Positions 1-64,000 of a DNA stretch of 64,000 nucleotides are shown here, piece after piece. Positions within the stretch are counted from its first letter, which is position 1. Every line of letters begins with the position of its first letter. Below the pieces are notes generated by a model, which saw only the letters and a list, made by a program, of their open reading frames with translations, was not told where the DNA came from and ran no database searches. A program made the position numbers and the translations under genes. This DNA comes from Nannocystis pusilla (GTDB taxonomy: Bacteria; Myxococcota_A; Polyangia; Nannocystales; Nannocystaceae), in NCBI RefSeq assembly GCF_049060185.1, contig NZ_JBMEQO010000002.1. One strand, 5' to 3'.

Positions 1-840
1 CGACCACCACGCGGGATCGTCGATAGCGAAGGCGGCGAGGACTTTCACAGGTGAGTCGAAAGAGACGACCCAGCGCGCGAGTTCCTCCAGCTCGTGCGAG
101 ATCGGTGCGACGAGGGCGTCGATGCTCCCCACAGACTTGAGCTCGTGCGTCGGGCCGGAGCGCCCGAGCAGAGGTGACGCGAAGAGGGTCACGTCGAAGG
201 TCGCGCCCTCGCGCGTGAGGGCGTCACGCAGCCGATCGAGGCGTGGGGCTCGCACGCTGGCGCTCGCGCGGAGGGAGAGTCCGGGCGCGGTCGGCGAGCG
301 CCGCCACGAGGTGACCTCCACGCGCTGCAAGAGATGCGCCGAGGCGCGCTCGAACGCGTGCTGGTGCGCGACCCAGACGAGCCCGAGGCCCTCGAGGGTC
401 GCGCGTACGGGGGCCGCGAGCATCGACACATCGAGGGGCGCGTCGGCAGGTGCAGCCGCGAACGCGCGATCGATCGCCCGCGCGATACGCTCGAAGCACT
501 CCACGTCGATCGTGGCGAGCTCAGGTTCGGTGCTCCCGCACTCGCGCGCCAGAACTGCCTCGAGCGGTCTGCCGTGGAATGCCGCGAGAAAGGCGGCTGC
601 CGGCGGCGCGGCGAGATCGTCGGTGAGCCCGTCCCAGCGCGCGATCCAGGGCTCGGCGTCGACGGGCAGTCGTACGTCCTGGACGCGCTCCATGTCGGTC
701 GCGACCGGGGCGAGCAGCTGCCGCGTCACGAGCCAGGTCAGCAGGATCGACGCGCGGGGATCGTCGTCGCGAAGGAGCACGGGCAAAGCCTCGACGAGCC
801 GTCGCGCCTCGTCAACACGTGCCCCCGCGTGAGCCGTGCT
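1..840 (-). CDS. Hypothetical protein, partial; the C-terminus lies beyond the window start and the start codon is uncertain.
   Basis: Hand translation of the minus strand gives a long stop-free reading with GC3-rich codons and a protein-like sequence (e.g. ...LDRLRDALTREGATFDVTLFASPLLGRSGPTHELKSVGSIDALVAPISHELEELARWVVSF...). It is absent from the ORF track because its stop is outside the window. Confidence 0.5.
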
Positions 841-1034
841 CGCCCCCGTGCCGAGGCGCGGTTGGCCCTCCGCTGACCGGGAGGACGCCGCGCATGAAAT
901 CGTCGTTCGAGGGGCTCGCTTCGACCCCGTGCCGCGGTCGATCGGGTGGCGGGGCGCCCGAGCGCTCGCGGTCGCCTTCGCATCGCAGTTCGCGCACTCG
1001 AACTTTCGCTGCTTAGAGGGCCGGCGATCCGCAG

Positions 1035-2791
1035 GTGCATCGACCGTGGGGATCGGCGCACGGATGCGCTACGGTCGGCGCGATGAGCACCGTCGAGTTG
1101 TCCGACGCCCTGATCGAGGCGCTGTGGCGGGCGGCCTTGCTGCCGCGAGACTTGCCCGTCGCGTGGCCGCCGACGAGCGTGCCGACGATCGACCGCGACG
1201 CGCTCACCGAGGAAATGTGGCGCACGCAGAGCCTCGGCCGCGGCCCCGAGATGGCGATCGTCGCGCTCGCCGAGGCGGGCGACGCGGCCGACCCGGCGCT
1301 GCGGGCCGAGCTCGTGGCGCTCGTCTGCGACGAGTTCGTCGAGCTGTCCGAACAGCCAGGTAGCGTCGCCGCGGCGCTGAAGGCCCACGTGTTCGACGGC
1401 CTGCGCGTCGCCGACGGCGCGCGGGCGCTGCAGGTCGACTGGCTGCGACCGTACCTGCGCGGCAGCGAGGGCGCGTTGCACATCGCGGTGCGCTGGAGCG
1501 ACGGCGATGTCCAGCAGCGGGCGCGCGGCTGGGTCCGCATGCCGTCGTACATCGCCAACGACCTCCCGTACGCGCCCAACTGGCGCGCGCGGGCCGAGGC
1601 GACGCTGCGCTCGGCGCTCGCCGCTCCGCGCCCGGGCTACCCGGAGACGATCGCCGGCGCGCTGCTGCAGGCGCTGATCCCCGAGGCCGTCGGCGGGCGA
1701 GCCGGGTGGCTGCTCACCCGCGGGATCGAGCTGCTCGGCGCCGGCGGCGAGCGTCCGCTCGCCGAGGTGGTCGCCGGCGATACGCGGCACACGCTGCACC
1801 TGATGTCGGTCCGGCACGACGACGAGGCGCCCCAGTACGGCCTGTTACGCTGGCTGGTGCGGGTCGTCACGCACCAGGCCGGCGAGCTCGTCGATATCCA
1901 CGAGCGCGAGGTGTACGCGAGCTCGCTCGCGGTGGAGGACTACCTGGACCCCGCGCCGACCGACGAATCGGTCGCGCGCGCGGCCGTGGAGGCATGGCGG
2001 GCCGCGGCGCAGGAGTACCTCGCCCGCGAGGACGTCGAGGCCGACGGCGAGTTCCTGATCCCCGGGTTCCTGAGGGCGTCGCGGCCGCTGGCCCTGCTGG
2101 CGACGTGGGTCGCCGAGGCCCGCCCGGCGCGCCGCCGCCTCCGTCGCCGCGGGCGAGGCTGAGCGAGGAGCGCCTCGCCGCGGCCGCGACGCGCGTCCGA
2201 CTGCTCGACGAGGCCGAGACCGACGCGCTGCGCGAGAGCGTCGACGACCAGCTGCTCGCGGCGCTCGAGCTCGACGGCTGGACCGTGCTGTTCTGCCCGT
2301 GCCACCGCCCCGACCCCGGGACGTTCCAGGAGGACCGGATCGAGCTGTGCCCGCCCGGCGGGGAGTACGAGACGATCCTGATGAGCGACCCATGGAACGG
2401 CCACGTGATGCCGCTCGACGGCGACGCGCCGCTGTTCCGGATCGTCGCCCGGTTCTGGCGCGAGCTGCTCGACCGCAACGGCCTCGACGTCGCGTACACC
2501 AACCCGCGCGCCGCGGACGACGAGGACGACGAGCCGGGCGCCGGGAGCACCAGCCTGCGCGCGTGGCTCGAGTTCCCGCTGTCCGACGACCTCCCGCCGT
2601 TCCCCGCGATCGACTGGCGCGTCTACGACCGCTCCGAGGACGACTTCATCGCCGACTTCAGCTTCTGGGCCGACGGGCCGTTCGGCATGTCGCCTGAACT
2701 TCAGGCCAGGTTCCAGGCGGCGATCGCCACGCATTACCACGCCTACGTGCGCGCGCTGATCGACCCCGACCTCCAACCTCGCGCCGAGTGA
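1035..2791 (+). CDS. Hypothetical protein with an apparent frameshift near 2130-2160 that joins ORF 1035..2162 to the C-terminal part of ORF 1706..2791.
   Basis: Both segments read as protein with GC3-rich codons. The frame-2 ORF is protein-like only from about 2150 (…RLSEERLAAAATRVRLLDEAETDALRESVDD… onward). No family was recognised. Confidence 0.45.
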
Positions 2792-2971
2792 AGCCGTCGC
2801 GCCGTCGTCGCATTTTTCGATGGCTGGTAGGCGTCGACCGCGGAGGCCGATGGAGCGACATACCAGGGCGCCGGAGGGGCGGCGACACAGGAGCAGGACA
2901 CGGCCCGGTTCGGTCGAGACGTGTGCGCGATCCGGCGGATCCTTGCTATTCTGAAGCGGCAGGCAGGGCTG

Positions 2972-3324
2972 ATGGTCAAGGTCATCTCGTTCGGCTTCAA
3001 ATATGGTCCGCCTTACCCGGAGGCGGACATGCGCATCGACCTGCGAAGTCGGATCCACAACCCGCAAGACCAGCTCCCGAAAAACGCGGTCGGGACGGAT
3101 CGCGTGGTGATCAGCGCCGTGCTCGGACCTGCGGAGAACAAGAAGATCCTGCAGCGCTATTACGAGCGCGCGCATGCTCTGGCCCGAAAGGGGAGCCCTG
3201 CTCGGTCGCGTTCGGCTGCAAGAGCGGCATCCATCGCAGTGTCGTATTCGCCAACGAGATCGCCGCGCGTCTACGTGACGACGGCTTCGCCGTCGAGGTC
3301 GAGCACCTGCACCTTCGAAGCTGA
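2972..3324 (+). CDS. RapZ C-terminal-domain-like protein (stand-alone RNase-adaptor-like domain), with a frameshift at about 3190.
   Basis: MVKVISFGFKYGPP..EADMRIDLRSRIHNP, then (other frame) SVAFGCKSGIHRSVVFANEIAARLRDDGFAVEVEHLHL, match the conserved RapZ/YhbJ C-terminal motifs (SFGFKxG..D..FDxRFLPNP and GCTGGxHRSV). The switch between the two ORF frames looks like a 1-nt indel. Confidence 0.55.
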
Positions 3325-3458
3325 GCGGCTAGCCTTGACTCAGCATATTTGTCAGCGACGCTGAGCGACGTCGCGTCGGTCTCACACCCGCGAAAGCGGC
3401 GAGCCGCAGTTGCCGGACTGGCAGGGCCGTGCGATCCTCCGCCCTCCGCAGAGCGGCG

Positions 3459-3902
3459 ATGACTGCCTTCTTCCTCGAGTTCGAGGTCGTCCGCGAAGAC
3501 CGATACGCGCCCCTCGTTGCCGTCGTCGAGGCTTTGCGCCTCAGCAAGCGGGAGGATGTGTGGCCGGACGACGATTTCTGGCTCACCTTCTTCGACGCCG
3601 AGGCGGCGTCCTACTTCTGGTGGCCCACCGCGGCGGATGTGGCGGCGTACCGTCGTCGCTGGGATGCGACCCCGGCCTCGGAGCGGCCGTACGACCCGGC
3701 CCTCGAGACACCCTGGGATTTCGGGTCGATGCTCGACGCGTTCCGCAACGGCGAGTACGAGATCCTGGGCTGCCGCCGGATCTCGCCGTCGACGGCGCGC
3801 CTCGAGTTCGAACCGCATGCGGGGCCGTTTGGCGGCACTGAGTGCATGCGGGTGCTGGTCGAGTCGTTCGGTCACCGGGTGGTGCACGACTCCTGGGGCT
3901 GA
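3459..3902 (+). CDS. Hypothetical protein.
   Basis: A clean single-frame ORF (MTAFFLEFEVVREDRYAPLVAVVEAL…HRVVHDSWG) with protein-like composition and no recognised domain. Confidence 0.5.
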   Translation: MTAFFLEFEVVREDRYAPLVAVVEALRLSKREDVWPDDDFWLTFFDAEAASYFWWPTAADVAAYRRRWDATPASERPYDPALETPWDFGSMLDAFRNGEYEILGCRRISPSTARLEFEPHAGPFGGTECMRVLVESFGHRVVHDSWG

Positions 3903-4035
3903 GGCAGCCTCTTGCATCCGAGCGTTCGCGGTCCGGCCGGCAGGCGGATCGAGTGAAGGCGCTGCGTGGGTGGCGAAGGTCGGTTGGTCCAGGTCGCAAC
4001 ATCCGAGGGTCGACTCGTCGAGCCAGTTCGGGGAT

Positions 4036-6953
4036 TCATCGGCGTGTGGCGATGAGCGTGACGCTGCCTCCACGCGCGAGCTCGAGGCGGAGCTCGGTCC
4101 CCACGGGCACACGCGTCAGGGCGGCGAAGCGATGCACGTGGTCGCCGGTGACGTCATGTCCGTCGACCGCGACGATCGCGTCGCCGACCCGCAGCCCGGC
4201 GTGCGCCGCGGGGCCGCCAGGCTGCACGGACGCGACGGTCGGCCGCCGCGCTTCCGCTCCTCCGTCGGGTCGTCTCGTCGCATCGTCATGCCGAGCTCGC
4301 CGGCTTGGTCCCCGGGCTGAAGCCGGCGTCGCGGCACCTGGAGCGGCGCCAGTTCGACCACACTGCCGTTCGAGATCACCGCGCGCGTCCAGAGGGTCTC
4401 GTGGTCGCTCGTCGCTCCGAAGCTCCTGGCGGTGACGATCACCGTCGCGTGGCCGACAGGCACGTCGGCGACCTCGAACCGGCCCTCCGCGTCGGACACC
4501 GAGCGCTCGTCGACGTGGTCCACCGAGCTGATGAACGCCTCTGTTCCTTCCGCGCCGAACTTCACGCGCATTCCCGGCACCGGCTCGCCGGTGTCGAGGT
4601 CGATCACGCGGCCACGAACGGTCACGCGACCCGCCAGCGCGACCTCGACCTGTCCGCGCTCGCCCGTCGCCAGCGTGACCTCGGCCTTGCCCGCGCCTTC
4701 CGGTGCCTCGACCGCGACCACGAACTTGCCTGCAGGCACCTGCGGGAACGCGAACGTCCCGTCGGTGCGGAAGAAGCTGTCTCGTACCTGGTAGCCGGTC
4801 GCCACATCGCGGAGCTCCACCGAGAATCGCTCCGGCCCGCCGCCGCCGGGCGAGCGCACCCTTCCGACCAGCGCTCCCGGCGCGGCGATCTTGACGACGA
4901 CCTCGCTGCCCAGCGCCACGCGCTCGACGATCCCTCGCCGCCGCCGCGCCGGTGGGCCACGAGCGTATATGTCCCTTCAGGCAGGTCGCCAAGCTCGAAT
5001 CTTCCGTCGACGTCGGTCATCCGCGGCCGCAGTCCGCGGTCCATGCTCCACCGCATGTCGCGCAAGGCGGCCCCTGGTGCGCCGCTCTCGGGCTCGTGCA
5101 AGACCTCGACGAAGACGTCGTCCTGCGCTGCCTCGTCGCCATCCACGACCCGTCCGGTGATCCTCCCGTCCGGGGCCTCGACGACGAGGTCGAGGACAGC
5201 GGTCTCGCCGGTCTCGACCTGCACGCGCGGCTCATCGCCGTCCTTGGCGTCGTGCATGCGCATCGGCTGGTAGCTCTTGCTCACGCTCGCCTGGTACGCG
5301 CCGGCAGCGAGGCCGGAGAGGCGGAAGCTCCCGTCGTCGAGGCTGGTCGTCTGCGCGTAGTTCGGCCCGCGAAGCAAGACTCGCGCACCGGCGATGGCGC
5401 GGCCGTGGACGTCGCGGACCTCGCCACGGACCTCGCCGGCCGCCGGAAGCTCGATGCGGAGGTCGTCGAGGTCATGCCCTTCACGAACCTCGACTTCGGG
5501 CCCTTGGAGGAGCTGCGGCGGATCTCCGGCCAACACGCGCAACGCATAGCGCCCCGGCAGCAGGCCCGTGAATTCGAACCGTCCGGCGTGGTCGGCCTCT
5601 GCGTGTCCGCTGGTCGACTGCGCATTCGAACGGCTCGGGTCGACCTGCGGGCTCACCGTCACCGTCGTCGCAGTGACGGGCTCTCGGGTCGTGGCCACGA
5701 CCGTGCCGCGGATCGTCTGACCCGGTCGGACCTCCCAGCGTAGCTCGCGGAGGCTGCGGTCGGCGATCGCCAGGGGCGGGTAGCTCGGCGCCGACACGAA
5801 CCCTTCGCACCGGACGTCCACCTTGTAACTCCCGGGCAGCAGCCCCGGGACCCGCACCCGGCCGTCGGGGGCGATCGTCGCATGACGCTGGCCTTGGGGA
5901 TCCGTCAGGATGACCGAGCCGCGATCGCACGTGCCCCGCCGGCGACCACGACTGTCCCTTCGACCAGGAAAGCCGGGTGCATGCGAACCTCCACCGGCGC
6001 GGAGGTTTCACCGAGGCCGAGCACCACCAGCGCCTCCGCAGCACCATGTCCCTCGTCATGCAGCGCTCGCGCCTTGTAGGCACCGGGTCGCAGCGCGTCG
6101 ATCCTGAAGTTTCCGGAGGCGTCGGTGAAGGCCGGTCCCTGGCGACCCCATCCGCCGCCGTCGAGCGCGCTCACCTCGGCGCCCGCGACCGGCGACCCGT
6201 CGTCGGCGCGCACCACCCGACCGAGCAGCACCGACTCGGGAGTCATGAGGATCTCGAGCGTCAATCCCGGTGCGCGCCCGGAGGCCTGCGTGTCCGCGTA
6301 GCCCTCCGCCGTCGCCCTCACCAGCACCTCGCCCGGGCGGACCCACAGCGAGAAGCTGCCGTCCGCGCCCGAGCGCCCGGCCGCGTCGCCCGCTTCGACA
6401 ATCGCCCCATCGACCTCTCCGCCGCCGAGGTCGCGCACGATCCCGACGAGCTTCACCCCGCTGGGCAGCAGGGTCATGTCGATGCCTCGCTCTTCCTGCC
6501 CGAAGCGCAGAGACACCAGCTCGCGCGCCAGGGCCCGGAGCCGCTCCGGTGCGCCTGCGGGATGAAATGCGGCGCGCTCGCGGTGACCCGATGCGGCACT
6601 GCCAGCAGGCCGTCCAGGCGATAAGAGCCGTCCGCCGCTGCGATCGTGCAAGGCCTCGCGCGCCGCTCGGACGCGCCGAGCGCCTCCGACGACGACGCGG
6701 CGCACACCGTCGCGGCCGGCACTGGGTGCCCCTCGGGATCGCGCACGTGCCCGGAGATGGCCGCCCGGTCTGCACGGCCCGGATCGATCGGCGTCCTCGC
6801 CGGTCCCTCGACCAGAGACTGCAGCACGGTTTGCGAGGCAGTCGGTCCCGCGGAGGGAGGCCCCGCCGGGGATGGCTCCGTGAGTGCGAGCCAGCCGGCC
6901 ACACCGACGATGCCGAGGCTCGTCACGAGGATGACTTTCGCAGCGGCGCTCAT
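4036..6953 (-). CDS. Large secreted or membrane-anchored protein made of carboxypeptidase-regulatory-like (CarbopepD_reg/Big-like) repeats with a C-terminal PDZ domain; at least four apparent frameshifts.
   Basis: It begins with an N-terminal TM/signal segment (MSAAAKVILVTSLGIVGVAGWLA). Repeated motifs such as GxVxDxxGxPVxGAxV…DGxFRLxGLxPGxY are spread over the ORF frames 6474..7010, 5905..7215, 4622..5857, 4116..4919 and 4036..4992. The C-terminus reads as a PDZ domain (GLRVGDAIVAVDGHDVTG…GTELRLELARGGSVTLI). The five segments follow one another in different frames, which is consistent with one gene broken by indels. Confidence 0.55.
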
Positions 6954-7522
6954 GGAGCTGCTTGGGCTCGCGGATGGGAGCGACGCGCCGTGAGGCGCGG
7001 GCAGGACCACGACACACCAGGCCGAACGCCCCCGAACTGCTCGTCCAGTCGAGCACGCAGGCGCTGGAGCGAGCGGTGGAGGCGCGAGCGCACGGTCGCC
7101 GCAGGGATGGCGAGCCCGCGGGCGATCTCGGCCGCGCTCTCACCCTCGAAGAACCTACGGACGATGATCTTCTGATCCTCGGGCGCGAGCCGCTCGAGCT
7201 CGGCGAGGAGCACACGGAGCAGTTCCAGGCGCAGCAACTCCCGGTCGGGCTCGGCGGCGGTCGCCCTCGTCGACGCCCCAGCCTGCTCCCGCCGCTCGCG
7301 GCGCGCCTGCGTGCGCAGCTGCATGCGGAAACGGTTGCGAAGGACCGTCGCCAGCCACGGGCGCAGCGGCTGGTCGTCGTCGGCCGGCGGGTGGGACCAT
7401 GCGGTCACGAGCGTGTCCTGCACGAGGTCGGCGGCGTCGTCGGCGTCTCGTGCGAGGGCGGCGGCCAGGCGTTGCAGCCAAATCATATCCGCGAAGGCGG
7501 CGGTCGCTCCGGAGTGGGTCAT
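6950..7522 (-). CDS. ECF (sigma-70 family) RNA polymerase sigma factor.
   Basis: It has region-2 and region-4 hallmarks (…DLVQDTLVTAWSH…, …LAPEDQKIIVRRFFEGESAAEIARGLAIPAATVRSRLHRSLQRLRA…). It lies directly upstream of the repeat/PDZ protein, co-directional and overlapping its start, in a sigma plus membrane-partner-like arrangement. Confidence 0.75.
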   Translation of the reverse strand: MTHSGATAAFADMIWLQRLAAALARDADDAADLVQDTLVTAWSHPPADDDQPLRPWLATVLRNRFRMQLRTQARRERREQAGASTRATAAEPDRELLRLELLRVLLAELERLAPEDQKIIVRRFFEGESAAEIARGLAIPAATVRSRLHRSLQRLRARLDEQFGGVRPGVSWSCPRLTARRSHPRAQAAP

Positions 7523-7904
7523 CGTTCACCGCCGGCATGCCACCGCGCGGGCGAGTGTTGCAAAGGCGAGGTCGATTTTTTCGGCGGACTTCGAGCGCGA
7601 ACGCCTGATGCACGAACTTGCGGTCGCGCGCGGTTTGGGCGCCGCCGTCCCGGTAGCGAGCGAACCGCATCTGGAGCGGTGCCCCGTGGAGCCGCCCACT
7701 ACCGTCTTTTTACGCGTGTCTCCGATGCTGCTCTGCGCGAGACTCGGGTGAAGTCATGCACACGCGGCGCTCGGCTACGCGAAGAGCCCGTTTACGAACC
7801 GGGTCGACGACATCGCGCGGTCCGTGAACGGCAGCGCTCGTCCGCACGCCCCGCATTGACAGCGTGCGCGTCGCCGTGGAACCGTCGACATCGCCGGAGG
7901 CACA

Positions 7905-9287
7905 GATGGCGAGTCCGCGAATAGCGAACATCGGCGGTGCGCCGCAGCTGCATCAACAGCAGCAGCAACAGGGCCAGCAGCAACAGGCCCAGCAGCAACA
8001 GGCCCAGCAGCAACAGGGCCAGCAGCAACAGGTCCAGCAGCAACAGGGCCAGCAGCAACAGGTCCACGCGCCGATCTTTCCAGCGCAGGAGCAGGCGCAG
8101 GCGCAGGCGCAGGCGCAGGCGCAGCCGCAGCCGCAGCAAGGGCAGGGCGCGGCACCGCAGCAGCCGGCGGGGCTCATCGTCCCCGCGCAGCCGGCTGTGC
8201 TCGGCAACCCGGCGCCCGTCCCTCGCCCTGCGGGGCATTCTGGCAGATGGGCCAGGCCATCGGCCCCGCGGGTCCCGGGGCCTTGCCGCGGATCGACTAC
8301 GGCATGTTCGAGACCAAGCCCTACGATGTCCGCCTCGACGACGCGATGGCCTGGATCGCGAGGCATCGAGACACGGAGCCGGGTCTGCAGGCGGCCCTTC
8401 GCAACTGGCGTCGGTACACGCCCGAGGACGACCAGCGCTACCTCAGCCATTGGATGTCGCAGTCGGGCCTCGACCGCCGCTTCGCCGACGACCGCGAGAC
8501 CGCCCGCGCCATCATCCTGATGGCGGCGCTCGAGCACCCGAACGACCGCGCCCGCTGGCGGCAGGCCGCCCGCGACGTGGAGGCCGGCCGTCTCGACCTC
8601 TACACCGCGCGGCAGCGGGTGCGCCAGGCCTACGACGCCCGCCACAATACCCAGCAGAACCTCGAGGCCGCGCGCGACAGCCTGCGGACCGACCCGATCC
8701 GGTTCCTGAGCGACTACCCGCTCGTGATCGCCAGCACGCCGGGACGCGAAGGCCACCCGTACCGCCTGGTCATGGTCGGGGGACCTACCGGTTGACGAAC
8801 GACGCCTACGGCGTCCAGGGCATAGCGATCCACGGCGACACGATCCCCGCCATACCCGCACGCCACCTCGACCCGCAGAATCAGGCCCTGGTCGGCACGC
8901 TAGCGACCGGCGACATGACATTGACGACCCAGTTCTCCGGCTGCGCGTACGTGTTCCAGACCAGCGCCGACAAGCAGCATCTCGTCGCGACCCACCGCAA
9001 CCCAGGGATGAACGACGCGAGACAGCTCGAGGACGGCCGGTCGGGTGCCGACCTCGCCCGTGACCTCCGCGCCCATGCCCACTTCGACAACCCTCCACCG
9101 GACCCCGTGCCGATCCGCGTGTACGGCCGGCTGGACGCCGACGCCCCCGGGGAGCTTCGGCTATCGCTACGGCTACATGACGACGATCGTGGCGATCAAG
9201 GACGAGCACCAGCGGTGGCAGGTGTACGCGCAGAATCGCCTGCCCGACCACAGCCTGGTGGTCGAGCACCTCAACCCGCCGCCGTGA
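7905..9287 (+). CDS. Hypothetical protein with an N-terminal Gln-rich low-complexity tract; three apparent frameshifts (around 8230, 8790 and 9130).
   Basis: MASPRIANIGGAPQLHQQQQQQGQQQQAQQQQ… is followed by a protein-like body spread over ORFs 7864.., 8247.., 7937.. and 9045..9287 (…GMFETKPYDVRLDDAMAWIARHRDTEPGLQ… …TTQFSGCAYVFQTSADKQHLVATHRNPGMNDARQLEDG… …YRYGYMTTIVAIKDEHQRWQVYAQNRLPDHSLVVEHLNPPP). No family was recognised. Confidence 0.4.
7960..8140. repeat. Coding microsatellite: about seven copies of the 15-bp unit CAGCAGCAACAGGNC followed by (CAGGCG)n/(CAGCCG)n hexamer repeats.
   Basis: Direct reading gives cagcagcaacagggccagcagcaacaggcccag… then caggcgcaggcgcaggcgcaggcgcagccgcagccgcag. 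These encode the QQQQ(G/A/V) and QA/QP tracts at the N-terminus of the preceding CDS. Confidence 0.85.
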
Positions 9288-9812
9288 ATCCGGCGTTCGT
9301 GGCAGCCGAATCACCACAGGCGCGACTTCGCGCCTGCCGACAATCGCTGGGAAAGATCGCCTTGCACGTCCCGCCGTCGCACACGAGCGGCGGAGCAGCA
9401 ATGGTCGTCCAGTCGGCACGGCCCGCACGTCCCCCGGGGGCGCCTCCATGCGCTTCGATATCCAGCGCGGGCTCCCTCCCGGTGACTCACCGGTGGGCGC
9501 CGGGTCGGGCACGGCGAGACCTCCGCTCAGTCGGCTAGCTCGGCGTGCAACGAAGCGGGCTCGGCGCAAGCGAGCGAGCGGGCCTGGAGGCGTGCCAATT
9601 GTGCCCCCGACGCGGAGTCGAAATTGCCTGGTGAGAGTCGGGGGCCGGGGCGTTCATGGAGATCGCGCGGCCATGCTGCTCGTGCTGCACCTGCTCGAGG
9701 CTGCGGACGCAGGTCGACGCCCGCGAGCCCTGGGGACTCGCGGGCTGTGTCGGCAGAATTCCTGCCTCAGACGAATGGCGAGCGCGATCAAATGGTTGTC
9801 GAAGTCCGGGTC

Positions 9813-11744
9813 CTACTGCATGAAGCAATAGATCGGCTTCTTCCAGGCGCACGATTGCTGGCAGACGAATTGCGTCCACAGGCCGTCGGCCTTGTTCCAC
9901 TGGCCGCCGCCGGTGAAGCCGGGGGCGTTGCTGGTCCAGTTTTGGCAATCGGTGAAGTCGGCGAACATGGTGCCGTTGGTGATCGTGTTGGTGAAGGTGA
10001 GCTGGGAGACGCCGCTGCAGACGTTGGCGTCGGAGCCGGGCGGGGTCTTGAGCTCGGAGAGGTTGATGGCGGCGGCGATGTTGCCGTCGATGAGGTCGGC
10101 CCAGTTGTTGGCGACGAGGACGCCGTCGCGGCGGGCGTAGGGGATCGCCGACTTGGTGAAGCGGGTGACGGGGGTGCCGGTGTCGTCGCTCAGCCAGGCG
10201 CGGTAGGTGCCGGGGAGGCCGGCGGCCTGGGCGGCGGCCTGGCACTTCATGTCGGCGCCGGCGAGGCCGCCGAGGTTGCCGTCGAAGCCCTGGCTGGTGG
10301 CGAACACGACCTTGTGCGCCTTGCACTTCGAGCTGCAACCGTCGCCCTCGGCGAGGTTGCCGTCCTCGCAGTTCTCGCCGGCGGCGCTGTTGATGACGCC
10401 GTCGTTGCAGGCGGCGAAGGTGCAGTCGATGTCGCAGGTGGAGCTCTGGCCGCCGTGATCGCAGGCCTCGCCGGCGCTCTCGTTGAGGACCTCGTCGCCG
10501 CAGACGACGGCGGTGCAGTCGTCGTCGCAGGTGGCGGTCTCGGTGCCGGCGTCGCAGGTCTCGCCGGCGGCGCCGTTGACGGTCTGGTCGCCGCACACCG
10601 CGAGGGTGCAGTCGCTGTCGCAGGTGGGGCTGTCGCCGCCGGTGTCGCAGGCCTCACCGCTGGCGGGGTTGTGGTGGGCGTCGCCGCACTGCGGGAGGGT
10701 GCAGTCGCTGTCGCAGGCGGGGCTGTTGCCGGCGTCGTCGCAGGCCTCGGTGCCGGCGAGGACGAAGCCGTCGCCGCACACGGCGAGTTTGCACAGGGTG
10801 GTGCAGGCGTCGTCGTCGAGGTCGTTGCCGTCGTCGCACTCCTCGTCCATCTGCAAGATGCCGTCGCCGCAGGTGGCGAGGGCGCACTCGTTGGTGCAGG
10901 CGTCGTCGTTGACGTCGTTGCCGTCGTCGCAGGCCTCGAGCAGCTCGTGGACGATGCCGTCGCCGCACTCGGCGAGGATGCAGCCGACCAGACAGTCGTC
11001 GTTGTCGAGGTCGTTGCCGTCGTCGCACGGCTCGACGCCGACCTGGATGACGCCGTCGCCGCACACGGCGGTGGTGCAGGCGTTGGTGCAATCGTCGCCG
11101 TCGTCGAGGTTGCCGTCGTCGCACTCCTCGGTGAGCTGGACGATGCTGTCGCCGCAGACGGGGAGGCGACAGCCGGTCGAACAGCCGTCGTCCTCGATGT
11201 CGTTGCCGTCGTCGCACTCCTCGCCGACGAGCTCCTGGACGATGCCGTCGCCGCACACGGCGGCGATGCAGGCGTTGGAGCAGGCGTTGAGGTCGACGAG
11301 GTCGCCGTCGTCGCACTCCTCGCCCGGATCGACCTGACCGTCGCCGCAGATCGGCGGCGGGCCGGTGGTGCTGTCAGTCTCGCCAGTGGTGGTGGTGGTC
11401 GAGGTCGAAGTGGTGGTCGTGCCGTCGGTGATGGTGCCGTCGGTGATGGTGCCGTCGGTGACAGTGCCGTCGGTGCTCGTGATCGCGGTGTCGGTGACAG
11501 GGCCGGTGGTCGGCTCGAGGGTGGTGCCGGTCTCGGTGCCGCCGATCGTGCCGGTCTCGGTGGTCGGTGCGGTGGTGGTCGGCAAGTCGGGGCCGGTGGT
11601 GCTGCCTGCGGTGGTGGTGCCGTCCGTGTCGGTGGTGCCGGTGCCGGTGTCCGTGAGCACTGCAGTGTCGGTGCGACCACAGGCGAGGGCCGAGGCGAGC
11701 ATCACGAGACCCAGCGAACGACAAGCGAAGCTGTAAGCGAGCAT
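9813..11744 (-). CDS. Secreted Myxococcus-type cysteine-rich repeat protein (TIGR02232-like CxxCGDG…EECDDGN repeats) with a C-terminal DUF1554-like domain.
   Basis: A signal peptide (MLAYSFACRSLGLVMLASALACG) is followed by a Thr/Gly-rich linker. At least 12 tandem repeats match C-GDG-x5-E-x-CDDGN-x4-D-x-C-x3-C. The C-terminal domain reads …FATSQGFDGNLGGLAGADMKCQAAAQAAGLPGTYRAWLSD…. The gene lies in a single frame. Confidence 0.85.
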   Translation of the reverse strand: MLAYSFACRSLGLVMLASALACGRTDTAVLTDTGTGTTDTDGTTTAGSTTGPDLPTTTAPTTETGTIGGTETGTTLEPTTGPVTDTAITSTDGTVTDGTITDGTITDGTTTTSTSTTTTTGETDSTTGPPPICGDGQVDPGEECDDGDLVDLNACSNACIAAVCGDGIVQELVGEECDDGNDIEDDGCSTGCRLPVCGDSIVQLTEECDDGNLDDGDDCTNACTTAVCGDGVIQVGVEPCDDGNDLDNDDCLVGCILAECGDGIVHELLEACDDGNDVNDDACTNECALATCGDGILQMDEECDDGNDLDDDACTTLCKLAVCGDGFVLAGTEACDDAGNSPACDSDCTLPQCGDAHHNPASGEACDTGGDSPTCDSDCTLAVCGDQTVNGAAGETCDAGTETATCDDDCTAVVCGDEVLNESAGEACDHGGQSSTCDIDCTFAACNDGVINSAAGENCEDGNLAEGDGCSSKCKAHKVVFATSQGFDGNLGGLAGADMKCQAAAQAAGLPGTYRAWLSDDTGTPVTRFTKSAIPYARRDGVLVANNWADLIDGNIAAAINLSELKTPPGSDANVCSGVSQLTFTNTITNGTMFADFTDCQNWTSNAPGFTGGGQWNKADGLWTQFVCQQSCAWKKPIYCFMQ

Positions 11745-12167
11745 GCTCGCGAGGGTACGAGAGTCGAGCGAAGGCCGGCAACTCGCGCCGCCGCAGCCGA
11801 CGTCCGCGGGCAGGTGCGCCCTGGGCCCACCCATCCGGCCGAAGCCGCGCCCGCGGAGCGGCGCCGGAGGAACATGCAGCGCGTCCGTGCGCGGACCGTT
11901 ACGCGGCCGTCAGGTCGGAGCAGTCCGCCGCGCGATAGCGACGTGAAAACGGCAAGCGCGGCGGGTCCTCACGCGGGCGACGCGAGGACCCTCGAAGGTG
12001 GAGCGCAGCGATCGCTTCCGCGGCGAGGACGGGTCGAGAGGAGGCGCGCCGCGGGAAGGCTCGGCGCCGGTGAAGGCGAAGGGGAGGCGCGTCGGACGGT
12101 CGCGGCTGGCGGGAAGCCAGGGCCCGTGCTCGGGGAGCGAGGCGAGGGCGTCGACAGTGCGGACGGG

Positions 12168-12413
12168 TCAGGCAAGCTCGTCGCGCCACTCGATGTCGAT
12201 GCCCTCGCCCTCTTCGGGTACGTGCTTGCGCAGGAGGGCGAGCAGCTCGGCGTCGACCTGGTTCTCCTCGAGGTAATCGAGGGTGTCGCGGTCGATGTAG
12301 TAGTCGCGGTCGTCGGCGCTCTCTTCGACGAGGAGATCGATGAGGTCGCGCAGCTGGTCGTCGGTGATAGGTCCGATCAGGGCGCCGGTCTGCTTGTTGT
12401 AGAGGCGAGTCAC
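12168..12413 (-). CDS. Small acidic hypothetical protein (~81 aa, GTG start).
   Basis: VTRLYNKQTGALIGPITDDQLRDLIDLLVEESADDRDYYIDRDTLDYLEENQVDAELLALLRKHVPEEGEGIDIEWRDELA has GC3-rich codons and a clean stop at 12168. A tandem hairpin-repeat array lies immediately upstream. Confidence 0.55.
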   Translation of the reverse strand: MTRLYNKQTGALIGPITDDQLRDLIDLLVEESADDRDYYIDRDTLDYLEENQVDAELLALLRKHVPEEGEGIDIEWRDELA

Positions 12414-12530
12414 GCGGGGATGGTAGCCGGTCCGGGCGGCGGCGCGACGCTGGCCGGACGGCGGGCGAGCGAGCCGCCGGAGCCGCGCGAGGCGGCTCTG
12501 CTCGCTCGCGGCGGGGTCGTCCGGCCGGCG

Positions 12531-12870
12531 CGGAAGACCTGGCTGATGGGGCAGGTCCTGGCCGTGGAGATATTCGCGCGGACGCGGTCGTCCGCCAGGG
12601 CCAGAAAAATCCTGGCTGATGGGCAGGCCCTGGTCGAGGGGACGTTCGCGCGGAGACGTTCGTCGGCGCGGCGCGGAAGACCTGGCTGAAGGGACATGTC
12701 CTGGCCGCGGAGATGTTCGCACGGACGCGGTCGTCCGCGGCCGCACCTGGTCGATGGGGCAGATCTTGTCCGCGGAGATATTCGCGCGGACGCGTTCGTC
12801 CGCGCGGCCCAGAAAAACCTGGTCGATGGGACAGGTCCGGCCCGCGGAGGCGACCGCGCGGGCGGATCTG
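12531..12870. repeat. Array of five tandem ~65-74-bp imperfect direct repeats, each carrying two short inverted repeats (GACCTG-N10-CAGGTC and GCGGACG-N4-CGTCCGC); the third unit contains GGGACATGTCC.
   Basis: Unit starts fall at about 12535, 12609, 12678, 12743 and 12816. The frames differ between units (see the differing translations in ORFs 9624..12689, 12619..13038 and 12410..12697), so the repeat is at the DNA level and non-coding. It lies between the stop of the lipoprotein gene (12885) and the start of the small acidic gene (12413). Confidence 0.85.
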
Positions 12871-12884
12871 GCCCTTAAGTCAGG

Positions 12885-13769
12885 TCAGACGGGGCAGCCG
12901 GGCTCGCCCATGTCGCAGCAGAGGCAGACGGAGGTGCCCATGTCGTCGCCGCAGAAGCCGTGGTCGTACAGGGTCATCATGGCGTCGCCGACCTCGGTAC
13001 ACTGGACGAAGCAGTCGAACTGCGACAGCTTGCCGTAGATGCAGGTGTTGAGGTTGGTGTCGTCCTCGCAGCTGGCGGGGTCGCTGTTCTCGCAGGGGGT
13101 GCCGGGGCCGTCGCCGCAGATGAACTCGACGGTCTTGCCGGTGTCGACGCAGCCGTAGGCGAAGTCGTAGCCGTCGAAGCTGCAGCTGTCCTTGGCGAGG
13201 TTGGGCTCGAGCACCCAGGTGGCGCCGTCGCAGCGGTAGACCTGGCTGCCCTCGGGGCCGCAGACCTCGGTCATCGTGCACCAGAACTGGCCGTTCTGGC
13301 AGTTCTCGGGCGGCGGCTGCTCGCCCATGCACTCGACGCCGCCGGTGGTGGTGCCCTCGCTGGTGTCAGTGGTCTCGGTGGTGCTCGCGGTCGACTCGGT
13401 GGTGGTCGTGGTCGAGCTGGTCTCCGGCAGCGTGGTCGACTCGGTGGTGCCGGGGCCGGTGGTGGTGGTCGGCTCGCTGGTCGAGGTCGGCTCGACGGTG
13501 GTGGTGCCGACGCTCGAGACCGTGGTGGTGTCCTCGACCGGACAGCAGGACAGGTCGTTCGGGTCGTCGGTGCAGTACTCGAAGCCGTCGTTGCAGTAGC
13601 AGGTCTCGCCTTCGAGGTACGAGTTGGGGTCGTCGCACACGAACTCGCCGGTGTCGGAGTCGGGGGTGTTCGTGGTGTTGCCGCCGCCGATGATGCAGGC
13701 CGACGCGAGCCCCAGGAGGGCCAGGAGCGCGATTTTGCGAGGTAAGCGAGCCATGGCGAAAAATGACAT
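12885..13769 (-). CDS. Secreted lipoprotein with a Thr-rich linker and a Cys-rich C-terminal domain.
   Basis: A signal peptide and lipobox (…LALLGLASAC) are followed by a long T/S/E/P-rich linker and many conserved Cys residues (…CMGEQPPPENCQNGQFWCTMTEVCGPEGSQVYRCDG…). The gene lies in a single frame. Confidence 0.75.
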   Translation of the reverse strand: MSFFAMARLPRKIALLALLGLASACIIGGGNTTNTPDSDTGEFVCDDPNSYLEGETCYCNDGFEYCTDDPNDLSCCPVEDTTTVSSVGTTTVEPTSTSEPTTTTGPGTTESTTLPETSSTTTTTESTASTTETTDTSEGTTTGGVECMGEQPPPENCQNGQFWCTMTEVCGPEGSQVYRCDGATWVLEPNLAKDSCSFDGYDFAYGCVDTGKTVEFICGDGPGTPCENSDPASCEDDTNLNTCIYGKLSQFDCFVQCTEVGDAMMTLYDHGFCGDDMGTSVCLCCDMGEPGCPV

Positions 13770-13785
13770 AAACCCGCGGGGCGCG

Positions 13786-14997
13786 TCAGGGCAATTTATC
13801 GCCCGTGTCGCACAGGAAGCGGAAGCTGTAGCCGCCCGGCTGGGGCAGGGCCTTGTAGCTCTTCACGCTGCCGTCCTGGTTCCACTGGTAGAGCATCGAG
13901 CAGCCCTCGCACGCCCCGAGCTCGTCGGGCTCGCCGCTGCCGACGGCGACATCGCTGACGAACCACGCCTGATCGTCGCCCGCGCGCCACTCGGGACAGT
14001 CGAGCCCGTTGAGCGGCGCGTCGACGCAGCTCTCGCCCGCGGTGACTGGATAGATCCCCAGGATCTGCAGGTAATCGGGGCCGGTCTTCACCGTGCCGCC
14101 GCCGACCGGCTCGAGGTTGTCGCCGGTGGCGACCTCGTAGGCGACGCCGAGGTGCGCCGCGCTGCGCGGGATGAACAGCTGCATGCCCCAGTCGGCGCAG
14201 GCGGCCTCGGCGGTGGCGGCGGTGGCCGGGTTGGGGTTCATGCCGCCGGCGACGTCGACCTTGAGGAAGGTGTAACCACCGCCGTCGACGGCCGGATCGA
14301 GGGCGCACCAGACGTCGATCGGGTCCATGATGCCTTCGCGGCGGACGCTGAAGACGCCGCTGACGGCCTCGGGAGCGGCCTCCAGCCACTCGAGGCAGCT
14401 GTGGGCGTACTTGCAGGTGGGCAGGCAGTCGGGGCCGTCCTCGCAGTCTTCGTTCTCGGGGTCGACCTGGCCGTCGCCGCAGCCGGGGGCGGCGGCGCTG
14501 CAGTCGGCGAGGCAGCTGCCGTAGGTGCCGTCGTTCGTGCCGTCGTCGCAGACCTCGCCGCCGTTGAGGACGCCGTCACCGCACCTGGGGAGGAGGCAGG
14601 CGGTGGTGCAGGCGCCGTCGTCGGCGTTGTCGGGGCCGAGGTCGCACTCCTCGGCGTCCTTGGCGACGAGGCCGTCGCCGCACGTGGCGTTGCGACAGTC
14701 GCTGGTGCAGGCGCCGTCGTCGGCGTTGTCGGGGCCGAGGTCGCACTGCTCGTCGGCGTCGACGAAGCCGTCGCCGCACACGGGCTCGCCCGTGGTGCCG
14801 GGCTCGCTGGTGGTCGGCTCGCCGGTGGTCGGCTCGGTCGCGGAGGCGCCGGTGGTGTCGACGCCGGTGGTGGTGCCGGGGCCGGTGCTCGCGGTCGACT
14901 CGGTCTCGGTGTTGGCGTTGGGGTCGAGGCAGGCCTGCAGGGCCAGGGCCGTGACGCTCAGTTGCAGCGAGATCCGGAGACGCGGCGCGGTGGGCAT
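13786..14997 (-). CDS. Secreted lipoprotein with Myxococcus-type Cys-rich repeats (CGDG…C(D/E)DGxxD) and a C-terminal globular domain.
   Basis: MPTAPRLRISLQLSVTALALQAC is a lipoprotein signal. Four CGDGxV…EECDLGPDNADDGAC-type repeats precede a C-terminal domain containing …DGGGYTFLKVDVAGG…. Confidence 0.75.
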   Translation of the reverse strand: MPTAPRLRISLQLSVTALALQACLDPNANTETESTASTGPGTTTGVDTTGASATEPTTGEPTTSEPGTTGEPVCGDGFVDADEQCDLGPDNADDGACTSDCRNATCGDGLVAKDAEECDLGPDNADDGACTTACLLPRCGDGVLNGGEVCDDGTNDGTYGSCLADCSAAAPGCGDGQVDPENEDCEDGPDCLPTCKYAHSCLEWLEAAPEAVSGVFSVRREGIMDPIDVWCALDPAVDGGGYTFLKVDVAGGMNPNPATAATAEAACADWGMQLFIPRSAAHLGVAYEVATGDNLEPVGGGTVKTGPDYLQILGIYPVTAGESCVDAPLNGLDCPEWRAGDDQAWFVSDVAVGSGEPDELGACEGCSMLYQWNQDGSVKSYKALPQPGGYSFRFLCDTGDKLP

Positions 14998-15169
14998 GTT
15001 CGAGGGATTTGTCCACGATTCAGCCGGGGCCGCAAGAGGCGCGAGGCGAGGCGAGCTGAATCAAAAGACAGGGGCGGCGACGTCGGGGTCGTGAGATGCG
15101 GCGCGGTGCGACACCGGGCGTGGCCCGCGGTCCCGTGATGCGGGTGCGGGCGAGGCGGCTCGCGGTGGC

Positions 15170-15360
15170 GACCTCGAGGTCGTGAGCGGCGAGGCGGGCG
15201 AGGCAGAGGTCGGCGTGACGCGGGCTCGGGGACGGTGAGGGCGATGTCGTGAGACGAGGCAGAGGTCGACGCGGGGTCGAGGGCGGTGAGGGCGAGGTCG
15301 TGAGTTGCGAGGCGGACGAGGCAGAGGTCGGCGTGACGCGAGCTCGGGGACGGTGGTGTC
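15170..15360. repeat. About 2.5 tandem copies of a ~70-bp direct repeat (GAGGTCGTGAGnnGCGAGGCGGnCGAGGCAGAGGTCGGCGTGACGCGnGCTCGGGGACGGTG) in the intergenic region between the Cys-rich lipoprotein gene and the giant TPR gene.
   Basis: Direct reading of 15170-15360. The ORF-track translations through it on both strands are low-complexity and repeat-driven (e.g. LTTSPSPSPSPRHADLCLARLAAHDLE repeated). Confidence 0.7.
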
Positions 15361-15501
15361 GTGAGATTCGGTCGCGCCGCTTCGAAGCGGCCTTGCAGCA
15401 GCGACATGAGGTCGGGCGCTGCGCGGGCGTCGGACGGGGAACGTGAAGAGGCCGCGAGCCCGGGCGGGCTCGCGGCCTCGTGGGCGGCCGGGGCTGGCGC
15501 G

Positions 15502-18500
15502 TCAGCGCGACTTGACCTCGAAGCCGAGAGCGCGGCGGGCCCCGACGTAGGCGGGGCTGACCGCGAACACCAGGAGGTCGCGCAGGTCGGCGTCGAAGGC
15601 CGCGCGGGCCTTGAGGGCGGCGCTGCGCTCGCCTGGCTCTTGGGGCAGGCCGAGGATGTCGAGGGCGGCGCCGAGGTTGCGCGACAGGCACAGGCCGACG
15701 CGGTCGCCGGAGCGCTGGACCCACGCGCGCCAGTCGCGGCTGTCGAAGCCCTCCTGCTCGCGCTCCTTGAAGCCGGTGCTGAGCTGGCGGGCCAGGCGGA
15801 TCGGCAGCTTGCGCGCGAGGGTCTGGCCGAGCCGCGTGGCCAGGTCGGCCTCGTCGCGGGCGCGCACGCGCCGGGTGTGGCGGGGGTGGAAGGCCTGCAG
15901 GGCGGCCGCGAGGACGCCGGCGAACAGCGGCTTCGGCAGGCCGGAGACGAGGATCGCGGCGGGGCGGGTGAAGAACAGCGCGCGCCCGAGGGCGAAGCGC
16001 AGCCGCGGAGCGGTGGTCTCGGCGCGGGCGGCCGGGCCGACGAGGATCACCGGCGGGTGCACGCACGAGACGCTGGTCCAGCCGCCCTCGACGCGCATGT
16101 CGGGGAGCAGCTCGACGTCGGCGAGGCGCACGCCCTGGGCCGGCATCTGCGTGCCGAGCTCGGTCCAGACCTTCCACAGGAGGGTGTCCTTGTCGGTCTC
16201 GGCCTCGATCCAGGCGGCCTCGCTGAACTGCGGGCGCGGCAGCTCCTCGGCCAACAGCTCGGCGGCGCCCTCCCACAGGGCGGTGAGGGCCGGGACGACG
16301 CCGGCGTCGGCGGGGGCCGGGTCGATGACCGTGGCGGGGTCGAGCTTGCCGCCGCGCACCGACAGCAGCTCGTGGCTGGTGAGGAAGGCGCCGGCCTCGG
16401 CGTGGCCGGGGCTGACGATCCGCAAGAGCTGGTGGATGGCGTGGGCGCGGCCCTCCTCGCCGTTCTCGGCGCAGTGGCGGGCGAGCGCGGCCAGGCTGGC
16501 CTCGTCGAGCGGGTCGAGGTGGAGCAGGGCGTCGGAGTTGCTGCGCACCTGCGGGCCCTGGATCTTCTCGTCGGCGTAGAGCTTGGCGAGCTGGCGCCGC
16601 GGGGCCAGGCCGAGGCCGGTGGGGTCGAGCTCGGCGGCCCGCTCGAGCAGCCGGATCGCCTGCGCGGGCCGGCTGTCCTTCGGGTCAGGCGGGGCTCGGC
16701 CTGGACCACGAGGTCGGCCAGGCGGACCAGCAGGCGCTGGCGATCGCGGGCCTCGCTCAGGTCACCAGGCGGCTTCTGGACGCTGTCGCGCGCCAGGTAG
16801 GCGCGCACCGCCGGCTCGATCTCGTCGACGGCGCCGGCGGCCCGCAGGGCGTCGACGAGGCCGTGGATCGGGGCGGCGGCGTCGGGCCGTAGCTCGACGG
16901 CGGCGCGGGCGTAGGCGAGCGCGCGCTCGGGGTCGCCGGGCTCGCCGCGCTGGAGGGCGATCTTGACGCCCTCGAGCAGGAGGCCGGCCCGCTTGGCCTC
17001 GCGCAGGTCGGGGTGGTGCAGCAGGCGGTCGAGGCAGCCGAGGGCGATGCCGGCGTTGCGCGAGACGGCGGTCCAGAAGGCGGCCTCGAGCTGGCGGCGG
17101 TCGAGGACCGGGTGCGGGATGTGCTGGATCAGGGCGAGGCCGGCCTGGACGGCGTCGAAGGCGGCGCCGAGGATCTTCTGCGCCGAGGCGCTGACGACGG
17201 TCTCCTCGCCGGTCTCGGCGGCGGCCCCGGCGGCCTCGTGGAACAGCATGCCGGCGGCGAGCAGGGCCCGGCCGCGGGCCTCGGGGTCCTGCTCGAGGTC
17301 GGCGAGGGCGAGGGTGTGCTCGGCCGCGTCGACCAGCCTGCCTGACTCTTGGGCCAGCTGGGCGAGCGCCGCGCGGGCCTTGCGGTGGCGCGGGGCCAGC
17401 TCGAGGGCGCGGGCGTAGCGGGCGGCGAGGCGCTCGGCGGGGGCGTTCTGCTTGGCGTCGCACTCGGCGGCGAGGATCAGCAGGTCGGCGACCACGGGGG
17501 CGCGCTCGGGCGGGACCGGGGTGCCGGCGGCGAGGCGCTGCTCGACCGGCTCGAGGGCGGCGACGGCGTCGCGGTGGCGGCCGGCGGCGGCGCGGTTGTG
17601 GGCCATGGCGGCGCGGATCTCGAGGTCGTCGGGGACGTGGCGCAGGGCCATCGAGAGGCGGCGGTAGGCCTCGTTGGCGCGGTCGGTCTGTTCGAACAGG
17701 TGCGCCAGCATCAGCAGGCCCTCGACCAGGCGCGGCTGGTCGCGGGTGAGGCCGAACGCCTCGACCGCGGCCTCGAGGATGGCCTCGGCCTCGGCGTGCA
17801 GGCCGGCGTCGATGAGGGCCGCGCCGAGGGCCAGGCGCGCGGGGCGTAGTCGGGGTCGGCGGCGAGGGCGGCCTCGAAGCGCTGGCGGGCGCGCGCGAGC
17901 TCCTGGCCGCCGCGCAGCAGGGCGCGGCCGCTCTCGGTGAGGATCCGGGCCCGGATCTCGGGGTCGTCGATCTGGGCCAGCTGGGCGTCGAGCAGGGCGT
18001 CGGCGCCGTCGAGGTCGCCGGCGGCCAGGCGCAGGCCGACCAGGCCCTCGATCGCCTGCGACAGCCGGCGGCTGCGCTGCGGGGCGCCGGGGGCCAGCTC
18101 GGCGAGGACGCGGGTGTACAGCTGGGCGGCCAGCTCGGGCTCGCGCAGGCGGTCGCGGGCGATCGCGGCGGCCTCGAGGATGCCCTCGGGCTCGCCGACG
18201 GCGGCGAGGCTGACGGTGAGGGCCCGGTCGTCGCCCAGGGTCCGCGCGAGGGCGACGCGGCGCTGCTGCAGGCCGAGCGCGGCGTCCGGCGGGGCGGCGG
18301 CGAGCGCCTCGTCGAGGGTCTCGAGCGCGCCGCGAGGGTCACCTGCCTCTTCGGCCAGGGCGGTCGCCAGGGCCTCGGCGATGCGCACGCGGCGGGCCGC
18401 CAGCGCCGGCGAGACCGGCTCGGGGACGTCGAACGGCAGCGGCTCCTCGTCGAGCGGCTCGACGCGGACCTCCATGTCGCTGACGATCTCGGCCAGGCGC

Positions 18501-21500
18501 CGGCGCAGCATCTCCACGCCGTCGTCCATGCGCCCGCCCTTGCGGTAGAGGCGGGACAGGCCGAGCACGACGTCGTCGTTCTCGGGGGCCTCGGCGGCGA
18601 GGGTCTCGAGGGTCTCGAGGGCGGCGGCCTCGTCGCCCTGGCCCTCTTGAAGGGCGCGGGCCTTGACGACGAGGAGGGCGATGCGGGCGTCGCGGTCGCC
18701 GGGCGCGACCTGGGCCAGGCGGCGGTCGAGGATCGGCAGCAGCTTGGCGTACTGCTCGGTGCGCAGGTAGAGGCTCTGCAGGCGCACCAGAGCGTCGGGG
18801 TCGCCGGGGTTGTGGTCGAGGACCTCGGACCAGCCGGCGATCGCGGCCTCCGGCTGGCCGAGGCGCTCCTCGGTGAGGGTGGCGGCGCGGGCCAGGCAGC
18901 GCACGCGCGCGTCGGGGTTGGGCACGACCTCGGCGGCCGCGCGCAGGGCCTCGACGGCGCGGACCCACAGGCCCTCGCGCTGGAGGATCTCGATCAGCTC
19001 GGCGTGGACGTCGGCGGTCTCGGGGGTCTCCTTGACCAGCGCCTCGAGGCGGCGGATGGCCTCGAGCGAGCGGTCGGCGCGGTAGGCGAGGTCGCGCGCG
19101 AGCTGCAGGACGCGGGGGATCCGCTCGTCCAGCGGGAGGCCGTCGGCCTCGACGTCGTAGAGGCGAGCGGAGGCCTCGGCGGCCTCGCGCTCGCGGCCGG
19201 TCTTGGCGTGCAGCGCGGCCAGGCTGCGCAGGGCGCCCAGGTGCTTCGGCGAGACGGCGAGCACGCCGCGGTACTGCTCCTCGGCGCGCTCGGGCTGACC
19301 TGTCTGTTCGTACAGGTTAGCGAGGCGCAGGTGATAGGCGACGATGTGCTCGGGCAGGGTGAGGTCGGACAGCAGGCGCGACAGGGCGGCGATCAGGCGC
19401 TCGGGGTCGGCTGTCCTTTCGGCCATGTGGACGAGGCCCGAGAGGGCGACCGCGTCGTCGGGCACCAGCGCGAGGGCCTCCTCGTAGCGCTCGAGGGCGG
19501 CGTCGGGCATGCCGGCGCCCTCGTCCCACAGGCGGGCGAGCAGGCGCTGCAGGCCGGCGCGCTCGGACTTGCTGGCGGGGACCACCGAGGCGTAGGCGTG
19601 GGCCAGCTCGTGCCAGGCGGAGCTGGCGGACGGGCGGCCGGGCAGGACCGGGGCGTCGAGCTCGGGCAGGGCCGGCAGGCCGGCGGTGACGGCGTCGATC
19701 AGCTCGCGGCTGGCGACCGGGGGCGGCGGCGGCAAGCTGGCCGCGGGGACAGGCTCGGGCGGGCGCGAGGGCGGCGGCGGGGCGGCGGGGCGGCGGGCCG
19801 GCGGCGGGGCCTTGGCGACCGGCTTGCCGCCCGGCGGGCGCGGCGGGGCCGGCTTGAGCGGCGGGTTCGGCTTGAGCGGCTTGGCGGCGGGCCGCGGCAG
19901 CGAGCGCTTGTGGGCGACCGGCCGCGGGGCGTCGTCGTCGAGCTCGAGCATCTCGTCGAGGTCGAGCACGCCCGAGACCTCGGCGCTCGGGCGCTTCGGC
20001 GCCGGGCCGACCAGGCTGTCCTCGATCGGCTCGAGGTCGGCGAGGTCGAACACGCCGCTCTCTTGCCGCGGCAGTCCGGCCGCGCGCACGCTGACGGAGC
20101 CCGACGCCTCGACGGCCTCGAGGTCGGCGATGTCGACGATGTCGGTCTCGCCGCGGGCCGGCCGCGGGGCGCGGATCTTGACCGCGGTGGCCGACAGCTC
20201 GACGGGCTCGAGGTCGGCGAGGTCGACGATGTTGGTGTGCGTCTCGCTGCGGACGGTCTTGCCCGGGCGGGCGACGACCTCCTTGCCGCCGCCGCGCCGC
20301 AGCTCCTCCAGCGGCTCGAGCTCGGACAGCTGGATCTCGGCGGTCGGGCGCGACACCTCCTCGAGGTCGTCGAGCTCCATCACGCTCGACTCCTCTTTCT
20401 TGGCGCGCGGCTTGACGGGCATGCGCGGGGCGAGCGTGTCGGGGTCGAGGCCGAGCTTGCGCCACTGGTCGCGATCGGCCAGCTCGGGCGGGACGATCTG
20501 CGGCCACAGCAGCGGGTCGCGGGCCGGCGGCGGGGTGGTGTAGGTGCCGGTCAGGCCGGCGAGGTGCCACATCTTGCTGTGGACGGGCCCGAGCTCACCT
20601 GTCTCGGGGGCAGGTCGCCCTGCAGCTTCCAGGCGGCGATCCGGGCCCTGAGCGCGTACTCGGGCCGGCCGAGGCAGTTCTCGTAGAGCTCGGCGATCTG
20701 GGTCAGGAGCTTGCCCTGCTGGGCCTTGCCTGTCCCGAAGGCCAGCTCGCTCGCGGGCGCGAGCAAGAGCAGGTGCCACAGGTTGTCGCGCTCGGCCAGG
20801 CGGTCGAGCTCGAAGCGGGCCTCCTCGCTGCCGGGGTGGAGCGAGAGGGCGCGCAGCCACTCGGCGATGGCGCCGGCGGTGTCGCCGAGGCCGGCGCGCA
20901 GCTCGGCGCGGCGCTTGAGCAGCGAGAGCTTGAGCGCGGGGTCGACGGTCTGGCCGATGATCTGCTGGGTGACCGAGAGCAGGGTGAGCGCGCCGGTCGG
21001 CGGGGTGTCGGGGCTGCGCTTCTCGTCGACCTTGGCGGCCATCGCCTCGATCGCGGGCATCAGCGCGGTGCCGTCGCGATCGTAGGCGACGCCGAGCCGC
21101 AGGGTGCGCAGGGCCGCGAGCGGGTCCTGGCGCTTCTCGTAGTCGATGCGCGCCGAGTCCTTGAGCTGGTTGAGGCCGCCGCGTTCGTTGCGCTGCAGCT
21201 TGGCGAGGGCGAGGCCGCGGTGGTGATCGGCGAGCTCGGGCCACAGTTGGTGGCGCTGGGCCAGCTCGGTCATCAGGCCGGCGGCCTCCTCGGCCAGCGA
21301 CGGATCGGCGGGGCGCAGGTCGGTCTCGGCCCGGCGCAGCCACTGGAAGGCGCGCTTGTGATCGTTGAGGTGGCGCTCGTAGATCTTGGCGATGGCGACG
21401 CAGGCGTCGAAGCGGCCGAGGCCGGTCTTGGCGCGGCCGAGCTTGAGCTCCTGCAGGTCGATCAGCGCCTGCCACATCTGGTGGGCCTCGCCGAGGGCCT

Positions 21501-24500
21501 CGATCTGGCGCCCGAGGTCGTCGTCGTCGGGGCGCAGCTTGTAGGCGCGCTGCAGGTAGCCGATCGCGCGCGTGGGGTCGCCGAGGCGCTCGCGGGCGAT
21601 CTCGGCGGCCGACATCAGCAGGGCGATGGTGCCGTAGTCGCCGTAGTTGGGGGTCTTCTCCTGGAAGGCGAGCTCCTGCTCGCTGACGTCGAGCATCTGC
21701 GGCCACAGGCCGTGGGCCTGGGCCAGGCCCTCGAGGCGGTCGAGCACGGTGCCGGCGTCGAGGCCGGCGCGCAGGGCCACGAAGTAGGCCTTGCGGGCCC
21801 AGGCGAAGGCGAGGTCGGGGTCGCCGATCTTCTTCTCGGCGGTGGCCGAGGCGCCGAGGCACAGGTCGATCTGGCCGCGGCTCTCGGCCCGGCCGCTCAT
21901 CTCGGTGAAGCGCTCGCCGTAGACGACGAGCAGGTCCTTGTACATGCCGTGGCGCTCGGCGAACGCCTCGATCTTCTGCTTGAGGTCGCGGCTGCCGGGG
22001 GCGATGCCGAGGGCCCGCCCGAGCAGCGCGAGCGCCCGCTTGGCGTGGCCGAGCCCGAACTCGCACACCTCGGCCATCTGCTCGAGGGTGACGACCTGCT
22101 GGGCGGCGTCGGTGAGGCTCTCGAGGCGCTTGCCGAGAGTGTCGAGGGTGGCCTGGTGGTCGCCGGCCAGCGCCTGCAGCTCGCCGAGGATCTTGAGGCC
22201 CTCGCCGTCGTCGGGCTCCTCGCGCATGAACCGCTGGAAGGCGGCGATGGCCTTGTGCGGGGCGCTCAGGTTGACGACGTAGGTGCGGGCGACCAGCGAG
22301 AACAGCTCGCGCCGCTCGTCGGTCTCGAGCGCCGAGAGCAGGAGGATCTCGGCGTGGCGGATCAGGCGGTCGAACTGGCCGGCGCGCTCGTACAGCTCGA
22401 GCAGCTTGAGGGCGACGTCGCGGTTGCCGACGGCGGCGTTCGAGCTGAGCTGCTCGAGCACGCGGATGGCGGCGGCCGGGTTGTCGAGCCGGTCGGCGAG
22501 GACCTCGGCGCGCTCCCAGCCGATGCCGAGCGCCTCCTCGTCGCTGTCGGCCATGTCCTGCAGGGTGCCGAGCGAGGCGGCCAGGCCGTGCCAGCTGCCG
22601 AGGTTGCGGTAGAGGCGGGTCAGCGCCTCGGTGGCGCCGCGGTGGTCGCGGTGGATCCGCAGCGCGCGCTCGAAGGCCGAGCAGGCCAGGTCGGCGTCGC
22701 CGAGCGACGACTCGGCGACGTGGCCCAGGCGCATGAGGTAGTCGAGCTGGCGGATCGGCGGGGTGCGGGCCGAGCTGGCGGCCTTGCCGAGCAGGTTGGC
22801 CAGCTCCTCGCGGTTGCCGAGCGCCTCGTAGGCGGCGATGAGCTTGTCGGTGACCTCGAGGTTGTGCGGGTCGCCGGCCTGCAGCTGCGTCCACGCCTGG
22901 GCCGAGCGCTGCGGGTCCTGCAGCTTGCGGTCGGCGACGTCGGCCATGCGGCGGATGATGCGGGTGCGCTGGGCCGGGTCGCCGACGAGGCCGAGCTCGC
23001 GCGAGAGCGCCTCGTACTCGCCGCCGGCGTCGCCGAGCTCGGCGCACAGGCCCTGCATGCGGTGGACGGCGTCCATGTCCGACGGGCTGTAGCCGAGGAT
23101 CTGCTCGCAGGCCCACAGCGCCTCGCGCGGGCTGTGCAGCTCGTGCTGCCACAGCTCGGCCATGCGCCGCAGCAGGACGACGCGCTGCGAGATGCTGCGG
23201 GTGACGTCGTGCTGGCGCCGCAGCAGGTCGATGACCTGGTCGTAAGCACCTGTCCGTTCGTACATCTCGGCGAGCGCGCGCAGGGCCCCTCGTGGCCGGG
23301 CGCGAGCGCCAGCATCTCCTGCAGCAGGACGATGGTGCGCTGCGGGTCGGTCATGCGCTCGCGGTGGGCCTGCGACAGCCGGCGCAGCACCTCGAAGCGG
23401 CGCTGCGGATCGACGGTGCGCTGCAGCTCGGCCTCGAGGGTGGCGAGGTTGGCGTCGAGCATGCGCGCGCGCTTGTCGATGCGGGCGATCTGGTCGCGCG
23501 GGCGCCAGTCGTTGGGGTAGGCGAGGGCGAGCCGGTTCCAGGCGTCGAGGGCGCCGGCGAGGTCGCCGAGGCGGCGCTCGTAGATCTCGGCCAGCTCGAC
23601 GAAGTGCTCGGCGAACTCGGAGCGAGCCAGCGGGCTGTCCGGACCGCCGCCCATCTGCAGCGCCTGGTCGACCTGGTAGAGGATGAGGCCGGCCAGGTGC
23701 GACCAGTTGTTCTTGCGCCGCCAGTGCTCCTTGTAGCCCTCGAAGGCCTCGTGGTTGAAGGGCTCGCGCTCGAGCACGCGGTAGAAGCTGACGGCGGCCC
23801 GCTCCTCGTCGCCGAGGTCCTCGCGGGCGACGCGGGCGGCCCACAGCAGCTTGTCGGGCGGCAGGCCGCCAGGGTCCTGCTCGGACCAGCGCTCGTAGAG
23901 GCTGACGAGGCCGTGGTTGTCGCCGAGCTCGACGAGCAGGGCCTCGAGGCGCAGCCAGGCGTCGCCGCCGGGCCGCTCGAGCCGCGAGGCCTGCTCGTAG
24001 CAGGCGCGGGCCTCCTCGCGGCGAGCGAGGCGGGTCTCGAGCAGCTCGCCGCGCGACAGCCACAGGCCGTAGCTGTCGGCCTCGGTGACGTAGCCGATCC
24101 ACGCCCCGTAGAGGTCGTCGAGCTCCATCCACTTCTCCTGCGCCATCAACAGCTCGGCGAGGGCGTTGCCGGCCTCGTGATGGTTGGGGCGCAGGCTCAT
24201 GGCCCGGCGCAGCAGGCTGTAGGCGATCTTGTCGTCGCCCTGGCTGCGCGCGAGCTTGGCGGCGCGGAAGAACACGTCGGCGGCTTTTTGCAGGCCCTCG
24301 TCGCTGGCCTTGCCGCTGCCGAGGTAGAGGGCGCCGAAGGCCCGCAGGGCGGCGACGTCGTCAGGGTTGGCCTTGAGCGCGGCCTGCAGGTGGAGCGCGG
24401 CGGAAGGGATGTTCTCGAGCTGCTCGGCCTCGATCCGCGCGAGGCGGAGGTGGAGGGCGGCGAAGCGGTCGCGCTCGCGGACGTTGTCGGTGCGCGCGAG

Positions 24501-25130
24501 CTCGGCGTTGATCAGATCGATGACGCGCAGCCAGGCTCCAGCCTGAAGGTGAAGGCGGATGAGCTGATCGCTGGCGTCGCGCTCCTGCGGGTTGATCTCG
24601 AGCGCGGCCCTGTAGCAAGCGATGGCCTCGTCGACCTGACAGCGCTGCTCGTCGACCTTGCCGAGCTCGACCAAGGCGCCGGGGACGGCCCCCGATCGTG
24701 CCGCCGCAGGTGATCGAGGCGGAACTTGAGCAAGGTGGCGAGCTCGTCGAGGCTGCCGAGCTCGCCGTAGACCTTGCGCAGCTGCTCGAAGGCGCGGCTG
24801 TTGTGCGGCTCGGCCTGGAGGGCGCGCACGAGGGCGTAGGCGGCCTGGGGCTTGTCCTTGACGCGGTCGTACCAGAGCTCGTAGGCCTGGACGCACAGCT
24901 CGGCGACCTTCGGCGGGCCGCTGATCGCAGCAGCATGCACGACGAGCAAGGTGGCGAGGGCGCTCCATCTCGGCCTCGCGGAAGGCCCGTCGCAGCTTTA
25001 AAGCGTCGTCGCTGGGCTTGGCGCGAAACGCCCCGAGCTCGGGCGGCTCTCCAGGAGCCACGGGCGGCAGCGGGCAAGGCAGGTCGTGAGGCGAGGGCTG
25101 GCGCTTGGGCGCGACGGCGGTTTCGGGCAT
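15502..25130 (-). CDS. Giant TPR-repeat protein of roughly 3200 aa, spanning about 9.6 kb, with at least six apparent single-base frameshifts.
   Basis: TPR-like helical repeat sequence continues across ORFs 22620..25415, 24512..24949, 20551..24132, 17711..23152, 16047..17711 and 15502..16548, all on the minus strand in consecutive order. At the junctions I inspected (about 23270, 20590 and 16690), restoring a single base in a homopolymer run would rejoin the frames. The start was mapped to ATG at 25130 (MPETAVAPKRQPSP…) and the stop lies at 15502. Confidence 0.7.
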
Positions 25131-25269
25131 GGGCGTGGACCGCGAGCGGGGCCGCCCAAGGTACCACGGCGCCCAGGCGTGTGGTTTGCGGGCGGACAGG
25201 TGACCGTGGGCAAGATCGCGCGGGCAGGCGAGACGGAAGGTCGGCGATTGGGGGCGGAGGGCCCGATCG

Positions 25270-25340
25270 TCGGGTTTTGCGCGGGGCTCGGTCGGGTTTC
25301 TGCGCGGGGGCTCGGGCGGGTTTCTGCGCGGAGGCTCGGC
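25270..25340. repeat. Three tandem ~23-bp direct repeats (CGGGTTTYTGCGCGGGGGCTCGG).
   Basis: Direct reading: cgggttttgcgcggggctcggt cgggtttctgcgcgggggctcggg cgggtttctgcgcggaggctcggcgg, lying upstream (5') of the giant TPR gene. Confidence 0.7.
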
Positions 25341-25555
25341 GGTCCGCATATTGCCGACTGCGCCTCGCGGGGGTCCGGGAAGCGACGGCCGCGAGTTAAC
25401 CGGCGAGATGGACACTCGTTCCTCGCGCCCATCTCGCCTCTAATTCGCGGCCGCCGCTTCCCCGGACCCTGGCACGGCTGCAGCCGTGAGAGGCCCGCAC
25501 GCCGGCGTGGGCTTCGATGAAGAGGTTGCTTGGGCGGAGAGCGAGGGCGCCTGTT

Positions 25556-25632
25556 CGACGGCCAGGGCTGGCCGCCGAACAGACGCCATTTCACGATCCG
25601 GGCGGCGTGCGTCCGATTGAGACGATTGTGCG
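25556..25632. repeat. Copy A of a ~75-bp structured repeat element (CAGGGCTGGCCGCCGAACAGACGC…CACGATCCGGGCGGCGTGCGTC…GACGATTGTG), lying downstream of the Cys-rich gene at 25929-26708.
   Basis: It is about 85% identical to copy B at 26903-26980 and carries internal inverted repeats (CGACAGACGC…GCGTCTGTCG in copy B; CACGATC…GATCGTG). Confidence 0.75.
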
Positions 25633-25928
25633 GGCTCGGAGGGCTGGGGGCGAGACGATGACAATGACGATTCCGAGGGCGTGCTCGGCGTCGGTGCCGT
25701 GATTGTCGTCATGGAGTTCGGGGCGACCGTGCTCGCGGGATACCCGATGAGTTGATATTCTGGTGGGGGAGAGAACTGCCGCGATGCTATATGCAATGGG
25801 CATCGGCATGCGCGAAAGGCCGAATGTCGATAGCTGGCAGAGGGATTCGTCGCTCGTGCTCGATCGGGATGACGGAGCTGCGGTAGGTGACGGCGGGGTG
25901 CAGCGCGCCGGCCGGGTGGAAGGACCGT

Positions 25929-26708
25929 CTAGCCGCTGCAGGGGCCGCCCTGGGCGACCCAGCCGTCCTGGCCGCAGACGTAGTACTGGAAGTTCTCGCC
26001 GCAGACCTGATGGCCGCATTCGGTGGCATACACGGTGTTGCCGAGGTGGTCCTTGCCGCCGGGGCAGTCGCAGCCGTCGTCGCCGCCGCAGACGCCGCCC
26101 TTGGCGACCCAGCCGTTCGGCTCGCAGGCGTAGTACTGGAAATTTTCGCCGCAGATCTGCTCGCCGCAGGTGGTCGCGTGCACGGTGTTGCCGAAATTGT
26201 CGGTGCCGTCGGGGCAGTCGCATTCGTCGCCGTCGTCGTCGCCGTCGCCGCAGACGCCGCCCTGGGAGACCCAGCCGTTTTGCCCGCAGACGTAGTAATG
26301 GAAGTCCTCGCCGCAGACCTGATGGCCGCAGTCGGTGGCGTTCACGGTGTTGCCGAGGTAGTCCTTGCCGCCGGGGCAATGACAGCCGTCGTCGCCGCCG
26401 CAGACGCCGCCTTGGGCGAGCCAGCCGCCCTGGCCGCAGACGTAGTACTGGAAGTCTTCGCCGCAGACCTGATAGCCGCAGACGTCGGTGTCCACAGGGT
26501 TGCCGAGGTGATCGGTGCCGCCGTCGCACGGACAGCCGCCGCCGTCGCGCAGGGCGATCGCGGACGCGTCGGCGCGAGCGGCTGGTTCGTCGTCGCAGGC
26601 CAGCGGGGCGAGCACGGAGGCGCTCAGCAGCAGGGCGGGGCCGAGGCGCGTGGCGGAGAGGAGACGGCGCGAGAGCGAGGCGTGAGGACGCGTGAACGGG
26701 ATGGACAT
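25929..26708 (-). CDS. Secreted Cys-rich protein made of four tandem ~45-aa repeats (CxCPGGKDxLGNTVxATxCGxQVCGExFQYYVCGQxGWxxQGGVCGGDDG).
   Basis: It has a signal peptide (MSIPFTRPHASLSRRLLSATRLGPALLLSASVLAPLAC) and four near-identical Cys-rich repeats, in a single frame. It is flanked on both sides by the ~75-bp structured repeat. Confidence 0.75.
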   Translation of the reverse strand: MSIPFTRPHASLSRRLLSATRLGPALLLSASVLAPLACDDEPAARADASAIALRDGGGCPCDGGTDHLGNPVDTDVCGYQVCGEDFQYYVCGQGGWLAQGGVCGGDDGCHCPGGKDYLGNTVNATDCGHQVCGEDFHYYVCGQNGWVSQGGVCGDGDDDGDECDCPDGTDNFGNTVHATTCGEQICGENFQYYACEPNGWVAKGGVCGGDDGCDCPGGKDHLGNTVYATECGHQVCGENFQYYVCGQDGWVAQGGPCSG

Positions 26709-26902
26709 GGACGATTCCTTGGTGGCCGCGCAGGCTCGCGGCGTGGCGCAGGCGGAGGCCGCGGCCGAGCACGACGCTGGCGCGATCCGGCCTCCTGCGG
26801 GCATGACAGGCGGACGGATCCGTTGTCGCAGCGCGTGGACGAAAAATTCGATCGCGCGTGGGCGCGCGGGTCCGGGGCGTGGCGACGACAGGACGTCGGA
26901 TC

Positions 26903-27030
26903 GACAGTCAGGGCTGGCCGCCGACAGACGCGATTCACGATCCGGGCTGCGTGCGTCTGTCGGAGACGATCGTGTGAGGCTTCCACGATCCGGGCTGCGT
27001 GCGTCTGTCGGGGACGATCGTGCGAGGCGT
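26903..27030. repeat. Copy B of the ~75-bp structured repeat plus an adjacent ~48-bp partial tandem copy, lying upstream of the Cys-rich gene.
   Basis: The same element as 25556-25632 is here present 1.6 times in tandem; the partial copy repeats CACGATCCGGGCTGCGTGCGTCTGTCGGnGACGATCGTG. Confidence 0.75.
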
Positions 27031-27135
27031 CATGGCGCGAGGAGGCAGGCGGCGATGATGAGGATTCCGGCGACGGAGGCTCGCGTCTGCGGTGCCGTGA
27101 TTCCGGCGGTCGGAGCTCGAGGGCGTGAGCCGGGT

Positions 27136-28150
27136 TCAGGCGGCCGCGGACCAGAGCTCGCGGTCGAGGCCCTGCCAGAGGCGGCGCGCGAGGTCGGATG
27201 CGGGCAGACCGGCGCGCCGTTCGAGGGCTTCGTCGCGGGGCGGCGGATCGCGGAGGGCGCGGGCGGCCTGCGACCGGGCTGTGAGGACGCGGGTCCGTTC
27301 GTCGGCGGTCAGGCGGGGGGCGATCCAGGCGTCGATGGCCCAGGCGAGGTCGGCGTGGGCAGCCTCGTCGGCGGCGACTTCGATCATGCAGGCGCGGATC
27401 TCGGGGTCCTCGGCGGCTCGCGCCTGATGAGCGGCGAGCAGGGCGGCCCAGGTCTCGCCGACGCAGCCCTCGACTGCGTTCTCGAGCGCGAGCTCGACGA
27501 GCGAACGGCCTTGCACGGGCGCGAGCTCGACGGGGCTGGGACGACCGCCGAGGCGTTTGGCGATCGCGCCGAGGAGGTCGGCGTGGCGGGCCTCGTCGAC
27601 GGCTGCGCGGAGGGCCGCGGCGATCAGCTCGGCGGGGGCGTCGTGCTCGCGGAGCTCGGCGGCGAGGCGCTCGAAGGCGGGGACGCTGGCGGCCTCGAGG
27701 TGCGCGACCTCGGCGAACCACCGCGCGGTCGGATCGGCGCCGCCGCTGCGGCCCTCGGAGCAGAGGCCGGCGGGGCGCCGGCCGCCCTTGCAGTCGGTCT
27801 CGTACTGGCAGCGGATGTCGCTCTTGCTGGCGGGAATGGCGGCGCAACCGAGCACGGTGGACGCTCGCGAGGTATGGTCGTCGACGGCGCCGGTGGTCGA
27901 GGTGGGGTCGCCGGTGGTCGAGGTGCTCGAGCTCGTGCTGCTCGGCTCGTCGGGGACAGCCGGCGAAGCCATCATGGGGCACAGGACCTGGCACTCGGCG
28001 AGGGTGAGGTTGCCGTCCTCGAGGTAGGGTGCGAGCCGGTTGGCGCCGATCGCGGTGACTTGTTCGTAGGTGCAGGGGTCGTCGGCTCCGCACCCGCCCG
28101 CAGCGACCTCGGCGAGGAGCGAGGCGAACAGGAGGGGAGTCGTCGGTCGC
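27136..28150 (-). CDS. Ferritin-like-domain lipoprotein; the start is uncertain and there is a possible frameshift near the N-terminus.
   Basis: ORF 27136..27975 contains paired EARHADL…/…AADEAAHADLAW motifs typical of ferritin-like/DUF455-type di-iron helices. An upstream in-frame extension encodes a lipoprotein signal (…PLLFASLLAEVAAGGCG…). Confidence 0.55.
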
Positions 28151-28263
28151 CGAGCATGCGCGAGGAGCTTAGCACGCGGCGATGCCTCACCGCGGGTGCG
28201 AATGTGGGCAGTCGATCGCGCGGTGTGGTGATTGAGGCGGCAGAGGCCGCTGGCAGTGCGCTG

Positions 28264-29023
28264 TCAGAAGCGGCCGGTGAGGCTGACGAGGGCGCCGCGC
28301 GGGGTGGGGCTCATGCCGGCGGAGAAGCGGCGGCCGCGATCGTTGCGGTGGAGCAGCGGGACGAGGACGCCGATGGCGGTGCCGGCGACGGAGCCGAACA
28401 GGACGTCGGTCCAGAAGTGCTTGCCGGCCTCGACGCGCAGGACGCCGGTGGTGGCGGCGAGGCCGACGGCGACCAGCCAGGCCGGGACTGCGGCGCGGGC
28501 CCGCGGGTGACGCAGGGTGAAGAGGGTGGCCCAGGCGCTCATCATGGCGAAGGCGGTCGAGGTGTGACCTGAATAAAGGACAGGCGCGCCTCCTCGGCCT
28601 GGACGTCTCCGAGGTCGCTCTCGGGCTCGTAGCTGTAGGGCCGCGGGCGACGCACGGCGTACTTGACGAGGTTGTTGAGGCCGACGTTGACGGCGAGGAC
28701 CTCGAACAGGACGACCACGTCGCGGGCCCAGCCGCCGGCGGCGTGACGGTAGGAGCCGGGGGCGCGGCGGCCGGCGACGAGGGTGTCGGCGAGGTCGGCG
28801 ACGATCGGGGCGGCGATCGCGGTGTAGAGCAGGGCGTCGGAGGCGTGGGCGGCCGCGAGGCTCTCGTTGCCGAGGACGCGCCGATCGAGGCCGTTGATGT
28901 GGCTGCGGTCGCAGGCCTGACAGCCGGACCAGCGCATGTCGCGGGCCGCGAGATCGGTGCCGAGCCACATGACGAGGCCGAGGGCGATGACGGGGACGTC
29001 GACGGCCGGCCGCAGGCGCATGA
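28264..29023 (-). CDS. PAP2-family membrane phosphatase, with a frameshift at about 28560.
   Basis: It shows PAP2 motif 1 (KYAVRRPRPY), motif 2 (…(P)SGHTS…, reached only after a 1-nt shift, T4 read as T3) and motif 3 (RVEAGKHFWTDVLFGSVAG). The start was mapped to ATG at 29023 (MRLRPAVDVPVIALGLV…). Confidence 0.7.
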
Positions 29024-29097
29024 GGTGCGGCGGGAGGGCCGGCGGCGCGGCGGGAAGCGGCGGATCGGCGGCGGGGGTGGGGACGGGCTCGGGGGGC

Positions 29098-29690
29098 GGA
29101 GATGTCCCGGGGGACATGTCTTCCGGGACGGGGGCCGAGGTGGTCGGAGCAGCTGTCTCGTCGGAGGCGGGCGGCGGGGCGGTAGGGCCGGCTGTCCCCG
29201 AGGACATGTCTTCGCGGGTGGACGAGGGCTGGGACGATGTCCCTGGGGACAGGTGCGCGACGAGGGCCGGCGGGGCTGTGGCGGCTGTCCCGGGGGACAG
29301 GTGCTCGGAGGCGGGCGACGAGGCGGCTGGGGCCGAGGATCCAGAGGATATCCCTGGGGACAGGTTCGCGGCGAGGACCGGCGGGGAGGTGGTGGCTGTC
29401 CCGGGGGACAGATGCTCGGAGACGTGCGGCGGTGCGGCTGCGGCCGCGAGCAGGAGGGCTGGCCCTGAGGACAGGTACGCAGGGACGGGCGGGGCCGCGG
29501 ACAGGACGGATGCCCGCGGGGACAGGTGCACGGCGGCGGGCGGCGGGGCGGACGGTGTGACGGTCGGGGCCGCGGTCAGGATGGATGTCCGCGGGGACAG
29601 GTGCACGGCGGCGGGCGGCGGGGGGTCGGGGTCGGGGAAGCCGACGCGGGTGTCCTTTCGGGCATGTCACCCGAGACATGTCCCGAGGGT
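29098..29690. repeat. Array of about 10 imperfect tandem units (period ~45-90 bp), each built on the palindrome (G/A)TGTCC(C)-N2-3-GGGGACAGGTG; the first two and last units carry GGACATGTC variants.
   Basis: Units start at about 29101, 29190, 29237, 29283, 29348, 29395, 29461, 29508, 29583 and 29649. The array sits in the divergent region between the PAP2 start (29023, minus) and the next plus-strand gene (29942). Stop-free ORFs on both strands (HLSPGT…/…VPGDRC…) are a consequence of the repeats. Confidence 0.85.
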
Positions 29691-29941
29691 TCGGCGGGCC
29701 GCCAGGCGCCCAGGTCGGGGGTGCGCGCCAGTGGGTGGGCGGCCGCAGGCGGAGCGGCGAGGGCGAGGACCAGGGCCAGGGACAGGCAGCGCGACATGCT
29801 CGGTCGGACGAGTATGCCCAATCGCGGCCCGGCGGCGCCGAGGGAGATGGCTTCGGGGACAGGTGATCGCGGGCTCAAGAGCGCGTCGATCGCGCTGCGC
29901 TGGCAGAGGACGTCCGGGTCGGGCTACGTTGACGTCCAGCG

Positions 29942-31259
29942 ATGCAGACCGGGACGTACGCGGAGCTCGAGGCGCGATTGACAGGGTTGGCGACGGCGGC
30001 CGCGGGCGGGGACGCGGAGGCGGCGAGATCGTTGACGCGCGAGCTGGTGGCGCTGGCCGCGGCGCCGGCGTGCCGCGAGGGCTGGCCGCGTCCCGGCAGC
30101 GTGGCGTTCAAGGCGTTCGACGTGTTCCTCGAGGCCGCGGGGGCCGATCGATCGTCGACGCTGGAGGGCCTCGCGGGGCCGTTCCTGCGGGCGATCGCGG
30201 CCCATCCGGAGACTCTCGGGGTGCCGCACGGCTTCCGCCCGGCGGCGACGCTGGGGTCGTCGGCGATCCCGCTGCTGGTGGCGCTGCTGGACAGCGGGCT
30301 GCGGCGGACGACGCGGGCGGCGATCGAGGCGCTCGGCGAATACAACCCGAACAACGAGGTCGGGTTCAAGCTGGCGGGCGAGGCGGTGAGCCGCTTGCTG
30401 GCGTACGCGGACGGCGAGGCGGTCGCGCACGGGTTGATGCACATCGAGTGGAACGACGAGCGGCTGTGGCTGCTGTTCCGCGTGCTGGCAGACGGGAACT
30501 CGCTGGACCCGGCGAACCGCGGGCCGGCGACCGCGGTGGCGCTGGCGCGGCTGGTGGCGGCGACTGCCACGATCGCGGGTTCGGGGGCGGACGGGCTGCG
30601 CGCTGCTGCTGCGGGCGAAGATCATCCCGAAGGCGATGGCGCCGGGGATCGTGCTGGCGAGGTTGCCGAAGCAGCTGCCGCACACTGTGGCGGAGGCGCT
30701 GGCGTTGATGACCGCGTGGGAGCTGACGCCGGCCGAGGTGGAGGCGAAAGGACCGGCGCGGGCGCGCGAGATCGAGGCGCTGGCGAATCACGTGAGCGCC
30801 CGGCTGCCGCCGGGATTGAGGCAGTTGCTGGCGACGCACGCGGCGCTCGGATCGCGCGACTTCGGGCCGCCGGCGCGCATGCGCCAGCTGGTCCGCGAAA
30901 TGATGGGGACGATCGAGGACGACGAGGAGGAGGCAGACGATCCGCCGAGCGGCCGCGGGCGCTACGACGTGCGTGGCTTCGATCCGGCGAAGAAGGCGAT
31001 CCCGCTCGGCAGCGATCCGTCCGGCGACCTGTTCTTCCTGGCGACGGGGGCGAAGTCGGAGGCGAACGCGGCGCCGGTGATCCGCTTCCGCCACGATCAG
31101 GCGCTGGTGGCCACGATCGCGGCCGACTCGCTCGGCGAGTACGTGGCGCTGATCCTGGCCCGCGCGTACGCCCGCCGCGAGGGGCTCGAGGCGCAGCTCG
31201 ACAAGCTCGAGGGGCGCAAGCGGACGATCGTGTCGGGGTACAAGCCGCCGAAGCGATGA
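29942..31259 (+). CDS. Hypothetical protein, with a frameshift at about 30620.
   Basis: ORF 29942.. (MQTGTYAELEARLTGLATAAAGGDAEAARSLTRELVALAAAP… protein-like up to …ADGLRAAAAGE) continues into ORF 30636..31259 (…LPKQLPHTVAEALALMTAWELTPAEVEAKG… to the stop). No family was recognised. Confidence 0.45.
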
Positions 31260-31295
31260 GCGGCTGACAGGTCCTCGGTCGCGCGCTCGTTCGCG

Positions 31296-31400
31296 GGCCC
31301 TGGCGGCAGGCGCGGTGGCTCAGAGCCGAGGCGACGTGCGACTTGCCGACGCCGATCGGACCGAGCAGTAGGAAGTTCTCGTGGCACTCGATGAAGCACA
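31296..31400 (-). mobile_element. istB: Remnant of an IS21-family istB helper-ATPase gene (N-terminal P-loop fragment only).
   Basis: FIECHENFLLLGPIGVGKSHVASALSHRACRQG matches the IstB/DnaC-like motif …[26 protein letters not shown]…. Only about 35 residues are recognisable, and there is no intact transposase nearby. Confidence 0.5.
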
Positions 31401-31741
31401 CCGGTACGCCGCGGAGGCGGCGGCGGAGGCAGGGGCGCCGGCAGCCGGGCTCCTCCGGGCGTCATGACTTGCCAGTGCTACAAGCACGCCCGAGTCGTGC
31501 GCGTCATGCAATGAACATCCCGATGGCTACTCTTGAGTGCCCTGTCCGCGGCGTACGCGTGCGGCCGGCAGGACGCTTCGGCTCACGTGCTCCCGACCGA
31601 GGCCCGGGATGACTGAGTGCATCCCCTGGACAAGCTGCCCACAGCTCGCCGCCGCGGTGGGAGATGCGGGCGCGTCATCGGTCGTGCGGGGCCAGGCAGA
31701 CGGCGCTCGCGGAGCTATCGCGCATGGCCCATGCTCGAGCC

Positions 31742-32446
31742 ATGCGTGTTCGCCCCATCGTCCCCGTGCTCCTCGTGTTCCTCGGCTGCAGCGAACACGA
31801 CCGACGTTGCGCGCATGACCGGCCCGAACCGGCGTGCGTCCAGGCCGTGCGCGATTGGGCGGACCAGCGTACCGCCGACTGCCAGCTCGCGCTCGGAGCG
31901 ATGTTCACGACGGTGCTCGAGCCGTGACTGGCCCGGCGTTCGACGCTGCCGAAGGCGTGGAGGGCCGAGGTCCGCGACATGCAGAACGCCGCCAGGCTCG
32001 CCCGACAGGCGAGCGACATCGGGGTTGCCGCCGACGCTGTCGGGGCGATGGGCGCCGCCTGCGGCGAATGCCACCGGGCGTTTGGTAGAGCGGTGCAGCT
32101 CGTCCGCCCGGGTCGAAAGGCCGAGGGGACGAGCCTCGCCGACAAGATGATGCGACACCGCTGGGCCGAGGCGCGGATGTGGGAGGGCCTGGTCGGCCCC
32201 TCGGACTCCGCCTGGAGCGCCGGGATCGACGCCCTCAACGACTCGTCGCTCCATCCTGACATGCTGACCCCCGACCGCAGTCCGTCGCCAGAAATCACCA
32301 CACTCGTCGCTCGCGTCCGCACGGTCGGCATGCGCGGCTCGCTGGCGCGGGGCTCCCGAGCTCGCGCTCGCCTGTACGGCGAATATTTGGCCACTTGCGC
32401 GGCGTGCCACGCCGAGCCCGGGGTCCGCGTCCCGCCGAAGTCCTGA
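31742..32446 (+). CDS. c-type cytochrome lipoprotein with two CxxCH motifs, interrupted by an in-frame TGA at 31925-31927.
   Basis: A lipoprotein signal (MRVRPIVPVLLVFLGCS) in ORF 31664..31927 is followed, in the same frame after the TGA, by ORF 31979..32446 with haem-binding motifs ACGECH and CAACHA. Confidence 0.55.
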
Positions 32447-32588
32447 CCCTGTAGCCGCGAGGAGCGAGACTGGAGGCCGGTCGTCGCCCGTCGCTCGTTC
32501 GGTTGCCGTCACGACGCTGCGCGCTACACCCGGACCGAGCGCCGTGGCCGAGCGTGCCGACGCAGCCGCCCGGCGCCAGGAACAGGGG

Positions 32589-33797
32589 ATGCAAACCATG
32601 ATCGTGGCGGCTTCGACGTTTCTGGCCTCGTTACTCTCCATGGACGTCGGGCAGGCGGCCGAATCAGCGGGGTCCGGGCTCACTGCGGTCGAGTTGCTGG
32701 GAAAGCGGTTGTTCTTCGACGAGTCGCTGTCGATCGGGCGCAATCAGTCGTGCGCAGTCTGTCATGGCCGCGATGTCGGCTGGACCGGGCCCGTCGAGGA
32801 GATCGACGTCCACGGGGCAGTCTACGAGGGGTCGGTGCCGGGGCGATTCGGCCCGCGAAAGCCGCCCAGCAGCGCCTACGCGCCGTTCAGCCCGCCGCTC
32901 CATCGCACGCCCGAGGGGGAGTTCGTCGGGGGCAACTTCTGGGACGGCCGGGCGACTGGAGAGGAGCTCGGCACGCCGGCGGCCGACCAGGCGCAGGGGC
33001 CGTTCCTCAACCCGGTCGAGCAGGCGCTACCCGACGCGGCCGCGGTCGTGGCGCGGGCGTGCAGTCTTGAATCCGAGTATTGGCTGCTGCTGCGATTCGT
33101 GTGGGGCATCGTCGTGTGCGACGACGTGGACGCCGCATTCGCCGCGATCGCGCGGTCGATCGCCCGCTACGAGGCATCGCGCGAGATGAGCCCGTTCAGC
33201 TCGAAGTTCGACCTGTACCTCGCGGGAGAGGTCGCCCTCACCGACCAGGAGCGACGCGGCCTGTCGCTGTTCAAGGGCGAGGCGAAATGCAACAGTTGCC
33301 ACGCGATCGCCGGTCCGGACGATGGCGGGCCGCCGCTCTTCACCGATTTCACGTTCGCCAACATCGGTGCACCGCGTAATCCGGAGAACCCGTATTACAC
33401 TCAGCCTCCTGCCATCAATCCGCTCGGCGAGGCGTACGTCGATCTCGGCCTGGGCGGCTTCCTCGCCGCCCGCCCGGAATACGCCGAGTATGCCGCGGCC
33501 AACGAGGGCAAGCATCGAGTGCCGACCTTGCGCAACGTCGACCGCCGGCCGTGGCCCTCGTTCACGAAGGCGTACGGGCACAACGGGTACTTCAAGAGCC
33601 TGGAGGAGATGGTCCACTTCTACAACACGCGCGATGTCCTGCCCCCGTGTGGAGCGAACGATCCCGGCGAGAAAATCACGTGTTGGCCCGCGTCGGAGGT
33701 GCCGCGCAACCTCGACGCCGACGTCGGCGATCTCGGGCTCACGCCGGCCCAGGAGGCGGACATCGTCGCGTTCTTGCGCACGCTGACGGACCGGTGA
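32589..33797 (+). CDS. ccp: Di-haem cytochrome c peroxidase (CCP/MauG family).
   Basis: It has a signal peptide (MQTMIVAASTFLASLLS), two CxxCH motifs (CAVCHG and CNSCHA) and conserved family motifs (GGNFWDGRATG…, …PTLRNV…). The gene lies in a single frame. Confidence 0.85.
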   Translation: MQTMIVAASTFLASLLSMDVGQAAESAGSGLTAVELLGKRLFFDESLSIGRNQSCAVCHGRDVGWTGPVEEIDVHGAVYEGSVPGRFGPRKPPSSAYAPFSPPLHRTPEGEFVGGNFWDGRATGEELGTPAADQAQGPFLNPVEQALPDAAAVVARACSLESEYWLLLRFVWGIVVCDDVDAAFAAIARSIARYEASREMSPFSSKFDLYLAGEVALTDQERRGLSLFKGEAKCNSCHAIAGPDDGGPPLFTDFTFANIGAPRNPENPYYTQPPAINPLGEAYVDLGLGGFLAARPEYAEYAAANEGKHRVPTLRNVDRRPWPSFTKAYGHNGYFKSLEEMVHFYNTRDVLPPCGANDPGEKITCWPASEVPRNLDADVGDLGLTPAQEADIVAFLRTLTDR

Positions 33798-34407
33798 GCT
33801 CGCCCTGACCTCTTGCCTCGTGTCGTGACCGCTCACGGGCGCCACAGCCGACCCGATCGCGTGCATGCCGGGCATGTTGCCATCGGGGTCGGCGGCTCAG
33901 CACCTATCGCCGGTTGCTGAAAAACGCGCATCGGGGCCCGAGGGCGGCCGGACGCCTCGGGAAAGGGTCGCGTATTCTGGCTCTCTCGGAGCTGTTATGT
34001 CCCGAGAGACATGTCGTTTCCGGCAAGCGCAGACTTTTCAGCGACCTGATAGATCAGGCGCCTGGCCAGAGCGCATTCGCGCATCGCTATGCCGCGTCCG
34101 CGGCACTAGCCAAGAGCGCTCTCGTGCTGGCGTACCGGTCGTTTTCACCAGCGTCGACCCGCGGTGACCGATGGCCTCATGGATTGCCGGTCGTCGCCCG
34201 GGCCCCGAGGACCGCGGATACGACGGCTTCTATCGGATACGCATGCGTGGAGTTTGGCTCGCGCGATTCGCCGCGCTGTCGGGTGCTGTGTGCTATGGTG
34301 ATCTCGAGCGCTGGCTGGCACTGAGGAGGGCGGTAACTTCTGCCGGGAAGCCCTGGCGTCGCGCGCAGCGTCCGCTGCGCCGCGCATCCGGGGGCGGTAA
34401 TGTCCCA

Positions 34408-36459
34408 ATGATACACAGACGCTCATTCATCAAATACGTGGGGGGAACCGGCTTCATGTGCTACTTCGCCGGCCCGGGCGGGGTGCGCAGCGCCCTCGCG
34501 CAGCCGGTCCCGGGCGGGACCCTGGAGCCCACCACCATTCCGAAGTACCAGGTCCCGCTGCTCATTCCGCCGGTGATGCCGCGTGCGGGCAGGGTCGCGG
34601 CCAAGGGCGGCAAGACCATCGATTATTACGAGATTGCGGTGAGGCCATCGTCGCAGCAGATCTTGCCCCCGGGTTCCCGACCACGGCGGTATGGAGCTAC
34701 GGCCCCAGGGCAGTGCAGGGCAGGGGTCCTGCGATCTTCAACTCACCAGCCCTGACGATCGAGGCCGAATGGGGCCGGCCGGTGCGTGTGAAATGGATCA
34801 ACGAACTGGTGAGCGCCGACGGGGACTATCTCCCGCATCTGCTGCCGGTCGATCCGACGCTGCACTGGGCAAACCCTCCTGGCGGCGTCTCCGCCCGCGA
34901 CACGAGGCCGGGCTTCTCGTCGACCCCGGCTCGGTACACCGGCCCGATCCCGATCGTCACGCACCTCCACGGGGCCGTCGGGGTCGGTGACGAGAGCGAC
35001 GGCTACGCCGAGGCGTGGTTCCTCCCCGTCGCTGACGACATTCCCGCGGGTTACGCCACGGAAGGCACCTGGTACGATTTCTTCGCGGCGAAGGCGGAGG
35101 CCAAGTTCGGCGCCTCGTGGAGCCCGGGTTCTGCGACCTTCCAGTACCCCAACGAGGAACGCGCGTCGACCAAGTGGTATCACGACCATGTGCTAGGGTT
35201 GACCCGGCTCAACGTCTACGCGGGCCTCGCGGGCTTCTATCTCCTCCGCGGCGGCCCCGACGACGATGTGAGGGACAACCGCACTGGCAAGAAGGCCGCG
35301 CTCCGGGGCCGGCCCCTTCGCCCCACGACCCGCCCGACGCCACGTATTACGAGATCCCGATCGCCATCCAGGATCGCTCTTTCAATAGTGACGGCAGCCT
35401 GTTCTACCCCGACACTCGCGCCTTCTTCGACGGCATAACCGGGCCCTACATCCCCGAGAGCGATGTCTCGCCGATCTGGAACCCAGAGTTCTTCGGCAAC
35501 ACCATGATGGTGAACGGCAGCACCTGGCCGTTTCAGCTCGTCGAGCAGCGCCGCTACCGCCTGCGCCTCCTCAACGGCTGCCAGTCCCGGTTCCTGATCC
35601 TGGACTTCGGCAACATACCAGGCATCAAGGTGTGGCAGATCGGCAACGAGGGCGGGTTCCTCGCGGCGCCGGTGAATATCACCGACGATCACGGCGATCG
35701 GGTCATCCTCGGGCCGGCCGAGCGAGCGGACTGCATCGTCGACTTCGCCGACGTGCCGGCCGGGGAGCACCTGCTCCACAACATCGGGCCGGACGAACCC
35801 TTCGCCGGCGGGATACCAGGTGTGGACTTTCCGCCGGCCGACGCGGGCACGACGGGGCAAGTGCTGCAATCCGGGTCGTCCCGGCCCCGCGGCGCGACCC
35901 GACGACGCCGCCGGAGTTCCTCGAATTGCCGGCTCTCCCCGTCCTGCCGCCAGCGGCGGTGACGCGCAGGCTCGCGCTGCTCGAGGAGATGTCGGTGTTC
36001 TTTCCCGGCGCTCCGAGCGAGGCGTTGCTGGGCACGGTGGCCGGCGATCCCTCGATGGCGCCGGCGGAGTGGACCTCGCAGCACTGGGACGAGGCGGTCA
36101 CCGAGAACCCTGCCGTCGGGGCCACGGAGGTGTGGGAGTTCTACAACGCCACCGGCGACGCTCATCCGATGCATATCCACGAGCGCGTGTTCACGGTCGT
36201 CGACCGTCAGGCCATCCTCGTCGATGAGGCCGCCCAGACGGTGATGGTCGAGCCCGGCTCGTCGCCGACGCCGGCGGAGCCATGGGAGAGGGGCTTCAAG
36301 GACACGGTCATCGCATATCCGGGACAGGTGACGCGGGTGAAGATGACCTTCGGACAGCCCGGACAATTCGTATGGCACTGCCACATCGTCGAGCACGAGG
36401 ACAACGAGATGATGCGGCCGTACCGGATCGGTCCGCCGCAGCCCGGTGAGCCGACCTGA
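34408..36459 (+). CDS. Multicopper oxidase of the CotA/bilirubin-oxidase type with a Tat signal; at least three apparent frameshifts.
   Basis: It opens with a Tat motif (MIHRRSFIKYVGG) and shows copper-site motifs HLHG, WYHDH and HPMHIHE, plus the CotA-like C-terminus HCHIVEHEDNEMMRPY. The protein is spread over ORFs 34171.., 34458.., 35117.. and 35632..36459. Confidence 0.8.
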
Positions 36460-36877
36460 GTCCGGCCTCTTCCGCCAGGCTCGGCGCGCGGTGCTACGAT
36501 TCGAGGGCGCCGTTCGAGGGTCGTGGGGCCCGGCCGGCGGCCCCCGCCGTCACCCTCCGTCCGCCGAGGGGCGCGCCTCCTCCGATCCCGAAGTCGCCAG
36601 CGCTGGTGCCCGCTCGCCTCGGCTCGGCGTCCCTCGAAGTCGTGCGCCCACGATTCGATCCGCTCGGCCGCGATGCGGGCGACGCCCGTGGGCCGTTCGC
36701 CGACTCGGCCGGCGTGGCTCGCCCCGGCGAGATCGCACGACACTCCCGTCAGACCAGGACGCCGGTGGGCTCCAGCCTCGTCGCAGGGGCTTCACCGACC
36801 CGCGCTGCAAACGGCGTCCACGTCGCCTGCACGTGCTCTGGGCGGCTTGGCACGGCCCCTGCTAAGGCCCCATCCGC

Positions 36878-37984
36878 ATGACGACCACGACTCGCCTCCT
36901 CACCTTGTCCGCTCTCTTCCTCGCACTGCCGGCTTGTGATTCGAAGGTCGAGGGTCACCACGTGAACGACGGCGACTCCACGGCCGGCGAGGGCGAAAGC
37001 GAGGGCGCCGAAGAAGGCGAGGGCGACAGCGAGGGCGAGGTCAAGAGTGAGGACGAAGGCGAGCCCGAGCCCGAGCCCAAGGCGGACTTCGGCCGCGCGG
37101 GCGAGATCTGCGACCAGTCGCAGCTGTCTGGCGAGTGTCAGATCGGCGGCGTCGCTGGCCTCGAGTTCTGCGTGTGGTCGCTCGATCAGTACAACCACAT
37201 CTGGACCGCCTGTCTGACGGAGACGTGCGCCAAGGAGGGCGACTCGCGCGCCTGTGACGGCGGCACCCAGCACTGCGTCGCTTACGAGGCGACCCCCGAC
37301 TCCGGCGAGACGCGCTGGGGCGAGTGCGGCGAGGCCGACGAGTGCAAGCCGGGCGACAGTCAGTCGTGCGGCTTCGGCGAGGAAGAGTTCGACATCGACA
37401 TGGGCTGCATGGTCGACGAGGAGACCGGCCGCCACGTGTGGAACTGGGAGGACTGCAACACCCCGCTGGTGCTGAGCTTCGGCGACGCCATCGAGTTCGC
37501 ACCGACCTCCGCCTCGGCGGCCGACTTCGACATCCACGGCGGCGCCGGCAGCTGCGCCCGCGCCGACTGGCCGACCGCCGCCACCCCGTGGCTCGCGCTC
37601 GACCGCGACGGCAACGGCAGCATCGACGGCGGCCAGGAGTTGTTCGGCGCCGCCACCCGCCTGTCCTTCGGGTCGGGTGTGCACAACGGCTTCCAGGCCC
37701 TCGCCGAGCTCGACAGCGACCACGACGGCAAGATCACCGCCGCGGACGCGCGCTGGGGCGAGCTGATGCTGTGGGCCGACCACGACGCCGACCGCCGCTC
37801 GAGCGGCTGGGAGATGCTGCCGCTCGCTAGCTTCGAGATCGTCGAGATCGACCTCGGCTTCACCACGCGCCGCGAGTGCGACGCGCGCGGCAACTGCGGC
37901 CTCGAGCGCGCCAGCTTCGTCTACCGCACCGCCGGCCAGCAGCGCAGCGGCGAGGTCGTCGACGTGCGCGTCGCCTGCGAATGA
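36878..37984 (+). CDS. Secreted lipoprotein with an acidic linker, a Cys-rich region and two EF-hand-like calcium-binding loops.
   Basis: MTTTTRLLTLSALFLALPAC is a lipoprotein signal. An E/G-rich linker and multiple Cys follow, with DRDGNGSIDGGQE and DSDHDGKITAAD loops. The gene lies in a single frame. Confidence 0.7.
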   Translation: MTTTTRLLTLSALFLALPACDSKVEGHHVNDGDSTAGEGESEGAEEGEGDSEGEVKSEDEGEPEPEPKADFGRAGEICDQSQLSGECQIGGVAGLEFCVWSLDQYNHIWTACLTETCAKEGDSRACDGGTQHCVAYEATPDSGETRWGECGEADECKPGDSQSCGFGEEEFDIDMGCMVDEETGRHVWNWEDCNTPLVLSFGDAIEFAPTSASAADFDIHGGAGSCARADWPTAATPWLALDRDGNGSIDGGQELFGAATRLSFGSGVHNGFQALAELDSDHDGKITAADARWGELMLWADHDADRRSSGWEMLPLASFEIVEIDLGFTTRRECDARGNCGLERASFVYRTAGQQRSGEVVDVRVACE

Positions 37985-38094
37985 GAGGACATGCCCGCGG
38001 GCGGCTTTCTGGGCATCCCTCGGACCGGGCGCCGAGGGGGCGCACGACGAGTTCTGGCTGTGGGTGCTGCTCATCCGTCGCTGACGACGCGTCG

Positions 38095-38607
38095 TCAGCG
38101 GGTCGCGACCGCAGCAGAGGCTCCCTGGGACGAGCGTGAGCTCCTCGCGTCGAGCAGGCGGCGTAGACCGAGCCTCGTGGCGACTGCACCGCCTTTCCCA
38201 ATGGTCAGGAGCACGGGGGCTGCGAGACCGCCGGTGAGGGCGACCGCGCAGGCCGCGAGGAGTACGCCAGCCGAGGTCGATACGACGCGGGTTCCGGCCT
38301 CGACGGCCGCGTGGGCACACGCCTGCTCGCCGGTCATCTCGCCGCGCTGGTAGGCGAGCAAGCCCTTGACCGCGCCGACGGTGGCGTCGACGGCCAGCCC
38401 GACCGCACCGATCCGGATCGTGGCTCGCAGCAGATGGGACATTGCTGCCCGGGTCGTCGTCGCCCGGGCGGCGTCGCCGGTCCAATGACCGGCCCATTGC
38501 AGACCGATGGACGCCGCCGCGCGCGAGGGGACGGCCCTCGCGGCTACGCCGGTGGCGCCGGTGATTGCCATGACCATGGGGCGCTGATGACGGAGCATGT
38601 CGTCCAT
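38095..38607 (-). CDS. Hypothetical Ala-rich, possibly membrane-associated protein.
   Basis: The ORF from MDDMLRHQRPMVMAITGATGVAARAV… has GC3-rich codons on the minus strand. No family was recognised, so confidence is low. Confidence 0.35.
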   Translation of the reverse strand: MDDMLRHQRPMVMAITGATGVAARAVPSRAAASIGLQWAGHWTGDAARATTTRAAMSHLLRATIRIGAVGLAVDATVGAVKGLLAYQRGEMTGEQACAHAAVEAGTRVVSTSAGVLLAACAVALTGGLAAPVLLTIGKGGAVATRLGLRRLLDARSSRSSQGASAAVATR

Positions 38608-38979
38608 GGTCGTGAAATCTAGTGAGCCGCTGCGCGCGGGCTTGCGTCTCGGCGGGTGCGTCTGCGAGGCGGCTCGCGCGCTCGCTCGGGAAGCGTCGTC
38701 ACCGCCCGAGAGAAGGCGCGCCCGGGCCCACGACGAACGACCCTGTGCGGTGCGCAACTCTCATTCGAGGTACGCCGGTGTCCTCGACCCGACCGTGCCG
38801 CCGTACCGAAGCGTGAAACAAGGCGCCCCTGCGGCGGCGCAGCGCACATCCCGACAGTCGCCGCACGAGCCGAGCCGACGCGGGATCGGCTCGCCAGCGC
38901 TCGACACGTGGCGACGGAGCGCTCGTTCATCGCCACGGAGCAGCGTCGGCGCCGCGTTCCGCGAGCGCCCCGCGGCTGC

Positions 38980-40100
38980 TCACCCCGACGCCACCAGCAA
39001 CTGGCGCCCGAGCGCCTCCGGGCAGCGCCACACATCCGCCCCCGGCTCGTACGTACATACCGTCGTGCGCGCGCTCGATCGCGGCGCGGCCGGCGGCTGA
39101 TCGTCCGCCGCGATGTCCGTGAGCCGGCTGGTCTCGCGCACCTGCAGGTCCGCGTGCCCGTCGCCGTCGACATCGCGGGCCAGCCACACCGTCTCCGCCG
39201 TCGACTCGCTGCCCCCGACATCCTCCGCGCGCATCACGTGCCGACGCGTCGCCGAGAACTGCTCGTGCAGATCGGCCACCTCGAGGATGAACCCGACCTC
39301 ACCGCTCTCGTGGTCCATCGCCTGGTCGTGCTGCGGCCGCTCGACCGGCACGATCACAGTCAGCTCCGAGCGCCCGTCACCGTCGACGTCGTACACCTTG
39401 AACTTGTGGGGCACGTCGTCGACCCGCATCGACCCCTCGAACAGCCGCCTCCGCCCCAGCACCGCGCCGTCGCGCACGCGCGCGACCTCCCACGCGAACA
39501 CCTCGCGTCCCGCCGCCGACCACATCACGTACGGATCGGCGATCGCCCCCGCGAGGCACACGCTGAGCTCCCCGGTGTCGCTTCGCACGCGTCCACCTGC
39601 GCCTCCAACCCCGTCAGCGCCGCCTCGAGCCGCCCCGCTCGCCGCTCCTGTGCCTGCCACGCCCGCGCGCCGTACCAGCGCAGCAACACCAGCTCCTCGC
39701 GCCCGACCGCCCGTCGATCGACCACCTCGATCACCTCCGCGTCTTCGCCTGCGAGCACCCGACCCAGCGCCTCTAGCTCGACCGTCGACCCAGCGGGCGG
39801 AGCGACATCTTTCTGCGCCGCCTCGGCGACCTGCGAAGCGCCATCCTTACCCGCGACGACCTCCGTCCCGGGGTCGACATCCTTGCCCGCGACGACCTCC
39901 TCCGCCCCGACCGCCGCGCCATCCTTCGCCGCGACTACCGTGTCCGCGGCTCGATCCGCCGCGACCTCCACGGCCGGCCCAGCCACGACCTCGGCCCTCC
40001 CATCACTCGCTCTCCCACCCGTCCCCTCGCTGGCCGTACAGCCCATCGAACCACTCAGCGCGACGAACCACCCGAGCGCGCGTGGTCTCGAGATCGACAT
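38980..40100 (-). CDS. Hypothetical lipoprotein with DxDGDG (FG-GAP/calcium-binding-like) motifs, with a frameshift at about 39600.
   Basis: A lipoprotein signal (MSISRPRALGWFVALSGSMGCTAS) in ORF 39525..40100 continues into ORF 38980..39660 (…VYDVDGDGRSELTVIV…DVDGDGHADLQVRE…). Confidence 0.5.
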
Positions 40101-40810
40101 CCAACCCAGTCAGCCACGCTCTCCCCGCCGCGTCAACCAGTCCGCGCGCGCCCGCCCGCTCCGAAAAGACACCGGGTCACATCTCCGTTCAGGAGGCTGC
40201 TGCGACGAAATCGTGGATCGACTGCGCGCGCAGCAGGATCGCATGGCGGTGCAGCGCGACCGGGCTGCTGCCTGAGCTTGACTGCTTTGGCCACGGCCCG
40301 CTGTATGTGGCAGGCGACAGCCGGGCGCTCTTCCAGGCCGGCTGAGCCGCTGCGGCACGGACAGTGTCGCTATCGGCAAGTCGAAGGCTCCGCGGGACCA
40401 CGGGAAATGCCAGGCCGTGCAGCAAGCCGCACGCGTGCGTGGACGGCAGGACGTGACAGGAGATCTGGTTCCGCGAAAGAACGCACGTTCGGCTGGTAGG
40501 AATGAGCCGAGGGACATACGCCTGACGATGGCGCTCGCCGCGCTGTCGATCGCGTGCGGCCGTCAGCGCGCTCCGGAGCCGACGTCCCCGCTGCGCGCCG
40601 CGGTCGCGCCGGCGGGGACGCTGTGGTTGCTAGCGAACACACCTTACGACGAGGCGGTGGTTCATTCATCGAAGTGCGGGTCTCCCCGTGGCCCCAGGGC
40701 GGGGCGGAGCCGCCCCGGCCGCGCGAAATGCCATCACAGCAGGAACGCGGTTCGGGCCGGGACCGAGAGCAATGTCCATAGCCGCGCTCGCGCGGGCGAA
40801 GGATGAATGT

Positions 40811-42153
40811 ATGAACAGATTCACTCTCTCTCGACGAACGATGCTCAGAGGCGCAGCGGGCGTGTGCGTGGCGCTACCTTTCCTCGAAGCCATGGCGCGA
40901 CCCGGCGGCGTGGGCCCGCGGCCGCGAGCGGCCCATCCGCAGCGCTTTATCGTGTTCTATACGCCGAACGGCACGGTGATGAAGAATTGGCGGCCGTCGG
41001 GTGACGAGGACGCATTCGAGCTCTCGCCGATCTTGCAGCCGCTGGAGTCCTACAAGGAGGAACTCGTCATCGTCGACGGCGTCGACGCGCTGTCGGCCTA
41101 TCACGGGCCGGGAGACGCCCACCAGAAGGGGACGGGGCAGGCGCTGACCGGCACCCAGCTGCAAGAGGGCAATTTCAAGGGCAGCAGCGACTTCACTGCC
41201 GGGTGGGCCGACGGCATCTCGATCGATCAGAAGATCGCCGACGCGATCGCGGGCTCGACGAAGTTTCGCTCGCTCGAGTTCGGGGTCCGCATCAAGGGCG
41301 CCACGGTCAGCTCGCGGATCTCCTACCGCGGCCCGGCGCAGCCGCTCCCGCCCGAGGTCGATCCGGCGGCGGGTTTCGCCCGGATCTTCGGCGACCTGCA
41401 TCTGTCCGCCGACGAGCGCGCGCGCAAGATCGCCGAGCGCCGCAGGGTCCTCGACGCAGTCGCGGCGGACTACGAGCGGCTCCTGCCGAGGGTCGGGGCG
41501 GCCGACCGGATCAAGCTGGAGGCGCACCTCGAGGCGGTCCGCGACATCGAGGGACGGCTCGAGTCCGGGTACGACGAGAGTGGCGTGTGTGCGCCGCCCG
41601 AGTTCTCCGACGAGCCCGACCTGCAGACGCTGGCGAAGGTCCCGGCGCTCGGCAAGCTGCAGATGGATCTCCTCGCCATGGCGATCGCCTGCGACCTGAC
41701 CCGAGTGGCGTCGATCATGTGGGCGAACTCCTCGAACATCGACCCGTTCCCGTGGCTGTCGATCCACGAGGCGCACCACGAACTGTCTCACCGCGGGGAC
41801 AGCGACGACGACGCGCAGGAGAAGTTGACGAAGATTAACACCTGGTACGCGGAGCAGTTCGCCTATTTGCTCGCCAATTGAAAGCTATCCCCGAAGGCGA
41901 CGGCACGGTCCTCGACAACACGCTGGTGGTATGGGTCAACGAGCATCAGAAGGGCAATAACCACGATCGCAACGAGATGCCCTACGTCCTCGCCGGGAAG
42001 GCGGGCGGCGCGGTGAAGACGGGCCGCTGGCTGCGGGTCGACGGCGAGGTGCCGCACAACAACCTCTGGGTCGGCTGCATGCACGCGATGGGGATCGAGG
42101 AGATGAGCTTCGGCAACCCCAAGTACTGCACCGGCGCCCTGAGCCTGGCCTGA
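40811..42153 (+). CDS. DUF1552-family protein with a Tat-type signal, with a frameshift at about 41870 (A-homopolymer).
   Basis: MNRFTLSRRTMLRGAAGVCVALPFLEAMA… and the conserved DUF1552 body in ORF 40688..41881 continue in ORF 41878..42153 (…VWVNEHQKGNNHD…). Restoring one A in aat tga aag (to aaa ttg aaa) rejoins the frames. Confidence 0.8.
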
Positions 42154-42509
42154 GGCCGCGTGCGGCAGGACGCGCTGCGCCTCGACCCCCGGGCGATGGC
42201 CCGTGAGGGCAAGGAACCCAGCGCGCCGTCGTCCGGCGCGCCTGCGACCGGAGGCGTGTTGACCGTCCGCGGGGCGCAGGAGCGGGCACGGGCGCGGCCG
42301 CTGGTTGCACCACTGGGATTGACGTCCGCGGCTCTCGTACTTGCTCTCGCCGCCTGACCACCGCTACCGTGCCGGGGTGCCCTCGCGCGGAGCATCCGCC
42401 TCGCCGCCGCGCACCGCGACCGGTGCGCCCTGGTCGGCCTTCACGCGACGAGAACTTTCCTTTCGAACCTGTCGCTTCAGACAGCCTGCCTTCCATTCTC
42501 GAGCGAGCC

Positions 42510-43330
42510 ATGACCGACACGAACAACTACGCCCTCGCTGACGCCGCCCACGACGCCGAGCTCGCCCGCCTGCGGACCATCGAGGCCGACTGGGACGCCA
42601 AGACGCGGCGGCACCTCCAGGACCTCGGGGTCGGGCCCGGACAGCGCTGCCTCGAAGTCGGCGCCGGGGCCGGCGGCGTCGCCAGATGGCTCTCGGGACA
42701 GGTCGGCCCGGGCGGCAAGGTCGTCGCCACCGACATCGATCCGCGCTTCCTCGCCGACCTGAAGGCCGACAACCTCGAGGTGCGCCGGCACGACATCGCC
42801 GTCGACCCGCTCGAGACCGACAGCTACGACCTGGTCCATTGCCGCGTCCTTCTGATCCACATGCGCGACCCGGCGGCCGTCCTGCGGCGGATGTTCGCCG
42901 CCCTGCGGCCGGCGGAGCCTTCCTGTTCGAGGAGACCACCGGCCGCCCGGGCTCCGGCGTTCCCGGCTGGAGCGGCGCCGCGGCCTTCGACCGCGCCGAG
43001 GCGCGATACCTCGCCATGCTCGCGGCGATCGGCGTGCGGATGACCTTCGGCAACCACCTGCCGAGCCTGCTGCTCGGGCTCGGCGCGGTCGACGTCGGGG
43101 CCGAGGAGACCGCACACTTGCTGCGACCCGGCCCGCAGGTCGCCCTCAGGCTTGCGACCGTACGAGCCTTGCGCACCCACGCGGTCGCCTCCGGCTCGTT
43201 CACGGACGCCGAAATCGACGAGTACTGCGCCCTGCTCGCCGACCCCGACCTCGTCGCAGTCAACTCGCCCCTGCTCAGCGTGTGGGGCCGCCGCCCTGAT
43301 CGAGGCGGTAGCGTGACGCGCGGCGCTTGA
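42510..43330 (+). CDS. Class I SAM-dependent methyltransferase, with a frameshift at about 42920.
   Basis: SAM-binding motif I (LEVGAGAGGVARWL) and the post-I acidic residue (…VVATDIDPRF) are present. ORF 42369..43043 is joined to ORF 42686..43330 by a 1-nt shift (ccggcggagcc). Confidence 0.7.
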
Positions 43331-43509
43331 CCGCGACCTGCAGCGAACCGGGATGTCAGCCTGTGCAGGCGGGCGGGACCGAAAGGGCCTGCGCGGGCTT
43401 CCAGGCCCTCGCGTGCGTGGGTTCGGAGCGAGCGGCGGCCGGCCGGAGGTGAGGCGAGGTCGGTACGGCCGCGCGCCGACCATGGTCGATGGCGGGGCGA
43501 CGATGAGGC

Positions 43510-43578
43510 CGGGGTCATGACAGTTCGCTGCACAAAGTCCGCAGAATGTGCAATGGTGGCTTGCACAAAGTGGCCAAC
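43510..43578. promoter_or_regulatory. Two tandem palindromic operators, TTGCACAAAGT-N8-TGTGCAA, immediately upstream of and overlapping the TetR gene start.
   Basis: The sequence gctgcacaaagtccgcagaatgtgcaatggtggcttgcacaaagtggccaacgtgtgcaatgctg holds two copies of the inverted repeat TTGCACA…TGTGCAA, a classic TetR-type autoregulatory operator arrangement. Confidence 0.65.
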
Positions 43579-43599
43579 GTGTGCAATGCTGCGTCGACG

Positions 43600-44337
43600 G
43601 TGAACGGGCCCAGGGGCAACGGCGAGACGCGCGAGGCGATCCTCGACGCCACCGATCGGCTGCTGACGACCCGAGGGTTCCGCAGCGTGACGATGGACGA
43701 CATCGCGGGCGAGGCGGGGGTCAGCCGCCGGACGATCTACATGTACTTCCCGAGCAAGGAAGAGGTCGGGCTGTCGTCGATCGACCGGGTGGTGGCGCAG
43801 ACGTACGCGCGGCTGGTGGCGCTGGCCGACGGGGGCGGCGATCCGGCCGAGGTGCTGCGCGCGGTGCTGATCGAGCGGGTGCTGCGGCGGCTCGACAGCG
43901 TCAGCGCGTACCGCCAGAGCCTCGACGAGCTGTTCGAGGCGGTGCGGCCGGGGTACATGGCCCGAAGGACAGCCCACATGGAGCGCGAGGTGGCGCTGGT
44001 GACCGGGGTGCTGGCGGCCGGCGTGGCGTGCGGGCGGTTCGAGGTCGAGGACGCGGCGGCGACTGCGTCGACTCTGGTGAAGGCGACCAACGCGTTCCTG
44101 CCGTACAGCCTGAGCGTCGCCGAGCTCGGCGAGCGGGCGAAGGTCGAGGTCGAGGTCCGGCGCATGGCGGCGCTGCTGCTGAAGAGCGTGGTCGCGCCGG
44201 CGGCGGGCGCGGGCGCGCGGCGAAACGGCCGGCGCGAGCGAAGCCGGCGCGGGGCAAGCCGGCGCCGGCGCGAGTGCGGACGCGCGGCGCGAAGTGAAGA
44301 CAAAGAGGTGAGGCGAAGATGCGATTGTCGACAGTGA
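43600..44337 (+). CDS. TetR/AcrR-family transcriptional regulator; the start is probably a GTG near 43600 and the C-terminal end is uncertain.
   Basis: It has an N-terminal HTH (ETREAILDATDRLLTTRGFRSVTMDDIAGEAGVSRRTIYMYFPSKEEV) and a helical ligand-binding region. The ORF tail (…RRNGRRERSRR…) looks like read-through or frameshifted sequence. Confidence 0.75.
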   Translation: MNGPRGNGETREAILDATDRLLTTRGFRSVTMDDIAGEAGVSRRTIYMYFPSKEEVGLSSIDRVVAQTYARLVALADGGGDPAEVLRAVLIERVLRRLDSVSAYRQSLDELFEAVRPGYMARRTAHMEREVALVTGVLAAGVACGRFEVEDAAATASTLVKATNAFLPYSLSVAELGERAKVEVEVRRMAALLLKSVVAPAAGAGARRNGRRERSRRGASRRRRECGRAARSEDKEVRRRCDCRQ

Positions 44338-45447
44338 TCCTCGGTTGGTTGGCGCTATCCACGTTGCACTCGATCGGCTGCGCGAAGGCGGCGGTCGCCA
44401 GTCCGGCCGCGACGCCGCCGACCTCCGGCGGGCCGCAGATGGCAGTGCCGAAGGCGCCGCCGCCGAGAGGGCCGGACGGGCCGATCACGGCGGCGGAGCG
44501 CGACGAGGCGGTCGAGGCGCTGGCGCGCGAGCTGACGGCGAAGTACGTGTTCCCGGACAAGGCGAACGAGGTGGCCAGGGCGATCCGCGCCCGCCGCAAG
44601 CGCGGCGAGTACGACAAGATCACGACGGGCCACGCGCTGGCGACGACGCTGACGAACGACATCAACGCGGTGCTGCGCGACGCGCACTTCCACGTCCGCT
44701 TCAGCAAGGGACGCTGCCGCCGCAAGAGACGGAGGGAAGCCGTCGGCCGAGGAGCTGGCCCGCTTCGAGGACTTCTCGCGCCGCATGAACGGGGGATTCG
44801 AAAGGTCGAGCGGCTGCCCGGCAACATCGGCTACCTGGAAGTGCGCGGGTTCGCGTTTCCGGCCGCGGCTTCGAGGCGGCGGCGGCGGCGATGGCGTTCC
44901 TGGCGGAGACCGACGCGCTGATCATCGACCTGCGCCGCAACGGGGGCGGGTCGCCGGAGATGGTGGCGTACCTGTGCAGCTACCTGTTCGACGAGCCGGT
45001 CCACCTGAACGACCTGTACTTCCGGCCAGCCAACGAGACGCGCCAGTTCTGGACGTCACCGGTGCCGGGCAAGTCGTACGTGGGCCGCGAGGTCTACGTG
45101 CTGACGAGCCCGCGCACGGGCTCGGCGGCGGAGGAGTTCGCGTACAACCTGAAGAACCTGAAGCGGGCGACGATCGTCGGCGAGGTGACGTGGGGCGGGG
45201 CGAACCCGGGCGACATGGTCCGCCTCGGCGATCACTTCAGGGCGTTCGTGCCGACGGGCCGGGCGATAAACCCGGTCTCGAAGACGAACTGGGAGGGGTG
45301 GGCGTGCAACCCGACATCGCAGTGCCAGCCGAGGACGCGCTGCGGGTGGTCCAGGTCAAGCTGATCGAGCAGCAGATCGCCAAGGCGACGGAGCCGGAGC
45401 TGAAGGCGGAGCTGGAGGAGCGGCTCGGCGAGCTGCAGCCGAAGTGA
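44319..45447 (+). CDS. S41-family peptidase (C-terminal-processing/tricorn-interacting-like), with at least two frameshifts.
   Basis: A signal peptide (MRLSTVILGWLALSTLHSIGC) is followed by S41 core motifs (IIDLRRNGGGS, TSPRTGSAAEEFAYNLKNLKRATIVGEVTWGG) spread over ORFs 44319.., 44891.. and 44785..45447. Confidence 0.75.
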
Positions 45448-45653
45448 GGCGGGGGTGATAGGGGTCGATGGGACATGCCCGAGAGGACATGCGCCATGGG
45501 CGTGGCAAACTTCTGGGACATGTCCTGGAGGACATTTCCGAAGAGACAGAGTCGAACGTCCGCGCGATGCTCTCGTGGACAGCCCACGGGCGCGGCAGCC
45601 TGTCGAGACATGTCTGCATGGACATGCTCGATGGGACAGACAATGAGAGGCGC

Positions 45654-46417
45654 TCACATGGCGAGCTGGGCGCCGTCGATCGCCAGGGAGTGGCCGGAGA
45701 TGAAGGCGGCGTCGTCGCTGCTGAGCCAGGCGATCGCCCGGCCGACCTCGTCGGCGCGCCCGGGCGGCCCATCGGGATGGCGGAGATGACGGGCTCCATG
45801 ACCGCGGGGAAGTTCGCCAGGGCGTTGTCGACCATCGGCGTGCCGGTGATGGCGGTCGGGGCGACGCAGTTGACGCGGATGCCCTGCTTGGCGTGACCGA
45901 GGGCGGCCGAGCGGGTGATGCCGAGGACTGCGTGCTTGGTGGCGACGTAGGCCGAACCGGTGGGGGTGCCGACGTGGGAGAGGATCGAGGCGACGTTGAC
46001 GATGCTGCCGCCGCCGCCCTGCGCGACCATCTGCTTCAGCTGGTGCTTCATGCCGAGGAGGGTGCCGCGGACGTTGACGGCCATCATGCGATCGAAGGCG
46101 GCGCCGTCGACGTCGGTGACGGGGCCGAAGTCCTCGCAGATGCCGGCGGAGTTGACCGCGCAGTCGAGGCGGCCGAACTCGGCGACGGTGGCGGCGACGC
46201 CGGCGATGATGTCGTCCTCGACGGTGACGTCGAGCGGGACGAAGATCGCAGGGGTCCCGCGAGCGCGCAGCTGCTCGACGACGTCGAGCCCCTCGGCCCG
46301 CCGACGCGCGGCGACCACGACCCTGGCCCCGGCGTCGGCGAAGGCGAAGGCGGTGGCCTTGCCGATGCCCGGATTGCCGCCGACGATCAGCGCGACCTTG
46401 TCTCGCAACGAACCCAT
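45654..46417 (-). CDS. Short-chain dehydrogenase/reductase (SDR) family oxidoreductase; the C-terminus shifts between ORFs 45356..46462 and 45654..46979, with one frameshift.
   Basis: A Rossmann motif (KVALIVGGNPGIGKATAFAFA) and the catalytic region (…NVASILSHVGTPTGSAYVATKHAVLGITRSAALGHA…, YxxxK) lie in ORF 45356..46462. The C-terminal part (…AIAWLSSDDAAFISGHSLAIDGAQLAM) is in ORF 45654... Confidence 0.8.
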
Positions 46418-46554
46418 GCTGCGAGCATAACCAAAGGCGCGGGCGATTCCGCGGCGCGGCAACGCTCGCGGGAGCGCGAGGCGGAGAGGTCTCCACGCGC
46501 GACGTCTCGGTCCTCGACGCGGGGCACGAGGGCGGGCTGCAGGGGCGTGGCCGG

Positions 46555-46979
46555 TCAGCGCGGGCCGGAGGTCGGCTCGACGCGGACGCAGGTGCCCGCG
46601 GCGCCCTCGCGGACGAACTTGGCCAGCAGCGCCTCCATCTCGACGCGGGTGCCCTGGGCGAGGGCGTCGAGGCGCGTGCGGGCGACGGCGGGCGGAGGCC
46701 CAGAGTGTCGCGGAGGGCCCGCAGGACGCGGATCGGTCGCGGGCCGAGGCCGGTGAGGCGGACGATCCACGAGCCGTTGGTGGCCAGCACGGCGGCCCGC
46801 GCGGCCGAGTCGCCGGCGTTGCTGTCCGACTCGAGCGAGAGGCCGCAGGCGAGGCAGCGGATCGCGGTGGACCAACGGACCCCGTCGTCGCGGCGGGCGA
46901 CGGTGTGATGCACAGTCACGCCGGTGCCGCACTGGGGACACCGGGCGGACGTGGTCGCGTGTTCACGCGTGACCGACAC
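46555..46979 (-). CDS. Small zinc-ribbon hypothetical protein, with one frameshift.
   Basis: MSVTREHATTSARCPQCGTGVTVHHTVARRDDGVRWSTAIRCLACGLSLE… contains CPxCG…CLACG (a Zn ribbon) and continues into ORF 46555..46941 (…RLDALAQGTRVEMEALLAKFVREGAAGTCVRVEPTSGPR). Confidence 0.45.
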
Positions 46980-46983
46980 GGTG

Positions 46984-47760
46984 CTAGGGCGCGGGGACGG
47001 GCTCGGCCCCGAGGTCGCGGGCGAGGTCGGCGAGCTCGCCGATCGGGACCTGCAGCGCGGGCAGACGGGTGATGTCGGCCCGCGCGGCCTGGGCGATCGA
47101 CTCGCTGGCGCGCATGATGAGGCCGCCGTGGGCGTCGGCGACGACGGTGTAGCCGGCCTTCCGCAGGCGGGCGAGCCGGGCCTGGGCGGCGGGGGTGAGG
47201 TCGGTGGCGGTGATGCGCAGGGAGGGCACGCGGCCGGGCCAGAGGGCGGCGAGGTAGGCGGTGATCCGCGGCGGGTAGACGACGCCGCCGGCTGTCTTTT
47301 CGTTCAGGTGGACGTCGACCAGGGCGGGGTAGCCGTGCACGTCGCAGCGGACCGCCCCGTGCAAGTGGCTGGTCCACATCGCCTCGGGGCTGACAGGCGC
47401 GGGCCACAGGCGATCGAACCACGCGGCGATGGCGTCGTAGCTGGGGAGGCGCTGGCCGCCGAGGGCGTCGCCGAGGCGCTGGACCTCGGCGCCGAACCGC
47501 TCGCCGCGCTCCTCCCGGCGCAGGCGCAGGAGGACGGCGAGGACGGCGATCGGGGCGGCGACGTACCACAGGCCGAACAGCAGCAGGCCGCCGCAGACGA
47601 TGGCGGCGAACAGGAGGCCGAGGCCGCCGTCGCGGACTTGCTGCTGGCGCCGCTCGTCGGCGTGGCGGGCCAGGAGGGCGCGACGGGCGACCGCGAGGGC
47701 GCTGGCGGGGATCCGCCCCTCGGGCTCGGGGCCGGCGGCGTCGCGGCGATCGGGGAGGAA
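46984..47760 (-). CDS. Hypothetical membrane protein; this is the protein-like C-terminal part of ORF 46984..49137, and the true start is unknown.
   Basis: …LGLLFAAIVCGGLLLFGLWYVAAPIAVLAVLL… is a TM segment within a well-formed protein-like sequence. The upstream part of the same ORF (47980-48310) is the palindromic tandem array, so whether the N-terminal CPHC…CPAC region (about 48560-48860) belongs to the same gene cannot be decided from sequence alone. Confidence 0.4.
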   Translation of the reverse strand, partial: FLPDRRDAAGPEPEGRIPASALAVARRALLARHADERRQQQVRDGGLGLLFAAIVCGGLLLFGLWYVAAPIAVLAVLLRLRREERGERFGAEVQRLGDALGGQRLPSYDAIAAWFDRLWPAPVSPEAMWTSHLHGAVRCDVHGYPALVDVHLNEKTAGGVVYPPRITAYLAALWPGRVPSLRITATDLTPAAQARLARLRKAGYTVVADAHGGLIMRASESIAQAARADITRLPALQVPIGELADLARDLGAEPVPAP

Positions 47761-48114
47761 GGAGCGAACGGCGGCGATCAGCTCCTGGGTCGCGGGGGAC
47801 GGCGGGCGGTCGGCGGGCTCGCGCACCGCGGCGACCACAAGCGGCGCCTCGGCCAGACCGCCGGGCGGGGCCGCCAGCCCGCCGTGGCGGAGGGCGTGCT
47901 GAGGCTGGCGCCGGAGCGGTTGGAGAGGATGGCCAGGAGCGAGGAGTTCGACGGGTTCACCGCGGCGCCCGGGAGGGTGTCGCTGGCGGTCGTGCGCGCG
48001 GCCGGGTCGCGGGCGAGGCTGGCCCGAGGCCAGGTGCCTGCTCGCGCGGGGCGGGCAAGGGGCCGGACAGCGCGGCGGGGTCGAAGCCGGGGGCGACCGC
48101 GGCGAGCGGGGCCG

Positions 48115-48300
48115 GCGATCTGTCCGCAGGGACAGGTGACGGGCGGAGGCTGTCCGCGAGGACAGGTGAATTCCGACTGTCCGCGGGGACAGGTGGAGAT
48201 GGCGCGTCCGCGAGGTCGAGGTTCCGGCTGTCCGATAGGGCAGGTTGGAATCGGGTGTCCGTGGGGACAGGTAGGCTGTCCGTGGGGACAGGTGCGTCGA
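48115..48300. repeat. Tight tandem array of about 7 copies (period ~20-30 bp) of the palindromic unit (C)TGTCCGNGGGGACAGGTG.
   Basis: Units lie at 48121, 48151, 48178, 48229, 48257 and 48277, plus a degenerate copy at about 48205. Each is an inverted repeat TGTCC-N5-GGACA followed by GGTG. Because of the array, the plus-strand ORF reads CPxGQV hexapeptide repeats and the minus strand HLSPRT repeats. Confidence 0.85.
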
Positions 48301-49196
48301 CGGGCAGGGACAGCGGGGCCGGCTCCGGCGCGGCGTCGTGGCCGTGGGCGGCCAGGCCCGGGGCCAGCTCGGCCGACAGGGTGCCGCGGCGGGCGTCGGC
48401 CCAGCGGCCGGGGCGGGGCCTTGCAAGGTGTCGCCGGGCTCGGGAGCGGCGAGCGGAGAAGTGCTGTCCCTCAGGACAGGTCGCACGGGGGCCGGGACGG
48501 CGGGCGGCGGGGCCGGGCCGATCGAGAGCAGGGTGGTCGGCGGGACGGGAGCGGCGAGCAGCCTGGCCGAGGGGCCGGGCTGGTGGCGGGCGTGGAGCCG
48601 CGGGCTCGGCGGCGGGGCCTCGAGGTCGGGTTCGGGGCTGACCTTCGGGACAGGTGCGCTGTGGACCAGGTCGCTGACTGCCTGCTGGATCGCCCGCTCG
48701 TAGAGGGCCAGGGCGTCGGCGACGGCCGGCGGCAAGCCGTGGGGCTGCCGGCACGCAGGGCAGTCGGCGGCGTCGCGGAGGTCGGCGAGCGAGAGCGCGT
48801 GCTGGCAATGCGGGCAGCGCAACGCGAGCGTCGGAGAGAGCACGGCGGGACCATACCGCAGAACACGGGCGGCGCACCGGCCTGCGGGCGCGGGCGTGGG
48901 CGCGCAGGCGGAGGGAGCGGCCGGGGATGACGACAGCCGGCGTCGGCGGCGAGATCGCCGAGCGGGCTCGTCGGTGGCGCGACGGTGCCGAGCGCGGTCG
49001 AGATCGCGGCCGGGCGCGTGACGAGATCGACAGGGACGGGCGGTGACGGCGGTCCGCGAGCGGAGGACGGGGCGGGACGCAGTTCGTGGCCACGGCCCGG
49101 CGGCGGCGCTCTGCGAGCGCTGGCGGCCCGGGGCCACGAATCGGTCGCAGGCGGCGCCGGGCGCGGGCGAGGATGCGCGCGGCGGCGACTCGCGGT

Positions 49197-51853
49197 ATGA
49201 GGAGGCGCCGCGCGCGACCGGCGGGCGGCGAGCTTACCGTGCCCGATCTGCCCGTCTCGCCTCCTTCGCCCCGCGGCCTCGATCTCCCCGGCGCCGCCAC
49301 TCAATTCGCGCCGCTCGTCGACGAGCGGCTGGCCAACGGCGCCCGCCTGTTGATCCTGCCGGGGCGACCGGCCGGCGCGGGGCCGGCGGCGGTGCAGCTG
49401 TGGGTCGGCTCGGGCACGGCCGCCGAGCGGGAGGACGAGCACGGCTGCGCCCACCTGCTCGAGCACATGCTCTTCAAGCCATGTGTTTTGGGACATGGCC
49501 CGAAGAGCAACCGCGCGCGCCTGGCGGCGGCCGGGGTGCGGCGGACCGAGGAGGCGTTCGACCTGGCGGGCGCGATCGAGGCGCTCGGCGGCGACATCAA
49601 CGCGTTCACCAGCCACGACGAGACGGTGGTCCACGTGACGACGCCGGCGGCCCGCGCGGCCGAGGCGGCGGCGCTGGTGGCCACCGCGACGCTGTTCCCG
49701 ACGCTCGACCCGGCCACTCTGGGGCAGGAGCGCGAGGTGGTGATCGAGGAGATCAAGCAGTACGACGACGACCCTGGCCAGCGGGTGACGCAGGCGGCGC
49801 TGTCGCGGGTGTACGGGGCGCACGCGTACGCGCGGCCGGTGCTCGGCCTGGCGGAGGAGGTCGCGGGGCACTCGGCGGCGCGACTACGCGGGTATCACCG
49901 GCGGGCCTACGCGGGCGAGCGGCTGACTCTGGTGGCGGTCGGGGCGGTCGACGTGGCGGCGCTGCGCAAGGTGGCGCGGGCGATCGTCGGCGCCCTGCCG
50001 GCGGCCAAGGGGCGCGCGAAGGCGGGCGAGCCGGCGGCGAAGCCGGGGTGACGCTGCGCCGCGCCGAGGTCCAGGAGACCTACGCGCTGCTGGCCTGGCC
50101 GGCCCCGGCGGCGGGCGCGGCGGAAGCGGCGGCGATCGACGCGGCGGCGGTGGTGCTCGGCAACGGGGAGTCGTCGCGCCTGGTCGCCGAGACACGTCGC
50201 AAAGAACAGGTCGTTTCGGACATCCAGGCCCACTGCGACACGCTGCGGCACGGCGGCACGGTGATGGTGTCGGCGCGCACGACCGCGAACCAGACGGCGG
50301 CGGCGGTGGCGGCGGTGCTGGCCCAGGTGCGGCGGCTGGCGGACGCGCCGGTGTCGACCGAGGAGCTGGCGCGGGCCAAGGCGATCCTCGAGAGCGACCT
50401 GGTGTACCGGCGCGAGACGGTGCAGGGCCAGGCGCACGCGCTCGGGGCCTGCGCGACGCTGTTCGGCGACCTGGCCCGCGAGCGCGAGTACTACGCGGCC
50501 CTGGCGGCGCTGACGCCCGAGGCGGTCCGCTCGGCCTGCGCCCGCTGGCTCGACCCGGCGCGCGCGAGCGTCAGCCTGGAGCTGCCGCGCGCGGAGGTGG
50601 ATGTCCCAACGGCCAGGTCGCTCAAGGCCGCGGTGGCCGAGGCGCTGAAGCCGGCGCCGACGCCGGGGCGCGCCGGGGCGACGCCGCGGCGGGCCAGCGA
50701 CGGCATCGAGACGGTGACGCTGGCGTGCGGGCTGCGCCTGCTGGCGCGCGTCGAGCCGGCGGTGCCGGTGGCGGCGGGCTGGCTGATCTGGCCGGGCGGG
50801 CTGCGGCGCGAGCCGGCGGCGCTGGCCGGCGCGAACTCGGTGATCGCGGCGCTGCTCACCCGCGGCAACGCCCGCACCGGCGGCGAGGCGCTGAGCCGGG
50901 CGATCGACGGGATGGCCGCGGGGCTCGACGGCTTCGCCGGGCGCAACAGCCTGGGCCTGCACTTCGAGTGCCTGAGCCGCCACTTCCCGGCGGTGCTCGG
51001 GCACGCGCTCGACTGCGCGACCACGCCGAAGTTCGCGGCCGACGAGCTCGAGGAGGAGCGGCGGGTGGCGCTGCAGGATCTGGCGGCCGAGGTCGACGAT
51101 CCGGGCGCGGTGGCCAGCCGCGGGCTGAACGCGCTGCTGTACGGCGAGCACCCGTTCAGCCGCCCGGGCCGCGGCACGCCGGCCGGGCTGCGGGCGCTGA
51201 CGCCGGCCAAGCTGCGCGGGCTGTGGCGCCGCGACTACCCGATCGGGCAGGCGGTGCTGGCCCTGGCCGGCGACATCGACGTGGCGGCCGCGGCGGCCCA
51301 GGTCGAGGCGGCGCTGCGTGAGGCTGGCCTCGGGGACAGGCTGTCTGAAGGGCCAGGTGCGCCGAAGAAGTTCGCGGCGCCGACCGGGCCGCGCGAGCGC
51401 GAGATCTTCCAGGACCGCGAGCAGGCCCACATCGCCCTCGGCTGGCCGGGCATCGCCGTCGGCGACGAGCGCGAGCCGACCCTCGACGTGCTCAGCGCGG
51501 TGCTCGGCGGGCAGACCGGGCGCCTGTTCACGGCGCTGCGCGAGGTCCAGGGGCTGGTGTACGAGGTGTCGATGAGCAGCGTCGAGGGCCTCGACGCCGG
51601 CCACGTGGCGATCCACGCGTCGACGAGCCAAGACAAGCTGCCGAAGGCGATGGCCGCGATCGCGGCGGAGGTCGAGCGTGCGGTGCGAGAGCCGCCGTCG
51701 GCGGCGGAGGTCGAGCGGGCCAAGGCGTGGCTGGTCGGCCAGTTCGAGCTCGGCCAGCAGCGCCGCAGCCGGATGGCGTCGCTGCTGGCGCTGTCCGAGG
51801 TCTACGGGCTGCCGCGCGCGCGTTCGCGTACCCGCAGCGGGTGGCGGCGGTGA
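49197..51853 (+). CDS. M16-family (pitrilysin-like) zinc metallopeptidase with tandem two-half architecture, carrying one or two frameshifts.
   Basis: The inverted zinc motif HLLEHMLFK sits in ORF 49086.., followed by the typical M16 fold sequence (…GGDINAFTSHDETV…). The second M16-like half lies in ORF 49043..51853 (…RLLARVEPAVPVAAGWLIWPGG…). A 22-bp palindrome (49488-49509) lies just after the zinc motif and encodes an extra CVLGHGP. Confidence 0.8.
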
Positions 51854-52011
51854 CCGCCGAGGGGTTTGGGCGCTGGCGAGGACGCTGTTCCGCCCGCAAC
51901 GCGCGGCCCGCTGCGTGGTCCGGGCGCGCCGGCGCAAGGGCTGAGCCTGGGCCTGTCCTTCGAGGCATGTGGCGAGTGCCATGTCCTCGAGGACATGGCA
52001 CTCGGGCCAAG

Positions 52012-52488
52012 TCATTCGTCGTCGTCCGGATCGGCGGCGGGCTCGGCGACCGAGCGCGCGCCGGCGACCGTGAGGTACTCGTCGCGGTCGCGCAGGCGGT
52101 CGACCCGCAGGTCGCCGCCGACGTAGAACTCGGTCTCGAAGATGGCGAGCTCGCGGGCGACCAGGTCGCCGAGGACGATGGCGCACATCAGCCGGTCGGA
52201 CACGCAGAGGTCGCCGCGCACGGTGAGGCTGCCGGTGACGACGATGGTGCCGATGTCGTCGGGGGCGGCGGCGAGCTGCAGCTGCGACCAGTGCTCGTCG
52301 CCGAACCAGGCGTCGCCCTCGACGGTGAGGTCGCCCTCGTAGACGGCGCAGGCGCAGCCGTAGCGGCCGCCCGAGGCGAGGCGGGCGAAGGTGCCGTGGC
52401 GGCGATCGAGCTCGGCTTCGCTGATGACGACAGGCTTCAGCACGCGGCGAGTCTGGCACGCGGCGGGGGCGCTGTCATGGGGGGACAT
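52012..52488 (-). CDS. Hypothetical protein.
   Basis: MSPHDSAPAACQTRRVLKPVVISEAELDRRHGTFARLASGGRYGCACAVYEGDLTVEGDAWFGDEHWSQ…DPDDDE is a clean frame, protein-like, with an acidic tail. The start ATG lies inside GCCATGTCCCC and is preceded by GACATGTTTCATAAAACATGTTCAT. Confidence 0.5.
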   Translation of the reverse strand: MSPHDSAPAACQTRRVLKPVVISEAELDRRHGTFARLASGGRYGCACAVYEGDLTVEGDAWFGDEHWSQLQLAAAPDDIGTIVVTGSLTVRGDLCVSDRLMCAIVLGDLVARELAIFETEFYVGGDLRVDRLRDRDEYLTVAGARSVAEPAADPDDDE

Positions 52489-52646
52489 GGCATGATGAAC
52501 ATGTTTTATGAAACATGTCTCATAGGTCATGAGGTAGCCGGCAGTGCGCGGCTCGTGGACGGTGCGTGTCGAGCGGGCGAGCTGCGTCCCGCGGCTGGTC
52601 GATGGCGCCGGCGTCCAGAGTCGACGTTCTTTTAAGAGAGCTGTCC

Positions 52647-52862
52647 TCAGGGCCAGTCGTCGAGGTCGAGGCCGCGGGCCAGCTCGGCGTCGCCGGCCAG
52701 CAGATCGCGCAGGGTCGCCTCGCGCACGCCGAGGGCGCGGGCGCCGGCGCTCACGCTGCACTGGGCTGCCAGGACCGCCCGGACCTCGCGGCGGAAGGCG
52801 AGCGGGTCGGCGCGGCGGAGGGCCAGGAGCAACGGCTCGCGGGGCTCGGCGGGCAGGGTCAC
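52647..52862 (-). CDS. Small Fis-type HTH protein (71 aa).
   Basis: …AAQCSVSAGARALGVREATLRDLLAG… resembles the C-terminal Fis-type HTH of enhancer-binding proteins. It is a small stand-alone ORF in a single frame. Confidence 0.45.
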   Translation of the reverse strand: MTLPAEPREPLLLALRRADPLAFRREVRAVLAAQCSVSAGARALGVREATLRDLLAGDAELARGLDLDDWP

Positions 52863-53006
52863 GCGCGAGGACTGTAGCGCTTGTCGCGGCCGTGGCGGAG
52901 CGTGCCGAAGCAGAGGCCGTGGCGCTCGTCGCAGCGGGGACGCGCGGGCCGGAGGAGAGGCCGTGGCGCTTGTCGCGGCCGGGGCGGACGTGCTGAAGTG
53001 GTGTCG

Positions 53007-53622
53007 ATGCCGGGGCGACGGATCGACGCGTGGATGTTGCTGGGGCTGCTGCTGGGCGGGTGCGACCCGGCGAAGGAGAGGAGCTGGCGGCGGTGCGGGC
53101 GGAGCTGGCGGCGACGTCGGCGCTGGTCAAGGAGCAGGGGCAGCGGATCGAGTCGCTGACGAGCGAGCTGGCGAAGGCGCGGGCCGATCGGGTCCTGTGC
53201 GAGGTCGAACGGTCTCCGCCGCATGGGGCCGGCGACGCTCCGCCAGCGCCGGCGACGGACGCTCCGCTCGCAGGAGCGGCGACGCTGACGCCGACGTGCG
53301 CCGACGGGACCTGCGTGGTGAAGCGCAGCGAGCTCGAGGCGTTCATGGCGGCGCCCCAGGCGATGGCCCGGCTGGCGCGCGTGCTCCCGGCGATGGAAGA
53401 CGGCAAGGCGGTCGGCTTCAAGCTGTTTGCGATCCGCTCCGAGTCGCCGCTGGCGCTGCTGGGTTTTAAAATGGGGACCTGGTGCGCACCCTGGCCGGGC
53501 AAGCGGTGGGGGACATGGAGGCGTTGCTGCGCGCGTACTCGCAGCTGCGCACGCTCGACCGCTGGACGGTCACAGGCACGCGCAAGAGCGGGCCGTTCGA
53601 GGTGACGATCGCGGTGCAGTGA
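53007..53622 (+). CDS. Lipoprotein with a coiled-coil region and a C-terminal PDZ-like domain (GspC/PilP-like), with two frameshifts.
   Basis: MPGRRIDAWMLLGLLLGGC is a lipoprotein signal. A coiled-coil region follows (…LAAVRAELAATSALVKEQGQRIESLTSELAKARAD…), then a PDZ-like domain (…GKAVGFKLFAIRSESPLALLGFKMGDLVRTLAGQAVGDMEALL…GPFEVTIAVQ). Confidence 0.5.
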
Positions 53623-53714
53623 AGACTGTCCGAAGGGACAGGTGCGTGCGACGGGCCGTTCGGGGTGACGATCTCGGCACCATGAGAAGACTGTCCGAAG
53701 GGACAGGTGCGTGG
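53590..53714. repeat. Tandem duplication (2 x ~62 bp) covering the 3' end and stop codon of the preceding gene; each copy ends in the palindrome GACTGTCCGAAGGGACAGGTG.
   Basis: gggccgttcgaggtgacgatcgcggtgcagtgaagactgtccgaagggacaggtgcgtg is immediately followed by gggccgttcggggtgacgatctcggcaccatgagaagactgtccgaagggacaggtgcgtg. Confidence 0.8.
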
Positions 53715-53718
53715 GCCG

Positions 53719-53925
53719 TCACTTTGCGTCCGGGTCGAACTGGAACACGGCCTCGAGCGGGACGGTGAAGACGAGGGCGATCCGGAAGGCGACCTCGAGC
53801 GACGGGGCGTACTTGCCGCCCTCGATGGCGTTGACGGTCTGGCGGCTGACGCCGATCCTCTGGGCCAGCTCCTGCTGCGTCATCTCGCCGTGCTCGAAGC
53901 GGAGCTGGCGGATCCGGTTCTTCAC
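53719..53925 (-). CDS. XRE-family (Cro/C1-type, YozG-like) small HTH transcriptional regulator.
   Basis: VKNRIRQLRFEHGEMTQQELAQRIGVSRQTVNAIEGGKYAPSLEVAFRIALVFTVPLEAVFQFDPDAK is a canonical ~70-aa HTH_XRE. It lies directly downstream of, and co-directional with, a DUF2975-like membrane protein gene. Confidence 0.75.
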   Translation of the reverse strand: MKNRIRQLRFEHGEMTQQELAQRIGVSRQTVNAIEGGKYAPSLEVAFRIALVFTVPLEAVFQFDPDAK

Positions 53926-53948
53926 GCTGCCGTGCGCGGGCTCCACGG

Positions 53949-54400
53949 TTACATCCCGCGCCGGTAGTAGACGAGCTGCAGCGCGAGGCGGGCGAGCTCC
54001 GACAGGTACAGCGACAGCAGCAACAGGTGGGCGACCCACACCGGCTCGACCGCGACGACGAGGGCGCCGATGGCCCCGATCACGCCGGTGGCGAGGATCC
54101 AGCCGGTGCGGCTCTCTGCGCGCCCCTCGATCTCGCGGTCGCGGACGTCGGCCGGCTCGGGGCGGCCGACGAGCGCGGCGACGAGGTGACCGCCGACGAG
54201 GAGCGCCACCAGCAGCACGACTGCGACCACGAACACGCCGGCGAAGGCCGGCAAAATCGTGATACCGCGGGCCAGCATCCAGCCGGCGACGACGAAGTAG
54301 GCGCCCAGCGCGAAGGCGACGCCGATCAGCTGGATCCAGACGCTCTTCTCCTCGAACGAGGCGCTCAAGCGCGCCTCACCCGTGACAGCTCGGCTTGACA
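53949..54400 (-). CDS. DUF2975-like multi-pass membrane protein, partner of the XRE regulator.
   Basis: MSSRAVTGEARLSASFEEKSVWIQLIGVAFALGAYFVVAGWMLARGITILPAFAGVFVVAVVLLVALLVGGHLVAAL… contains about four TM helices. Gene order is the same as the Bacillus yozG-yoaS-type pairs. Confidence 0.6.
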
Positions 54401-54452
54401 TGATGTCAAAGATACGCGACACGGACACGATGTCAAGCTGGCTTGACATGAC
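54385..54452. promoter_or_regulatory. Two palindromic candidate operator sites (TTGACATGATGTCAA and TGTCAAGCTGGCTTGACA) at and upstream of the membrane/XRE operon start.
   Basis: In gcttgacatgatgtcaaagatacgcgacacggacacgatgtcaagctggcttgacatgacg, the first palindrome overlaps the ATG of the membrane protein gene. The shared half-site is TTGACA/TGTCAA. Confidence 0.55.
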
Positions 54453-54750
54453 GGGCCAGAACGTGGCGGAACACCTGGCCTGCAGGCGCTGGCGTCGATC
54501 GGGGGCGATGCGCGAGGACGCGCGGGCGCCGGAGCGTTGTGGCGGGGACCACACGGATCTGCTCCAGGTTCGCGAGCGGGCGCGGTCGAGCGCGGGGCAC
54601 CGCGGGCGAGCACGCCGCTCGCGCCGAGAAGCGCTGCTGCGCGAAGAGACCCGCGCGCCCGAGAGGCACGGGCGTCGACCTCGCATGTCTGCGAGGACAT
54701 ATACAAGGACATGTCCTTGTGGACATGTCCTGATGGACAGTGCTCGCGAC

Positions 54751-56529
54751 TCAGGCGGCGGAGGCGACGCCGAGGGTGCGGGCGAGGGCGCGGGCGACTG
54801 CGAGGGGCGGCCCTTGAACACGCGGACGTACGGGATGGCGCTGGCCCGGGCGGCGCGGGCGAGGATGCCGTCGATATTGTGGGCCTGGAAGCCGGTGGCG
54901 ATCAGCACGTAGTCGTAGCTGTGGCGCGAGATGCTCTCGCACTGGGCCTGGACCTTGCGGGCGTTGCCGTCGCACCAGGTGATGTCGAGGCCGAGCGACT
55001 CCTCGAGCTTCGACTTGAGGTCGGGGTCTTCGCGGTTGCTGACGAACAGGACCCGCTTGCCCTCCACCTTGGGCCGGACCTGGGCGACCAGGTGCGCGCC
55101 CGGATCGTCGACGTCGTCGGTCTCTTCCTCGAGCTCGCTGTCGCTGTCGGACGGCAGCACGCCGAGCTCGCCGCGCTTGATCACGTCCTGCAGGCCGGTG
55201 AGGCGGCGACGCATGCGGCGGTCCTCGAACAGGTCGGGGCGCAGGGCGTCGATGCGCGGGCGGATCGGCTGGACCAGCGACGCGACCTCGGGCGTGTTGT
55301 GGGCGTCGAAGGCCCGGCCGAGGAAGGCGAGCAGGGCCTCGTCGTCGAAGCTGTCGGCGGCGACCAGGGCGTCGCGTTCGGCTCGCACCGTCGCTTGCTG
55401 CTGGCGCACCTGATCGGCCGAGGGCCCGGTCTTGGCGCGCTCGGGCGGCGGGATGAACTCGGGGTCGAGCCAGCGGCGCAGCTGCGGCAGGCGCTCGCCG
55501 AGGCGCCCCGCGAGCCAGCGCAGGCGGCCCATGACGGCGCCCCAGGTCTCGGGGTCCTCGGCGGCGATGAAGCGACGGATGTCGCGCAGCGCCTGCGCGT
55601 GCTTGACGAGGGCGTCGAGCTGCTCGTTCGGCAGCTCCTCCGGCGGCGTGGTGAGGTGGCGCGGCGGCGGGTCGGTGACGTTGCCGGCGATGGCCTCGAC
55701 GGCGCGCTGGGCCTCGCGCAGGAGGGCGCGGGGCTGGCCCGGCGGGGCCTTGCGCGGGCGGTCGGCCCAGCCGTAGTCGTCGACCGGGACCTCGCTGGTC
55801 ATCGCTCGCTCGCGATGGTTCTGCACGAACTCGTGCGCCTCGGCCCAGGTCTTCGGCGCGTGCAGCGTCTTGAGCCCGAGCTCGGTGACCACGCACGCGG
55901 GCACCGCGTTCATCTGCAGCGCCTGCACCGAGCCGGGCCACAAGGTCTTGCTGAGGTTCGTCAGCTCGTGGGCGATCCGCCGCACCAGCACGGTGATCTT
56001 GTGCTCACCCTGGAACTGCTCGTCGAAGCTGCGCGCGCGGAGATCCACGCCAGCATGTAGACCTTCTGATAGCGCGGCGACATCAGCGCGAAGTCGGGCC
56101 GCATGTCCTGGATGTCCTTGAGGATCTCTTCCAGGGTCTCGCGCGCCTCGGCGACCGCAGCAGCGGGATAAGTCGGTAGCTGGATCCGTCCGACGATCGG
56201 GCTGCGCGGTAGCTCGGGCTGCTCGGGCGCGGCGGGCGGGGCGGTGGGGATAACTTCGGCGGATACTGCGGCGCTGGGTGGCGCCGCCTGCGGACGGGCT
56301 GGCTCCTGGAGGCCGTCGCGGAAGCGATCGAAGAGCTGACGCGCGGCCGCCGACGAAACATCTGCGTCAGCGCATCTTCGAGGGCGCTGTCGCGGTCGGG
56401 TCCGCGGCCGAGCCACCGCTCCGTGTCGCGCCAGATCAGCACCTCGGTCCACTGATGGGTATACATCGCGTGGCGGTAGCCGCTGTCCGCGAGAAACTTG
56501 GGTAGCCAGCGCGCGCCGTCGTCGTGCAT
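54751..56529 (-). CDS. Hypothetical protein with a C-terminal DUF2325-like domain, carrying two or three frameshifts.
   Basis: The protein spans ORFs 56083..56529 (MHDDGARWLPKFLADSGYRHAMYTHQWTEVLIWRDTERWLG…), 55961..56659 and 53949..56048 (…KRVLFVSNREDPDLKSKLEESLGLDITWCDGNARKVQAQCESISRHSYDYVLIATGFQAHNIDGILARAARASAIPYVRVFKGRP…). Coding is consistent across them. Confidence 0.5.
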
Positions 56530-56708
56530 CGCCCGTTACGCTAGTCTTTTCGCGCTGCTGCTGCAACGAAGGGGCAAATGCCGCGCGCGGCCGAGGTCCG
56601 CGCGGGCAGGGTGAGGGCCTGCCGTGGCGGATGCTGTTCAGCGCCGCGCGCGCCGTCACGGACGCCGTTCGCCGCCCGTGAGGCCCGATCAGAACCGCGT
56701 GCGGCGGT

Positions 56709-57486
56709 TCAGGTGCCGATGACCGAGCCGCCGTCGACGCTCAAGATGGCGCCGTTGATGAAGCTCGACTTGTCGTCGGCCAGGAAGAGATAGGCGCGAG
56801 CGATGTCGTCGGGCAATCCGGCGCGGCCGACCGGGGTGTGCTCGATCAGCGCGTTATAAACCTTCTCGGGGATGCTCTTGACCATGTCGGTGGCGATGAA
56901 GCCCGGGGCGACGGCGTTCGCCGTGATGCCGTAGCGGCCGAGCTCGCGCGCCCATACGCGCGTCATGCCGACGACGCCGGCCTTGGCGGCGACGTAGTTG
57001 GTCTGGCCGAAGTTGCCGTACAATGCGACCACCGAGCTGGTGCTGACGATTCGCCCGTACTTCTGGGCGATCATCGTCGGCACGACCGCCTGGGTGCAGT
57101 TGAACACGCCCTTGAGGCAGACATCGAGGACGAACTGGAACTGGTCGGCGCTCATCTGTCCGACCACCTGACCGTCCTTGACCTTGACGAGCTGGCCGTC
57201 GCGGACGACGCCAGCGTTGTTGATGAGGACGTCGATCCGGCCGAACCGCTCGAGCACGGCGGCGACCCCGGCGACGCAGTCCTCGGGCTTGCTGACGTCG
57301 ACCTTGCGGGCGATGGCGACGCCGCCGGCGGCGGTGATCGCGGACACGACCTCCTCGGCTGCCTGTTCGGCCAGGTCCCACGGCCACGCCGTAGCCGGCC
57401 TCGGCGAACTTGAGAGCGGTGGCGCGGCCGATGCCGTTGCCGCCGCCGGTGACGATGGCGATCCGCGGTTGCTGGGTGCTTGTCAT
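56709..57486 (-). CDS. fabG: 3-oxoacyl-ACP reductase (FabG-like SDR), with a frameshift at about 57370.
   Basis: MTSTQQPRIAIVTGGGNGIGRATALKFAEAGYGVAV in ORF 56854.. continues into ORF 56709..57347 with the SDR catalytic region (…NFGQTNYVAAKAGVVGMTRVWARELGRYGITANAVAPGFIATDM…). It is adjacent to an ACP gene. Confidence 0.8.
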
Positions 57487-57653
57487 GCGGCGGCGAGCGT
57501 ACCGAGGGCCGCCGAGGTCGCCTGCACCAAGAGCCAGGGGAGATGTGAGCTTGCGCGGTGTCGGTGGCCGCAGCGCGCGGCTCGGGCGTCCACGGAGGAT
57601 GATGGCCGCCGCTTGTCGTCTCCAGGGCGATCCCCGTAGGATGCGCCGACCCC

Positions 57654-57941
57654 ATGACAGAGACCGCCCCGCCCGAAGCCCTGGTCCGCGAGATCAAGGA
57701 GCTCATCATCGAGGCCCTGATGCTGCAGGACATGACCCCCGAGGACATCGACCCGGAGGCTCCGCTCCTGGTCGAGGGGCTGGGCCTCGACTCGATCGAC
57801 GTGCTCGAGCTGGCGATGGCCATCGGCAAGAAGTACGGCGTCAAGACCCGCGCCGACGACGCCCAGAACCGGCACATCTTCGCCAGCGTGACCAACCTGG
57901 CCCGCTTCGTCGCTGAACAGCGCGCGCCGGCGGCGAGCTGA
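57654..57941 (+). CDS. Acyl carrier protein.
   Basis: MTETAPPEALVREIKELIIEALMLQDMTPEDIDPEAPLLVEGLGLDSIDVLELAMAIGKKYGV… carries the phosphopantetheine attachment motif GLDSID. The gene lies in a single frame. Confidence 0.85.
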   Translation: MTETAPPEALVREIKELIIEALMLQDMTPEDIDPEAPLLVEGLGLDSIDVLELAMAIGKKYGVKTRADDAQNRHIFASVTNLARFVAEQRAPAAS

Positions 57942-57999
57942 GGCCCGACATGGCGGACCCGAACGGCGAGCCGCGGCGAGCCGCGGGGTCCCGAGGTGG

Positions 58000-58598
58000 G
58001 TGCCCGCGGTGCTGCGGTCGATGGTGATCGGCGGCTATCCGCTGGTCGTGTACCTCGGCATGACGCGCTGGAGCCCGCGCACGTTGGCGCTGGTGCTGGC
58101 GGCGGCGCTGCTCCGGGGCTCTTGCTGCGCCTGCGCGAGGCCCGGCGCGAGGACCTGTGGCCGGTGCTGCGGGTGCCGCTGTCGCTGTTCGGGCTGTTCG
58201 CGGTGGCGGCGCTGTCGGGCGAGCAGCGGCTGTTCATGGCCCTGCCGGTGCTGGTCAACCTGGGACTGTTGGCCAACTTCGCCGCCAGCCTGCGCGGGCC
58301 GGTGTCGCTGGTCGAACGGTTCGCGCGCCTGCAGGAGCCCGACCTGCCGCCCGGCGGGCCGGCGTACTGCCGGACCTGGACCAAGATCTGGTGCGGCTTC
58401 TTCGTCGCCAACGCGCTCGTCAGCGCCGGCCTGGCGCTGTGGGCCCCGGTGGCCTGGTGGACGCTCTACACCGGACTTTTGGCCTACCTGCTGATCGGGG
58501 TAATGTTCACCGTCGAGTACGTCGTCCGCAAGGCGACCTTCCGTCGCTTCGGCGACGGTCTGCCCGACCGCCTGCTCCGTCGACTGCTCCGCGCATGA
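58000..58598 (+). CDS. Small integral membrane protein of the pigment-type cluster, with a frameshift at about 58110.
   Basis: ORF 58000.. (MPAVLRSMVIGGYPLVVYLGMTRWSPRTLALVLAAALL) joins ORF 57996..58598 (…LWPVLRVPLSLFGLFAVAALSGEQRLFMALPVLVNLGLLANFAASL…WAPVAWWTLYTGLLAYLLIGVMFTVEYVVRK…). Several TM helices are present. Confidence 0.55.
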
Positions 58599-60010
58599 AG
58601 TCGTTCGTCCCGCTCGTCCACACCGATCCCGTGGCGCTCGTCGCCGTCGGCGAGGCCGGCGCACGCACGGCCGGCGAGCTCATGCGCGACGCGAGGGCCG
58701 TCGCGGCGCGGCTGCCGGCGCCCGCGCCAGGCAGCGAGGTGCTGGTGGTGTGCGGCGACCGCTACCACCTGGCGGTGACGACCCTGGCGGCGTGGCTGCG
58801 CGGCCACGCGGTCGCGCTGCCGCCCAACGCCCAGCCGGCGGCCGTGCGCGAGCTGGCCGGGCGGCCGTCGGTGGTCGCGCTGCTGCACGACTCCGACCTG
58901 GCCGACGCGCAGGACGTCCGCGAGTGGTTGGAAGGACATGTTCCAGGGACATGGCCGATCCGACATGGCCCGAAGCGCTGGCGGCCGATCGCCGGCTGGC
59001 GGTCGTGTACACCTCGGGCAGCACCGGCGATCACCAGCCGTGCGCCAAGACGGCCGCGCAGCTGCTCGGCGAGGCGCAGGCGCTGGCGGCCACGTTCGCC
59101 CTGCGGGCCGGGGAGGTGGCGCTGGCGACGGTGCCGCCGTACCACCTCTACGGGCTGCTGTTCGGGATCCTGGCGCCGCTGGCCGCGGGGCGGCGTTCGC
59201 CCGCGAGACGCCGCTGCACGCCGAGACGGTGGCCCGGGCGGCGCGGCAGGTGGAGGCGACGGTGCTGGTGAGCACGCCGGCGCACCTGCGCGGCCTGACT
59301 GTGCTGACGCGCGGCGACCTGCCGCCGCTGTCGCGGGTGTTCTCGTCGGGCGCGCCGCTGCCGCGGGCGACCGCGGACGAGCTGCTGACGAAGCTGGGCC
59401 TGCAGGTGACCGAGGTGTACGGTTCGTCGGAGACCGGCGGGATCGGCTGGCGGCGGCACGAGGATGTTTTAAAGACATGTCCCCGGAGCCAGCCTGGACG
59501 CCGCTGCCGGGAGTGACTGTGGAGGTGGCGGCAGAGGGCCGGCTGCTGCTGCGCTCGCCGTTCCTGGCCCCGGACGCGCCGGTGCCGTACCCGTGCGAGG
59601 ACCGCGTCGAGGTCGACGCGCGCGGCGGGTTCCACCTGCGCGGGCGGCTCGATGGGGTGGTGAAGATCGCCGGCAAGCGGGTGGCGGTGGCCGAGGTCGA
59701 GCAGCGCCTGCTGGCGCTGCCGGCGGTGGCCGACGCCGCGGTGGTGGCGGTCGAGTCGCCGGGCGCCCGCGGGCACGAGCTGGTGGCCGCAGTGGTCGCG
59801 CGCGAGGCCGGGCGCGACGCCGGCGAGCTGGTGGCCGAGCTGCGGCGGGCGCTGCTGCCGTGGTTCGACCAGGTGGTGGTGCCGCGGCGGATCAAGGTGG
59901 TGCCGGCGCTGCCGCGCGAGCCGAGCGGCAAGCTGACGCGGCGCAAGCTGCACGCGCTGCTCGGGCTCGCGGGCGAAGAGGAAGTCGCGGCGGGTGGCCC
60001 GAGGGACATG
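58595..60010 (+). CDS. AMP-dependent synthetase/ligase (acyl-ACP/CoA ligase-like), with a frameshift at about 58940; in this assembly no stop codon separates it from the following dehydratase domain.
   Basis: The N-terminus MKSFVPLVHTDPVALVAV… is followed by the AMP-binding motif LAVVYTSGSTGDHQPCAK and conserved A-domain core motifs (…YGSSETGGIGW…, …GKLTRRKL). The frames of ORF 58157..60616 and ORF 58750..59271 are joined by a 1-nt shift inside a GGACATG-rich stretch. Confidence 0.75.
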
Positions 60011-60129
60011 TCCGTAAGTTCGGCGAGTGACGCGCCGAGCGCGGGATCGGGACCGGGTGACGCACGGGACATGTCCGCCGGGACAGAGGGCCCGGGCGCG
60101 TCGGTGAGTGGCCCCAGGGACATGTCCGC

Positions 60130-60505
60130 AGGGGCAGAGGGCCCGGGCGCGTCGGCGTTCGCGCTGCGCGGGCATACGCGGCGCGACGAGGGCGGCGCGT
60201 CGGTGCACGAGGTCGAGGTGGGGGTGCCGGTCGACCTGGCGTTCTTCCGCGGGCACTTCGACGCGCTGCCGGTGCTGCCGGGGGTGGCGCAGCTGACCGC
60301 TCTGGTAGTGCCGCAGGTGGCGGCGCTGCGGCCGGAGCTGGGGCCGCTGCGGCGGGCGGCGCGGCTGAAGTTCACCCGGCCGATCGCGCCGGGCGACGCC
60401 CTGCTGCTGCGGCTCGAGGTCCGGGGACTCAGGTCCGCTTCTCCCTGGCGCGGGCCGGCGAGGTGGTCACGGCGGGGGCGCTCGAGTACGAGGCGCGCGG
60501 AGGCT
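60130..60505 (+). CDS. Hot-dog-fold (FabA/FabZ-like) dehydratase domain or protein, with a frameshift at about 60435.
   Basis: …VHEVEVGVPVDLAFFRGHFDALPVLPGVAQLTALVVPQVAAL…RLKFTRPIAPGDALLLRLEV… matches the 3-hydroxyacyl-ACP dehydratase hot-dog signature. The true C-terminus (…FSLARAGEVVTAGALEYEARGG*) is reached after a 1-nt shift. Confidence 0.6.
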
Positions 60506-60635
60506 GAGGCGGTGCGTATGGCCGAAGGGGCAGGTCGTTGCCAGGTGTCCGGGAGGACAGGTCGTCCGCCGACGGGCGGCGGGCCGGATGCGCCCCGCGT
60601 CGGGAGGCGGGCATGAGCGCGGACGGGGGCAGGAC

Positions 60636-61425
60636 ATGTCCCGAGGGACAGGTGAAGCCGGGGCCGCGGCGTTCCGGCCGTGCGCGCTGATCCCGACCTT
60701 CGACAACCCGCGGACGGTGCGGGACGTGGTGCTGCGGGTCAAGGCGCACCTGCCCGACGTGGTGGTCATCGACGACGGCTCGGGGCCGGAGGGCCGCGCC
60801 GCGGTCGAGGCGATCGGGGCGGAGGGGCTGGCGCACGTGCGGCGACGGCCGCAAAACGGCGGCAAGGGGCGGCGGTCAAGACCGGGTTCCAGTTCGCCCA
60901 CGAGCTCGGCTACACCCACGCGCTGCAGGTCGACGCCGACGGGCAACATGACCTCAAGGACATCCCGCAATCCTCGCCACCGCGCGCGAGCGGCCGAACG
61001 CGCTGATCCTCGGGGCGCCGGTGTACGACGCGTCGGCGCCGAAGGGGCGGCTCATCGCCCGCAAGATCACGCTGTTCTGGACCAACTTCGAGGCCGGTCG
61101 CGGGGTCATCACCGACCCGATGTGCGGCTTCCGCGTGTACCCGCTGGTGCCCGCGCTGGCGCTCGGGCGCACCGGCGACCGCATGGACTTCGACATCGAG
61201 ATCGCGGTCCGCCTGGTGTGGGCCGGGGTGCCGGTGATCAACCTGCCCACCAAGGTCCGCTACATCGGCCGCGACGAGGGCGGGGTGTCGCACTTCCGCG
61301 TGTTCGGCGACAACGTCAAGATCTCGTGGCTGCACACCCGGCTGTCGTTCCAGCGGGTGATGGTGCGCCCGTGGATCAACCTCTACCGCCGCCTGCGCCG
61401 CCCGGCGCTGCCGGCCGGCCGCTGA
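60636..61425 (+). CDS. Family-2 glycosyltransferase, with a frameshift at about 60870.
   Basis: …CALIPTFDNPRTVRDVVLRVKAHLPDVVVIDDGSGPEGRAAVE… and (other frame) …HALQVDADGQHDL… then …ITDPMCGFRVYPL… are GT2 (DxD, Q/RxxRW-like) hallmarks. The candidate start ATG lies at the centre of a GGACATGTCC palindrome. Confidence 0.7.
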
Positions 61426-61458
61426 CCGGGCTGCGCGAGAGGACAGGTTCGATCGGCC

Positions 61459-62502
61459 ATGGCGCATCAGGCAGGTACGAAGGGACATGTCCCGGAGGAC
61501 GACCCGAGCGGGGCCGCGGCGAGCGAGCGCGGGGCGGGCGTGCCGGCGACCACCGCGGGTCAGGGGAGCGAGCGTGAGGCGGGCGGCGCCGCGGCGGTCC
61601 CGGCGGTCGAGGGCGACCGGGCGTGGATGACCCGGCCCGAACGCGGGACGGTGATCGGGATCAAGGCGACGCTGCTGTTCTGCCGGGTGTTCGGCCGCCG
61701 CGGGGCGGGTGCTGCTGGCGGTGATCACCTTCTACTACGCGCTGTTCGCCGGGGCGGCGCGGCGGGCCTCGCAGGACTACCTGCGGCGGATCGGCCAGCC
61801 ACACGGCTTTGGGCCAGCTGGCGCCACATCTACACGTTCGCCCGCTGCGCGCTCGACCGCGTGTTCCTGGTCCGCGGCGAGACCTCGCGGTTCCGCATCA
61901 CGCACACGGGCATCGAGCACCTGCGGGCGCTGCAGCAGCAGGGCCGAGGGGCGCTGCTGCTCGGGGCCCACCTCGGCTCGTTCGAGGCGATGCGGGCCAG
62001 CAGCGTCGACAAGCGGCTGCCGATCCACATCCTCGCGTACTGGCAGAACGCGAAGATGATCAACGACTTCTTGCGCACGGTCGGGGCCGACTTCGACGTG
62101 CGCGTGATCCCGATCGACCCGCGCGACACCAGCTACATCCTGGCCGCCAAGGAGGCGATCGAGCGCGGCGAGCTGGTGGCGGTGCTCGGCGACCGGGTCG
62201 GGGTCAACGAGAAGACCTGCACGGCCGAGTTCCTGGGCGCTCCGGCGCGCTTCCCGACCGGGCCCTACACCCTGGCGGCGCTGCTAAAGTGCCCGATCTA
62301 TTTGACTTTCGGGCTCTACCACGGGCCTGACCGCTACGATCTGTATTGCGAGCCCTTCGCCGAACAATTAGAACTCCCCAGAGGCCGCCGCGAGGCCGCC
62401 ACCGCCGCCCATGTCCAGCGCTACGCCGAACGCCTCGAGCACTACTGCCGCCTCGCGCCGCTCAACTGGTTCAACTTCTACGAGTTCTGGAGGGCAGAGT
62501 GA
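61459..62502 (+). CDS. LpxL/HtrB-like lysophospholipid acyltransferase (LPLAT), with a frameshift at about 61700-61800.
   Basis: …FRITHTGIEHLRALQQQGRGALLLGAHLGSFEAMR… (with the HxxxxD-like region) continues to …VAVLGDRVGVNEK…FLGAPARFPTGPYTLAALLKCPIYLTFGLY…. This is the typical acyltransferase of aryl-polyene/flexirubin-type clusters. Confidence 0.75.
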   Translation: MAHQAGTKGHVPEDDPSGAAASERGAGVPATTAGQGSEREAGGAAAVPAVEGDRAWMTRPERGTVIGIKATLLFCRVFGRRGAGAAGGDHLLLRAVRRGGAAGLAGLPAADRPATRLWASWRHIYTFARCALDRVFLVRGETSRFRITHTGIEHLRALQQQGRGALLLGAHLGSFEAMRASSVDKRLPIHILAYWQNAKMINDFLRTVGADFDVRVIPIDPRDTSYILAAKEAIERGELVAVLGDRVGVNEKTCTAEFLGAPARFPTGPYTLAALLKCPIYLTFGLYHGPDRYDLYCEPFAEQLELPRGRREAATAAHVQRYAERLEHYCRLAPLNWFNFYEFWRAE

Positions 62503-64000
62503 GTAGCGCGCGCGTCCTCATCGTGGGGCCCGGCGGGATCGGCCTCGACGACGTGGTTCAGCTGGCCGAAGGGACAGCTTTCCCGGCGCTCGACGACGCC
62601 CCGGAGTACCGGGCCCTGCTGGGCCGCGGCGCCGGCCACCTGGCGCGCCGGCTGGCCGCGGGCGAGGTCGTGTACGGGGTCACGACCGGGTTCGGCGACT
62701 CGTGCGAGACGAGCGTGCCCGACGAGCACGTGGCGGCGATGCCGATCAACCTGATGCGCTTCCACGGCTGCGGCACCGGGCGGATCCTCGACGAGGTCGA
62801 GGCGGCCGCGGTGGTGGCGGTGCGGCTGGTGGCGCTGGCGCGCGGCTGGTCGGGCGTGCGCGTCGAGGTGCTCGAGCGCCTGTGCGATCTGCTGCGGCAC
62901 CGTCTGCTGCCGCGGATCCCCGCCGAGGGCTCGGTCGGGGCCAGCGGCGACCTGACGCCGCTGTCGTACGTGGTGGCGGCGCTGGTCGGCGAGCGCGAGG
63001 TCTGGTTCAAGGGACAGGTCGCGCCCGCGGCCGAGGCGCTGCGCGAGGCCGGGATCCCGCCGCTCGTGCTGCAGCCCAAGGAGAGCCTGGCGCTGATGAA
63101 CGGGACCAGCGTCATGGTCGGGCTCGGTTGCCTGGCGGTCGCGCGCGCGCAGCGGCTGGCGCGCCTGTGTGCGGCGCTGACGGCGATGGGCAGCGACGTG
63201 CTCGGCGGCAACCCCGCTCACTTCGACGACCGCATCTTCGCCGCCAAGCCGCACCCGGGCCAGAGGGCCGTGGCGGGGTGGATCCGCGAAGATATCGAGT
63301 TCCCGCGGCCGGCAGCCCCGCCCGCATCCAGGACCGCTACTCCATCCGCTGCGCCCCGCACGTCATCGGGGTCCTCGTCGACGCGCTACCCTGGGTCCGG
63401 CAGTGGCTCGAGGTCGAGATCGTCGGCGCCAACGACAACCCGCTGGTCGACCCGGAGACCGGCGAGGTGCTGCACGGCGGCAACTTCTACGGCGGTCACG
63501 CCTGCTTCGCGCTCGACTCGCTCAAGACGGCGGTGGCCAACCTCGCCGACCTGGTCGATCGCCAGATCGCGCTGGTCTGCAACCCGGACACGAACGCAGG
63601 CCTGCCGGCCAACCTGGTCGGGCGCACGGGCCCCGATCGTGCGGCGCACCACGGCTTCAAGGCGATGCAGATCTCGGCCTCGGCGCTGGCGGCCGAGGCG
63701 TTGAAGCTGACGATGCCGGCCAGCGTCTTCAGCCGAAGCACCGAATGCCACAACCAGGACAAGGTGAGCATGGGCACGATCGCGGCGCGCGACTGCCTCC
63801 GGATCGTCGAGCTGACCGAGACGGTCGCCGCGATCGGGCTGCTCACCATGTGCCAGGCGGTCGACCTGCGCGCGGGGCACAACGTCCACGCGCGGGCGCG
63901 CACGCTGCACGCGGCGGTGCGCGGCGTCATCCCGATGGTCGACGCCGACCGCCGCCAGGACCGGGACATCGCCGCGGTGCTGACGCTGATGCGCGCGAAC
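62499..64000 (+). CDS. Aromatic amino acid ammonia-lyase (HAL/PAL/TAL family, MIO-dependent), partial at the window end, with a frameshift at about 63300.
   Basis: The GTG start overlaps the upstream stop. It carries the MIO-forming motif GSVGASGDLTPLSYV and a conserved lyase body (…GTSVMVGLGCLA…; after the shift …YSIRCAPHVIGVL…NDNPLVDPETGEVLHGGNFYGGH…NQDKVSMG…). Confidence 0.8.

Follow-up and report, generated by a model that had tools for sequence, protein, structure and literature searches.

A Nannocystis-specific family of palindromic stem-loops, putatively REP/TRIT-like hairpins at transcript 3′ ends

The 64,000-nt stretch of Nannocystis pusilla DNA analyzed here (the window) raises the question of why one short palindrome recurs in it so often. 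The decamer GGACATGTCC is found as an exact match nine times (at 12692, 45516, 54707, 54721, 60004, 60067, 60118, 60632 and 61483) against 0.07 expected, and none of 100 dinucleotide shuffles reaches nine; counted on both strands there are 18 occurrences, compared to 0.27 and 3.8 expected from order-3 and order-5 Markov models. The word GACATGTC occurs 15 times (0.84 expected), and the window's most over-represented 8-mers are words of the palindrome motif. The form TGTCC-N4-GGACA is present in 21–22 exact copies (21 at N4; 22 when TGTCC/GGACA pairs with spacers of 0–8 are listed, including one with a spacer of 6), and in 46 copies with up to one mismatch. A sequence-only reading of this DNA had reported strong over-representation, which both the shuffles and the Markov models bear out, and all nine of its decamer sites are present, with coordinates shifted by up to 8 nt. 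It had given the spacing as 4–5 nt; the 4-nt spacing holds but the 5-nt spacing does not, with 229 strict TGTCC/GGACA pairs at N4 in Nannocystis and only 0–3 at each of N2, N3, N5 and N6. Of the single copies that it listed, those located at 51325, 50602 and 16674 do contain the motif, but in degenerate form with one mismatch each; another near 20590 is degenerate by eye, and one near 47290, with three mismatches, is doubtful. The 25:2 strand bias of GGACAGGT in the window arises largely from non-independent copies in two minus-strand genes and positive GC skew; in other genomes the orientations are equal (18:18).

The excess is not local. A scan of 185,579 species genomes with the pattern GGACATGTCC-N4-GGACATGTCC yielded 103 stretches, 100 of them in Nannocystis or Nannocystaceae; these perfect stretches are scattered across entire chromosomes, and the palindrome words are found genome-wide in at least seven named Nannocystis species, which disposes of a recent segmental duplication confined to the window. 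The family is specific to Nannocystis and genus-wide, with an estimated 3,000–4,000 copies per genome, roughly, that are mostly degenerate; perfect 24-mers number only 6–21 per genome, and relaxed double decamers occur at 0.23–0.33 per kb of unascertained Nannocystis DNA. No description of it was found in the searchable literature, in agreement with the earlier remark that such elements are not described for myxobacteria; the Nannocystis family appears to be undescribed, and the kind of element is already known.

The unit is a stem-loop. Its 10-bp stem is conserved and its 4-nt loop is not, and covarying flanking bases extend the stem. Its arms are either two self-complementary GGACATGTCC decamers or only their inner halves, TGTCC and GGACA, often with a GGT flank variant; the flank 'dialects' of the decamer are of TGT and GGT types. 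In 934 kb of Nannocystis DNA there are 472 relaxed double decamers with a spacer of 4, compared to 2–12 at each other spacer from 0 to 12, and the centers of the two decamers are rigidly 14 bp apart. The symmetry axis is the loop, which is unpaired: the −1:+1 flank pair is complementary in 61% of copies (30% in controls) and the −2:+2 pair in 50% (31%), the covariation score is 0.132 versus 0.076 ± 0.007 with none of 500 shuffles as high, and the decamers' own palindromes are not extended by the flanks. No conserved sequence was seen outside the stems when the perfect Nannocystis copies were aligned, and the loops are nearly all different even within a single genome. Between two N. pusilla strains the inner stems differ by 5.6%, the loops by 23% and the flanks by 16% (stem versus loop, p = 4e-4; stem versus flank, p = 2e-4), such that inner stems evolve 3–4 times slower than loops and flanks. 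Full copies in the window fold at −30 to −33 kcal/mol (z −4.8 to −5.8), and the folding of single 5-bp units is not stronger than that of shuffled sequence.

The best example in the window, at 54686–54739, contains the perfect double decamer GGACATGTCC-TTGT-GGACATGTCC (54707–54730), flanked on both sides by degenerate or partial units. It begins some 21 nt past the true stop codon (approximately 54751–54753) of a minus-strand DUF2325-like gene, whose annotated reading frame runs through this stop because of a 1-nt deletion in the assembly; in the transcript the stem is followed by UUGUAUAU, and the RNA folds at −32.9 kcal/mol (z −4.8). A perfect 30-bp palindrome, GAGTGCCATGTCC-TCGA-GGACATGGCACTC, with a 13-bp stem and a 4-nt loop, lies at 51974–52003 in the convergent spacer between the plus-strand M16 peptidase gene and the minus-strand gene at 52012–52443. 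It extends a 22-bp palindrome recognized earlier at 51978–51999, has folding energies of −32.6 and −30.3 kcal/mol for its two strands (z −5.8), and compared to N. pusilla CP185339 shows a compensatory C-G to A-T exchange, so that the stem stays paired. Three degenerate double units (45471–45494, 45516–45539 and 45606–45629) occupy the 210-nt convergent spacer between a plus-strand S41 peptidase gene (stop codon at 45445–45447) and a minus-strand short-chain dehydrogenase gene; the orthologous spacer of N. exedens is not alignable in detail, yet has motif variants. In the convergent spacer at 53589–53713, two single CTGTCCGAAGGGACAGGTG hairpins (53626–53644, beginning 4 nt past a stop codon, and 53691–53709) lie within a 65-bp tandem duplication and are kept in CP185339. 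A composite BIME-like array at 12507–12849, with 4.9 copies of a 72-nt tandem repeat, lies in a spacer between two minus-strand genes, each unit containing a decamer-like word of which that at 12692–12701 is perfect. A further degenerate double unit, TGTTATGTCC-CGAG-AGACATGTCG, is at 33993–34016.

These positions reflect a general pattern. Among the perfect copies 95 of 102 are intergenic, with coding sequence making up 84% of the DNA, and these include 60 in convergent, 30 in tandem and two in divergent spacers (convergent share, p = 4e-14). The nearest stop codon is at a median distance of 15 nt and within 60 nt for 85 of 93 copies, and in tandem gene pairs all 30 copies are closer to the upstream stop. 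The 103 perfect copies were picked by the search pattern, and the statistics for unselected copies point in the same direction more weakly, with gene calls at the loci from a codon-usage caller checked on one locus: in unascertained DNA the density of strict copies is 2.44 per kb for convergent spacers, falling to 0.54 for tandem and 0.29 for divergent spacers and to 0.11 for coding DNA, and 56% of convergent spacers contain a relaxed copy. Of the perfect hairpins of at least 8 bp in unascertained convergent spacers, 17 of 26 are the motif or xxCATGxx variants. Full-length copies sit almost only downstream of stop codons and prefer convergent spacers, and the REP/BIME-like concentration at 3′ ends claimed from sequence is well founded; BIME-like composite arrays likewise exist (loci L021, L045/L086 and L067).

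Could the copies instead be double-stranded DNA sites of an abundant dimeric protein, such as a global regulator, a nucleoid-associated protein, or an RNA polymerase roadblock between convergent genes? In that case two dimers would bind the palindromic decamers, 14 bp apart, and the rigid spacing, the two-fold symmetry of the decamer duplex (each arm being a perfect 10-bp palindrome), and a sequence shared by all copies beyond mere pairing are what such sites would have; direct-repeat variants that weaken pairing, e.g. GGACATGCCC-N4-GGACATGCCC, are as frequent as compensated ones. However, symmetry and covariation are centered on the loop and not on each decamer, the inverted repeat persists in copies whose arms are not palindromic (51974–52003, where the compensatory change also retains pairing, and GACATGCTC-tttg-GAGCATGTC), and many copies consist of the inner 5+5 hairpin only. 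With only two of 95 intergenic perfect copies in divergent, promoter-containing spacers, we regard protein-binding sites as improbable. By the same figure, the operator role proposed from dense copies at 58.9–61.5 kb is not supported, and those copies belong to a domain linker, to N-terminal tails and to a short spacer.

In cyanobacteria, the 8-mer HIP1 (GCGATCGC) is about equally dense in genes and in spacers, and it lacks a fixed hairpin architecture of two copies. The Nannocystis palindrome resembles it in being short, lineage-specific, hyper-abundant, and in both coding and non-coding DNA, and it could similarly be a functionless product of mutational or repair bias (e.g. methyltransferase-linked short-patch repair at a CATG-centered site), purged from constrained sequence and therefore accumulating in spacers and disordered linkers. 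Most copies of the family are degenerate, units come and go via clustered substitutions, and coding copies are where constraint is weakest. But repair bias on one palindrome predicts neither the exact 4-nt spacing of two copies nor the stem-extending covariation of the flanks, and the 8-fold excess in convergent over divergent spacers is unexpected when both are non-coding. The Nannocystis unit is moreover a 24-nt stem-loop about 20 times less dense in coding DNA than in convergent spacers, and such a bias is quite improbable as its origin.

Genes contain roughly one in four to one in three of the unselected copies. Coding copies lie in segments rich in P/A/G/S/T with low coding score and in two of the three frames; exact decamers are infrequent in coding DNA, numbering 11 in 660 kb. 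The approximately ten-unit array at 29098–29690, earlier viewed as a divergent promoter region, is the coding low-complexity N-terminal linker of a minus-strand PAP2 phosphatase with a signal peptide at about 29800. Its units are translated as HLSPGT or DMSPGT and derive partly from tandem duplication with periods of 111 and 75 nt; this array has ten compared to 3–4 in CP185339 and N. exedens, and in homologues the same DNA words are translated as DMSPGT or GHVPEDMS. The tight array at 48115–48300 is a coding linker too, not a promoter: its 6–7 units, CTGTCC-N4-GGACAGGTG, at 48121–48290, encode PVPxDS in the correct frame of the disordered middle of a minus-strand hypothetical protein of about 620 residues. 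For both arrays the earlier copy counts were accurate. The orthologous array of N. exedens is within a called gene and has another copy number, and compared to CP185339 the unit cores are better conserved than the spacers; two single units in the same gene, within 48465–48652, are at 48465–48478 (exact) and 48639–48652 (one mismatch). Both arrays are hypervariable disordered linkers, with tandem duplication detected and copy number differing between species.

On the plus strand, three units at 59995–60136, each translated RDMSxG(T/A), are in the interdomain linker of an AMP-ligase/ApeI-like dehydratase fusion, where clustered multi-base replacements create or destroy units between the two N. 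pusilla strains. Within 60546–60650, one unit (60546–60559) is in the short spacer past the fusion gene and a decamer plus hairpin (60632–60650) is at or just within the start of a glycosyltransferase gene; in N. punicea the ATG of the motif is the called start (MSAGT...). The decamer at 61483–61497 encodes GHVPED in the N-terminal tail of a lipid-A-type acyltransferase, and degenerate units at 58934–58970 in the AMP-ligase coding region read EGHVSGDMADPTWP in the intact orthologue. The 'frameshift' adjoining the latter comes from one nucleotide missing from a G run in this assembly, and the coincidence of motif copies with frameshift points proved to reflect single-base deletions in G/C runs relative to CP185339. 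A plus-strand GCCATGT-N8-ACATGGC in the M16 peptidase gene (49488–49509), conserved across Nannocystis species, is a doubtful or ancient member since its spacer is not 4 nt. It had been taken as an insertion, but N. exedens and the other N. pusilla strain have it in identical form and N. punicea in nearly identical form; it is an old fixed feature and no recent insertion.

Peptide words recur in the PAP2 homologues and the AMP-ligase linker, as would be seen if a peptide repeat (DMSxGT or HLSPGT) were selected in proteins, or by chance or local duplication. This reading is already refuted by frame and location and has a negligible probability: the frame in which one DNA unit is translated changes from protein to protein (HLSPGT, PVPxDS, GHVPxDMS, TCPxGHV), and most copies are intergenic and spread genome-wide in many species. 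Rickettsia palindromic elements are 100–150 bp and form discrete in-frame insertions in genes; they are similar in being palindromic repeats tolerated in coding genes, adding peptide segments in permissive regions, but the Nannocystis units are 14–24 nt, arrayed in disordered linkers, and clean insertion events were not seen among them.

The family's likeness to REP elements raises the question of its origin. REP/BIME and REPIN-RAYT systems of E. coli and Pseudomonas (PMC3116915, PMC3337134, PMC5581495) likewise consist of short palindromes in excess outside genes, frequently downstream of them and in mosaic clusters, and are lineage-specific with vertical inheritance. A non-autonomous element of this type would be copied by a single-copy RAYT (a Y1 HUH transposase) recognizing a single-stranded DNA hairpin, with 3′ ends being where insertions are tolerated, an origin compatible with 3′-end function. 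Consistent with this are the composite arrays, the high copy turnover between species within the same spacer, the gain and loss of units through clustered multi-base replacements between strains that differ by only 4%, and a conserved stem sequence that implies a sequence-specific partner. However, a master-sequence population defines REPINs (PMC3337134, PMC3116915, PMC5581495) and is missing here, with loops nearly all different and perfect copies below 1% of the family; the conserved part is 2 × 10 nt around a 4-nt loop with no conserved tag adjoining, whereas a REPIN is a doublet of 20–40-nt REPs, and frequent coding copies are unusual for REPs. Tandem-array length apart, an alignment of the two N. 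pusilla strains over about 34 kb shows no hairpin-sized presence/absence difference, and a RAYT-like YxxxNPV signature was not seen in 0.95 Mb of sampled DNA, a very weak negative. We consider a REPIN-type element possible but unlikely. A MITE, also suggested previously, is not supported, with target-site duplication in only three of 103 copies and nothing conserved beyond the stems.

In Neisseria and Pasteurellaceae, inverted DUS/USS pairs also serve as terminators (Kingsford et al. 2007, as cited in PMC3152330), and the Nannocystis family likewise comprises a lineage-specific conserved 10-mer with flank dialects, in close inverted pairs that make hairpins after genes. DUS/USS are, however, non-self-palindromic, sharply conserved, abundant in genes and tied to competence, none of which is seen or known here, and with a mostly degenerate family whose exact decamer is rare in coding DNA, DNA uptake is a very remote explanation. 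Another parallel is the tuberculosis Rho-independent terminator (TRIT) motif of Mycobacterium, for which a stem-binding factor was proposed (Gardner et al. 2011, PMC3152330). Both are genus-restricted palindromic hairpins strongly conserved in sequence and structure, mostly bidirectional, tightly tied to gene ends, and making up most of the highly structured gene-terminal regions of GC-rich genomes poor in canonical terminators; termination activity is putative in both. The sequences are unrelated, and TRIT has 147 copies around −8 relative to the stop, compared to thousands of mostly degenerate hairpins at a median of 15 nt after it in Nannocystis, with self-palindromic arms, a strict 4-nt loop, and many copies in coding linkers.

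At 44–64 kb of the window, canonical U-tract terminators do not exceed the number expected by chance, and T enrichment past the stem spans only about 3 nt, far short of a canonical U-tract. At L045/L086 a canonical terminator adjoins the stop codon with the motif array beyond it, and the repeats there are therefore not needed for termination.

REPs can stabilize upstream mRNA. The Nannocystis family, we think, probably represents REP/TRIT-like hairpins at the 3′ ends of transcripts, with a role in termination or stabilization suggested by position and structure. The hairpin would form in transcripts of both strands, as a bidirectional terminator poor in U-tracts or as a barrier to 3′ exonucleases after termination, as has been proposed for enterobacterial REP elements and mycobacterial TRIT hairpins. 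Copies would persist in unconstrained sequence such as disordered linkers and N-terminal tails, with frames set by codon usage, and slippage or tandem duplication between units would then build the arrays at 29.1–29.7 and 48.1–48.3 kb. That thousands of stems share one sequence, with each arm itself a palindrome, counts against a purely structural role; because the stem sequence is invariant and two-fold symmetric, a dedicated, probably dimeric, factor may recognize the hairpin.

The decamer GGACATGTCC occurs nine times in the window against 0.07 expected from dinucleotide shuffles, and GACATGTC fifteen times against 0.84; counted on both strands the decamer reaches 18 occurrences, compared to 0.27 and 3.8 under Markov models of order 3 and order 5 fitted to the window. 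Words belonging to the motif stand at the top of the window's list of over-represented 8-mers. The strict unit, TGTCC-N4-GGACA, is present in 21 copies with a spacer of exactly 4 nt; allowing spacers of 0-8 nt adds a single hit (spacer 6), and permitting up to one mismatch gives 46 copies. All nine decamer positions listed in a sequence-only reading of this DNA were recovered, each within 8 nt, as were both of the arrays it described. Its palindrome at 51978-51999 is real but extends to a perfect 30-mer at 51974-52003, and of the single copies it listed, a few are degenerate and one near 47290 is doubtful. Two other views of these words were set aside. GGACAGGT was considered as a Chi- or KOPS-like strand-biased word, but its bias in the window (25:2) is absent from other genomes (18:18) and results from repeated units in two minus-strand genes together with GC skew. 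A GGTG 'dialect' unique to this genome was also considered, but N. exedens and N. punicea have GGTG at the orthologous sites as well, and both flank types are found in all of the species.

Because the decamer is self-complementary, a pair of copies with 4 nt between them makes a 10-bp stem closed by a 4-nt loop, and several observations show that this stem-loop, and not the lone decamer, is the unit. First, among 102-103 perfect copies (the full 24-mer), the bases flanking the double decamer are complementary in 61% at position 1 and 50% at position 2, compared to 30-31% in controls, and these pairs covary among G-C, A-T, C-G and T-A (covariation score 0.132 versus 0.076 +/- 0.007, with none of 500 shuffles equally high). 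Secondly, the individual decamer palindromes do not extend outward (28% and 21% versus 26%), and no pairing of loop bases is seen in the same 102-103 copies. Thirdly, variants with non-palindromic arms retain the inverted repeat, as at 51974-52003 in the window and in several more convergent spacers, and the 51974-52003 stem carries a compensatory exchange of C-G to A-T between the two N. pusilla strains, the second of which is CP185339. Where a decamer seems to stand alone, a decayed partner is nearly always present at the 14-nt register. Loops are essentially random, loops and flanks are nearly all distinct even inside one genome, and no sequence common to the copies was found outside the stems of 103 perfect copies. 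There is an A-rich left flank and a T-rich right flank of about 3 nt each, with T enrichment confined to +1 to +3 (33%, 46% and 29%) and A enrichment to -1 to -3. Folding energies of the window's full copies are -30 to -33 kcal/mol (z -4.8 to -5.8), on both strands where tested; lone 5-bp units fold no better than shuffled sequence. Arm changes that are compensated in the partner, as in a hairpin, and those that are copied, as in a direct repeat, each occur at about twice the baseline. At sites with a defined sense strand, G-U and A-C mismatches show no significant asymmetry, and the asymmetry seen in convergent spacers is spurious, probably arising from non-independent array units.

A scan of one genome per species across 185,579 species with the pattern GGACATGTCC-N4-GGACATGTCC (20 specified bases) returned 103 stretches, 100 of which are from Nannocystis or from MAGs of Nannocystaceae/Myxococcales; the other three are approximately at chance level. 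The Nannocystis hits are spread chromosome-wide and include N. exedens, N. pusilla, N. punicea, N. bainbridge, N. radixulma, RBIL2 and MAGs. In the 8-kb tiles containing these hits TGTCC-N4-GGACA is found 229 times, compared with 0-3 times at spacers 2, 3, 5 and 6, and for relaxed double decamers (no more than 3 mismatches per arm and 5 overall) the count is 472 at spacer 4 but 2-12 at each other spacer from 0 to 12. In DNA that was not selected by the pattern the relaxed doubles have a density of 0.23 per kb in the window; for the tiles, taken more than 500 nt away from a selected copy, the figure is 0.33 per kb, and from these densities we extrapolate a family of roughly 3,000-4,000 copies per 12-13-Mb genome. 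Perfect 24-mers number just 6-21 per genome, against thousands of degenerate copies. This distribution and density argue against both a frequency no higher than expected genome-wide and a local duplication, the two outcomes against which the sequence-only reading had set its claim. Among viral contigs the sole match to the 24-mer is at 8925-8948 of an IMG/VR contig (L108), where TCTCGGACATGTCC occurs twice in a coding tandem duplication; this contig is 66% GC and has no further copies of the motif, and the match is probably a coincidence.

The position of the copies relative to genes, called with our own codon-usage caller (which reproduced 11 of 12 deposited genes at one locus), is strikingly uneven. 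Although the DNA is 84% coding, 95 of the 102 perfect copies are intergenic, with 60 in convergent, 30 in tandem and 2 in divergent spacers. Convergent spacers thus hold 63% of the copies while making up 26% of spacers (p = 4e-14), and divergent spacers hold only 2 of the 95 intergenic copies (p = 7e-9). The nearest stop codon is a median of 15 nt away and within 60 nt in 85 of 93 cases, and between tandem genes every one of the 30 copies is closer to the upstream stop (median 17.5 nt) than to the next start (median 248 nt). An operator for a transcription factor is not compatible with this near absence from divergent spacers and the uniform proximity to upstream stops, and any reading of the motif as a DNA site fails both on position and on the axis of symmetry. 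These 102 copies were selected by pattern, but unselected copies show the same trend: the density of strict units per kb is 2.44 for convergent spacers, 0.54 for tandem spacers, 0.29 for divergent spacers and 0.11 for coding DNA, an approximately 20-fold difference between the first and the last. A unit with up to one mismatch is present in 56% of unselected convergent spacers, and 17 of the 26 perfect hairpins of at least 8 bp in these spacers are the motif or xxCATGxx variants. In the window, hairpins lie 21 nt past a stop (54707-54730, followed by UUGUAUAU), 4 nt past a stop (53626), and between convergent genes (51974-52003 and the units at 45471-45629). There is also a composite array at 12507-12849, and comparable arrays are present at comparison loci from elsewhere (L021, L045/L086 and L067); across these arrays the repeat units measure 72-150 nt, with a hairpin in each, and they resemble BIMEs.

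Comparison of the two N. pusilla strains, which have diverged by 4.4% overall and by 7.2% in DNA called intergenic, provides a view of how the hairpins change. For a one-sided set of 16 strict hairpins, all picked from the window, divergence is 5.6% in the inner stems, 12% in the outer arms, 16% in the 20-nt flanks and 23% in the loops (stem versus loop, p = 4e-4; stem versus flank, p = 2e-4). The arms are thus conserved while the surrounding DNA evolves fast. An apparently perfect conservation of stems among tile orthologues was set aside, as both members had been chosen for perfect stems. In some units, such as those of the AMP-ligase linker, the strains differ through clusters of multi-base replacements, and orthologous spacers of different species have units at differing positions. 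No clean insertion of a unit or hairpin-sized indel was found in about 34 kb compared between the N. pusilla strains, other than the length of the array in the PAP2 phosphatase linker. Two small length polymorphisms are unrelated to the motif: a 48-nt perfect tandem duplication at 26936-27028 (95% match) that is not in CP185339, and a 24-nt segment at 27104 without a counterpart there.

Taken with the two-strand symmetry and the covariation that extends the stem, the gene-end position and the conservation of the arms point to a hairpin that would work at transcript 3' ends, either as a bidirectional terminator poor in U-tracts or as a barrier to 3' exonucleases. The folding energy and the median distance of 15 nt past the stop are those of an intrinsic terminator with a GC-rich hairpin near the gene end, but the stem does not run directly into the canonical U-tract of about 7-9 nt, and a scan for consensus U-tract terminators across 44-64 kb of the window gave no excess over chance. 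The copy at 54707 departs from this general lack, with UUGUAUAU after its stem. We also note a canonical intrinsic terminator directly past a stop in related loci (L045 1510-1560 and L086 5360-5405), with the stem AATCGGAGCAGCG...CGCTGCTCCGATT and then TTTGTTTT; beyond it comes a 400-nt array of repeat units, each with the hairpin. Classical terminators thus occur in the genus, and the repeat can exist alongside them.

That thousands of copies share one two-fold symmetric stem would require either a partner that recognises the sequence or a process that copies it. One arrangement, which we offer as speculative and unlikely in its full form, is that the hairpin is the recognition element of a dedicated, Nannocystis-specific homodimer that reads the GGACAUGUCC stem duplex, as RNA or as extruded or single-stranded DNA, and sets 3' ends between convergent genes of a genome with few U-tract terminators, with the same machinery or a linked, non-RAYT copying process continually writing new units into unconstrained DNA. 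If so, this would be a mutational source of disordered peptide repeats (DMSxGT, GHVPxDMS and PVPxDS). Spread of the hairpin by a RAYT (a Y1 HUH transposase), whose single-copy gene is flanked by the elements in REPIN systems, would fit the extragenic over-representation and the lineage specificity, but a population of near-identical copies around a master sequence, with abundant 16-mers and a conserved spacer in the REP doublet, is not what is seen, with random loops, flanks that are nearly all different and few perfect copies, and we consider this origin improbable. A search with a YxxxNPV regular expression for RAYTs gave zero matches in 0.95 Mb of sampled DNA, a sample size far too small to carry weight. 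A MITE of 50-500 bp, with terminal inverted repeats and a target-site duplication, does not match a unit of just 24 nt with no shared sequence outside it, and in a check for target-site duplications the loop equals the 3' flank in 3 of 103 copies and the 5' flank in 1 of 103.

Returning to the gene-end hairpin, the closest described parallel is the TRIT of Mycobacterium, a genus-restricted, mostly bidirectional hairpin at gene termini that is conserved in sequence and structure (PMC3152330). The Nannocystis family is likewise a genus-restricted, mostly bidirectional hairpin at gene ends with conserved sequence and structure, although the likeness is one of functional class and not of homology, the sequences being unrelated. 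Both TRITs and the enterobacterial REPs are thought to have the same 3'-end role that is proposed here. HIP1 is a single short palindrome of similar abundance inside and outside of genes, and the Nannocystis unit has two arms at a fixed 4-nt spacing; a HIP1-like drive leaves this spacing and the difference between convergent and divergent spacers unexplained. DNA uptake sequences are sharply conserved, linked to competence and found about once per kb including coding DNA, whereas the Nannocystis family is mostly degenerate and 660 kb of coding DNA yielded 11 exact decamers, so that this explanation was rejected. Rfam 15 has no match in the window at the gathering threshold, and no description of the family was found in full-text literature searches for Nannocystis palindromes, repeats and intergenic elements or for the decamer. 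The decamer returned papers on p53 only, and that GGACATGTCC is also the consensus half-site of p53 is a coincidence. Lineage-specific extragenic palindromic hairpins at gene ends are well known as a kind of element; this family differs in its self-palindromic arms, its 4-nt loop that is strict in length but not conserved in sequence, its large and mostly degenerate membership, and its prominence in disordered protein linkers.

Inside genes, several groups of copies lie in such linkers. The array at 29098-29690, previously read as a promoter region, is instead the linker that follows the signal peptide of a PAP2 phosphatase. In homologues from five other Nannocystis genomes this linker varies in length and uses the same words, giving DMSPGT, DLSSGT and GHVPEDMS; there are about 10 units in the window compared to 3-4 in CP185339 and N. 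exedens, and TRF identifies tandem duplications of 111 nt and 75 nt within it. The array at 48121-48290 forms the disordered middle of a hypothetical protein, where it is read as PVPxDS, and its orthologue in N. exedens has a different number of units; three units at 59995-60136 form the linker joining AMP-ligase and ApeI-like domains. Over 101 coding copies from all loci, the segments are richer in P/A/G/S/T (0.52 versus 0.40 on average) and have a lower coding score (0.20 versus 0.49). The copies occupy two of the three frames, that requiring TGT and GGA codons being nearly absent, and this two-frame use is a filter of codon usage and not a peptide-level signal. A peptide motif, HLSPxT, had been entertained as both arrays seemed to be in one frame, but the N. 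exedens gene call reads the 48-kb array as PVPxDS and frames vary by protein, so that a peptide-repeat explanation fails. N. exedens, CP185339 and N. punicea all conserve the M16 peptidase segment that was taken earlier for an insertion, and its non-canonical spacer keeps it from counting as evidence of insertion. The repeat may also supply or shift start codons: in N. punicea (L107, about 4990-5766, compared with 60588-60650 in the window) the start of a glycosyltransferase is called at an ATG in the decamer (MSAGT...), and the call in CP185339 begins 8 codons upstream (MSADGGQDMSRGT...).

This glycosyltransferase is of family 2 and belongs to an aryl-polyene/flexirubin-like cluster at 57.6-64 kb that is collinear in CP185339 and N. 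punicea, together with an ACP, an AMP-ligase/ApeI-like dehydratase fusion, a lipid-A-type acyltransferase, an aromatic ammonia-lyase, a 4HBT thioesterase, a LolA-like protein and an MMPL transporter. Elsewhere in the window, the PAP2 gene and the TetR/S41 genes lie about 13.7 kb apart (approximately 29.9-43.5 kb), where in N. exedens PAP2 directly adjoins TetR-S41, and this difference is an insertion or rearrangement between the species. CP185339 shares at least part of the segment: its locus L105, in which PAP2 is accompanied by Cu-oxidase, CBS, P-type ATPase and MFS genes, aligns with 29.6-31.3 and 34.1-37.3 kb of the window. The genes at 9813-11705 (minus strand), 14545-14779 and 25925-26523 consist of tandem repeats of 93-99 nt and 150 nt with many Cys and Asp codons; they probably encode cysteine-rich repeat proteins, are unrelated to the hairpin family, and give rise to a second group of over-represented 8-mers (GTTGCCGT/ACGGCAAC and TTGCCGTC/GACGGCAA, 14-15 occurrences versus about 2 expected).

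Alignment with CP185339 (94-97% identity over shared regions) and N. exedens DSM 71 (88-95%) also reveals features of the assembly. About 20 single bases are missing from the window relative to CP185339, nearly all in G/C homopolymer runs (e.g. 20592, 20605, 23037, 23285, 54803, 58945 and about 60420), and these deletions split genes that are intact in relatives: the S41 peptidase into three pieces, the M16 peptidase into two, the AMP-ligase fusion into more than three, and also a TPR protein of about 3,200 aa. From the alignments, errors in the long-read consensus seem a better account of this than decay of the genes. The frameshift points noted earlier at motif copies (58930 and 20590) prove, by the same comparison with CP185339, to be homopolymer deletions beside G-rich loops. 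Near 54803 a 1-nt deletion causes a DUF2325-like gene to run past its stop (about 54751), across the 54.7-kb hairpin array and into the downstream membrane-protein gene. The resulting ORF (53949-56048, minus strand) matches a deposited 699-aa 'hypothetical protein [Nannocystis pusilla]' at 100% identity; homologues align with only its first 59%, and the deposited protein is, by these alignments, a chimera. This ORF and the PAP2 phosphatase assign the window to N. pusilla.

Myxobacterial genomes are very GC-rich and 10-13 Mb in size, and to our knowledge how their transcripts end is poorly understood. With a copy at more than half of the sampled unselected convergent junctions, the hairpin family offers a handle on 3'-end formation in Nannocystis, and it could be a ready-made engineering part for a genus that is a source of natural products. 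Beside TRIT and REP it provides a comparative case for asking why lineages fix one hairpin sequence and which protein reads it. In practical terms, the repeat accounts for unusual peptide repeats and linkers of variable length in the annotation of Nannocystis genomes, and flags ORFs wrongly fused across spacers in error-prone assemblies. Its spill-over into linkers is an instance of a DNA-level repeat shaping the sequence and length of proteins among close strains.

Follow-up and report, generated by a model that had tools for sequence, protein, structure and literature searches.

In Mycobacterium tuberculosis, MIRU units contain small ORFs that are coupled to the flanking genes, and whole units are dispersed. 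As VNTRs, these direct tandem repeats of 40-100 bp occupy the spacers that separate co-directional genes in a high-GC bacterium; the upstream stop codon and the first unit touch, and the copy number varies from strain to strain. Hairpin-only intrinsic terminators that are poor in U-tracts have also been described for high-GC bacteria. Such a stem-loop follows the stop codon by a few nucleotides; two convergent genes sometimes share one, a T-run comes next in some cases, and the sequence varies from gene to gene.

REPs and BIMEs, which are known from Enterobacteria and Pseudomonas (Nunvar 2010, PMC2817692; Bertels & Rainey 2011, PMC3116915), are short imperfect palindromes that are extragenic and reside mostly in the 3' flanks of genes. 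They are highly over-represented and lineage-specific, possess an asymmetric 5' extension, form clusters after genes, and have been proposed to act as RNA hairpins at 3' ends. The tag of a REP reads GTAG or CGTC, and the units of a BIME alternate. Further GTAG- or CGTC-tagged palindromic repeats, such as SMAG (Di Nocera 2013, PMC3733652), are abundant intergenic stem-loops that sometimes occur in tandem; no myxobacterial genera are mentioned among those searched for in that survey.

Nannocystis is a large-genome myxobacterium that is mined for natural products. We describe herein a tandem array in 64 kb of Nannocystis pusilla DNA (the whole stretch of 64,000 nucleotides is referred to as the window), together with the palindrome family to which the core of the array belongs. 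All the traits of REPs and BIMEs listed above, apart from the tag and the alternation, recur in Nannocystis, and the array itself has a short imperfect palindrome (22-nt core) and an extragenic location. The Nannocystis core is, however, shorter (14-22 nt) and has no GTAG/CGTC tag, the array units are direct whereas those of a BIME alternate, and conservation between copies does not extend to the loops and flanks. The direct units and the missing tag set the array apart from BIMEs as strictly defined. Of the three possibilities offered in an earlier note on this DNA, a BIME-like REP array comes closest; a dispersed family of extragenic palindromes and the occurrence of other arrays agree with that suggestion, whereas the alternating units and the GTAG/CGTC tag are absent. 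With SMAG, the Nannocystis repeats have in common that they are abundant, tagged, intergenic and sometimes tandem stem-loops, but the tag and the stem sequence differ.

The likeness to MIRU VNTRs extends to direct tandem repeats of 40-100 bp in a spacer between co-directional genes, a high-GC host, a first unit that touches the upstream stop codon, and a copy number that is polymorphic among strains. Unlike MIRUs, the array units do not code, and relatives elsewhere are limited to the 22-nt core; without coding capacity or dispersal of the whole unit, the array does not qualify as a MIRU. Hairpin-only terminators resemble the Nannocystis hairpins in lying a few nucleotides after a stop codon, sometimes between convergent genes and sometimes next to a T-run, but the Nannocystis stem has the same sequence everywhere and is short. 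In its presumed action the array comes closest to a REP cluster, and in appearance to a MIRU-type VNTR. On balance, we favor the reading that it is a copy-number-variable minisatellite in a 3' flank, composed of REP/BIME-like 3'-end hairpin modules that would act at the end of a transcript. The array is non-coding, varies between strains, is anchored at the stop codon of the upstream gene, and has neither a conserved RNA fold nor a match to a known RNA family.

Organization of the array

The earlier note had reported a tandem array between the stop codon of a lipoprotein gene and the start of an 81-aa acidic ORF, and both the array and its placement were borne out. TRF called a period of 72 with 4.9 copies and 72% matches at 12507-12849, and manual phasing gave five unit lengths of 73, 70, 65, 72 and 68 bp. 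A unit-profile HMM run on the 64-kb window recovered exactly five copies at 12538-12885 (E 2e-20 to 4e-14), while the rest of the window gave no match better than E ~0.01 (0.014). The 22-mer core, with up to 3 mismatches allowed, occurred 4 times, versus 0.00 expected from shuffles. Read along the transcribed strand, the upstream gene and its stop codon come first, then the array, a 122-nt spacer and the small gene. The features are as follows.

12885-13769, minus strand: upstream gene, 294-aa Cys-rich secreted/lipoprotein-like protein (from the ORF list; strong GC3 periodicity)
12536-12837, sense strand minus: tandem array of five units, all direct and 65-73 bp long; a further, degenerate copy lies on the stop codon of the upstream gene
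12865-12886, minus strand: copy 0, degenerate hairpin core GACCTGACTTAAGGGCCAGATC, beginning within the stop codon (TGA-CCTG...)
12766-12837, minus strand: sense unit 1, 72 nt, with core GACCTGTCCCATCGACCAGGTT at 12816-12837
12811-12817: TTTTTCT of sense unit 1, after the core (the AGAAAAA of the earlier note)
12786-12803, minus strand: second hairpin of sense unit 1, GCGGACG-AACG-CGTCCGC
12701-12765, minus strand: sense unit 2, 65 nt, with core GATCTGCCCCATCGACCAGGTG at 12744-12765
12721-12738, minus strand: second hairpin of sense unit 2, with a 6-bp core
12630-12700, minus strand: sense unit 3, 71 nt, with core GACATGTCCCTTCAGCCAGGTC at 12679-12700, which includes GGGACATGTCC; its second hairpin is degenerate
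12558-12629, minus strand: sense unit 4, 72 nt, with a core carrying a 1-nt deletion, GGCCTGCCCATCAGCCAGGA, at 12610-12629
12603-12609 and 12578-12595, minus strand: TTTTTCT and second hairpin of sense unit 4
12536-12557, minus strand: core of sense unit 5, GACCTGCCCCATCAGCCAGGTC, the sole exact GACCTG-N10-CAGGTC; the remainder of the unit grades into conserved sequence preceding the small gene
12426-12535, minus strand: spacer between the array and the small gene, with a 10-bp perfect inverted repeat (12465-12474 / 12500-12509)
12420-12425, minus strand: TACCAT, a -10-like hexamer 6 nt before the GTG start, within the block CCGGCTACCAT
12168-12413, minus strand: downstream gene, 81-aa acidic protein with a GTG start (from the ORF list)

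The five units and copy 0 share one orientation. Copy 0, in effect a degenerate sixth copy at 12865-12886, lies beyond the coordinates first given for the array. The array had been said to stand immediately upstream of the small gene, but its final core ends 122 nt before the start codon. The inverted repeat of the spacer is not conserved in the other strains compared.

The units are less uniform than the earlier note had supposed. A GACCTG-N10-CAGGTC stem-loop is exact in one of the five units, the others having one to three mismatches; GCGGACG-N4-CGTCCGC is exact in two of the five (three, if judged by the 6-bp core) and degenerate in two; and the AGAAAAA tail, described as conserved, is present in two, with GGAAGA ending two others. 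The GGGACATGTCC palindrome of the third unit was found, at 12691-12701. With stems of 5-6 bp and a 10-nt loop or an internal mismatch, the hairpins are weak.

The view that the array is non-coding was upheld. Codon-position GC (GC3) periodicity is strong in both flanking genes and absent in the array region, which is therefore non-coding, and most unit lengths are not divisible by three. Two candidate coding readings were rejected for lack of GC3 periodicity, namely a 192-aa ORF at 12168-12746 and an N-terminal extension of the small protein, which is annotated as such (123 aa) in N. exedens; coding is also rejected because indels that are not multiples of three occur upstream of the conserved GTG. 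Identity between whole units is 69-85%, the segments between cores are homologous to one another, and a CRISPR array was rejected on the grounds that its "spacers" would be mutually homologous.

Searches of the window and 125 other loci gave no further copy of the whole ~70-bp unit, a uniqueness that is extrapolated, like the copy number of the family per genome, from 64 kb plus ~270 kb of sampled loci. As to copies outside the array, which the earlier note had raised, whole units thus have none in the window and these 125 loci, but relatives of the core motif are many.

The upstream protein possesses a signal peptide and matches nothing in Pfam or NCBIfam, and myxobacterial Cys-rich repeats are present in the flanking proteins. 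Its TGA stop codon (12885-12887) overlaps the first hairpin copy. The 81-aa protein is identical to N. pusilla WP_421068203.1 and has no Pfam or NCBIfam domain. Block CCGGCTACCAT, including TACCAT, is invariant in all seven loci aligned, and no Shine-Dalgarno sequence precedes the GTG. The block may be the small gene's own promoter, giving a leaderless or near-leaderless mRNA; with such a putative promoter beside the GTG, the array would lie upstream of any leader. A scan of 11800-13100 for the sigma-70 promoter consensus gave no site. CTGGCTGATGGGGCAGG and the block preceding the GTG were also considered as sigma-54 promoters and rejected by eye, the spacing or the -12 element being a misfit.

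Copy number and placement among strains and species

The orthologous locus was compared in four N. pusilla genomes (including the window), N. exedens, N. bainbridge and a distant metagenomic relative. The comparison of copy number across strains, which the earlier note had proposed, gave a different count at the same site in each N. pusilla strain.

N. pusilla CP185339: spacer of 235 bp, ~2 units, one truncated by a deletion
N. pusilla Na p29: spacer of 394 bp, 4 units
N. pusilla, window strain: spacer of 471 bp, 5 units
N. pusilla GCA_049337375: spacer of 525 bp, 6-7 units

The flanks of the array are conserved in all four genomes. Sense unit 3 is 89% identical to unit 3 of Na p29, and the two are therefore orthologous; sense unit 2 and unit 2 of Na p29 are 84% identical. 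Within the window strain, sense units 4 and 1 are 85% identical and thus represent a within-strain duplicate, and duplicate units with 89% identity are found within GCA_049337375. Orthologous units, within-strain duplicates and differences in copy number together are the classical VNTR pattern. As such, the array is an ordinary polymorphic spacer; it is a useful marker for typing strains and is likely to cause assembly breaks.

According to the official gene calls, all N. pusilla strains compared have an array whose start falls within the TGA, and orthologues of the upstream protein (288-289 aa) directly precede it in all N. pusilla strains and in N. exedens. Copy 0 is better preserved in two orthologous loci, as TGACCTGTCC-CGCA-GGCCAGGTC (L127) and TGACCTGTCC-TGAA-GGCCATGTC (L128). 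In N. exedens, the orthologous stop codon is directly followed by six units (61-83 bp), which share with the N. pusilla units only GGACCTGTCCCATCGRCC; between this array and the small gene lies a 367-aa gene with an AT-rich upstream region. One draft contig of N. exedens terminates inside the array.

In N. bainbridge the small gene is present with a different upstream neighbor (LysR) and no array; the distant metagenomic relative likewise has the small gene without the array, and locus L006 keeps both the small gene and the conserved promoter-like block without it. Across species, then, the array tracks the upstream stop codon and not the small gene, and therefore belongs to the 3' end of the upstream gene. 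The array probably arose from a founding copy on the stop codon and grew by tandem duplication accompanied by loss of units; slippage or unequal recombination would account for the range of ~2 to 7 units per strain.

Tests of RNA structure

A structured 5' leader or small RNA had been among the possibilities offered for the array. In its general form, this explanation holds that the array is the 5' leader of the small gene or an independent sRNA, for example a multi-hairpin sponge for a protein. The 487-nt region indeed folds better than shuffles on both strands (z = -4.6 and -3.8), as expected for any array of inverted repeats, and each plus-strand unit of the window contains a GGA segment. 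Folded singly, however, the units gave inconsistent results: sense-strand z values ranged from 0.0 to -3.1, and shuffles of the second plus-strand unit folded as well as the unit itself. Searched against Rfam, the whole window gave no match at the gathering score, and a local search at E <= 10 returned noise only (best E 0.074, a miRNA model).

Covariation gave the same picture. In 21 copies of hairpin 1 from four strains, 89.7% of the stem cells are paired, a level equalled by 259 of 500 column shuffles, and no genuine compensatory change was seen; in hairpin 2, which many units have in broken form, pairing is 77% and covariation is absent. RNAalifold found 0 compensatory pairs, and its consensus reached only -5 kcal/mol. 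What is conserved in the inverted repeats is their sequence rather than a structure.

The comparison of loci weighs in the same direction: the number of units ranges from ~2 to 7 between strains, a gene separates the array from the small gene in N. exedens, N. bainbridge does without the array, and the conserved promoter-like block stands between the array and the start codon. The GGA/TCTCC segment is missing from several L128 units. A CsrB-like sponge read from the plus strand was rejected, the GGA segment not being conserved between strains. We therefore regard a leader or sRNA as highly improbable, and the array is unlikely to be a conserved structured leader, riboswitch or sRNA. The earlier note had added that the lack of both a conserved secondary structure and other genomic copies would argue for a mere locally duplicated spacer; no conserved structure was found, but the core has many relatives elsewhere.

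A scan of 11800-13100 with a hairpin-plus-T terminator consensus gave no site. TTTTT follows hairpin 1 in two of the five units, and the T-run is absent in the other strains. The combination of a G+C-rich hairpin directly followed by a U-tract, by which intrinsic terminators are recognized, is not found in the array.

The palindrome family

On the sense strand, the core of the unit reads GACCTGYCC-CATC-GRCCAGGTC, i.e. GACCTGTCC-CATC-GACCAGGTC, a 22-nt imperfect palindrome. It is a variant of a genus-specific, extragenic palindrome family, ACCTGTCC-N4-GGACA, with the core TGTCC-N4-GGACA. The array core corresponds to the family palindrome extended on both sides and with an A-to-C change in the 3' arm. 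In the 64-kb window, TGTCC-N4-GGACA occurs 21 times, versus 0.05 expected, and all 21 palindromes lie in DNA without codon periodicity (p = 3e-10). The palindrome is usually extended on one side, as ACCTGTCC(C) or, when the opposite strand is read, as (G)GGACAGGT. The window contains 18 instances of ACCTGTCCC, versus 0.45 expected, all of them on the minus strand.

When 185,579 species genomes were scanned for TGTCCNNNNGGACAGGTG, 28 of the 120 matches listed were from Nannocystis or Nannocystaceae, and the other matches listed were single chance occurrences in unrelated taxa; this enrichment among the matches listed indicates that the family is lineage-specific. Array-type sequences, CCTGYCC-N4-GRCCAKG, are present at 9 other, non-orthologous sites in ~340 kb of Nannocystis DNA, where a composition-based estimate gives ~0.2. 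The metagenome matches listed for the 16-mer core were mostly single chance matches, L193 and L171 being the informative ones; the core is present in three tandem copies 43-46 bp apart on one high-GC metagenomic contig, and directly after a TGA stop codon on another.

An alignment of 110 instances showed invariant stems, a free 4-nt center and flank conservation that ends at ~3 nt, with a conserved asymmetric extension, (C/G)ACC, 5' of the stem. An invariant stem with a variable loop would also be expected from a sequence-specific DNA-binding dimer. The uniformity of the stem sequence may reflect a dedicated binding factor, a RAYT-type transposase or such a dimer.

These properties bear on whether the palindromes are true REPs, that is, non-autonomous mobile elements spread by a RAYT, with the array as a BIME-type cluster made by the same enzyme. 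Short, extragenic, imperfect palindromes of very high local density that are specific to one genus and cluster after genes are what such a system would leave behind, and the (C/G)ACC extension sits at the foot of the hairpin, where REPs carry their tag. On the other hand, all units are direct and none alternates, the tag is neither GTAG nor CGTC, the loops and flanks differ among copies in a way unlike recent transpositions of a single element, and the literature searched reports no REP/RAYT system in Myxococcota. Spread by a RAYT is accordingly an unlikely explanation.

No description of REPs in Nannocystis or myxobacteria, or of the motif itself, was found in the literature searched, and the family appears to be undescribed, REP-like and tied to the 3' ends of genes. 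The wider interest of the locus is this apparently undescribed family of REP-like 3'-end hairpins. If the hairpins mark transcript ends, they would improve the annotation of operons and terminators where canonical terminators are hard to find, and would give engineers compact insulator parts; in the case of transposase dependence, REP/RAYT biology would extend to Myxococcota.

Positions of family members and other arrays

Positions were counted with our own gene calls, based on codon usage, in the window and 32 Nannocystis loci. The counts below are subject to crude gene calls (62% of the window covered) and to ascertainment bias, as the loci were chosen for holding one family member.

Palindromes per 20-nt bin after 183 stop codons, bins 1-5: 15, 7, 5, 7, 3
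Palindromes per 20-nt bin before start codons, bins 1-5: 1, 3, 2, 0, 0

In the first 20-nt bin after stop codons, CCTGTCC is found in the sense orientation 14 times versus 6 in the antisense orientation. Examples of placement after a stop codon are TAGACCTGTCCTTTGGGACA and TGACACCTGTCCCGAGGGACAGG. Members of the family are often found singly between convergent genes; a lone hairpin lies between convergent stop codons at L038 and L113, a hairpin followed by TTTTTT is present at L076, and a run of palindromes follows the stop codon of a TPR gene in N. bainbridge. Several clusters of the window (29100-29860, 48117-48650) are hundreds of bases from any confident gene end.

From this placement we infer that the hairpins may act as terminators or stabilize mRNA. 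Under the favored reading of the array as 3'-end hairpin modules, they would function at the 3' end of the upstream transcript, as proposed for REPs, either as weak terminators, mostly without a U-tract, or as stem-loops that block exonucleases, and the array would possibly insulate the upstream gene from the separately promoted small acidic gene.

The same placement disfavors a multi-site regulatory region, which the earlier note had listed: the family lies just after stop codons in the sense orientation. In such a region, a dimeric regulator or nucleoid-associated protein would bind TGTCC/GGACA and GACCTG/CAGGTC as double-stranded DNA and control the small gene from several sites. The invariant stems with a free 4-nt center suit it, the 5-N4-5 arrangement being typical of dimer operators, and so do the absence of compensatory variation and the regular spacing of sites (14, 21-30 and ~70 bp). 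The final core, moreover, is ~120-145 nt upstream of the small-gene start, and N. exedens has a family palindrome that is similarly distant. Yet it is the upstream stop codon, and not the small gene, that the array accompanies, while N. bainbridge and L006 keep the small gene and the promoter-like block without the array; family members are most frequent within 20 nt after a stop codon, show a sense bias there and also occur between convergent genes, where there is no promoter; and about one palindrome per 3 kb is a very high density for a specific regulator. We consider an operator array improbable.

At that density, thousands of palindromes per 12-Mb genome are obtained by extrapolation. A more specific version of the 3'-end reading would be that ACCTGTCC(C)-N3/4-GGACA is a sequence-specific 3'-end hairpin of Nannocystis, located no more than ~20 nt from stop codons, recognized by a dedicated factor and prone to form arrays; this version is possible, though we hold it doubtful. 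The factor may be a termination or RNA-processing protein, or a RAYT-like single-strand transposase. The symmetric 9-bp form, ACCTGTCC-N4-GGACAGGT, is absent from ~340 kb although each extended half is common, and this absence fits specific recognition.

The minus-strand-only occurrence of ACCTGTCCC in the window had suggested a replichore-polar (KOPS-like) motif. In the 33 loci, motif orientation tracks the gene strand and the local GC skew coupled to it, and motif positions along the contigs of N. pusilla Na p29 and N. exedens show no single switch. Since orientation follows the gene strand and not the position on the chromosome, the replication-polar explanation was dropped.

Tandem arrays built on the palindrome also occur elsewhere, both in the window and at other Nannocystis loci.

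Window, 29100-29860: periods of 111 and 75 bp
Window, 48117-48295: period of ~27 bp
L081: 35 bp x 7.5
L028: 69 bp x 4.5
L031: 83 bp x 3.8, directly after a stop codon

A genus-specific palindrome family

The TGTCC-N4-GGACA palindrome, of which the core of the five-unit array is a variant, occurs 21 times in the window versus 0.05 times expected, and defines a family that is specific to the genus. All 21 copies lie in non-coding-like DNA, where they are frequently grouped in clusters, and a longer form, GGGACA(G/T)GT(G/C), is frequent. The copies of ACCTGTCCC in the window are all on the minus strand (18 of 18). Four of the sites contain further tandem arrays built from the palindrome.

Sites of the palindrome family in the window
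29100-29860, family sites; tandem array at 29236-29623 with periods of 111 bp and 75 bp
45470-45535, family sites
48117-48655, family sites; tandem array at 48117-48295 with a period of ~27 bp
51982-51995, family site
53627-53705, family sites
54695-54740, family sites in a tandem array with a period of 14 bp, a concatemer of GGACATGTCC
59990-60150, family sites in a tandem array with a period of ~57 bp, within the long ORF 58157-60616
60519-60655, family sites
61440-61495, family sites

The array at 59990-60150 is in frame in its ORF and is flanked on either side by AMP-binding_C and FabA-like Pfam domains; either the ORF represents two genes, or the array occupies a linker that tolerates repeats.

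The family seems to avoid perfect stems of 9 bp. In about 340 kb of Nannocystis DNA (the window plus the sampled loci), the extended halves ACCTGTCC and GGACAGGT are each common, and there are 0 copies of the fully symmetric ACCTGTCC-N4-GGACAGGT. Where a copy is extended on both sides, its inner stem is mismatched, with GGCCAGG in place of GGACAGG.

The small acidic gene and its upstream region

In an alignment of the region upstream of the small acidic gene from seven loci, the CCGGCTACCAT block (within 12414-12430, minus strand) is invariant in all seven, and only three positions vary between it and the GTG start codon. Because this invariant block contains TACCAT, a -10-like hexamer, and no Shine-Dalgarno sequence precedes the GTG within 12414-12430, the sequence suggests that the transcript may be leaderless or near-leaderless. 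The 81-aa acidic product (12168-12413, minus strand) has no domain match in Pfam or NCBIfam, and its homologues, of 76-91 aa, occur only in Nannocystis-like sequences. Its label in RefSeq and UniRef, "galactosyldiacylglycerol synthase", is probably a propagated misannotation.

The strongest local hairpin lies in the spacer between the array and this gene; it is not conserved in other N. pusilla strains.

12465-12509, inverted repeat GCGAGCGAGC/GCTCGCTCGC, 10 bp without mismatch, loop of 25 nt

Between the array and the small acidic gene, N. exedens alone has an additional gene, likely an insertion, whose product has no Pfam match; the 60 bp in front of this gene are strikingly rich in AT.

4770-5967 of the N. 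exedens locus L001, 367-aa gene between array and small acidic gene

In a second N. exedens assembly (L002), the contig end falls within the array.

Other repeats in the window

Simple repeats also occur at two other places, namely CAGCAGCAACAGGGC repeated 7.1 times (94% match) and followed by nine copies of GCGCAG (7960-8136), and a 48-bp unit repeated 1.9 times (95% match; 26936-27028). The window also encodes clustered secreted proteins, which share the Cys-rich acidic repeat of myxobacteria (DUF4215/TIGR02232).

9813-11834, minus strand, secreted Cys-rich-repeat protein cluster
13786-14997, minus strand, same cluster
25929-26804, minus strand, same cluster

The DUF4215/TIGR02232 protein genes carry long tandem repeats at the DNA level (93-192 bp and 150-312 bp); one protein of the cluster has an endostatin-like C-terminus, and one has a fibrinogen-like GGGWT domain.

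What the first reader, a model, noticed from the sequence alone, without database searches (positions are those of the whole stretch)
58595..64000. Aryl-polyene/flexirubin-like lipid-pigment gene cluster with an ammonia-lyase starter module, densely punctuated by GGACATGTCC sites
Gene content and order across 56.7-64.0 kb is FabG, ACP, membrane protein, AMP-ligase, hot-dog dehydratase, GT2, LpxL-like acyltransferase, MIO ammonia-lyase. The ketosynthases would lie beyond the window. This is the conserved core of aryl-polyene / xanthomonadin / flexirubin-type loci, with a TAL/HAL-like enzyme plausibly supplying a cinnamate-type starter. Two unusual points stand out. In this assembly the ligase and dehydratase have no stop between them, and three GGGACATGTCC copies lie in the junction. 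The palindrome also overlaps the predicted ATG of the GT2 gene and lies within the first codons of the acyltransferase ORF. This would fit a cluster-wide cis-element, perhaps a shared operator or an RNA-processing site.
Basis: partly seen in the sequence, partly recalled or inferred. Interest (0 to 1): 0.55.

Follow-up and report, generated by a model that had tools for sequence, protein, structure and literature searches.

The report
Split aryl-polyene cluster plus genus-wide hairpin repeat
The region is the Nannocystis copy of the known aryl-polyene pigment-lipid gene block, without linked chain-extending enzymes, and the GGACATGTCC "punctuation" is a short hairpin repeat scattered through Nannocystis genomes, not a control site specific to this cluster.

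Summary
Gene order, the ligase-dehydratase reading frame without a stop, and the palindrome positions are all as described. GGACATGTCC occurs 9 times against 0.07 expected.

The window comes from a Nannocystis genome (95-97% identical to sequenced strains) and carries about one single-base indel error per 650 bp.

The genes are colinear with apeE-apeN of the known aryl-polyene (APE) cluster, with an extra LpxL-type acyltransferase and an MIO ammonia-lyase. The ligase-dehydratase fusion is real and old: 35 of 36 related loci have it.

The predicted ketosynthases are not downstream. In six Nannocystis species the block ends with thioesterase, LolA, MMPL and DUF3261, followed by unrelated genes. 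Other Nannocystaceae have two ketosynthases there.

The palindrome is not a cluster element. It belongs to a half-site family (TGTCC-N4-GGACA, 21 copies against 0.05 expected; 14-bp tandem units) found across the window. It is about 170-fold denser in Nannocystis than in other genera and absent from their orthologous clusters. Copies sit just after stop codons, in spacers between genes, and in frame within disordered protein linkers, where copy number varies between strains.

It behaves like a REP-type repeat. The cluster is ordinary; the repeat family appears undescribed.

The parts
56709..57486 (-). FabG-type short-chain reductase, divergent from the operon. One frameshift error near 57380.
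   Evidence: tblastn gives 99-100% identity to the intact 259-aa adh_short/KR gene of the relatives.
57654..57941 (+). Acyl carrier protein (ApeE/F position).
   Evidence: PF00550 at 37.7 bits; NF006617 at 106.8 bits, above its cutoff of 70. Identical protein found in 4 public assemblies.
57952..58598 (+). Membrane protein of about 200-216 aa in the ApeG position. One frameshift near 58100.
   Evidence: No Pfam or NCBIfam hit. Conserved next to the ACP in many Myxococcota loci. ApeG equivalence rests on position only.
58595..60507 (+). Fused adenylating ligase (ApeH-like, to about 59990), variable linker (about 59990-60150) and hot-dog dehydratase (ApeI-like, about 60150-60507). Four frameshift errors in the window, near 58945, 59190, 59472 and 60425.
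   Evidence: PF00501, PF13193, PF22818 (26.5 bits, cutoff 28.5) and PF07977. Best NCBIfam model is 4-coumarate-CoA ligase TIGR02372, below cutoff. Intact 638-684 aa fusion in relatives. Fused in 35 of 36 loci.
58934..58975 (.). Degenerate three-unit, 14-bp-period motif array inside the ligase gene, read as G-H-V-S-G-D-M-A-D-P-T.
   Evidence: It lies in a variable surface-loop position. The distant relative L013 carries three ELSPGT copies at the same spot.
59460..59486 (.). Two-unit degenerate array inside the ligase gene (GATGTTTTAA-AGACATGTCC), read as H-E-D-V-L-K-D-M-S-P-E.
   Evidence: It is a 6-7 aa insertion relative to all non-Nannocystis orthologues.
60004..60127 (.). Three GGGACATGTCC copies in the ligase-dehydratase linker, read as R-D-M-S-x-G-T. 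The last two are part of a repeat of about 51 bp.
   Evidence: Copy number differs between strains and species: 3 in the window, 6 in L001, none in N. radixulma or other genera.
60520..60570 (.). Degenerate hairpin units 13-60 nt after the dehydratase stop (60505-60507), including TGTCC-GGGA-GGACAGGTC at 60546-60564.
   Evidence: The number of units in this spacer varies among Nannocystis species, with spacer lengths of roughly 20, 130 and 210 nt.
60632..60653 (.). GGACATGTCC-CGAG-GGACAGGT. The central ATG (GTG in some strains) is the GT2 start codon.
60636..61425 (+). Family-2 glycosyltransferase (ApeJ position). Two frameshift errors.
   Evidence: PF00535 at 49.5 bits. 92-97% identical to the intact genes of relatives.
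61441..61492 (.). GGACAGGT 16 nt after the GT2 stop, and GGACATGTCC at 61483.
   Evidence: Homology of the acyltransferase to other genera starts only at residue 45-56, so this segment is either a spacer or a genus-specific disordered N-terminus.
61459..62502 (+). LpxL/lysophospholipid-type acyltransferase (ApeD-like). The true start may be the ATG near 61621. Two frameshift errors.
   Evidence: PF03279 at 45.3 bits.
62499..64000 (+). MIO aromatic amino-acid ammonia-lyase. Its GTG start overlaps the acyltransferase stop. It is cut by the window end and has one frameshift near 63315.
   Evidence: PF00221 at 524 bits. No NCBIfam equivalog cutoff is reached: BagA/FevW TAL 460 of 1000, HAL 411 of 524, FlxA 315 of 700. 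ASG triad intact. It has F-H where RsTAL has H89-L90.
54693..54740 (.). Reference copy of the repeat outside the cluster: four 14-bp units, 13 nt after the stop of a minus-strand 593-aa gene.
   Evidence: TRF reports period 14, 2.4 copies. The RNA fold is -33.1 kcal/mol with z = -6.9.
53627..53708 (.). Two CTGTCC-GAAG-GGACAGGTG hairpins. The first starts 5 nt after a stop codon. Both lie in a 65-bp tandem duplication.
48121..48655 (.). Seven motif copies inside the N-terminal low-complexity part of a minus-strand gene of unknown function.
29098..29864 (.). At least nine motif copies in the Pro/Ala-rich linker of a minus-strand secreted PAP2-like protein, read as HLSPGT or DMSPGT.

Best explanation
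Two independent features overlap here.

**(A) The gene block.** 56.7-64 kb is the 5' two-thirds of the Nannocystis version of the aryl-polyene (APE) lipid pathway block.
- What it encodes:
  - An MIO lyase that makes an aryl-acrylic acid. The F-H switch residues point to cinnamate from Phe rather than p-coumarate. This step is inferred.
  - A ligase-dehydratase fusion that adenylates the acid and loads it on the adjacent ACP. This is inferred from the ApeH precedent.
  - A GT2 and an LpxL-type acyltransferase that attach the acyl product to a membrane lipid.
- What lies just past the window: thioesterase, LolA-like, MMPL and DUF3261 proteins that release and export it. Relatives show this directly.
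- What is missing: the chain-extending ketosynthases are not linked in Nannocystis. They must be supplied from elsewhere in the genome, or the product is not a long polyene.

**(B) The palindromes.** GGACATGTCC is one face of a Nannocystis-specific short repeat.
- Structure:
  - It is built from GGACA/TGTCC half-sites in 14-bp units (GGACA[T/G]GTCC-N4).
  - Two adjacent units form a stem-loop of up to 10 bp.
- Distribution:
  - The repeat accumulates wherever sequence constraint is low.
  - Those places are directly after stop codons, spacers between genes and between convergent genes, and, in frame, disordered protein loops, linkers and termini.
  - There it expands and contracts by tandem duplication.
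- Role:
  - It most likely acts, if at all, as a REP-like 3'-end or intercistronic RNA hairpin.
  - It is not an operator of this cluster.
  - The copies inside the cluster are mostly single degenerate units.
For: **(A) Gene block**
- Intact orthologues and the downstream 4HBT, LolA_3, MMPL and DUF3261 genes come.
- The organism is Nannocystis, at 92-98% MMPL identity.
- The block is colinear in about 60 Myxococcota and Planctomycetota loci. In 32 of 85 sequences (84 loci plus the window), a ketosynthase lies close by, mostly as a ketosynthase-FabG-ketosynthase set as in apeO-R.
- Enhygromyxa APE clusters are published, and Ape gene roles are described in PMC8253772.
- The fusion is conserved in 35 of 36 loci.
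- The dehydratase keeps the G-H-F...P-G-V active-site motif.
- The lyase subfamily keeps ASG and R-[F/Y/M]-H-G-C-G in 42 of 42 loci. Its best solved relative is RsTAL, and the H89F mutant scores highest.

**(B) Repeat**
- Enrichment: TGTCC-N4-GGACA 21 against 0.05 expected; GGACAGGT 27 against 1.6. ACATGTCC and GGACATGT are the most over-represented 8-mers in the window.
- Genus restriction: 56 sites in 153 kb of Nannocystis against 2 in 918 kb of other genera with GC above 0.68. The same cluster elsewhere has none.
- Motif-bearing peptides are Nannocystis-only insertions with variable copy number.
- All five intergenic motif clusters in L001 lie 7-39 nt after a stop codon.
- In 113 metagenomic contigs with arrays, 60 sites fall in the first 50 nt after stop codons against 0-3 in each 50-nt bin upstream of the stop and 14 to 2, falling with distance, downstream. 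They are often between convergent genes and often have identical N4 loops within an array.
- Reading frames used in coding copies: 55 in the [DE][ML]S.GT frame, 45 in the V[PL].D frame, and 8 in the Cys-Pro frame. This is what DNA-level insertion filtered by protein tolerance would give.
- The array at 54.7 kb folds at -33 kcal/mol with z = -6.9.
Against: **(A) Gene block**
- No condensing enzyme lies within 56 kb upstream or 10 kb past MMPL. A defining APE component is therefore missing at this locus.
- No Nannocystis protein appeared among the 120 best homologues (58% identity or more) of a Nannocystaceae ApeR-like ketosynthase.
- The ApeI-like Pfam score of the window copy is just under its cutoff.
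- Lyase substrate and product are untested.

**(B) Repeat**
- In-cluster copies do not fold better than shuffled sequence (z from -0.9 to +0.1).
- No RAYT-type transposase was seen in 2.4 Mb of loci. No conserved GTAG flank is evident.
- Only about 150 kb of non-redundant Nannocystis DNA was sampled without selection. The after-stop statistic comes largely from contigs that were selected for carrying arrays.
- In the unselected sample only 4 of 59 confident ORFs have an exact site within 60 nt of the stop.
- GGACAGGT is 25:2 in favour of the + strand, and this is unexplained.
Confidence: 0.7

Rival explanations
1. One reading: the palindromes are a cis-element dedicated to this cluster, either a shared operator for a dimeric regulator or a cluster-specific RNA-processing site that coordinates its genes.
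For: Five of the nine exact 10-mers lie within 58.9-61.5 kb. Three spacers between genes in the operon (after the dehydratase, GT2 and thioesterase genes) carry a copy, and one copy supplies the GT2 start codon.
Against: The same motif family occurs at seven or more unrelated places in the window. None lies in the FabG/ACP divergent promoter region. It is absent from the orthologous cluster in every other genus. Copy number and position differ between close species. In-cluster hairpins are no more stable than shuffled controls.
Confidence: 0.05
2. The repeat is selected at the protein level. A recurrent [D/E/H]-[M/L]-S-x-G-T peptide in disordered linkers would serve as a modification, cleavage or binding site, and the DNA palindrome would be a by-product.
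For: Most in-frame copies in this window read DMSxGT or HLSPGT: the ligase linker, the PAP2 linker, the unknown protein at 48 kb and the GT2 N-terminus. The Cys-Pro frame is avoided.
Against: About 60-80% of sites lie outside confident ORFs, many directly after stop codons or between convergent genes. A second frame (V-P-x-D) is used almost as often (45 against 55). The DNA palindrome and the 14-bp period, which is not a multiple of 3, are conserved where the peptide is not.
Confidence: 0.08
3. The motif is a DNA-level site for an abundant genus-specific DNA-binding or DNA-modifying protein. Candidates are a nucleoid protein, or a repair or methylation system as proposed for the cyanobacterial HIP1 palindrome. 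It would be maintained by selection or biased repair rather than acting as an RNA hairpin or a mobile repeat.
For: The 5-4-5 inverted repeat of 14 bp is the size of a dimeric helix-turn-helix site. The motif is genus-restricted with very high over-representation. No transposase was found.
Against: Tandem 14-bp arrays with identical loops point to duplication rather than independent convergence on a site. Tight placement after stop codons is more typical of transcript-level elements. Copies are clustered rather than evenly spread as HIP1 is.
Confidence: 0.15
4. Artefact: the palindromes, the frameshifts or the gene fusion come from a poor assembly.
For: The window has about one indel per 650 bp, and two ligase frameshifts lie next to motif copies.
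Against: The motif copies, the fusion and the linker repeats are present in at least ten independent Nannocystis assemblies and in many metagenomic contigs. Only the single-base frameshifts are assembly errors.
Confidence: 0.02

Closest known systems
Aryl-polyene (APE) gene cluster of E. coli CFT073, Vibrio fischeri and Xenorhabdus doucetiae (apeA-R), and its published homologues in Enhygromyxa and Plesiocystis
   Same: Same families in the same order as apeE-apeN: ACP, small membrane protein, adenylating ligase, ApeI-type dehydratase, GT2, thioesterase, LolA-like, MMPL/RND and DUF3261. An ApeD-type acyltransferase is also present. Related myxobacterial loci with the same block also carry the apeO-R-like ketosynthase/FabG/ketosynthase set.
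   Different: No ketosynthase, chain-length factor, ApeP or ApeQ is linked in Nannocystis. The ligase and dehydratase are one polypeptide. An MIO lyase and the acyltransferase sit between GT2 and the thioesterase. There is one ACP rather than two. The starter is probably an aryl-acrylate made in the cluster rather than 4-hydroxybenzoate from chorismate. This last point is inferred.
Flexirubin cluster (FlxA tyrosine ammonia-lyase plus DarA/DarB) of Bacteroidota
   Same: An MIO lyase inside an APE-related cluster supplies the aromatic starter.
   Different: The FlxA equivalog model is not reached: 315 bits against a cutoff of 700. No DarB/FabH-type condensing enzyme is present. The phylum and gene order differ.
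Rhodobacter sphaeroides tyrosine ammonia-lyase (PDB 2O6Y; H89F mutant 2O78)
   Same: It is the best solved-structure relative of the lyase, at E = 9e-72. The MIO triad and overall alignment are conserved.
   Different: The selectivity position His89-Leu90 is Phe-His here, and [F/Y/M]-His across the whole cluster-linked subfamily. From published work on RsTAL, recalled from memory, Phe at that position favours phenylalanine.
REP/BIME elements of Enterobacteria and Pseudomonas
   Same: Short palindromic units, very numerous and lineage-specific. They are placed just after stop codons and between convergent genes, clustered in arrays, and able to form RNA stem-loops.
   Different: The unit is only 14 bp. 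There is no GTAG flank, and no RAYT transposase was seen in the DNA sampled. Many copies are translated in frame inside genes.
Rickettsia palindromic elements (RPE) and mycobacterial MIRU repeats
   Same: Like RPEs, copies sit in frame within protein-coding genes at tolerant positions. Like MIRUs, tandem units occupy spacers between genes in operons, vary in number between strains, and can overlap the stop or start codons of the flanking genes.
   Different: The unit is much shorter (14 bp against 40-150 bp) and unrelated in sequence. This comparison rests on my own knowledge of those elements and not on a test run here.

Membership tests
APE (aryl-polyene) biosynthetic gene cluster | Dedicated ACP next to an adenylating acyl-ACP synthetase (ApeE/F and ApeH) | tested here: met
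   PF00550 and NF006617 for the ACP; PF00501 and PF13193 for the ligase. Direct loading of the ACP by the ligase is not testable here.
APE (aryl-polyene) biosynthetic gene cluster | ApeI-type hot-dog dehydratase | tested here: met
   PF22818 ApeI-like scores 26.5 bits in the error-repaired window protein, against a cutoff of 28.5. It is recorded as a hit at E of 1e-5 or better in all four intact relatives. The active-site motif GHF..P.LPGV is present. The score is borderline.
APE (aryl-polyene) biosynthetic gene cluster | Attachment and export genes: GT2 (ApeJ), acyltransferase (ApeD), thioesterase (ApeK), LolA-like (ApeL), MMPL/RND (ApeM), DUF3261 (ApeN) | tested here: met
   GT2 and Lip_A_acyltrans are in the window. 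4HBT, LolA_3, MMPL and DUF3261 follow directly downstream in relatives L001-L003.
APE (aryl-polyene) biosynthetic gene cluster | Cluster-encoded elongation enzymes: ketosynthase plus chain-length factor (ApeO/ApeC), ketosynthase ApeR, reductase ApeQ, dehydratase ApeP | tested here: not met
   There is no FabF-like or FabH-like tblastn hit in the 64-kb window or in any Nannocystis locus reaching 10 kb past MMPL, whereas 32 other loci have them. Downstream genes in N. punicea are beta-lactamase family, VWA and ALK_LTK_GRD. Only a divergent FabG is adjacent. Ketosynthases elsewhere in the genome were not excluded.
APE (aryl-polyene) biosynthetic gene cluster | Yellow aryl-polyene lipid product | not testable with these tools
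   This needs extraction and LC-MS of wild type against a knockout.
Flexirubin-type cluster | FlxA-type tyrosine ammonia-lyase and DarA/DarB dialkylresorcinol genes | tested here: not met
   NF053541 FlxA scores 315 bits against a cutoff of 700. No FabH/DarB-like hit was found.
Histidine ammonia-lyase (HutH) | Reaches the hutH equivalog score; Ser-His at the substrate switch | tested here: not met
   TIGR01225 scores 404.6 against 539 and NF006871 scores 411.5 against 524. The switch is Phe-His. The gene sits in a lipid cluster and not with hut genes.
REP/BIME elements | Numerous lineage-specific short palindromes located after stop codons or between convergent genes, often in arrays | tested here: met
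   The caveat is that only about 150 kb of unselected Nannocystis DNA was available, and the large sample was selected for arrays.
REP/BIME elements | Association with a RAYT (Y1/IS200-like) transposase and a conserved GTAG-type flank | tested here: inconclusive
   tblastn with an E. coli RAYT sequence recalled from memory found nothing in 2.4 Mb of loci. No GTAG-type flank stood out when sites were inspected, though the position matrix did show flank bias. Whole genomes could not be scanned.
REP/BIME elements | Strictly extragenic | tested here: not met
   Copies are translated in frame in the ligase, its linker, a PAP2-like protein and an unknown protein.
   Sites are spread over the window and absent from orthologous clusters of other genera of equal GC content.
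HIP1-type highly iterated palindrome | Single perfect palindrome spread fairly evenly through coding and non-coding DNA | tested here: not met
   Copies are clustered in arrays and in low-constraint segments. Conserved coding sequence is largely free of them.

The most novel reading that the evidence does not exclude
Nannocystis harbours an undescribed and still active family of 14-bp-unit palindromic repeats with two features. First, it marks gene 3' ends and spacers between genes, as REP elements do. Second, it routinely colonises protein-coding DNA in frame, creating strain-variable D-M-S-x-G-T linker repeats. Examples are the 3 to 6 copies in the ligase-dehydratase linker and the nine or more in a secreted phosphatase. 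Separately, the clade containing Nannocystis keeps an APE-derived initiation, attachment and export block under strong conservation without linked ketosynthases. That block may make a cinnamoyl-type outer-membrane lipid rather than a classical aryl polyene.
Probability: 0.35. Interest if true: 0.55.

Novelty: new variant of a known kind. Interest (0 to 1): 0.4.

Why it matters
**For natural-product mining.** In Nannocystis and its nearest relatives the widespread APE block is split. A locus of this kind carries no APE-type ketosynthase, the feature that (from memory) antiSMASH's arylpolyene rule depends on, so it may be missed. The ligase-dehydratase fusion and a distinct MIO lyase subfamily (F/Y/M-His switch) are conserved features of the myxobacterial version and worth testing biochemically.

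**For genome biology.** The palindrome is a cautionary case. A strikingly enriched motif inside a cluster turned out to be a genus-wide repeat.

**The repeat itself.**
- It is a tidy, easily searchable system for asking how REP-like hairpins arise without an obvious transposase.
- It could show whether such hairpins act at transcript 3' ends in a 72% GC organism. No canonical terminator was found in the region examined.
- It could show how repeats invade disordered protein segments and generate length polymorphism.

**For annotation.** Start codons and N-termini called inside these repeats (GT2, the acyltransferase, LolA) should be treated with care.

Tried and rejected
- **Rfam scan of the whole window:** no family matched.
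- **Terminator and promoter scan of 45-64 kb:** no U-tract terminator at the hairpins.
- **RAYT transposase probe against 2.4 Mb of loci:** nothing found. The probe sequence was recalled from memory, so this negative is weak.
- **Homologue search with a Nannocystaceae ApeR-like ketosynthase, to find an unlinked Nannocystis copy:**
  - None of the best 120 hits (58% identity or more) came from an 11-13 Mb contig or carried a Nannocystis name.
  - The list is truncated, so the result is inconclusive.
  - I ran no further search on ApeO, because it would have the same limit.
- **PDB sequence search with the ligase-dehydratase fusion:** only generic adenylating enzymes.
- **Literature searches:** Nannocystis with palindrome, repetitive or intergenic terms, and REP with myxobacteria, found no description of the repeat.
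- **Viral contig scan for the array:** a single hit inside apparent coding sequence, so no sign of phage origin.
- **GC3-based gene calling on the window:** crippled by the frameshift errors. I used the gene calls of relatives instead.
- **Pseudogenes:** the frameshifts hit every gene at homopolymers while close relatives are intact, so I read them as sequencing errors and not gene decay.
- **A translation-start signal:** only GT2, and possibly LolA, use the motif ATG. The association with stop codons is far stronger.
- **A KOPS/Chi-like polar motif:** this was prompted by the 25:2 strand bias of GGACAGGT. About half of those copies come from local repeats in two genes, and the core is palindromic, so this is left unexplained.

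Full report

Yes.
- GGACATGTCC occurs 9 times in the 64-kb window against 0.07 expected from dinucleotide-preserving shuffles.
- Five copies lie in the finding, at 60004, 60067, 60118, 60632 and 61483.
- The first three are each preceded by G and lie between the ligase and dehydratase domains.
- The fourth contains the ATG (60636) that starts the GT2 gene. In relative L003 the called GT2 start is exactly that ATG.
- The fifth is codon 9 of the 61459 ORF.

Profile searches confirm the gene list:
- ACP: PF00550, and NF006617 above its cutoff.
- AMP-binding and AMP-binding_C, followed in the same frame by ApeI-like/FabA hot-dog domains.
- GT2, Lip_A_acyltrans and Lyase_aromatic (524 bits, ASG triad present).
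- A FabG on the opposite strand upstream.

**2. Source and quality of the sequence**
- The ACP protein is found unchanged in four public assemblies. A scan with the downstream MMPL protein names them as Nannocystis: N. pusilla, N. exedens, N. punicea, N. bainbridge and N. radixulma, at 92-98% protein identity.
- The window is 95-97% identical at the DNA level to loci L001-L004 but identical to none.
- Relative to them it has single-base gaps, mostly in homopolymers. These split FabG, the membrane protein, the ligase (three times), the dehydratase, GT2 (twice), the acyltransferase (twice) and the lyase into different frames.
- The relatives have intact genes. I therefore read these as sequencing errors and not as gene decay.

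**3. The ligase-dehydratase fusion**
- The absence of a stop is not an error. All four close relatives encode a single protein of 638-684 aa.
- Across 36 loci where both domains were found, 35 have them in one ORF. These include other Nannocystaceae, Polyangia, Sandaracinaceae and Planctomycetota.
- Only the linker is peculiar to Nannocystis. It is 75-306 nt there, against 21-162 nt in other loci where the ligase match runs to its C-terminus.

**4. What the cluster is**
- In the relatives the operon continues past the window with a 4HBT thioesterase, a LolA-like protein, an MMPL transporter and DUF3261.
- The order is ACP, membrane protein, ligase, dehydratase, GT2, thioesterase, LolA-like, RND/MMPL, DUF3261. 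That is the order of apeE to apeN in the E. coli aryl-polyene cluster. Gene roles there are described in PMC8253772.
- The same block occurs in about 60 of the fetched loci.
- In 32 of the 85 sequences searched (84 loci plus the window), a ketosynthase lies within 10 kb, mostly as a ketosynthase-FabG-ketosynthase set like apeO-R. These include Enhygromyxa salina, a genus whose APE clusters were described as closely resembling those of E. coli and Vibrio (PMC6226438).
- The window therefore holds a true homologue of part of the APE system.

**5. What is missing**
They are not there.
- No FabF-type or FabH-type sequence is detectable in the whole window (56 kb upstream of the cluster), nor in any Nannocystis locus extending 10 kb past MMPL.
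- In N. punicea the genes after DUF3261 are a beta-lactamase-family protein, unknowns, a VWA protein and an ALK_LTK_GRD protein.
- The same architecture without ketosynthases is shared by a group of related MAG loci: L012, L013, L015-L019, L025, L049 and L065.
- A homologue search with a Nannocystaceae ApeR-like ketosynthase returned no Nannocystis protein among the 120 best hits, all at 58% identity or more. That is suggestive but truncated.
- A published antiSMASH table lists two arylpolyene regions in N. exedens (PMC4902002). APE-type ketosynthases therefore probably exist elsewhere in the genome.
- The dehydratase domain keeps its active-site motif, which argues that some chain extension still feeds it.
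- My reading is a split pathway. Initiation, lipid attachment and export are encoded here, and elongation is encoded elsewhere. A shorter, non-polyene aryl-acyl product is a minority alternative.

**6. The lyase**
- It reaches no NCBIfam equivalog cutoff: BagA/FevW TAL 460 of 1000, HAL 411 of 524, FlxA 315 of 700.
- Its best solved relatives are Rhodobacter sphaeroides TAL and the tyrosine aminomutase SgTAM.
- At the RsTAL His89-Leu90 selectivity position it has Phe-His. The top PDB hit is in fact the H89F mutant.
- All 42 cluster-linked lyases have [F/Y/M]-His-Gly-Cys-Gly there and an intact ASG.
- From published work on RsTAL, which I recall rather than tested, Phe at this position favours phenylalanine. 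A cinnamate starter is therefore the better guess.
- The ligase's best model, 4-coumarate-CoA ligase TIGR02372, is below cutoff but consistent with an aryl-acrylate substrate.
- Flexirubin-type membership is not supported.

**7. The palindrome is part of a larger repeat family**
- ACATGTCC, GGACATGT and GACATGTC are the most over-represented 8-mers in the window, and GGACAGGT is close behind.
- The common structure is a pair of half-sites: TGTCC-N4-GGACA occurs 21 times against 0.05 expected, and GGACAGGT 27 times against 1.6.
- GGACATGTCC is what appears where two 14-bp units abut (GGACA[T/G]GTCC-N4). TRF reports the period-14 array at 54707-54739.
- About half of all GGACA pentamers in the window have TGTCC exactly nine bases upstream.
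- Two adjacent units can pair into a 10-bp stem. The array at 54.7 kb folds at -33.1 kcal/mol with z = -6.9.

**8. The repeat is not specific to the cluster**
- Copies occur at 12.7, 29.1-29.9, 45.5, 48.1-48.7, 52.0, 53.6 and 54.7 kb as well as in the cluster.
- The FabG/ACP promoter region has none.
- Every Nannocystis locus carries copies, including the two more distant MAGs L012 and L013. The orthologous clusters of all other genera, at equal GC content, have essentially none.
- The counts are 56 sites in 153 kb against 2 in 918 kb, roughly 170-fold.

**9. Where the copies sit**
- In relative L001, which has gene calls, all five intergenic motif clusters lie 7-39 nt after a stop codon. These follow the M16 peptidase, two unknown genes, the ligase-dehydratase and the thioesterase.
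- A metagenome scan for a two-unit array found 113 contigs, mostly 69-77% GC.
- In those contigs plus the window, 60 sites fall in the first 50 nt after the stop of a confident ORF, against 0-3 in each 50-nt bin upstream of the stop and 14 to 2, falling with distance, downstream.
- These sites are often between convergent genes, and an array often has the same N4 loop in every unit. That points to tandem duplication of the 14-bp unit.
- This sample was selected for arrays. In unselected Nannocystis DNA only 4 of 59 confident ORFs have an exact site within 60 nt of the stop. The rule is therefore "intergenic copies sit right after stops", not "every gene has one".

**10. Copies inside genes**
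- Alignment of the ligase-dehydratase proteins shows that every motif-bearing peptide is a Nannocystis-only insertion at a variable position:
  - G-H-V-S-G-D-M-A-D in a surface loop, where L013 instead has three ELSPGT copies.
  - R-D-M-S-P-E after the conserved GIGWRR.
  - R-D-M-S-A-G-T-E repeats in the linker: 3 in the window, 6 in L001, 0 in N. radixulma.
- A secreted PAP2-like protein at 28.3-29.9 kb has nine or more HLSPGT or DMSPGT copies in its Pro/Ala-rich linker. An unknown protein at 48 kb has seven.
- Across 108 coding sites the [DE][ML]S.GT frame (55) and the V[PL].D frame (45) are both common, and the Cys-Pro frame is rare (8).
- That pattern, together with the many non-coding copies, fits a DNA-level repeat filtered by what proteins tolerate. 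It does not fit a selected peptide.

**11. Inside the cluster**
- The spacer between the dehydratase and GT2 genes consists of these units. Its length differs among species: roughly 20 nt in N. exedens, N. bainbridge and N. radixulma, 130 nt in pusilla-like strains and 210 nt in N. punicea.
- The GT2 start is the motif's central ATG or GTG in most strains.
- The copy at 61483 lies in a segment that has no homology outside Nannocystis and varies in length. It is either a spacer or a disordered N-terminus.
- These in-cluster copies are mostly single degenerate units and fold no better than shuffled sequence, with z from -0.9 to +0.1.

**12. Mechanism and comparison**
- The behaviour is closest to REP/BIME elements: placement after stop codons and between convergent genes, arrays and stem-loops.
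- It also shares the in-frame habit of Rickettsia RPEs and the intercistronic variable-number-repeat behaviour of mycobacterial MIRUs. Those comparisons come from my own knowledge.
- It fails two REP features. It is not strictly extragenic. No RAYT transposase or GTAG flank was found, although only 2.4 Mb could be checked and the probe was recalled from memory.
- No Rfam family matches and no canonical terminator coincides with the sites.
- I found no description of the repeat in the searchable literature.
- The most likely role, if any, is as 3'-end or intercistronic RNA hairpins affecting transcript stability, termination or translation of the upstream gene. This is inferred and not shown.
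- A DNA-binding-site explanation remains open.
- The 25:2 strand bias of GGACAGGT is unexplained.

**13. Verdict**
- The cluster is a member of the known APE system, in a split, lyase-bearing, fusion-bearing myxobacterial variant.
- The palindromes are a genus-wide repeat, not a cluster-specific signal.
- Interest is moderate. The cluster is largely ordinary. The repeat family and the conserved block without ketosynthases are the parts worth following up.

Noticed in passing
window 56700-64000, and the window generally: About one single-base indel per 650 bp relative to 95-97% identical Nannocystis assemblies, mostly in homopolymer runs. These frameshift nearly every gene. The pattern looks like an unpolished long-read assembly. 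Relative L002/L006 (N. pusilla Na p29) shows similar breaks in GT2 and the acyltransferase.
   Followed up: partly
window 28264-29878 (- strand): A secreted PAP2-type phosphatase (KxxxxxxRP, SGH and SRxxxxxHxxxD-like motifs by eye). It has a signal peptide and a long Pro/Ala/Ser-rich linker containing at least nine copies of the repeat, read as HLSPGT or DMSPGT. The window copy has a frameshift.
   Followed up: partly
window 47654-48712 (- strand): The N-terminal approximately 190 residues of a protein of about 630 aa with no Pfam hit carry seven motif copies, partly as a 27-bp-period tandem repeat at 48150-48215.
   Followed up: partly
window 53589-53713: A 65-bp tandem duplication copies the last codons, the stop codon and the following CTGTCC-GAAG-GGACAG hairpin of a + strand gene. 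This suggests that the hairpins promote local duplication.
   Followed up: partly
window 54394-54450: Inverted repeats (TTGACATGATGTCAA, then GATGTCAA...TTGACATGA) overlap the only sigma-70-like promoter match in 45-64 kb. They lie upstream of a minus-strand operon encoding a small membrane protein and an HTH_3 regulator. This is probably that regulator's operator and is unrelated to the GGACA repeat.
   Followed up: no
window 7963-8060: Seven copies of a 15-bp-period repeat containing CAGCAACA. It is among the most over-represented 8-mers in the window.
   Followed up: no
window-wide; GGACAGGT sites listed: GGACAGGT is on the + strand 25 times and on the - strand twice, regardless of gene orientation. 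About half the copies come from local repeats in two minus-strand genes. The rest of the bias is unexplained. The window has positive GC skew from about 10 kb onward.
   Followed up: partly
window 62499-64000 and the lyase genes of loci L001-L084: The cluster-linked MIO lyases form a distinct subfamily with R-[F/Y/M]-H-G-C-G at the TAL/PAL selectivity switch (34 F-H, 6 Y-H, 2 M-H). No NCBIfam equivalog covers them.
   Followed up: partly
loci L014, L020-L022, L024, L028 compared with L001-L019, L025, L049, L065: There are two architectures of the same block among Nannocystaceae and relatives. One has adjacent ketosynthase-FabG-ketosynthase but no detectable thioesterase or small membrane protein. 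The other has both of those but no linked ketosynthase.
   Followed up: partly
L085 8925-8948 (IMG/VR contig IMGVR_UViG_3300005675_000065): The only viral-collection contig with a two-unit GGACATGTCC array (66% GC). The array lies inside what looks like coding sequence. No other motif copies are on the stretch.
   Followed up: no
L132, L140 and L197 (metagenomic contigs): In a few contigs the motif array after a stop codon is itself followed by a canonical GC-rich hairpin with an A/T tract. Where a classical terminator exists, the array is therefore a separate element upstream of it.
   Followed up: no
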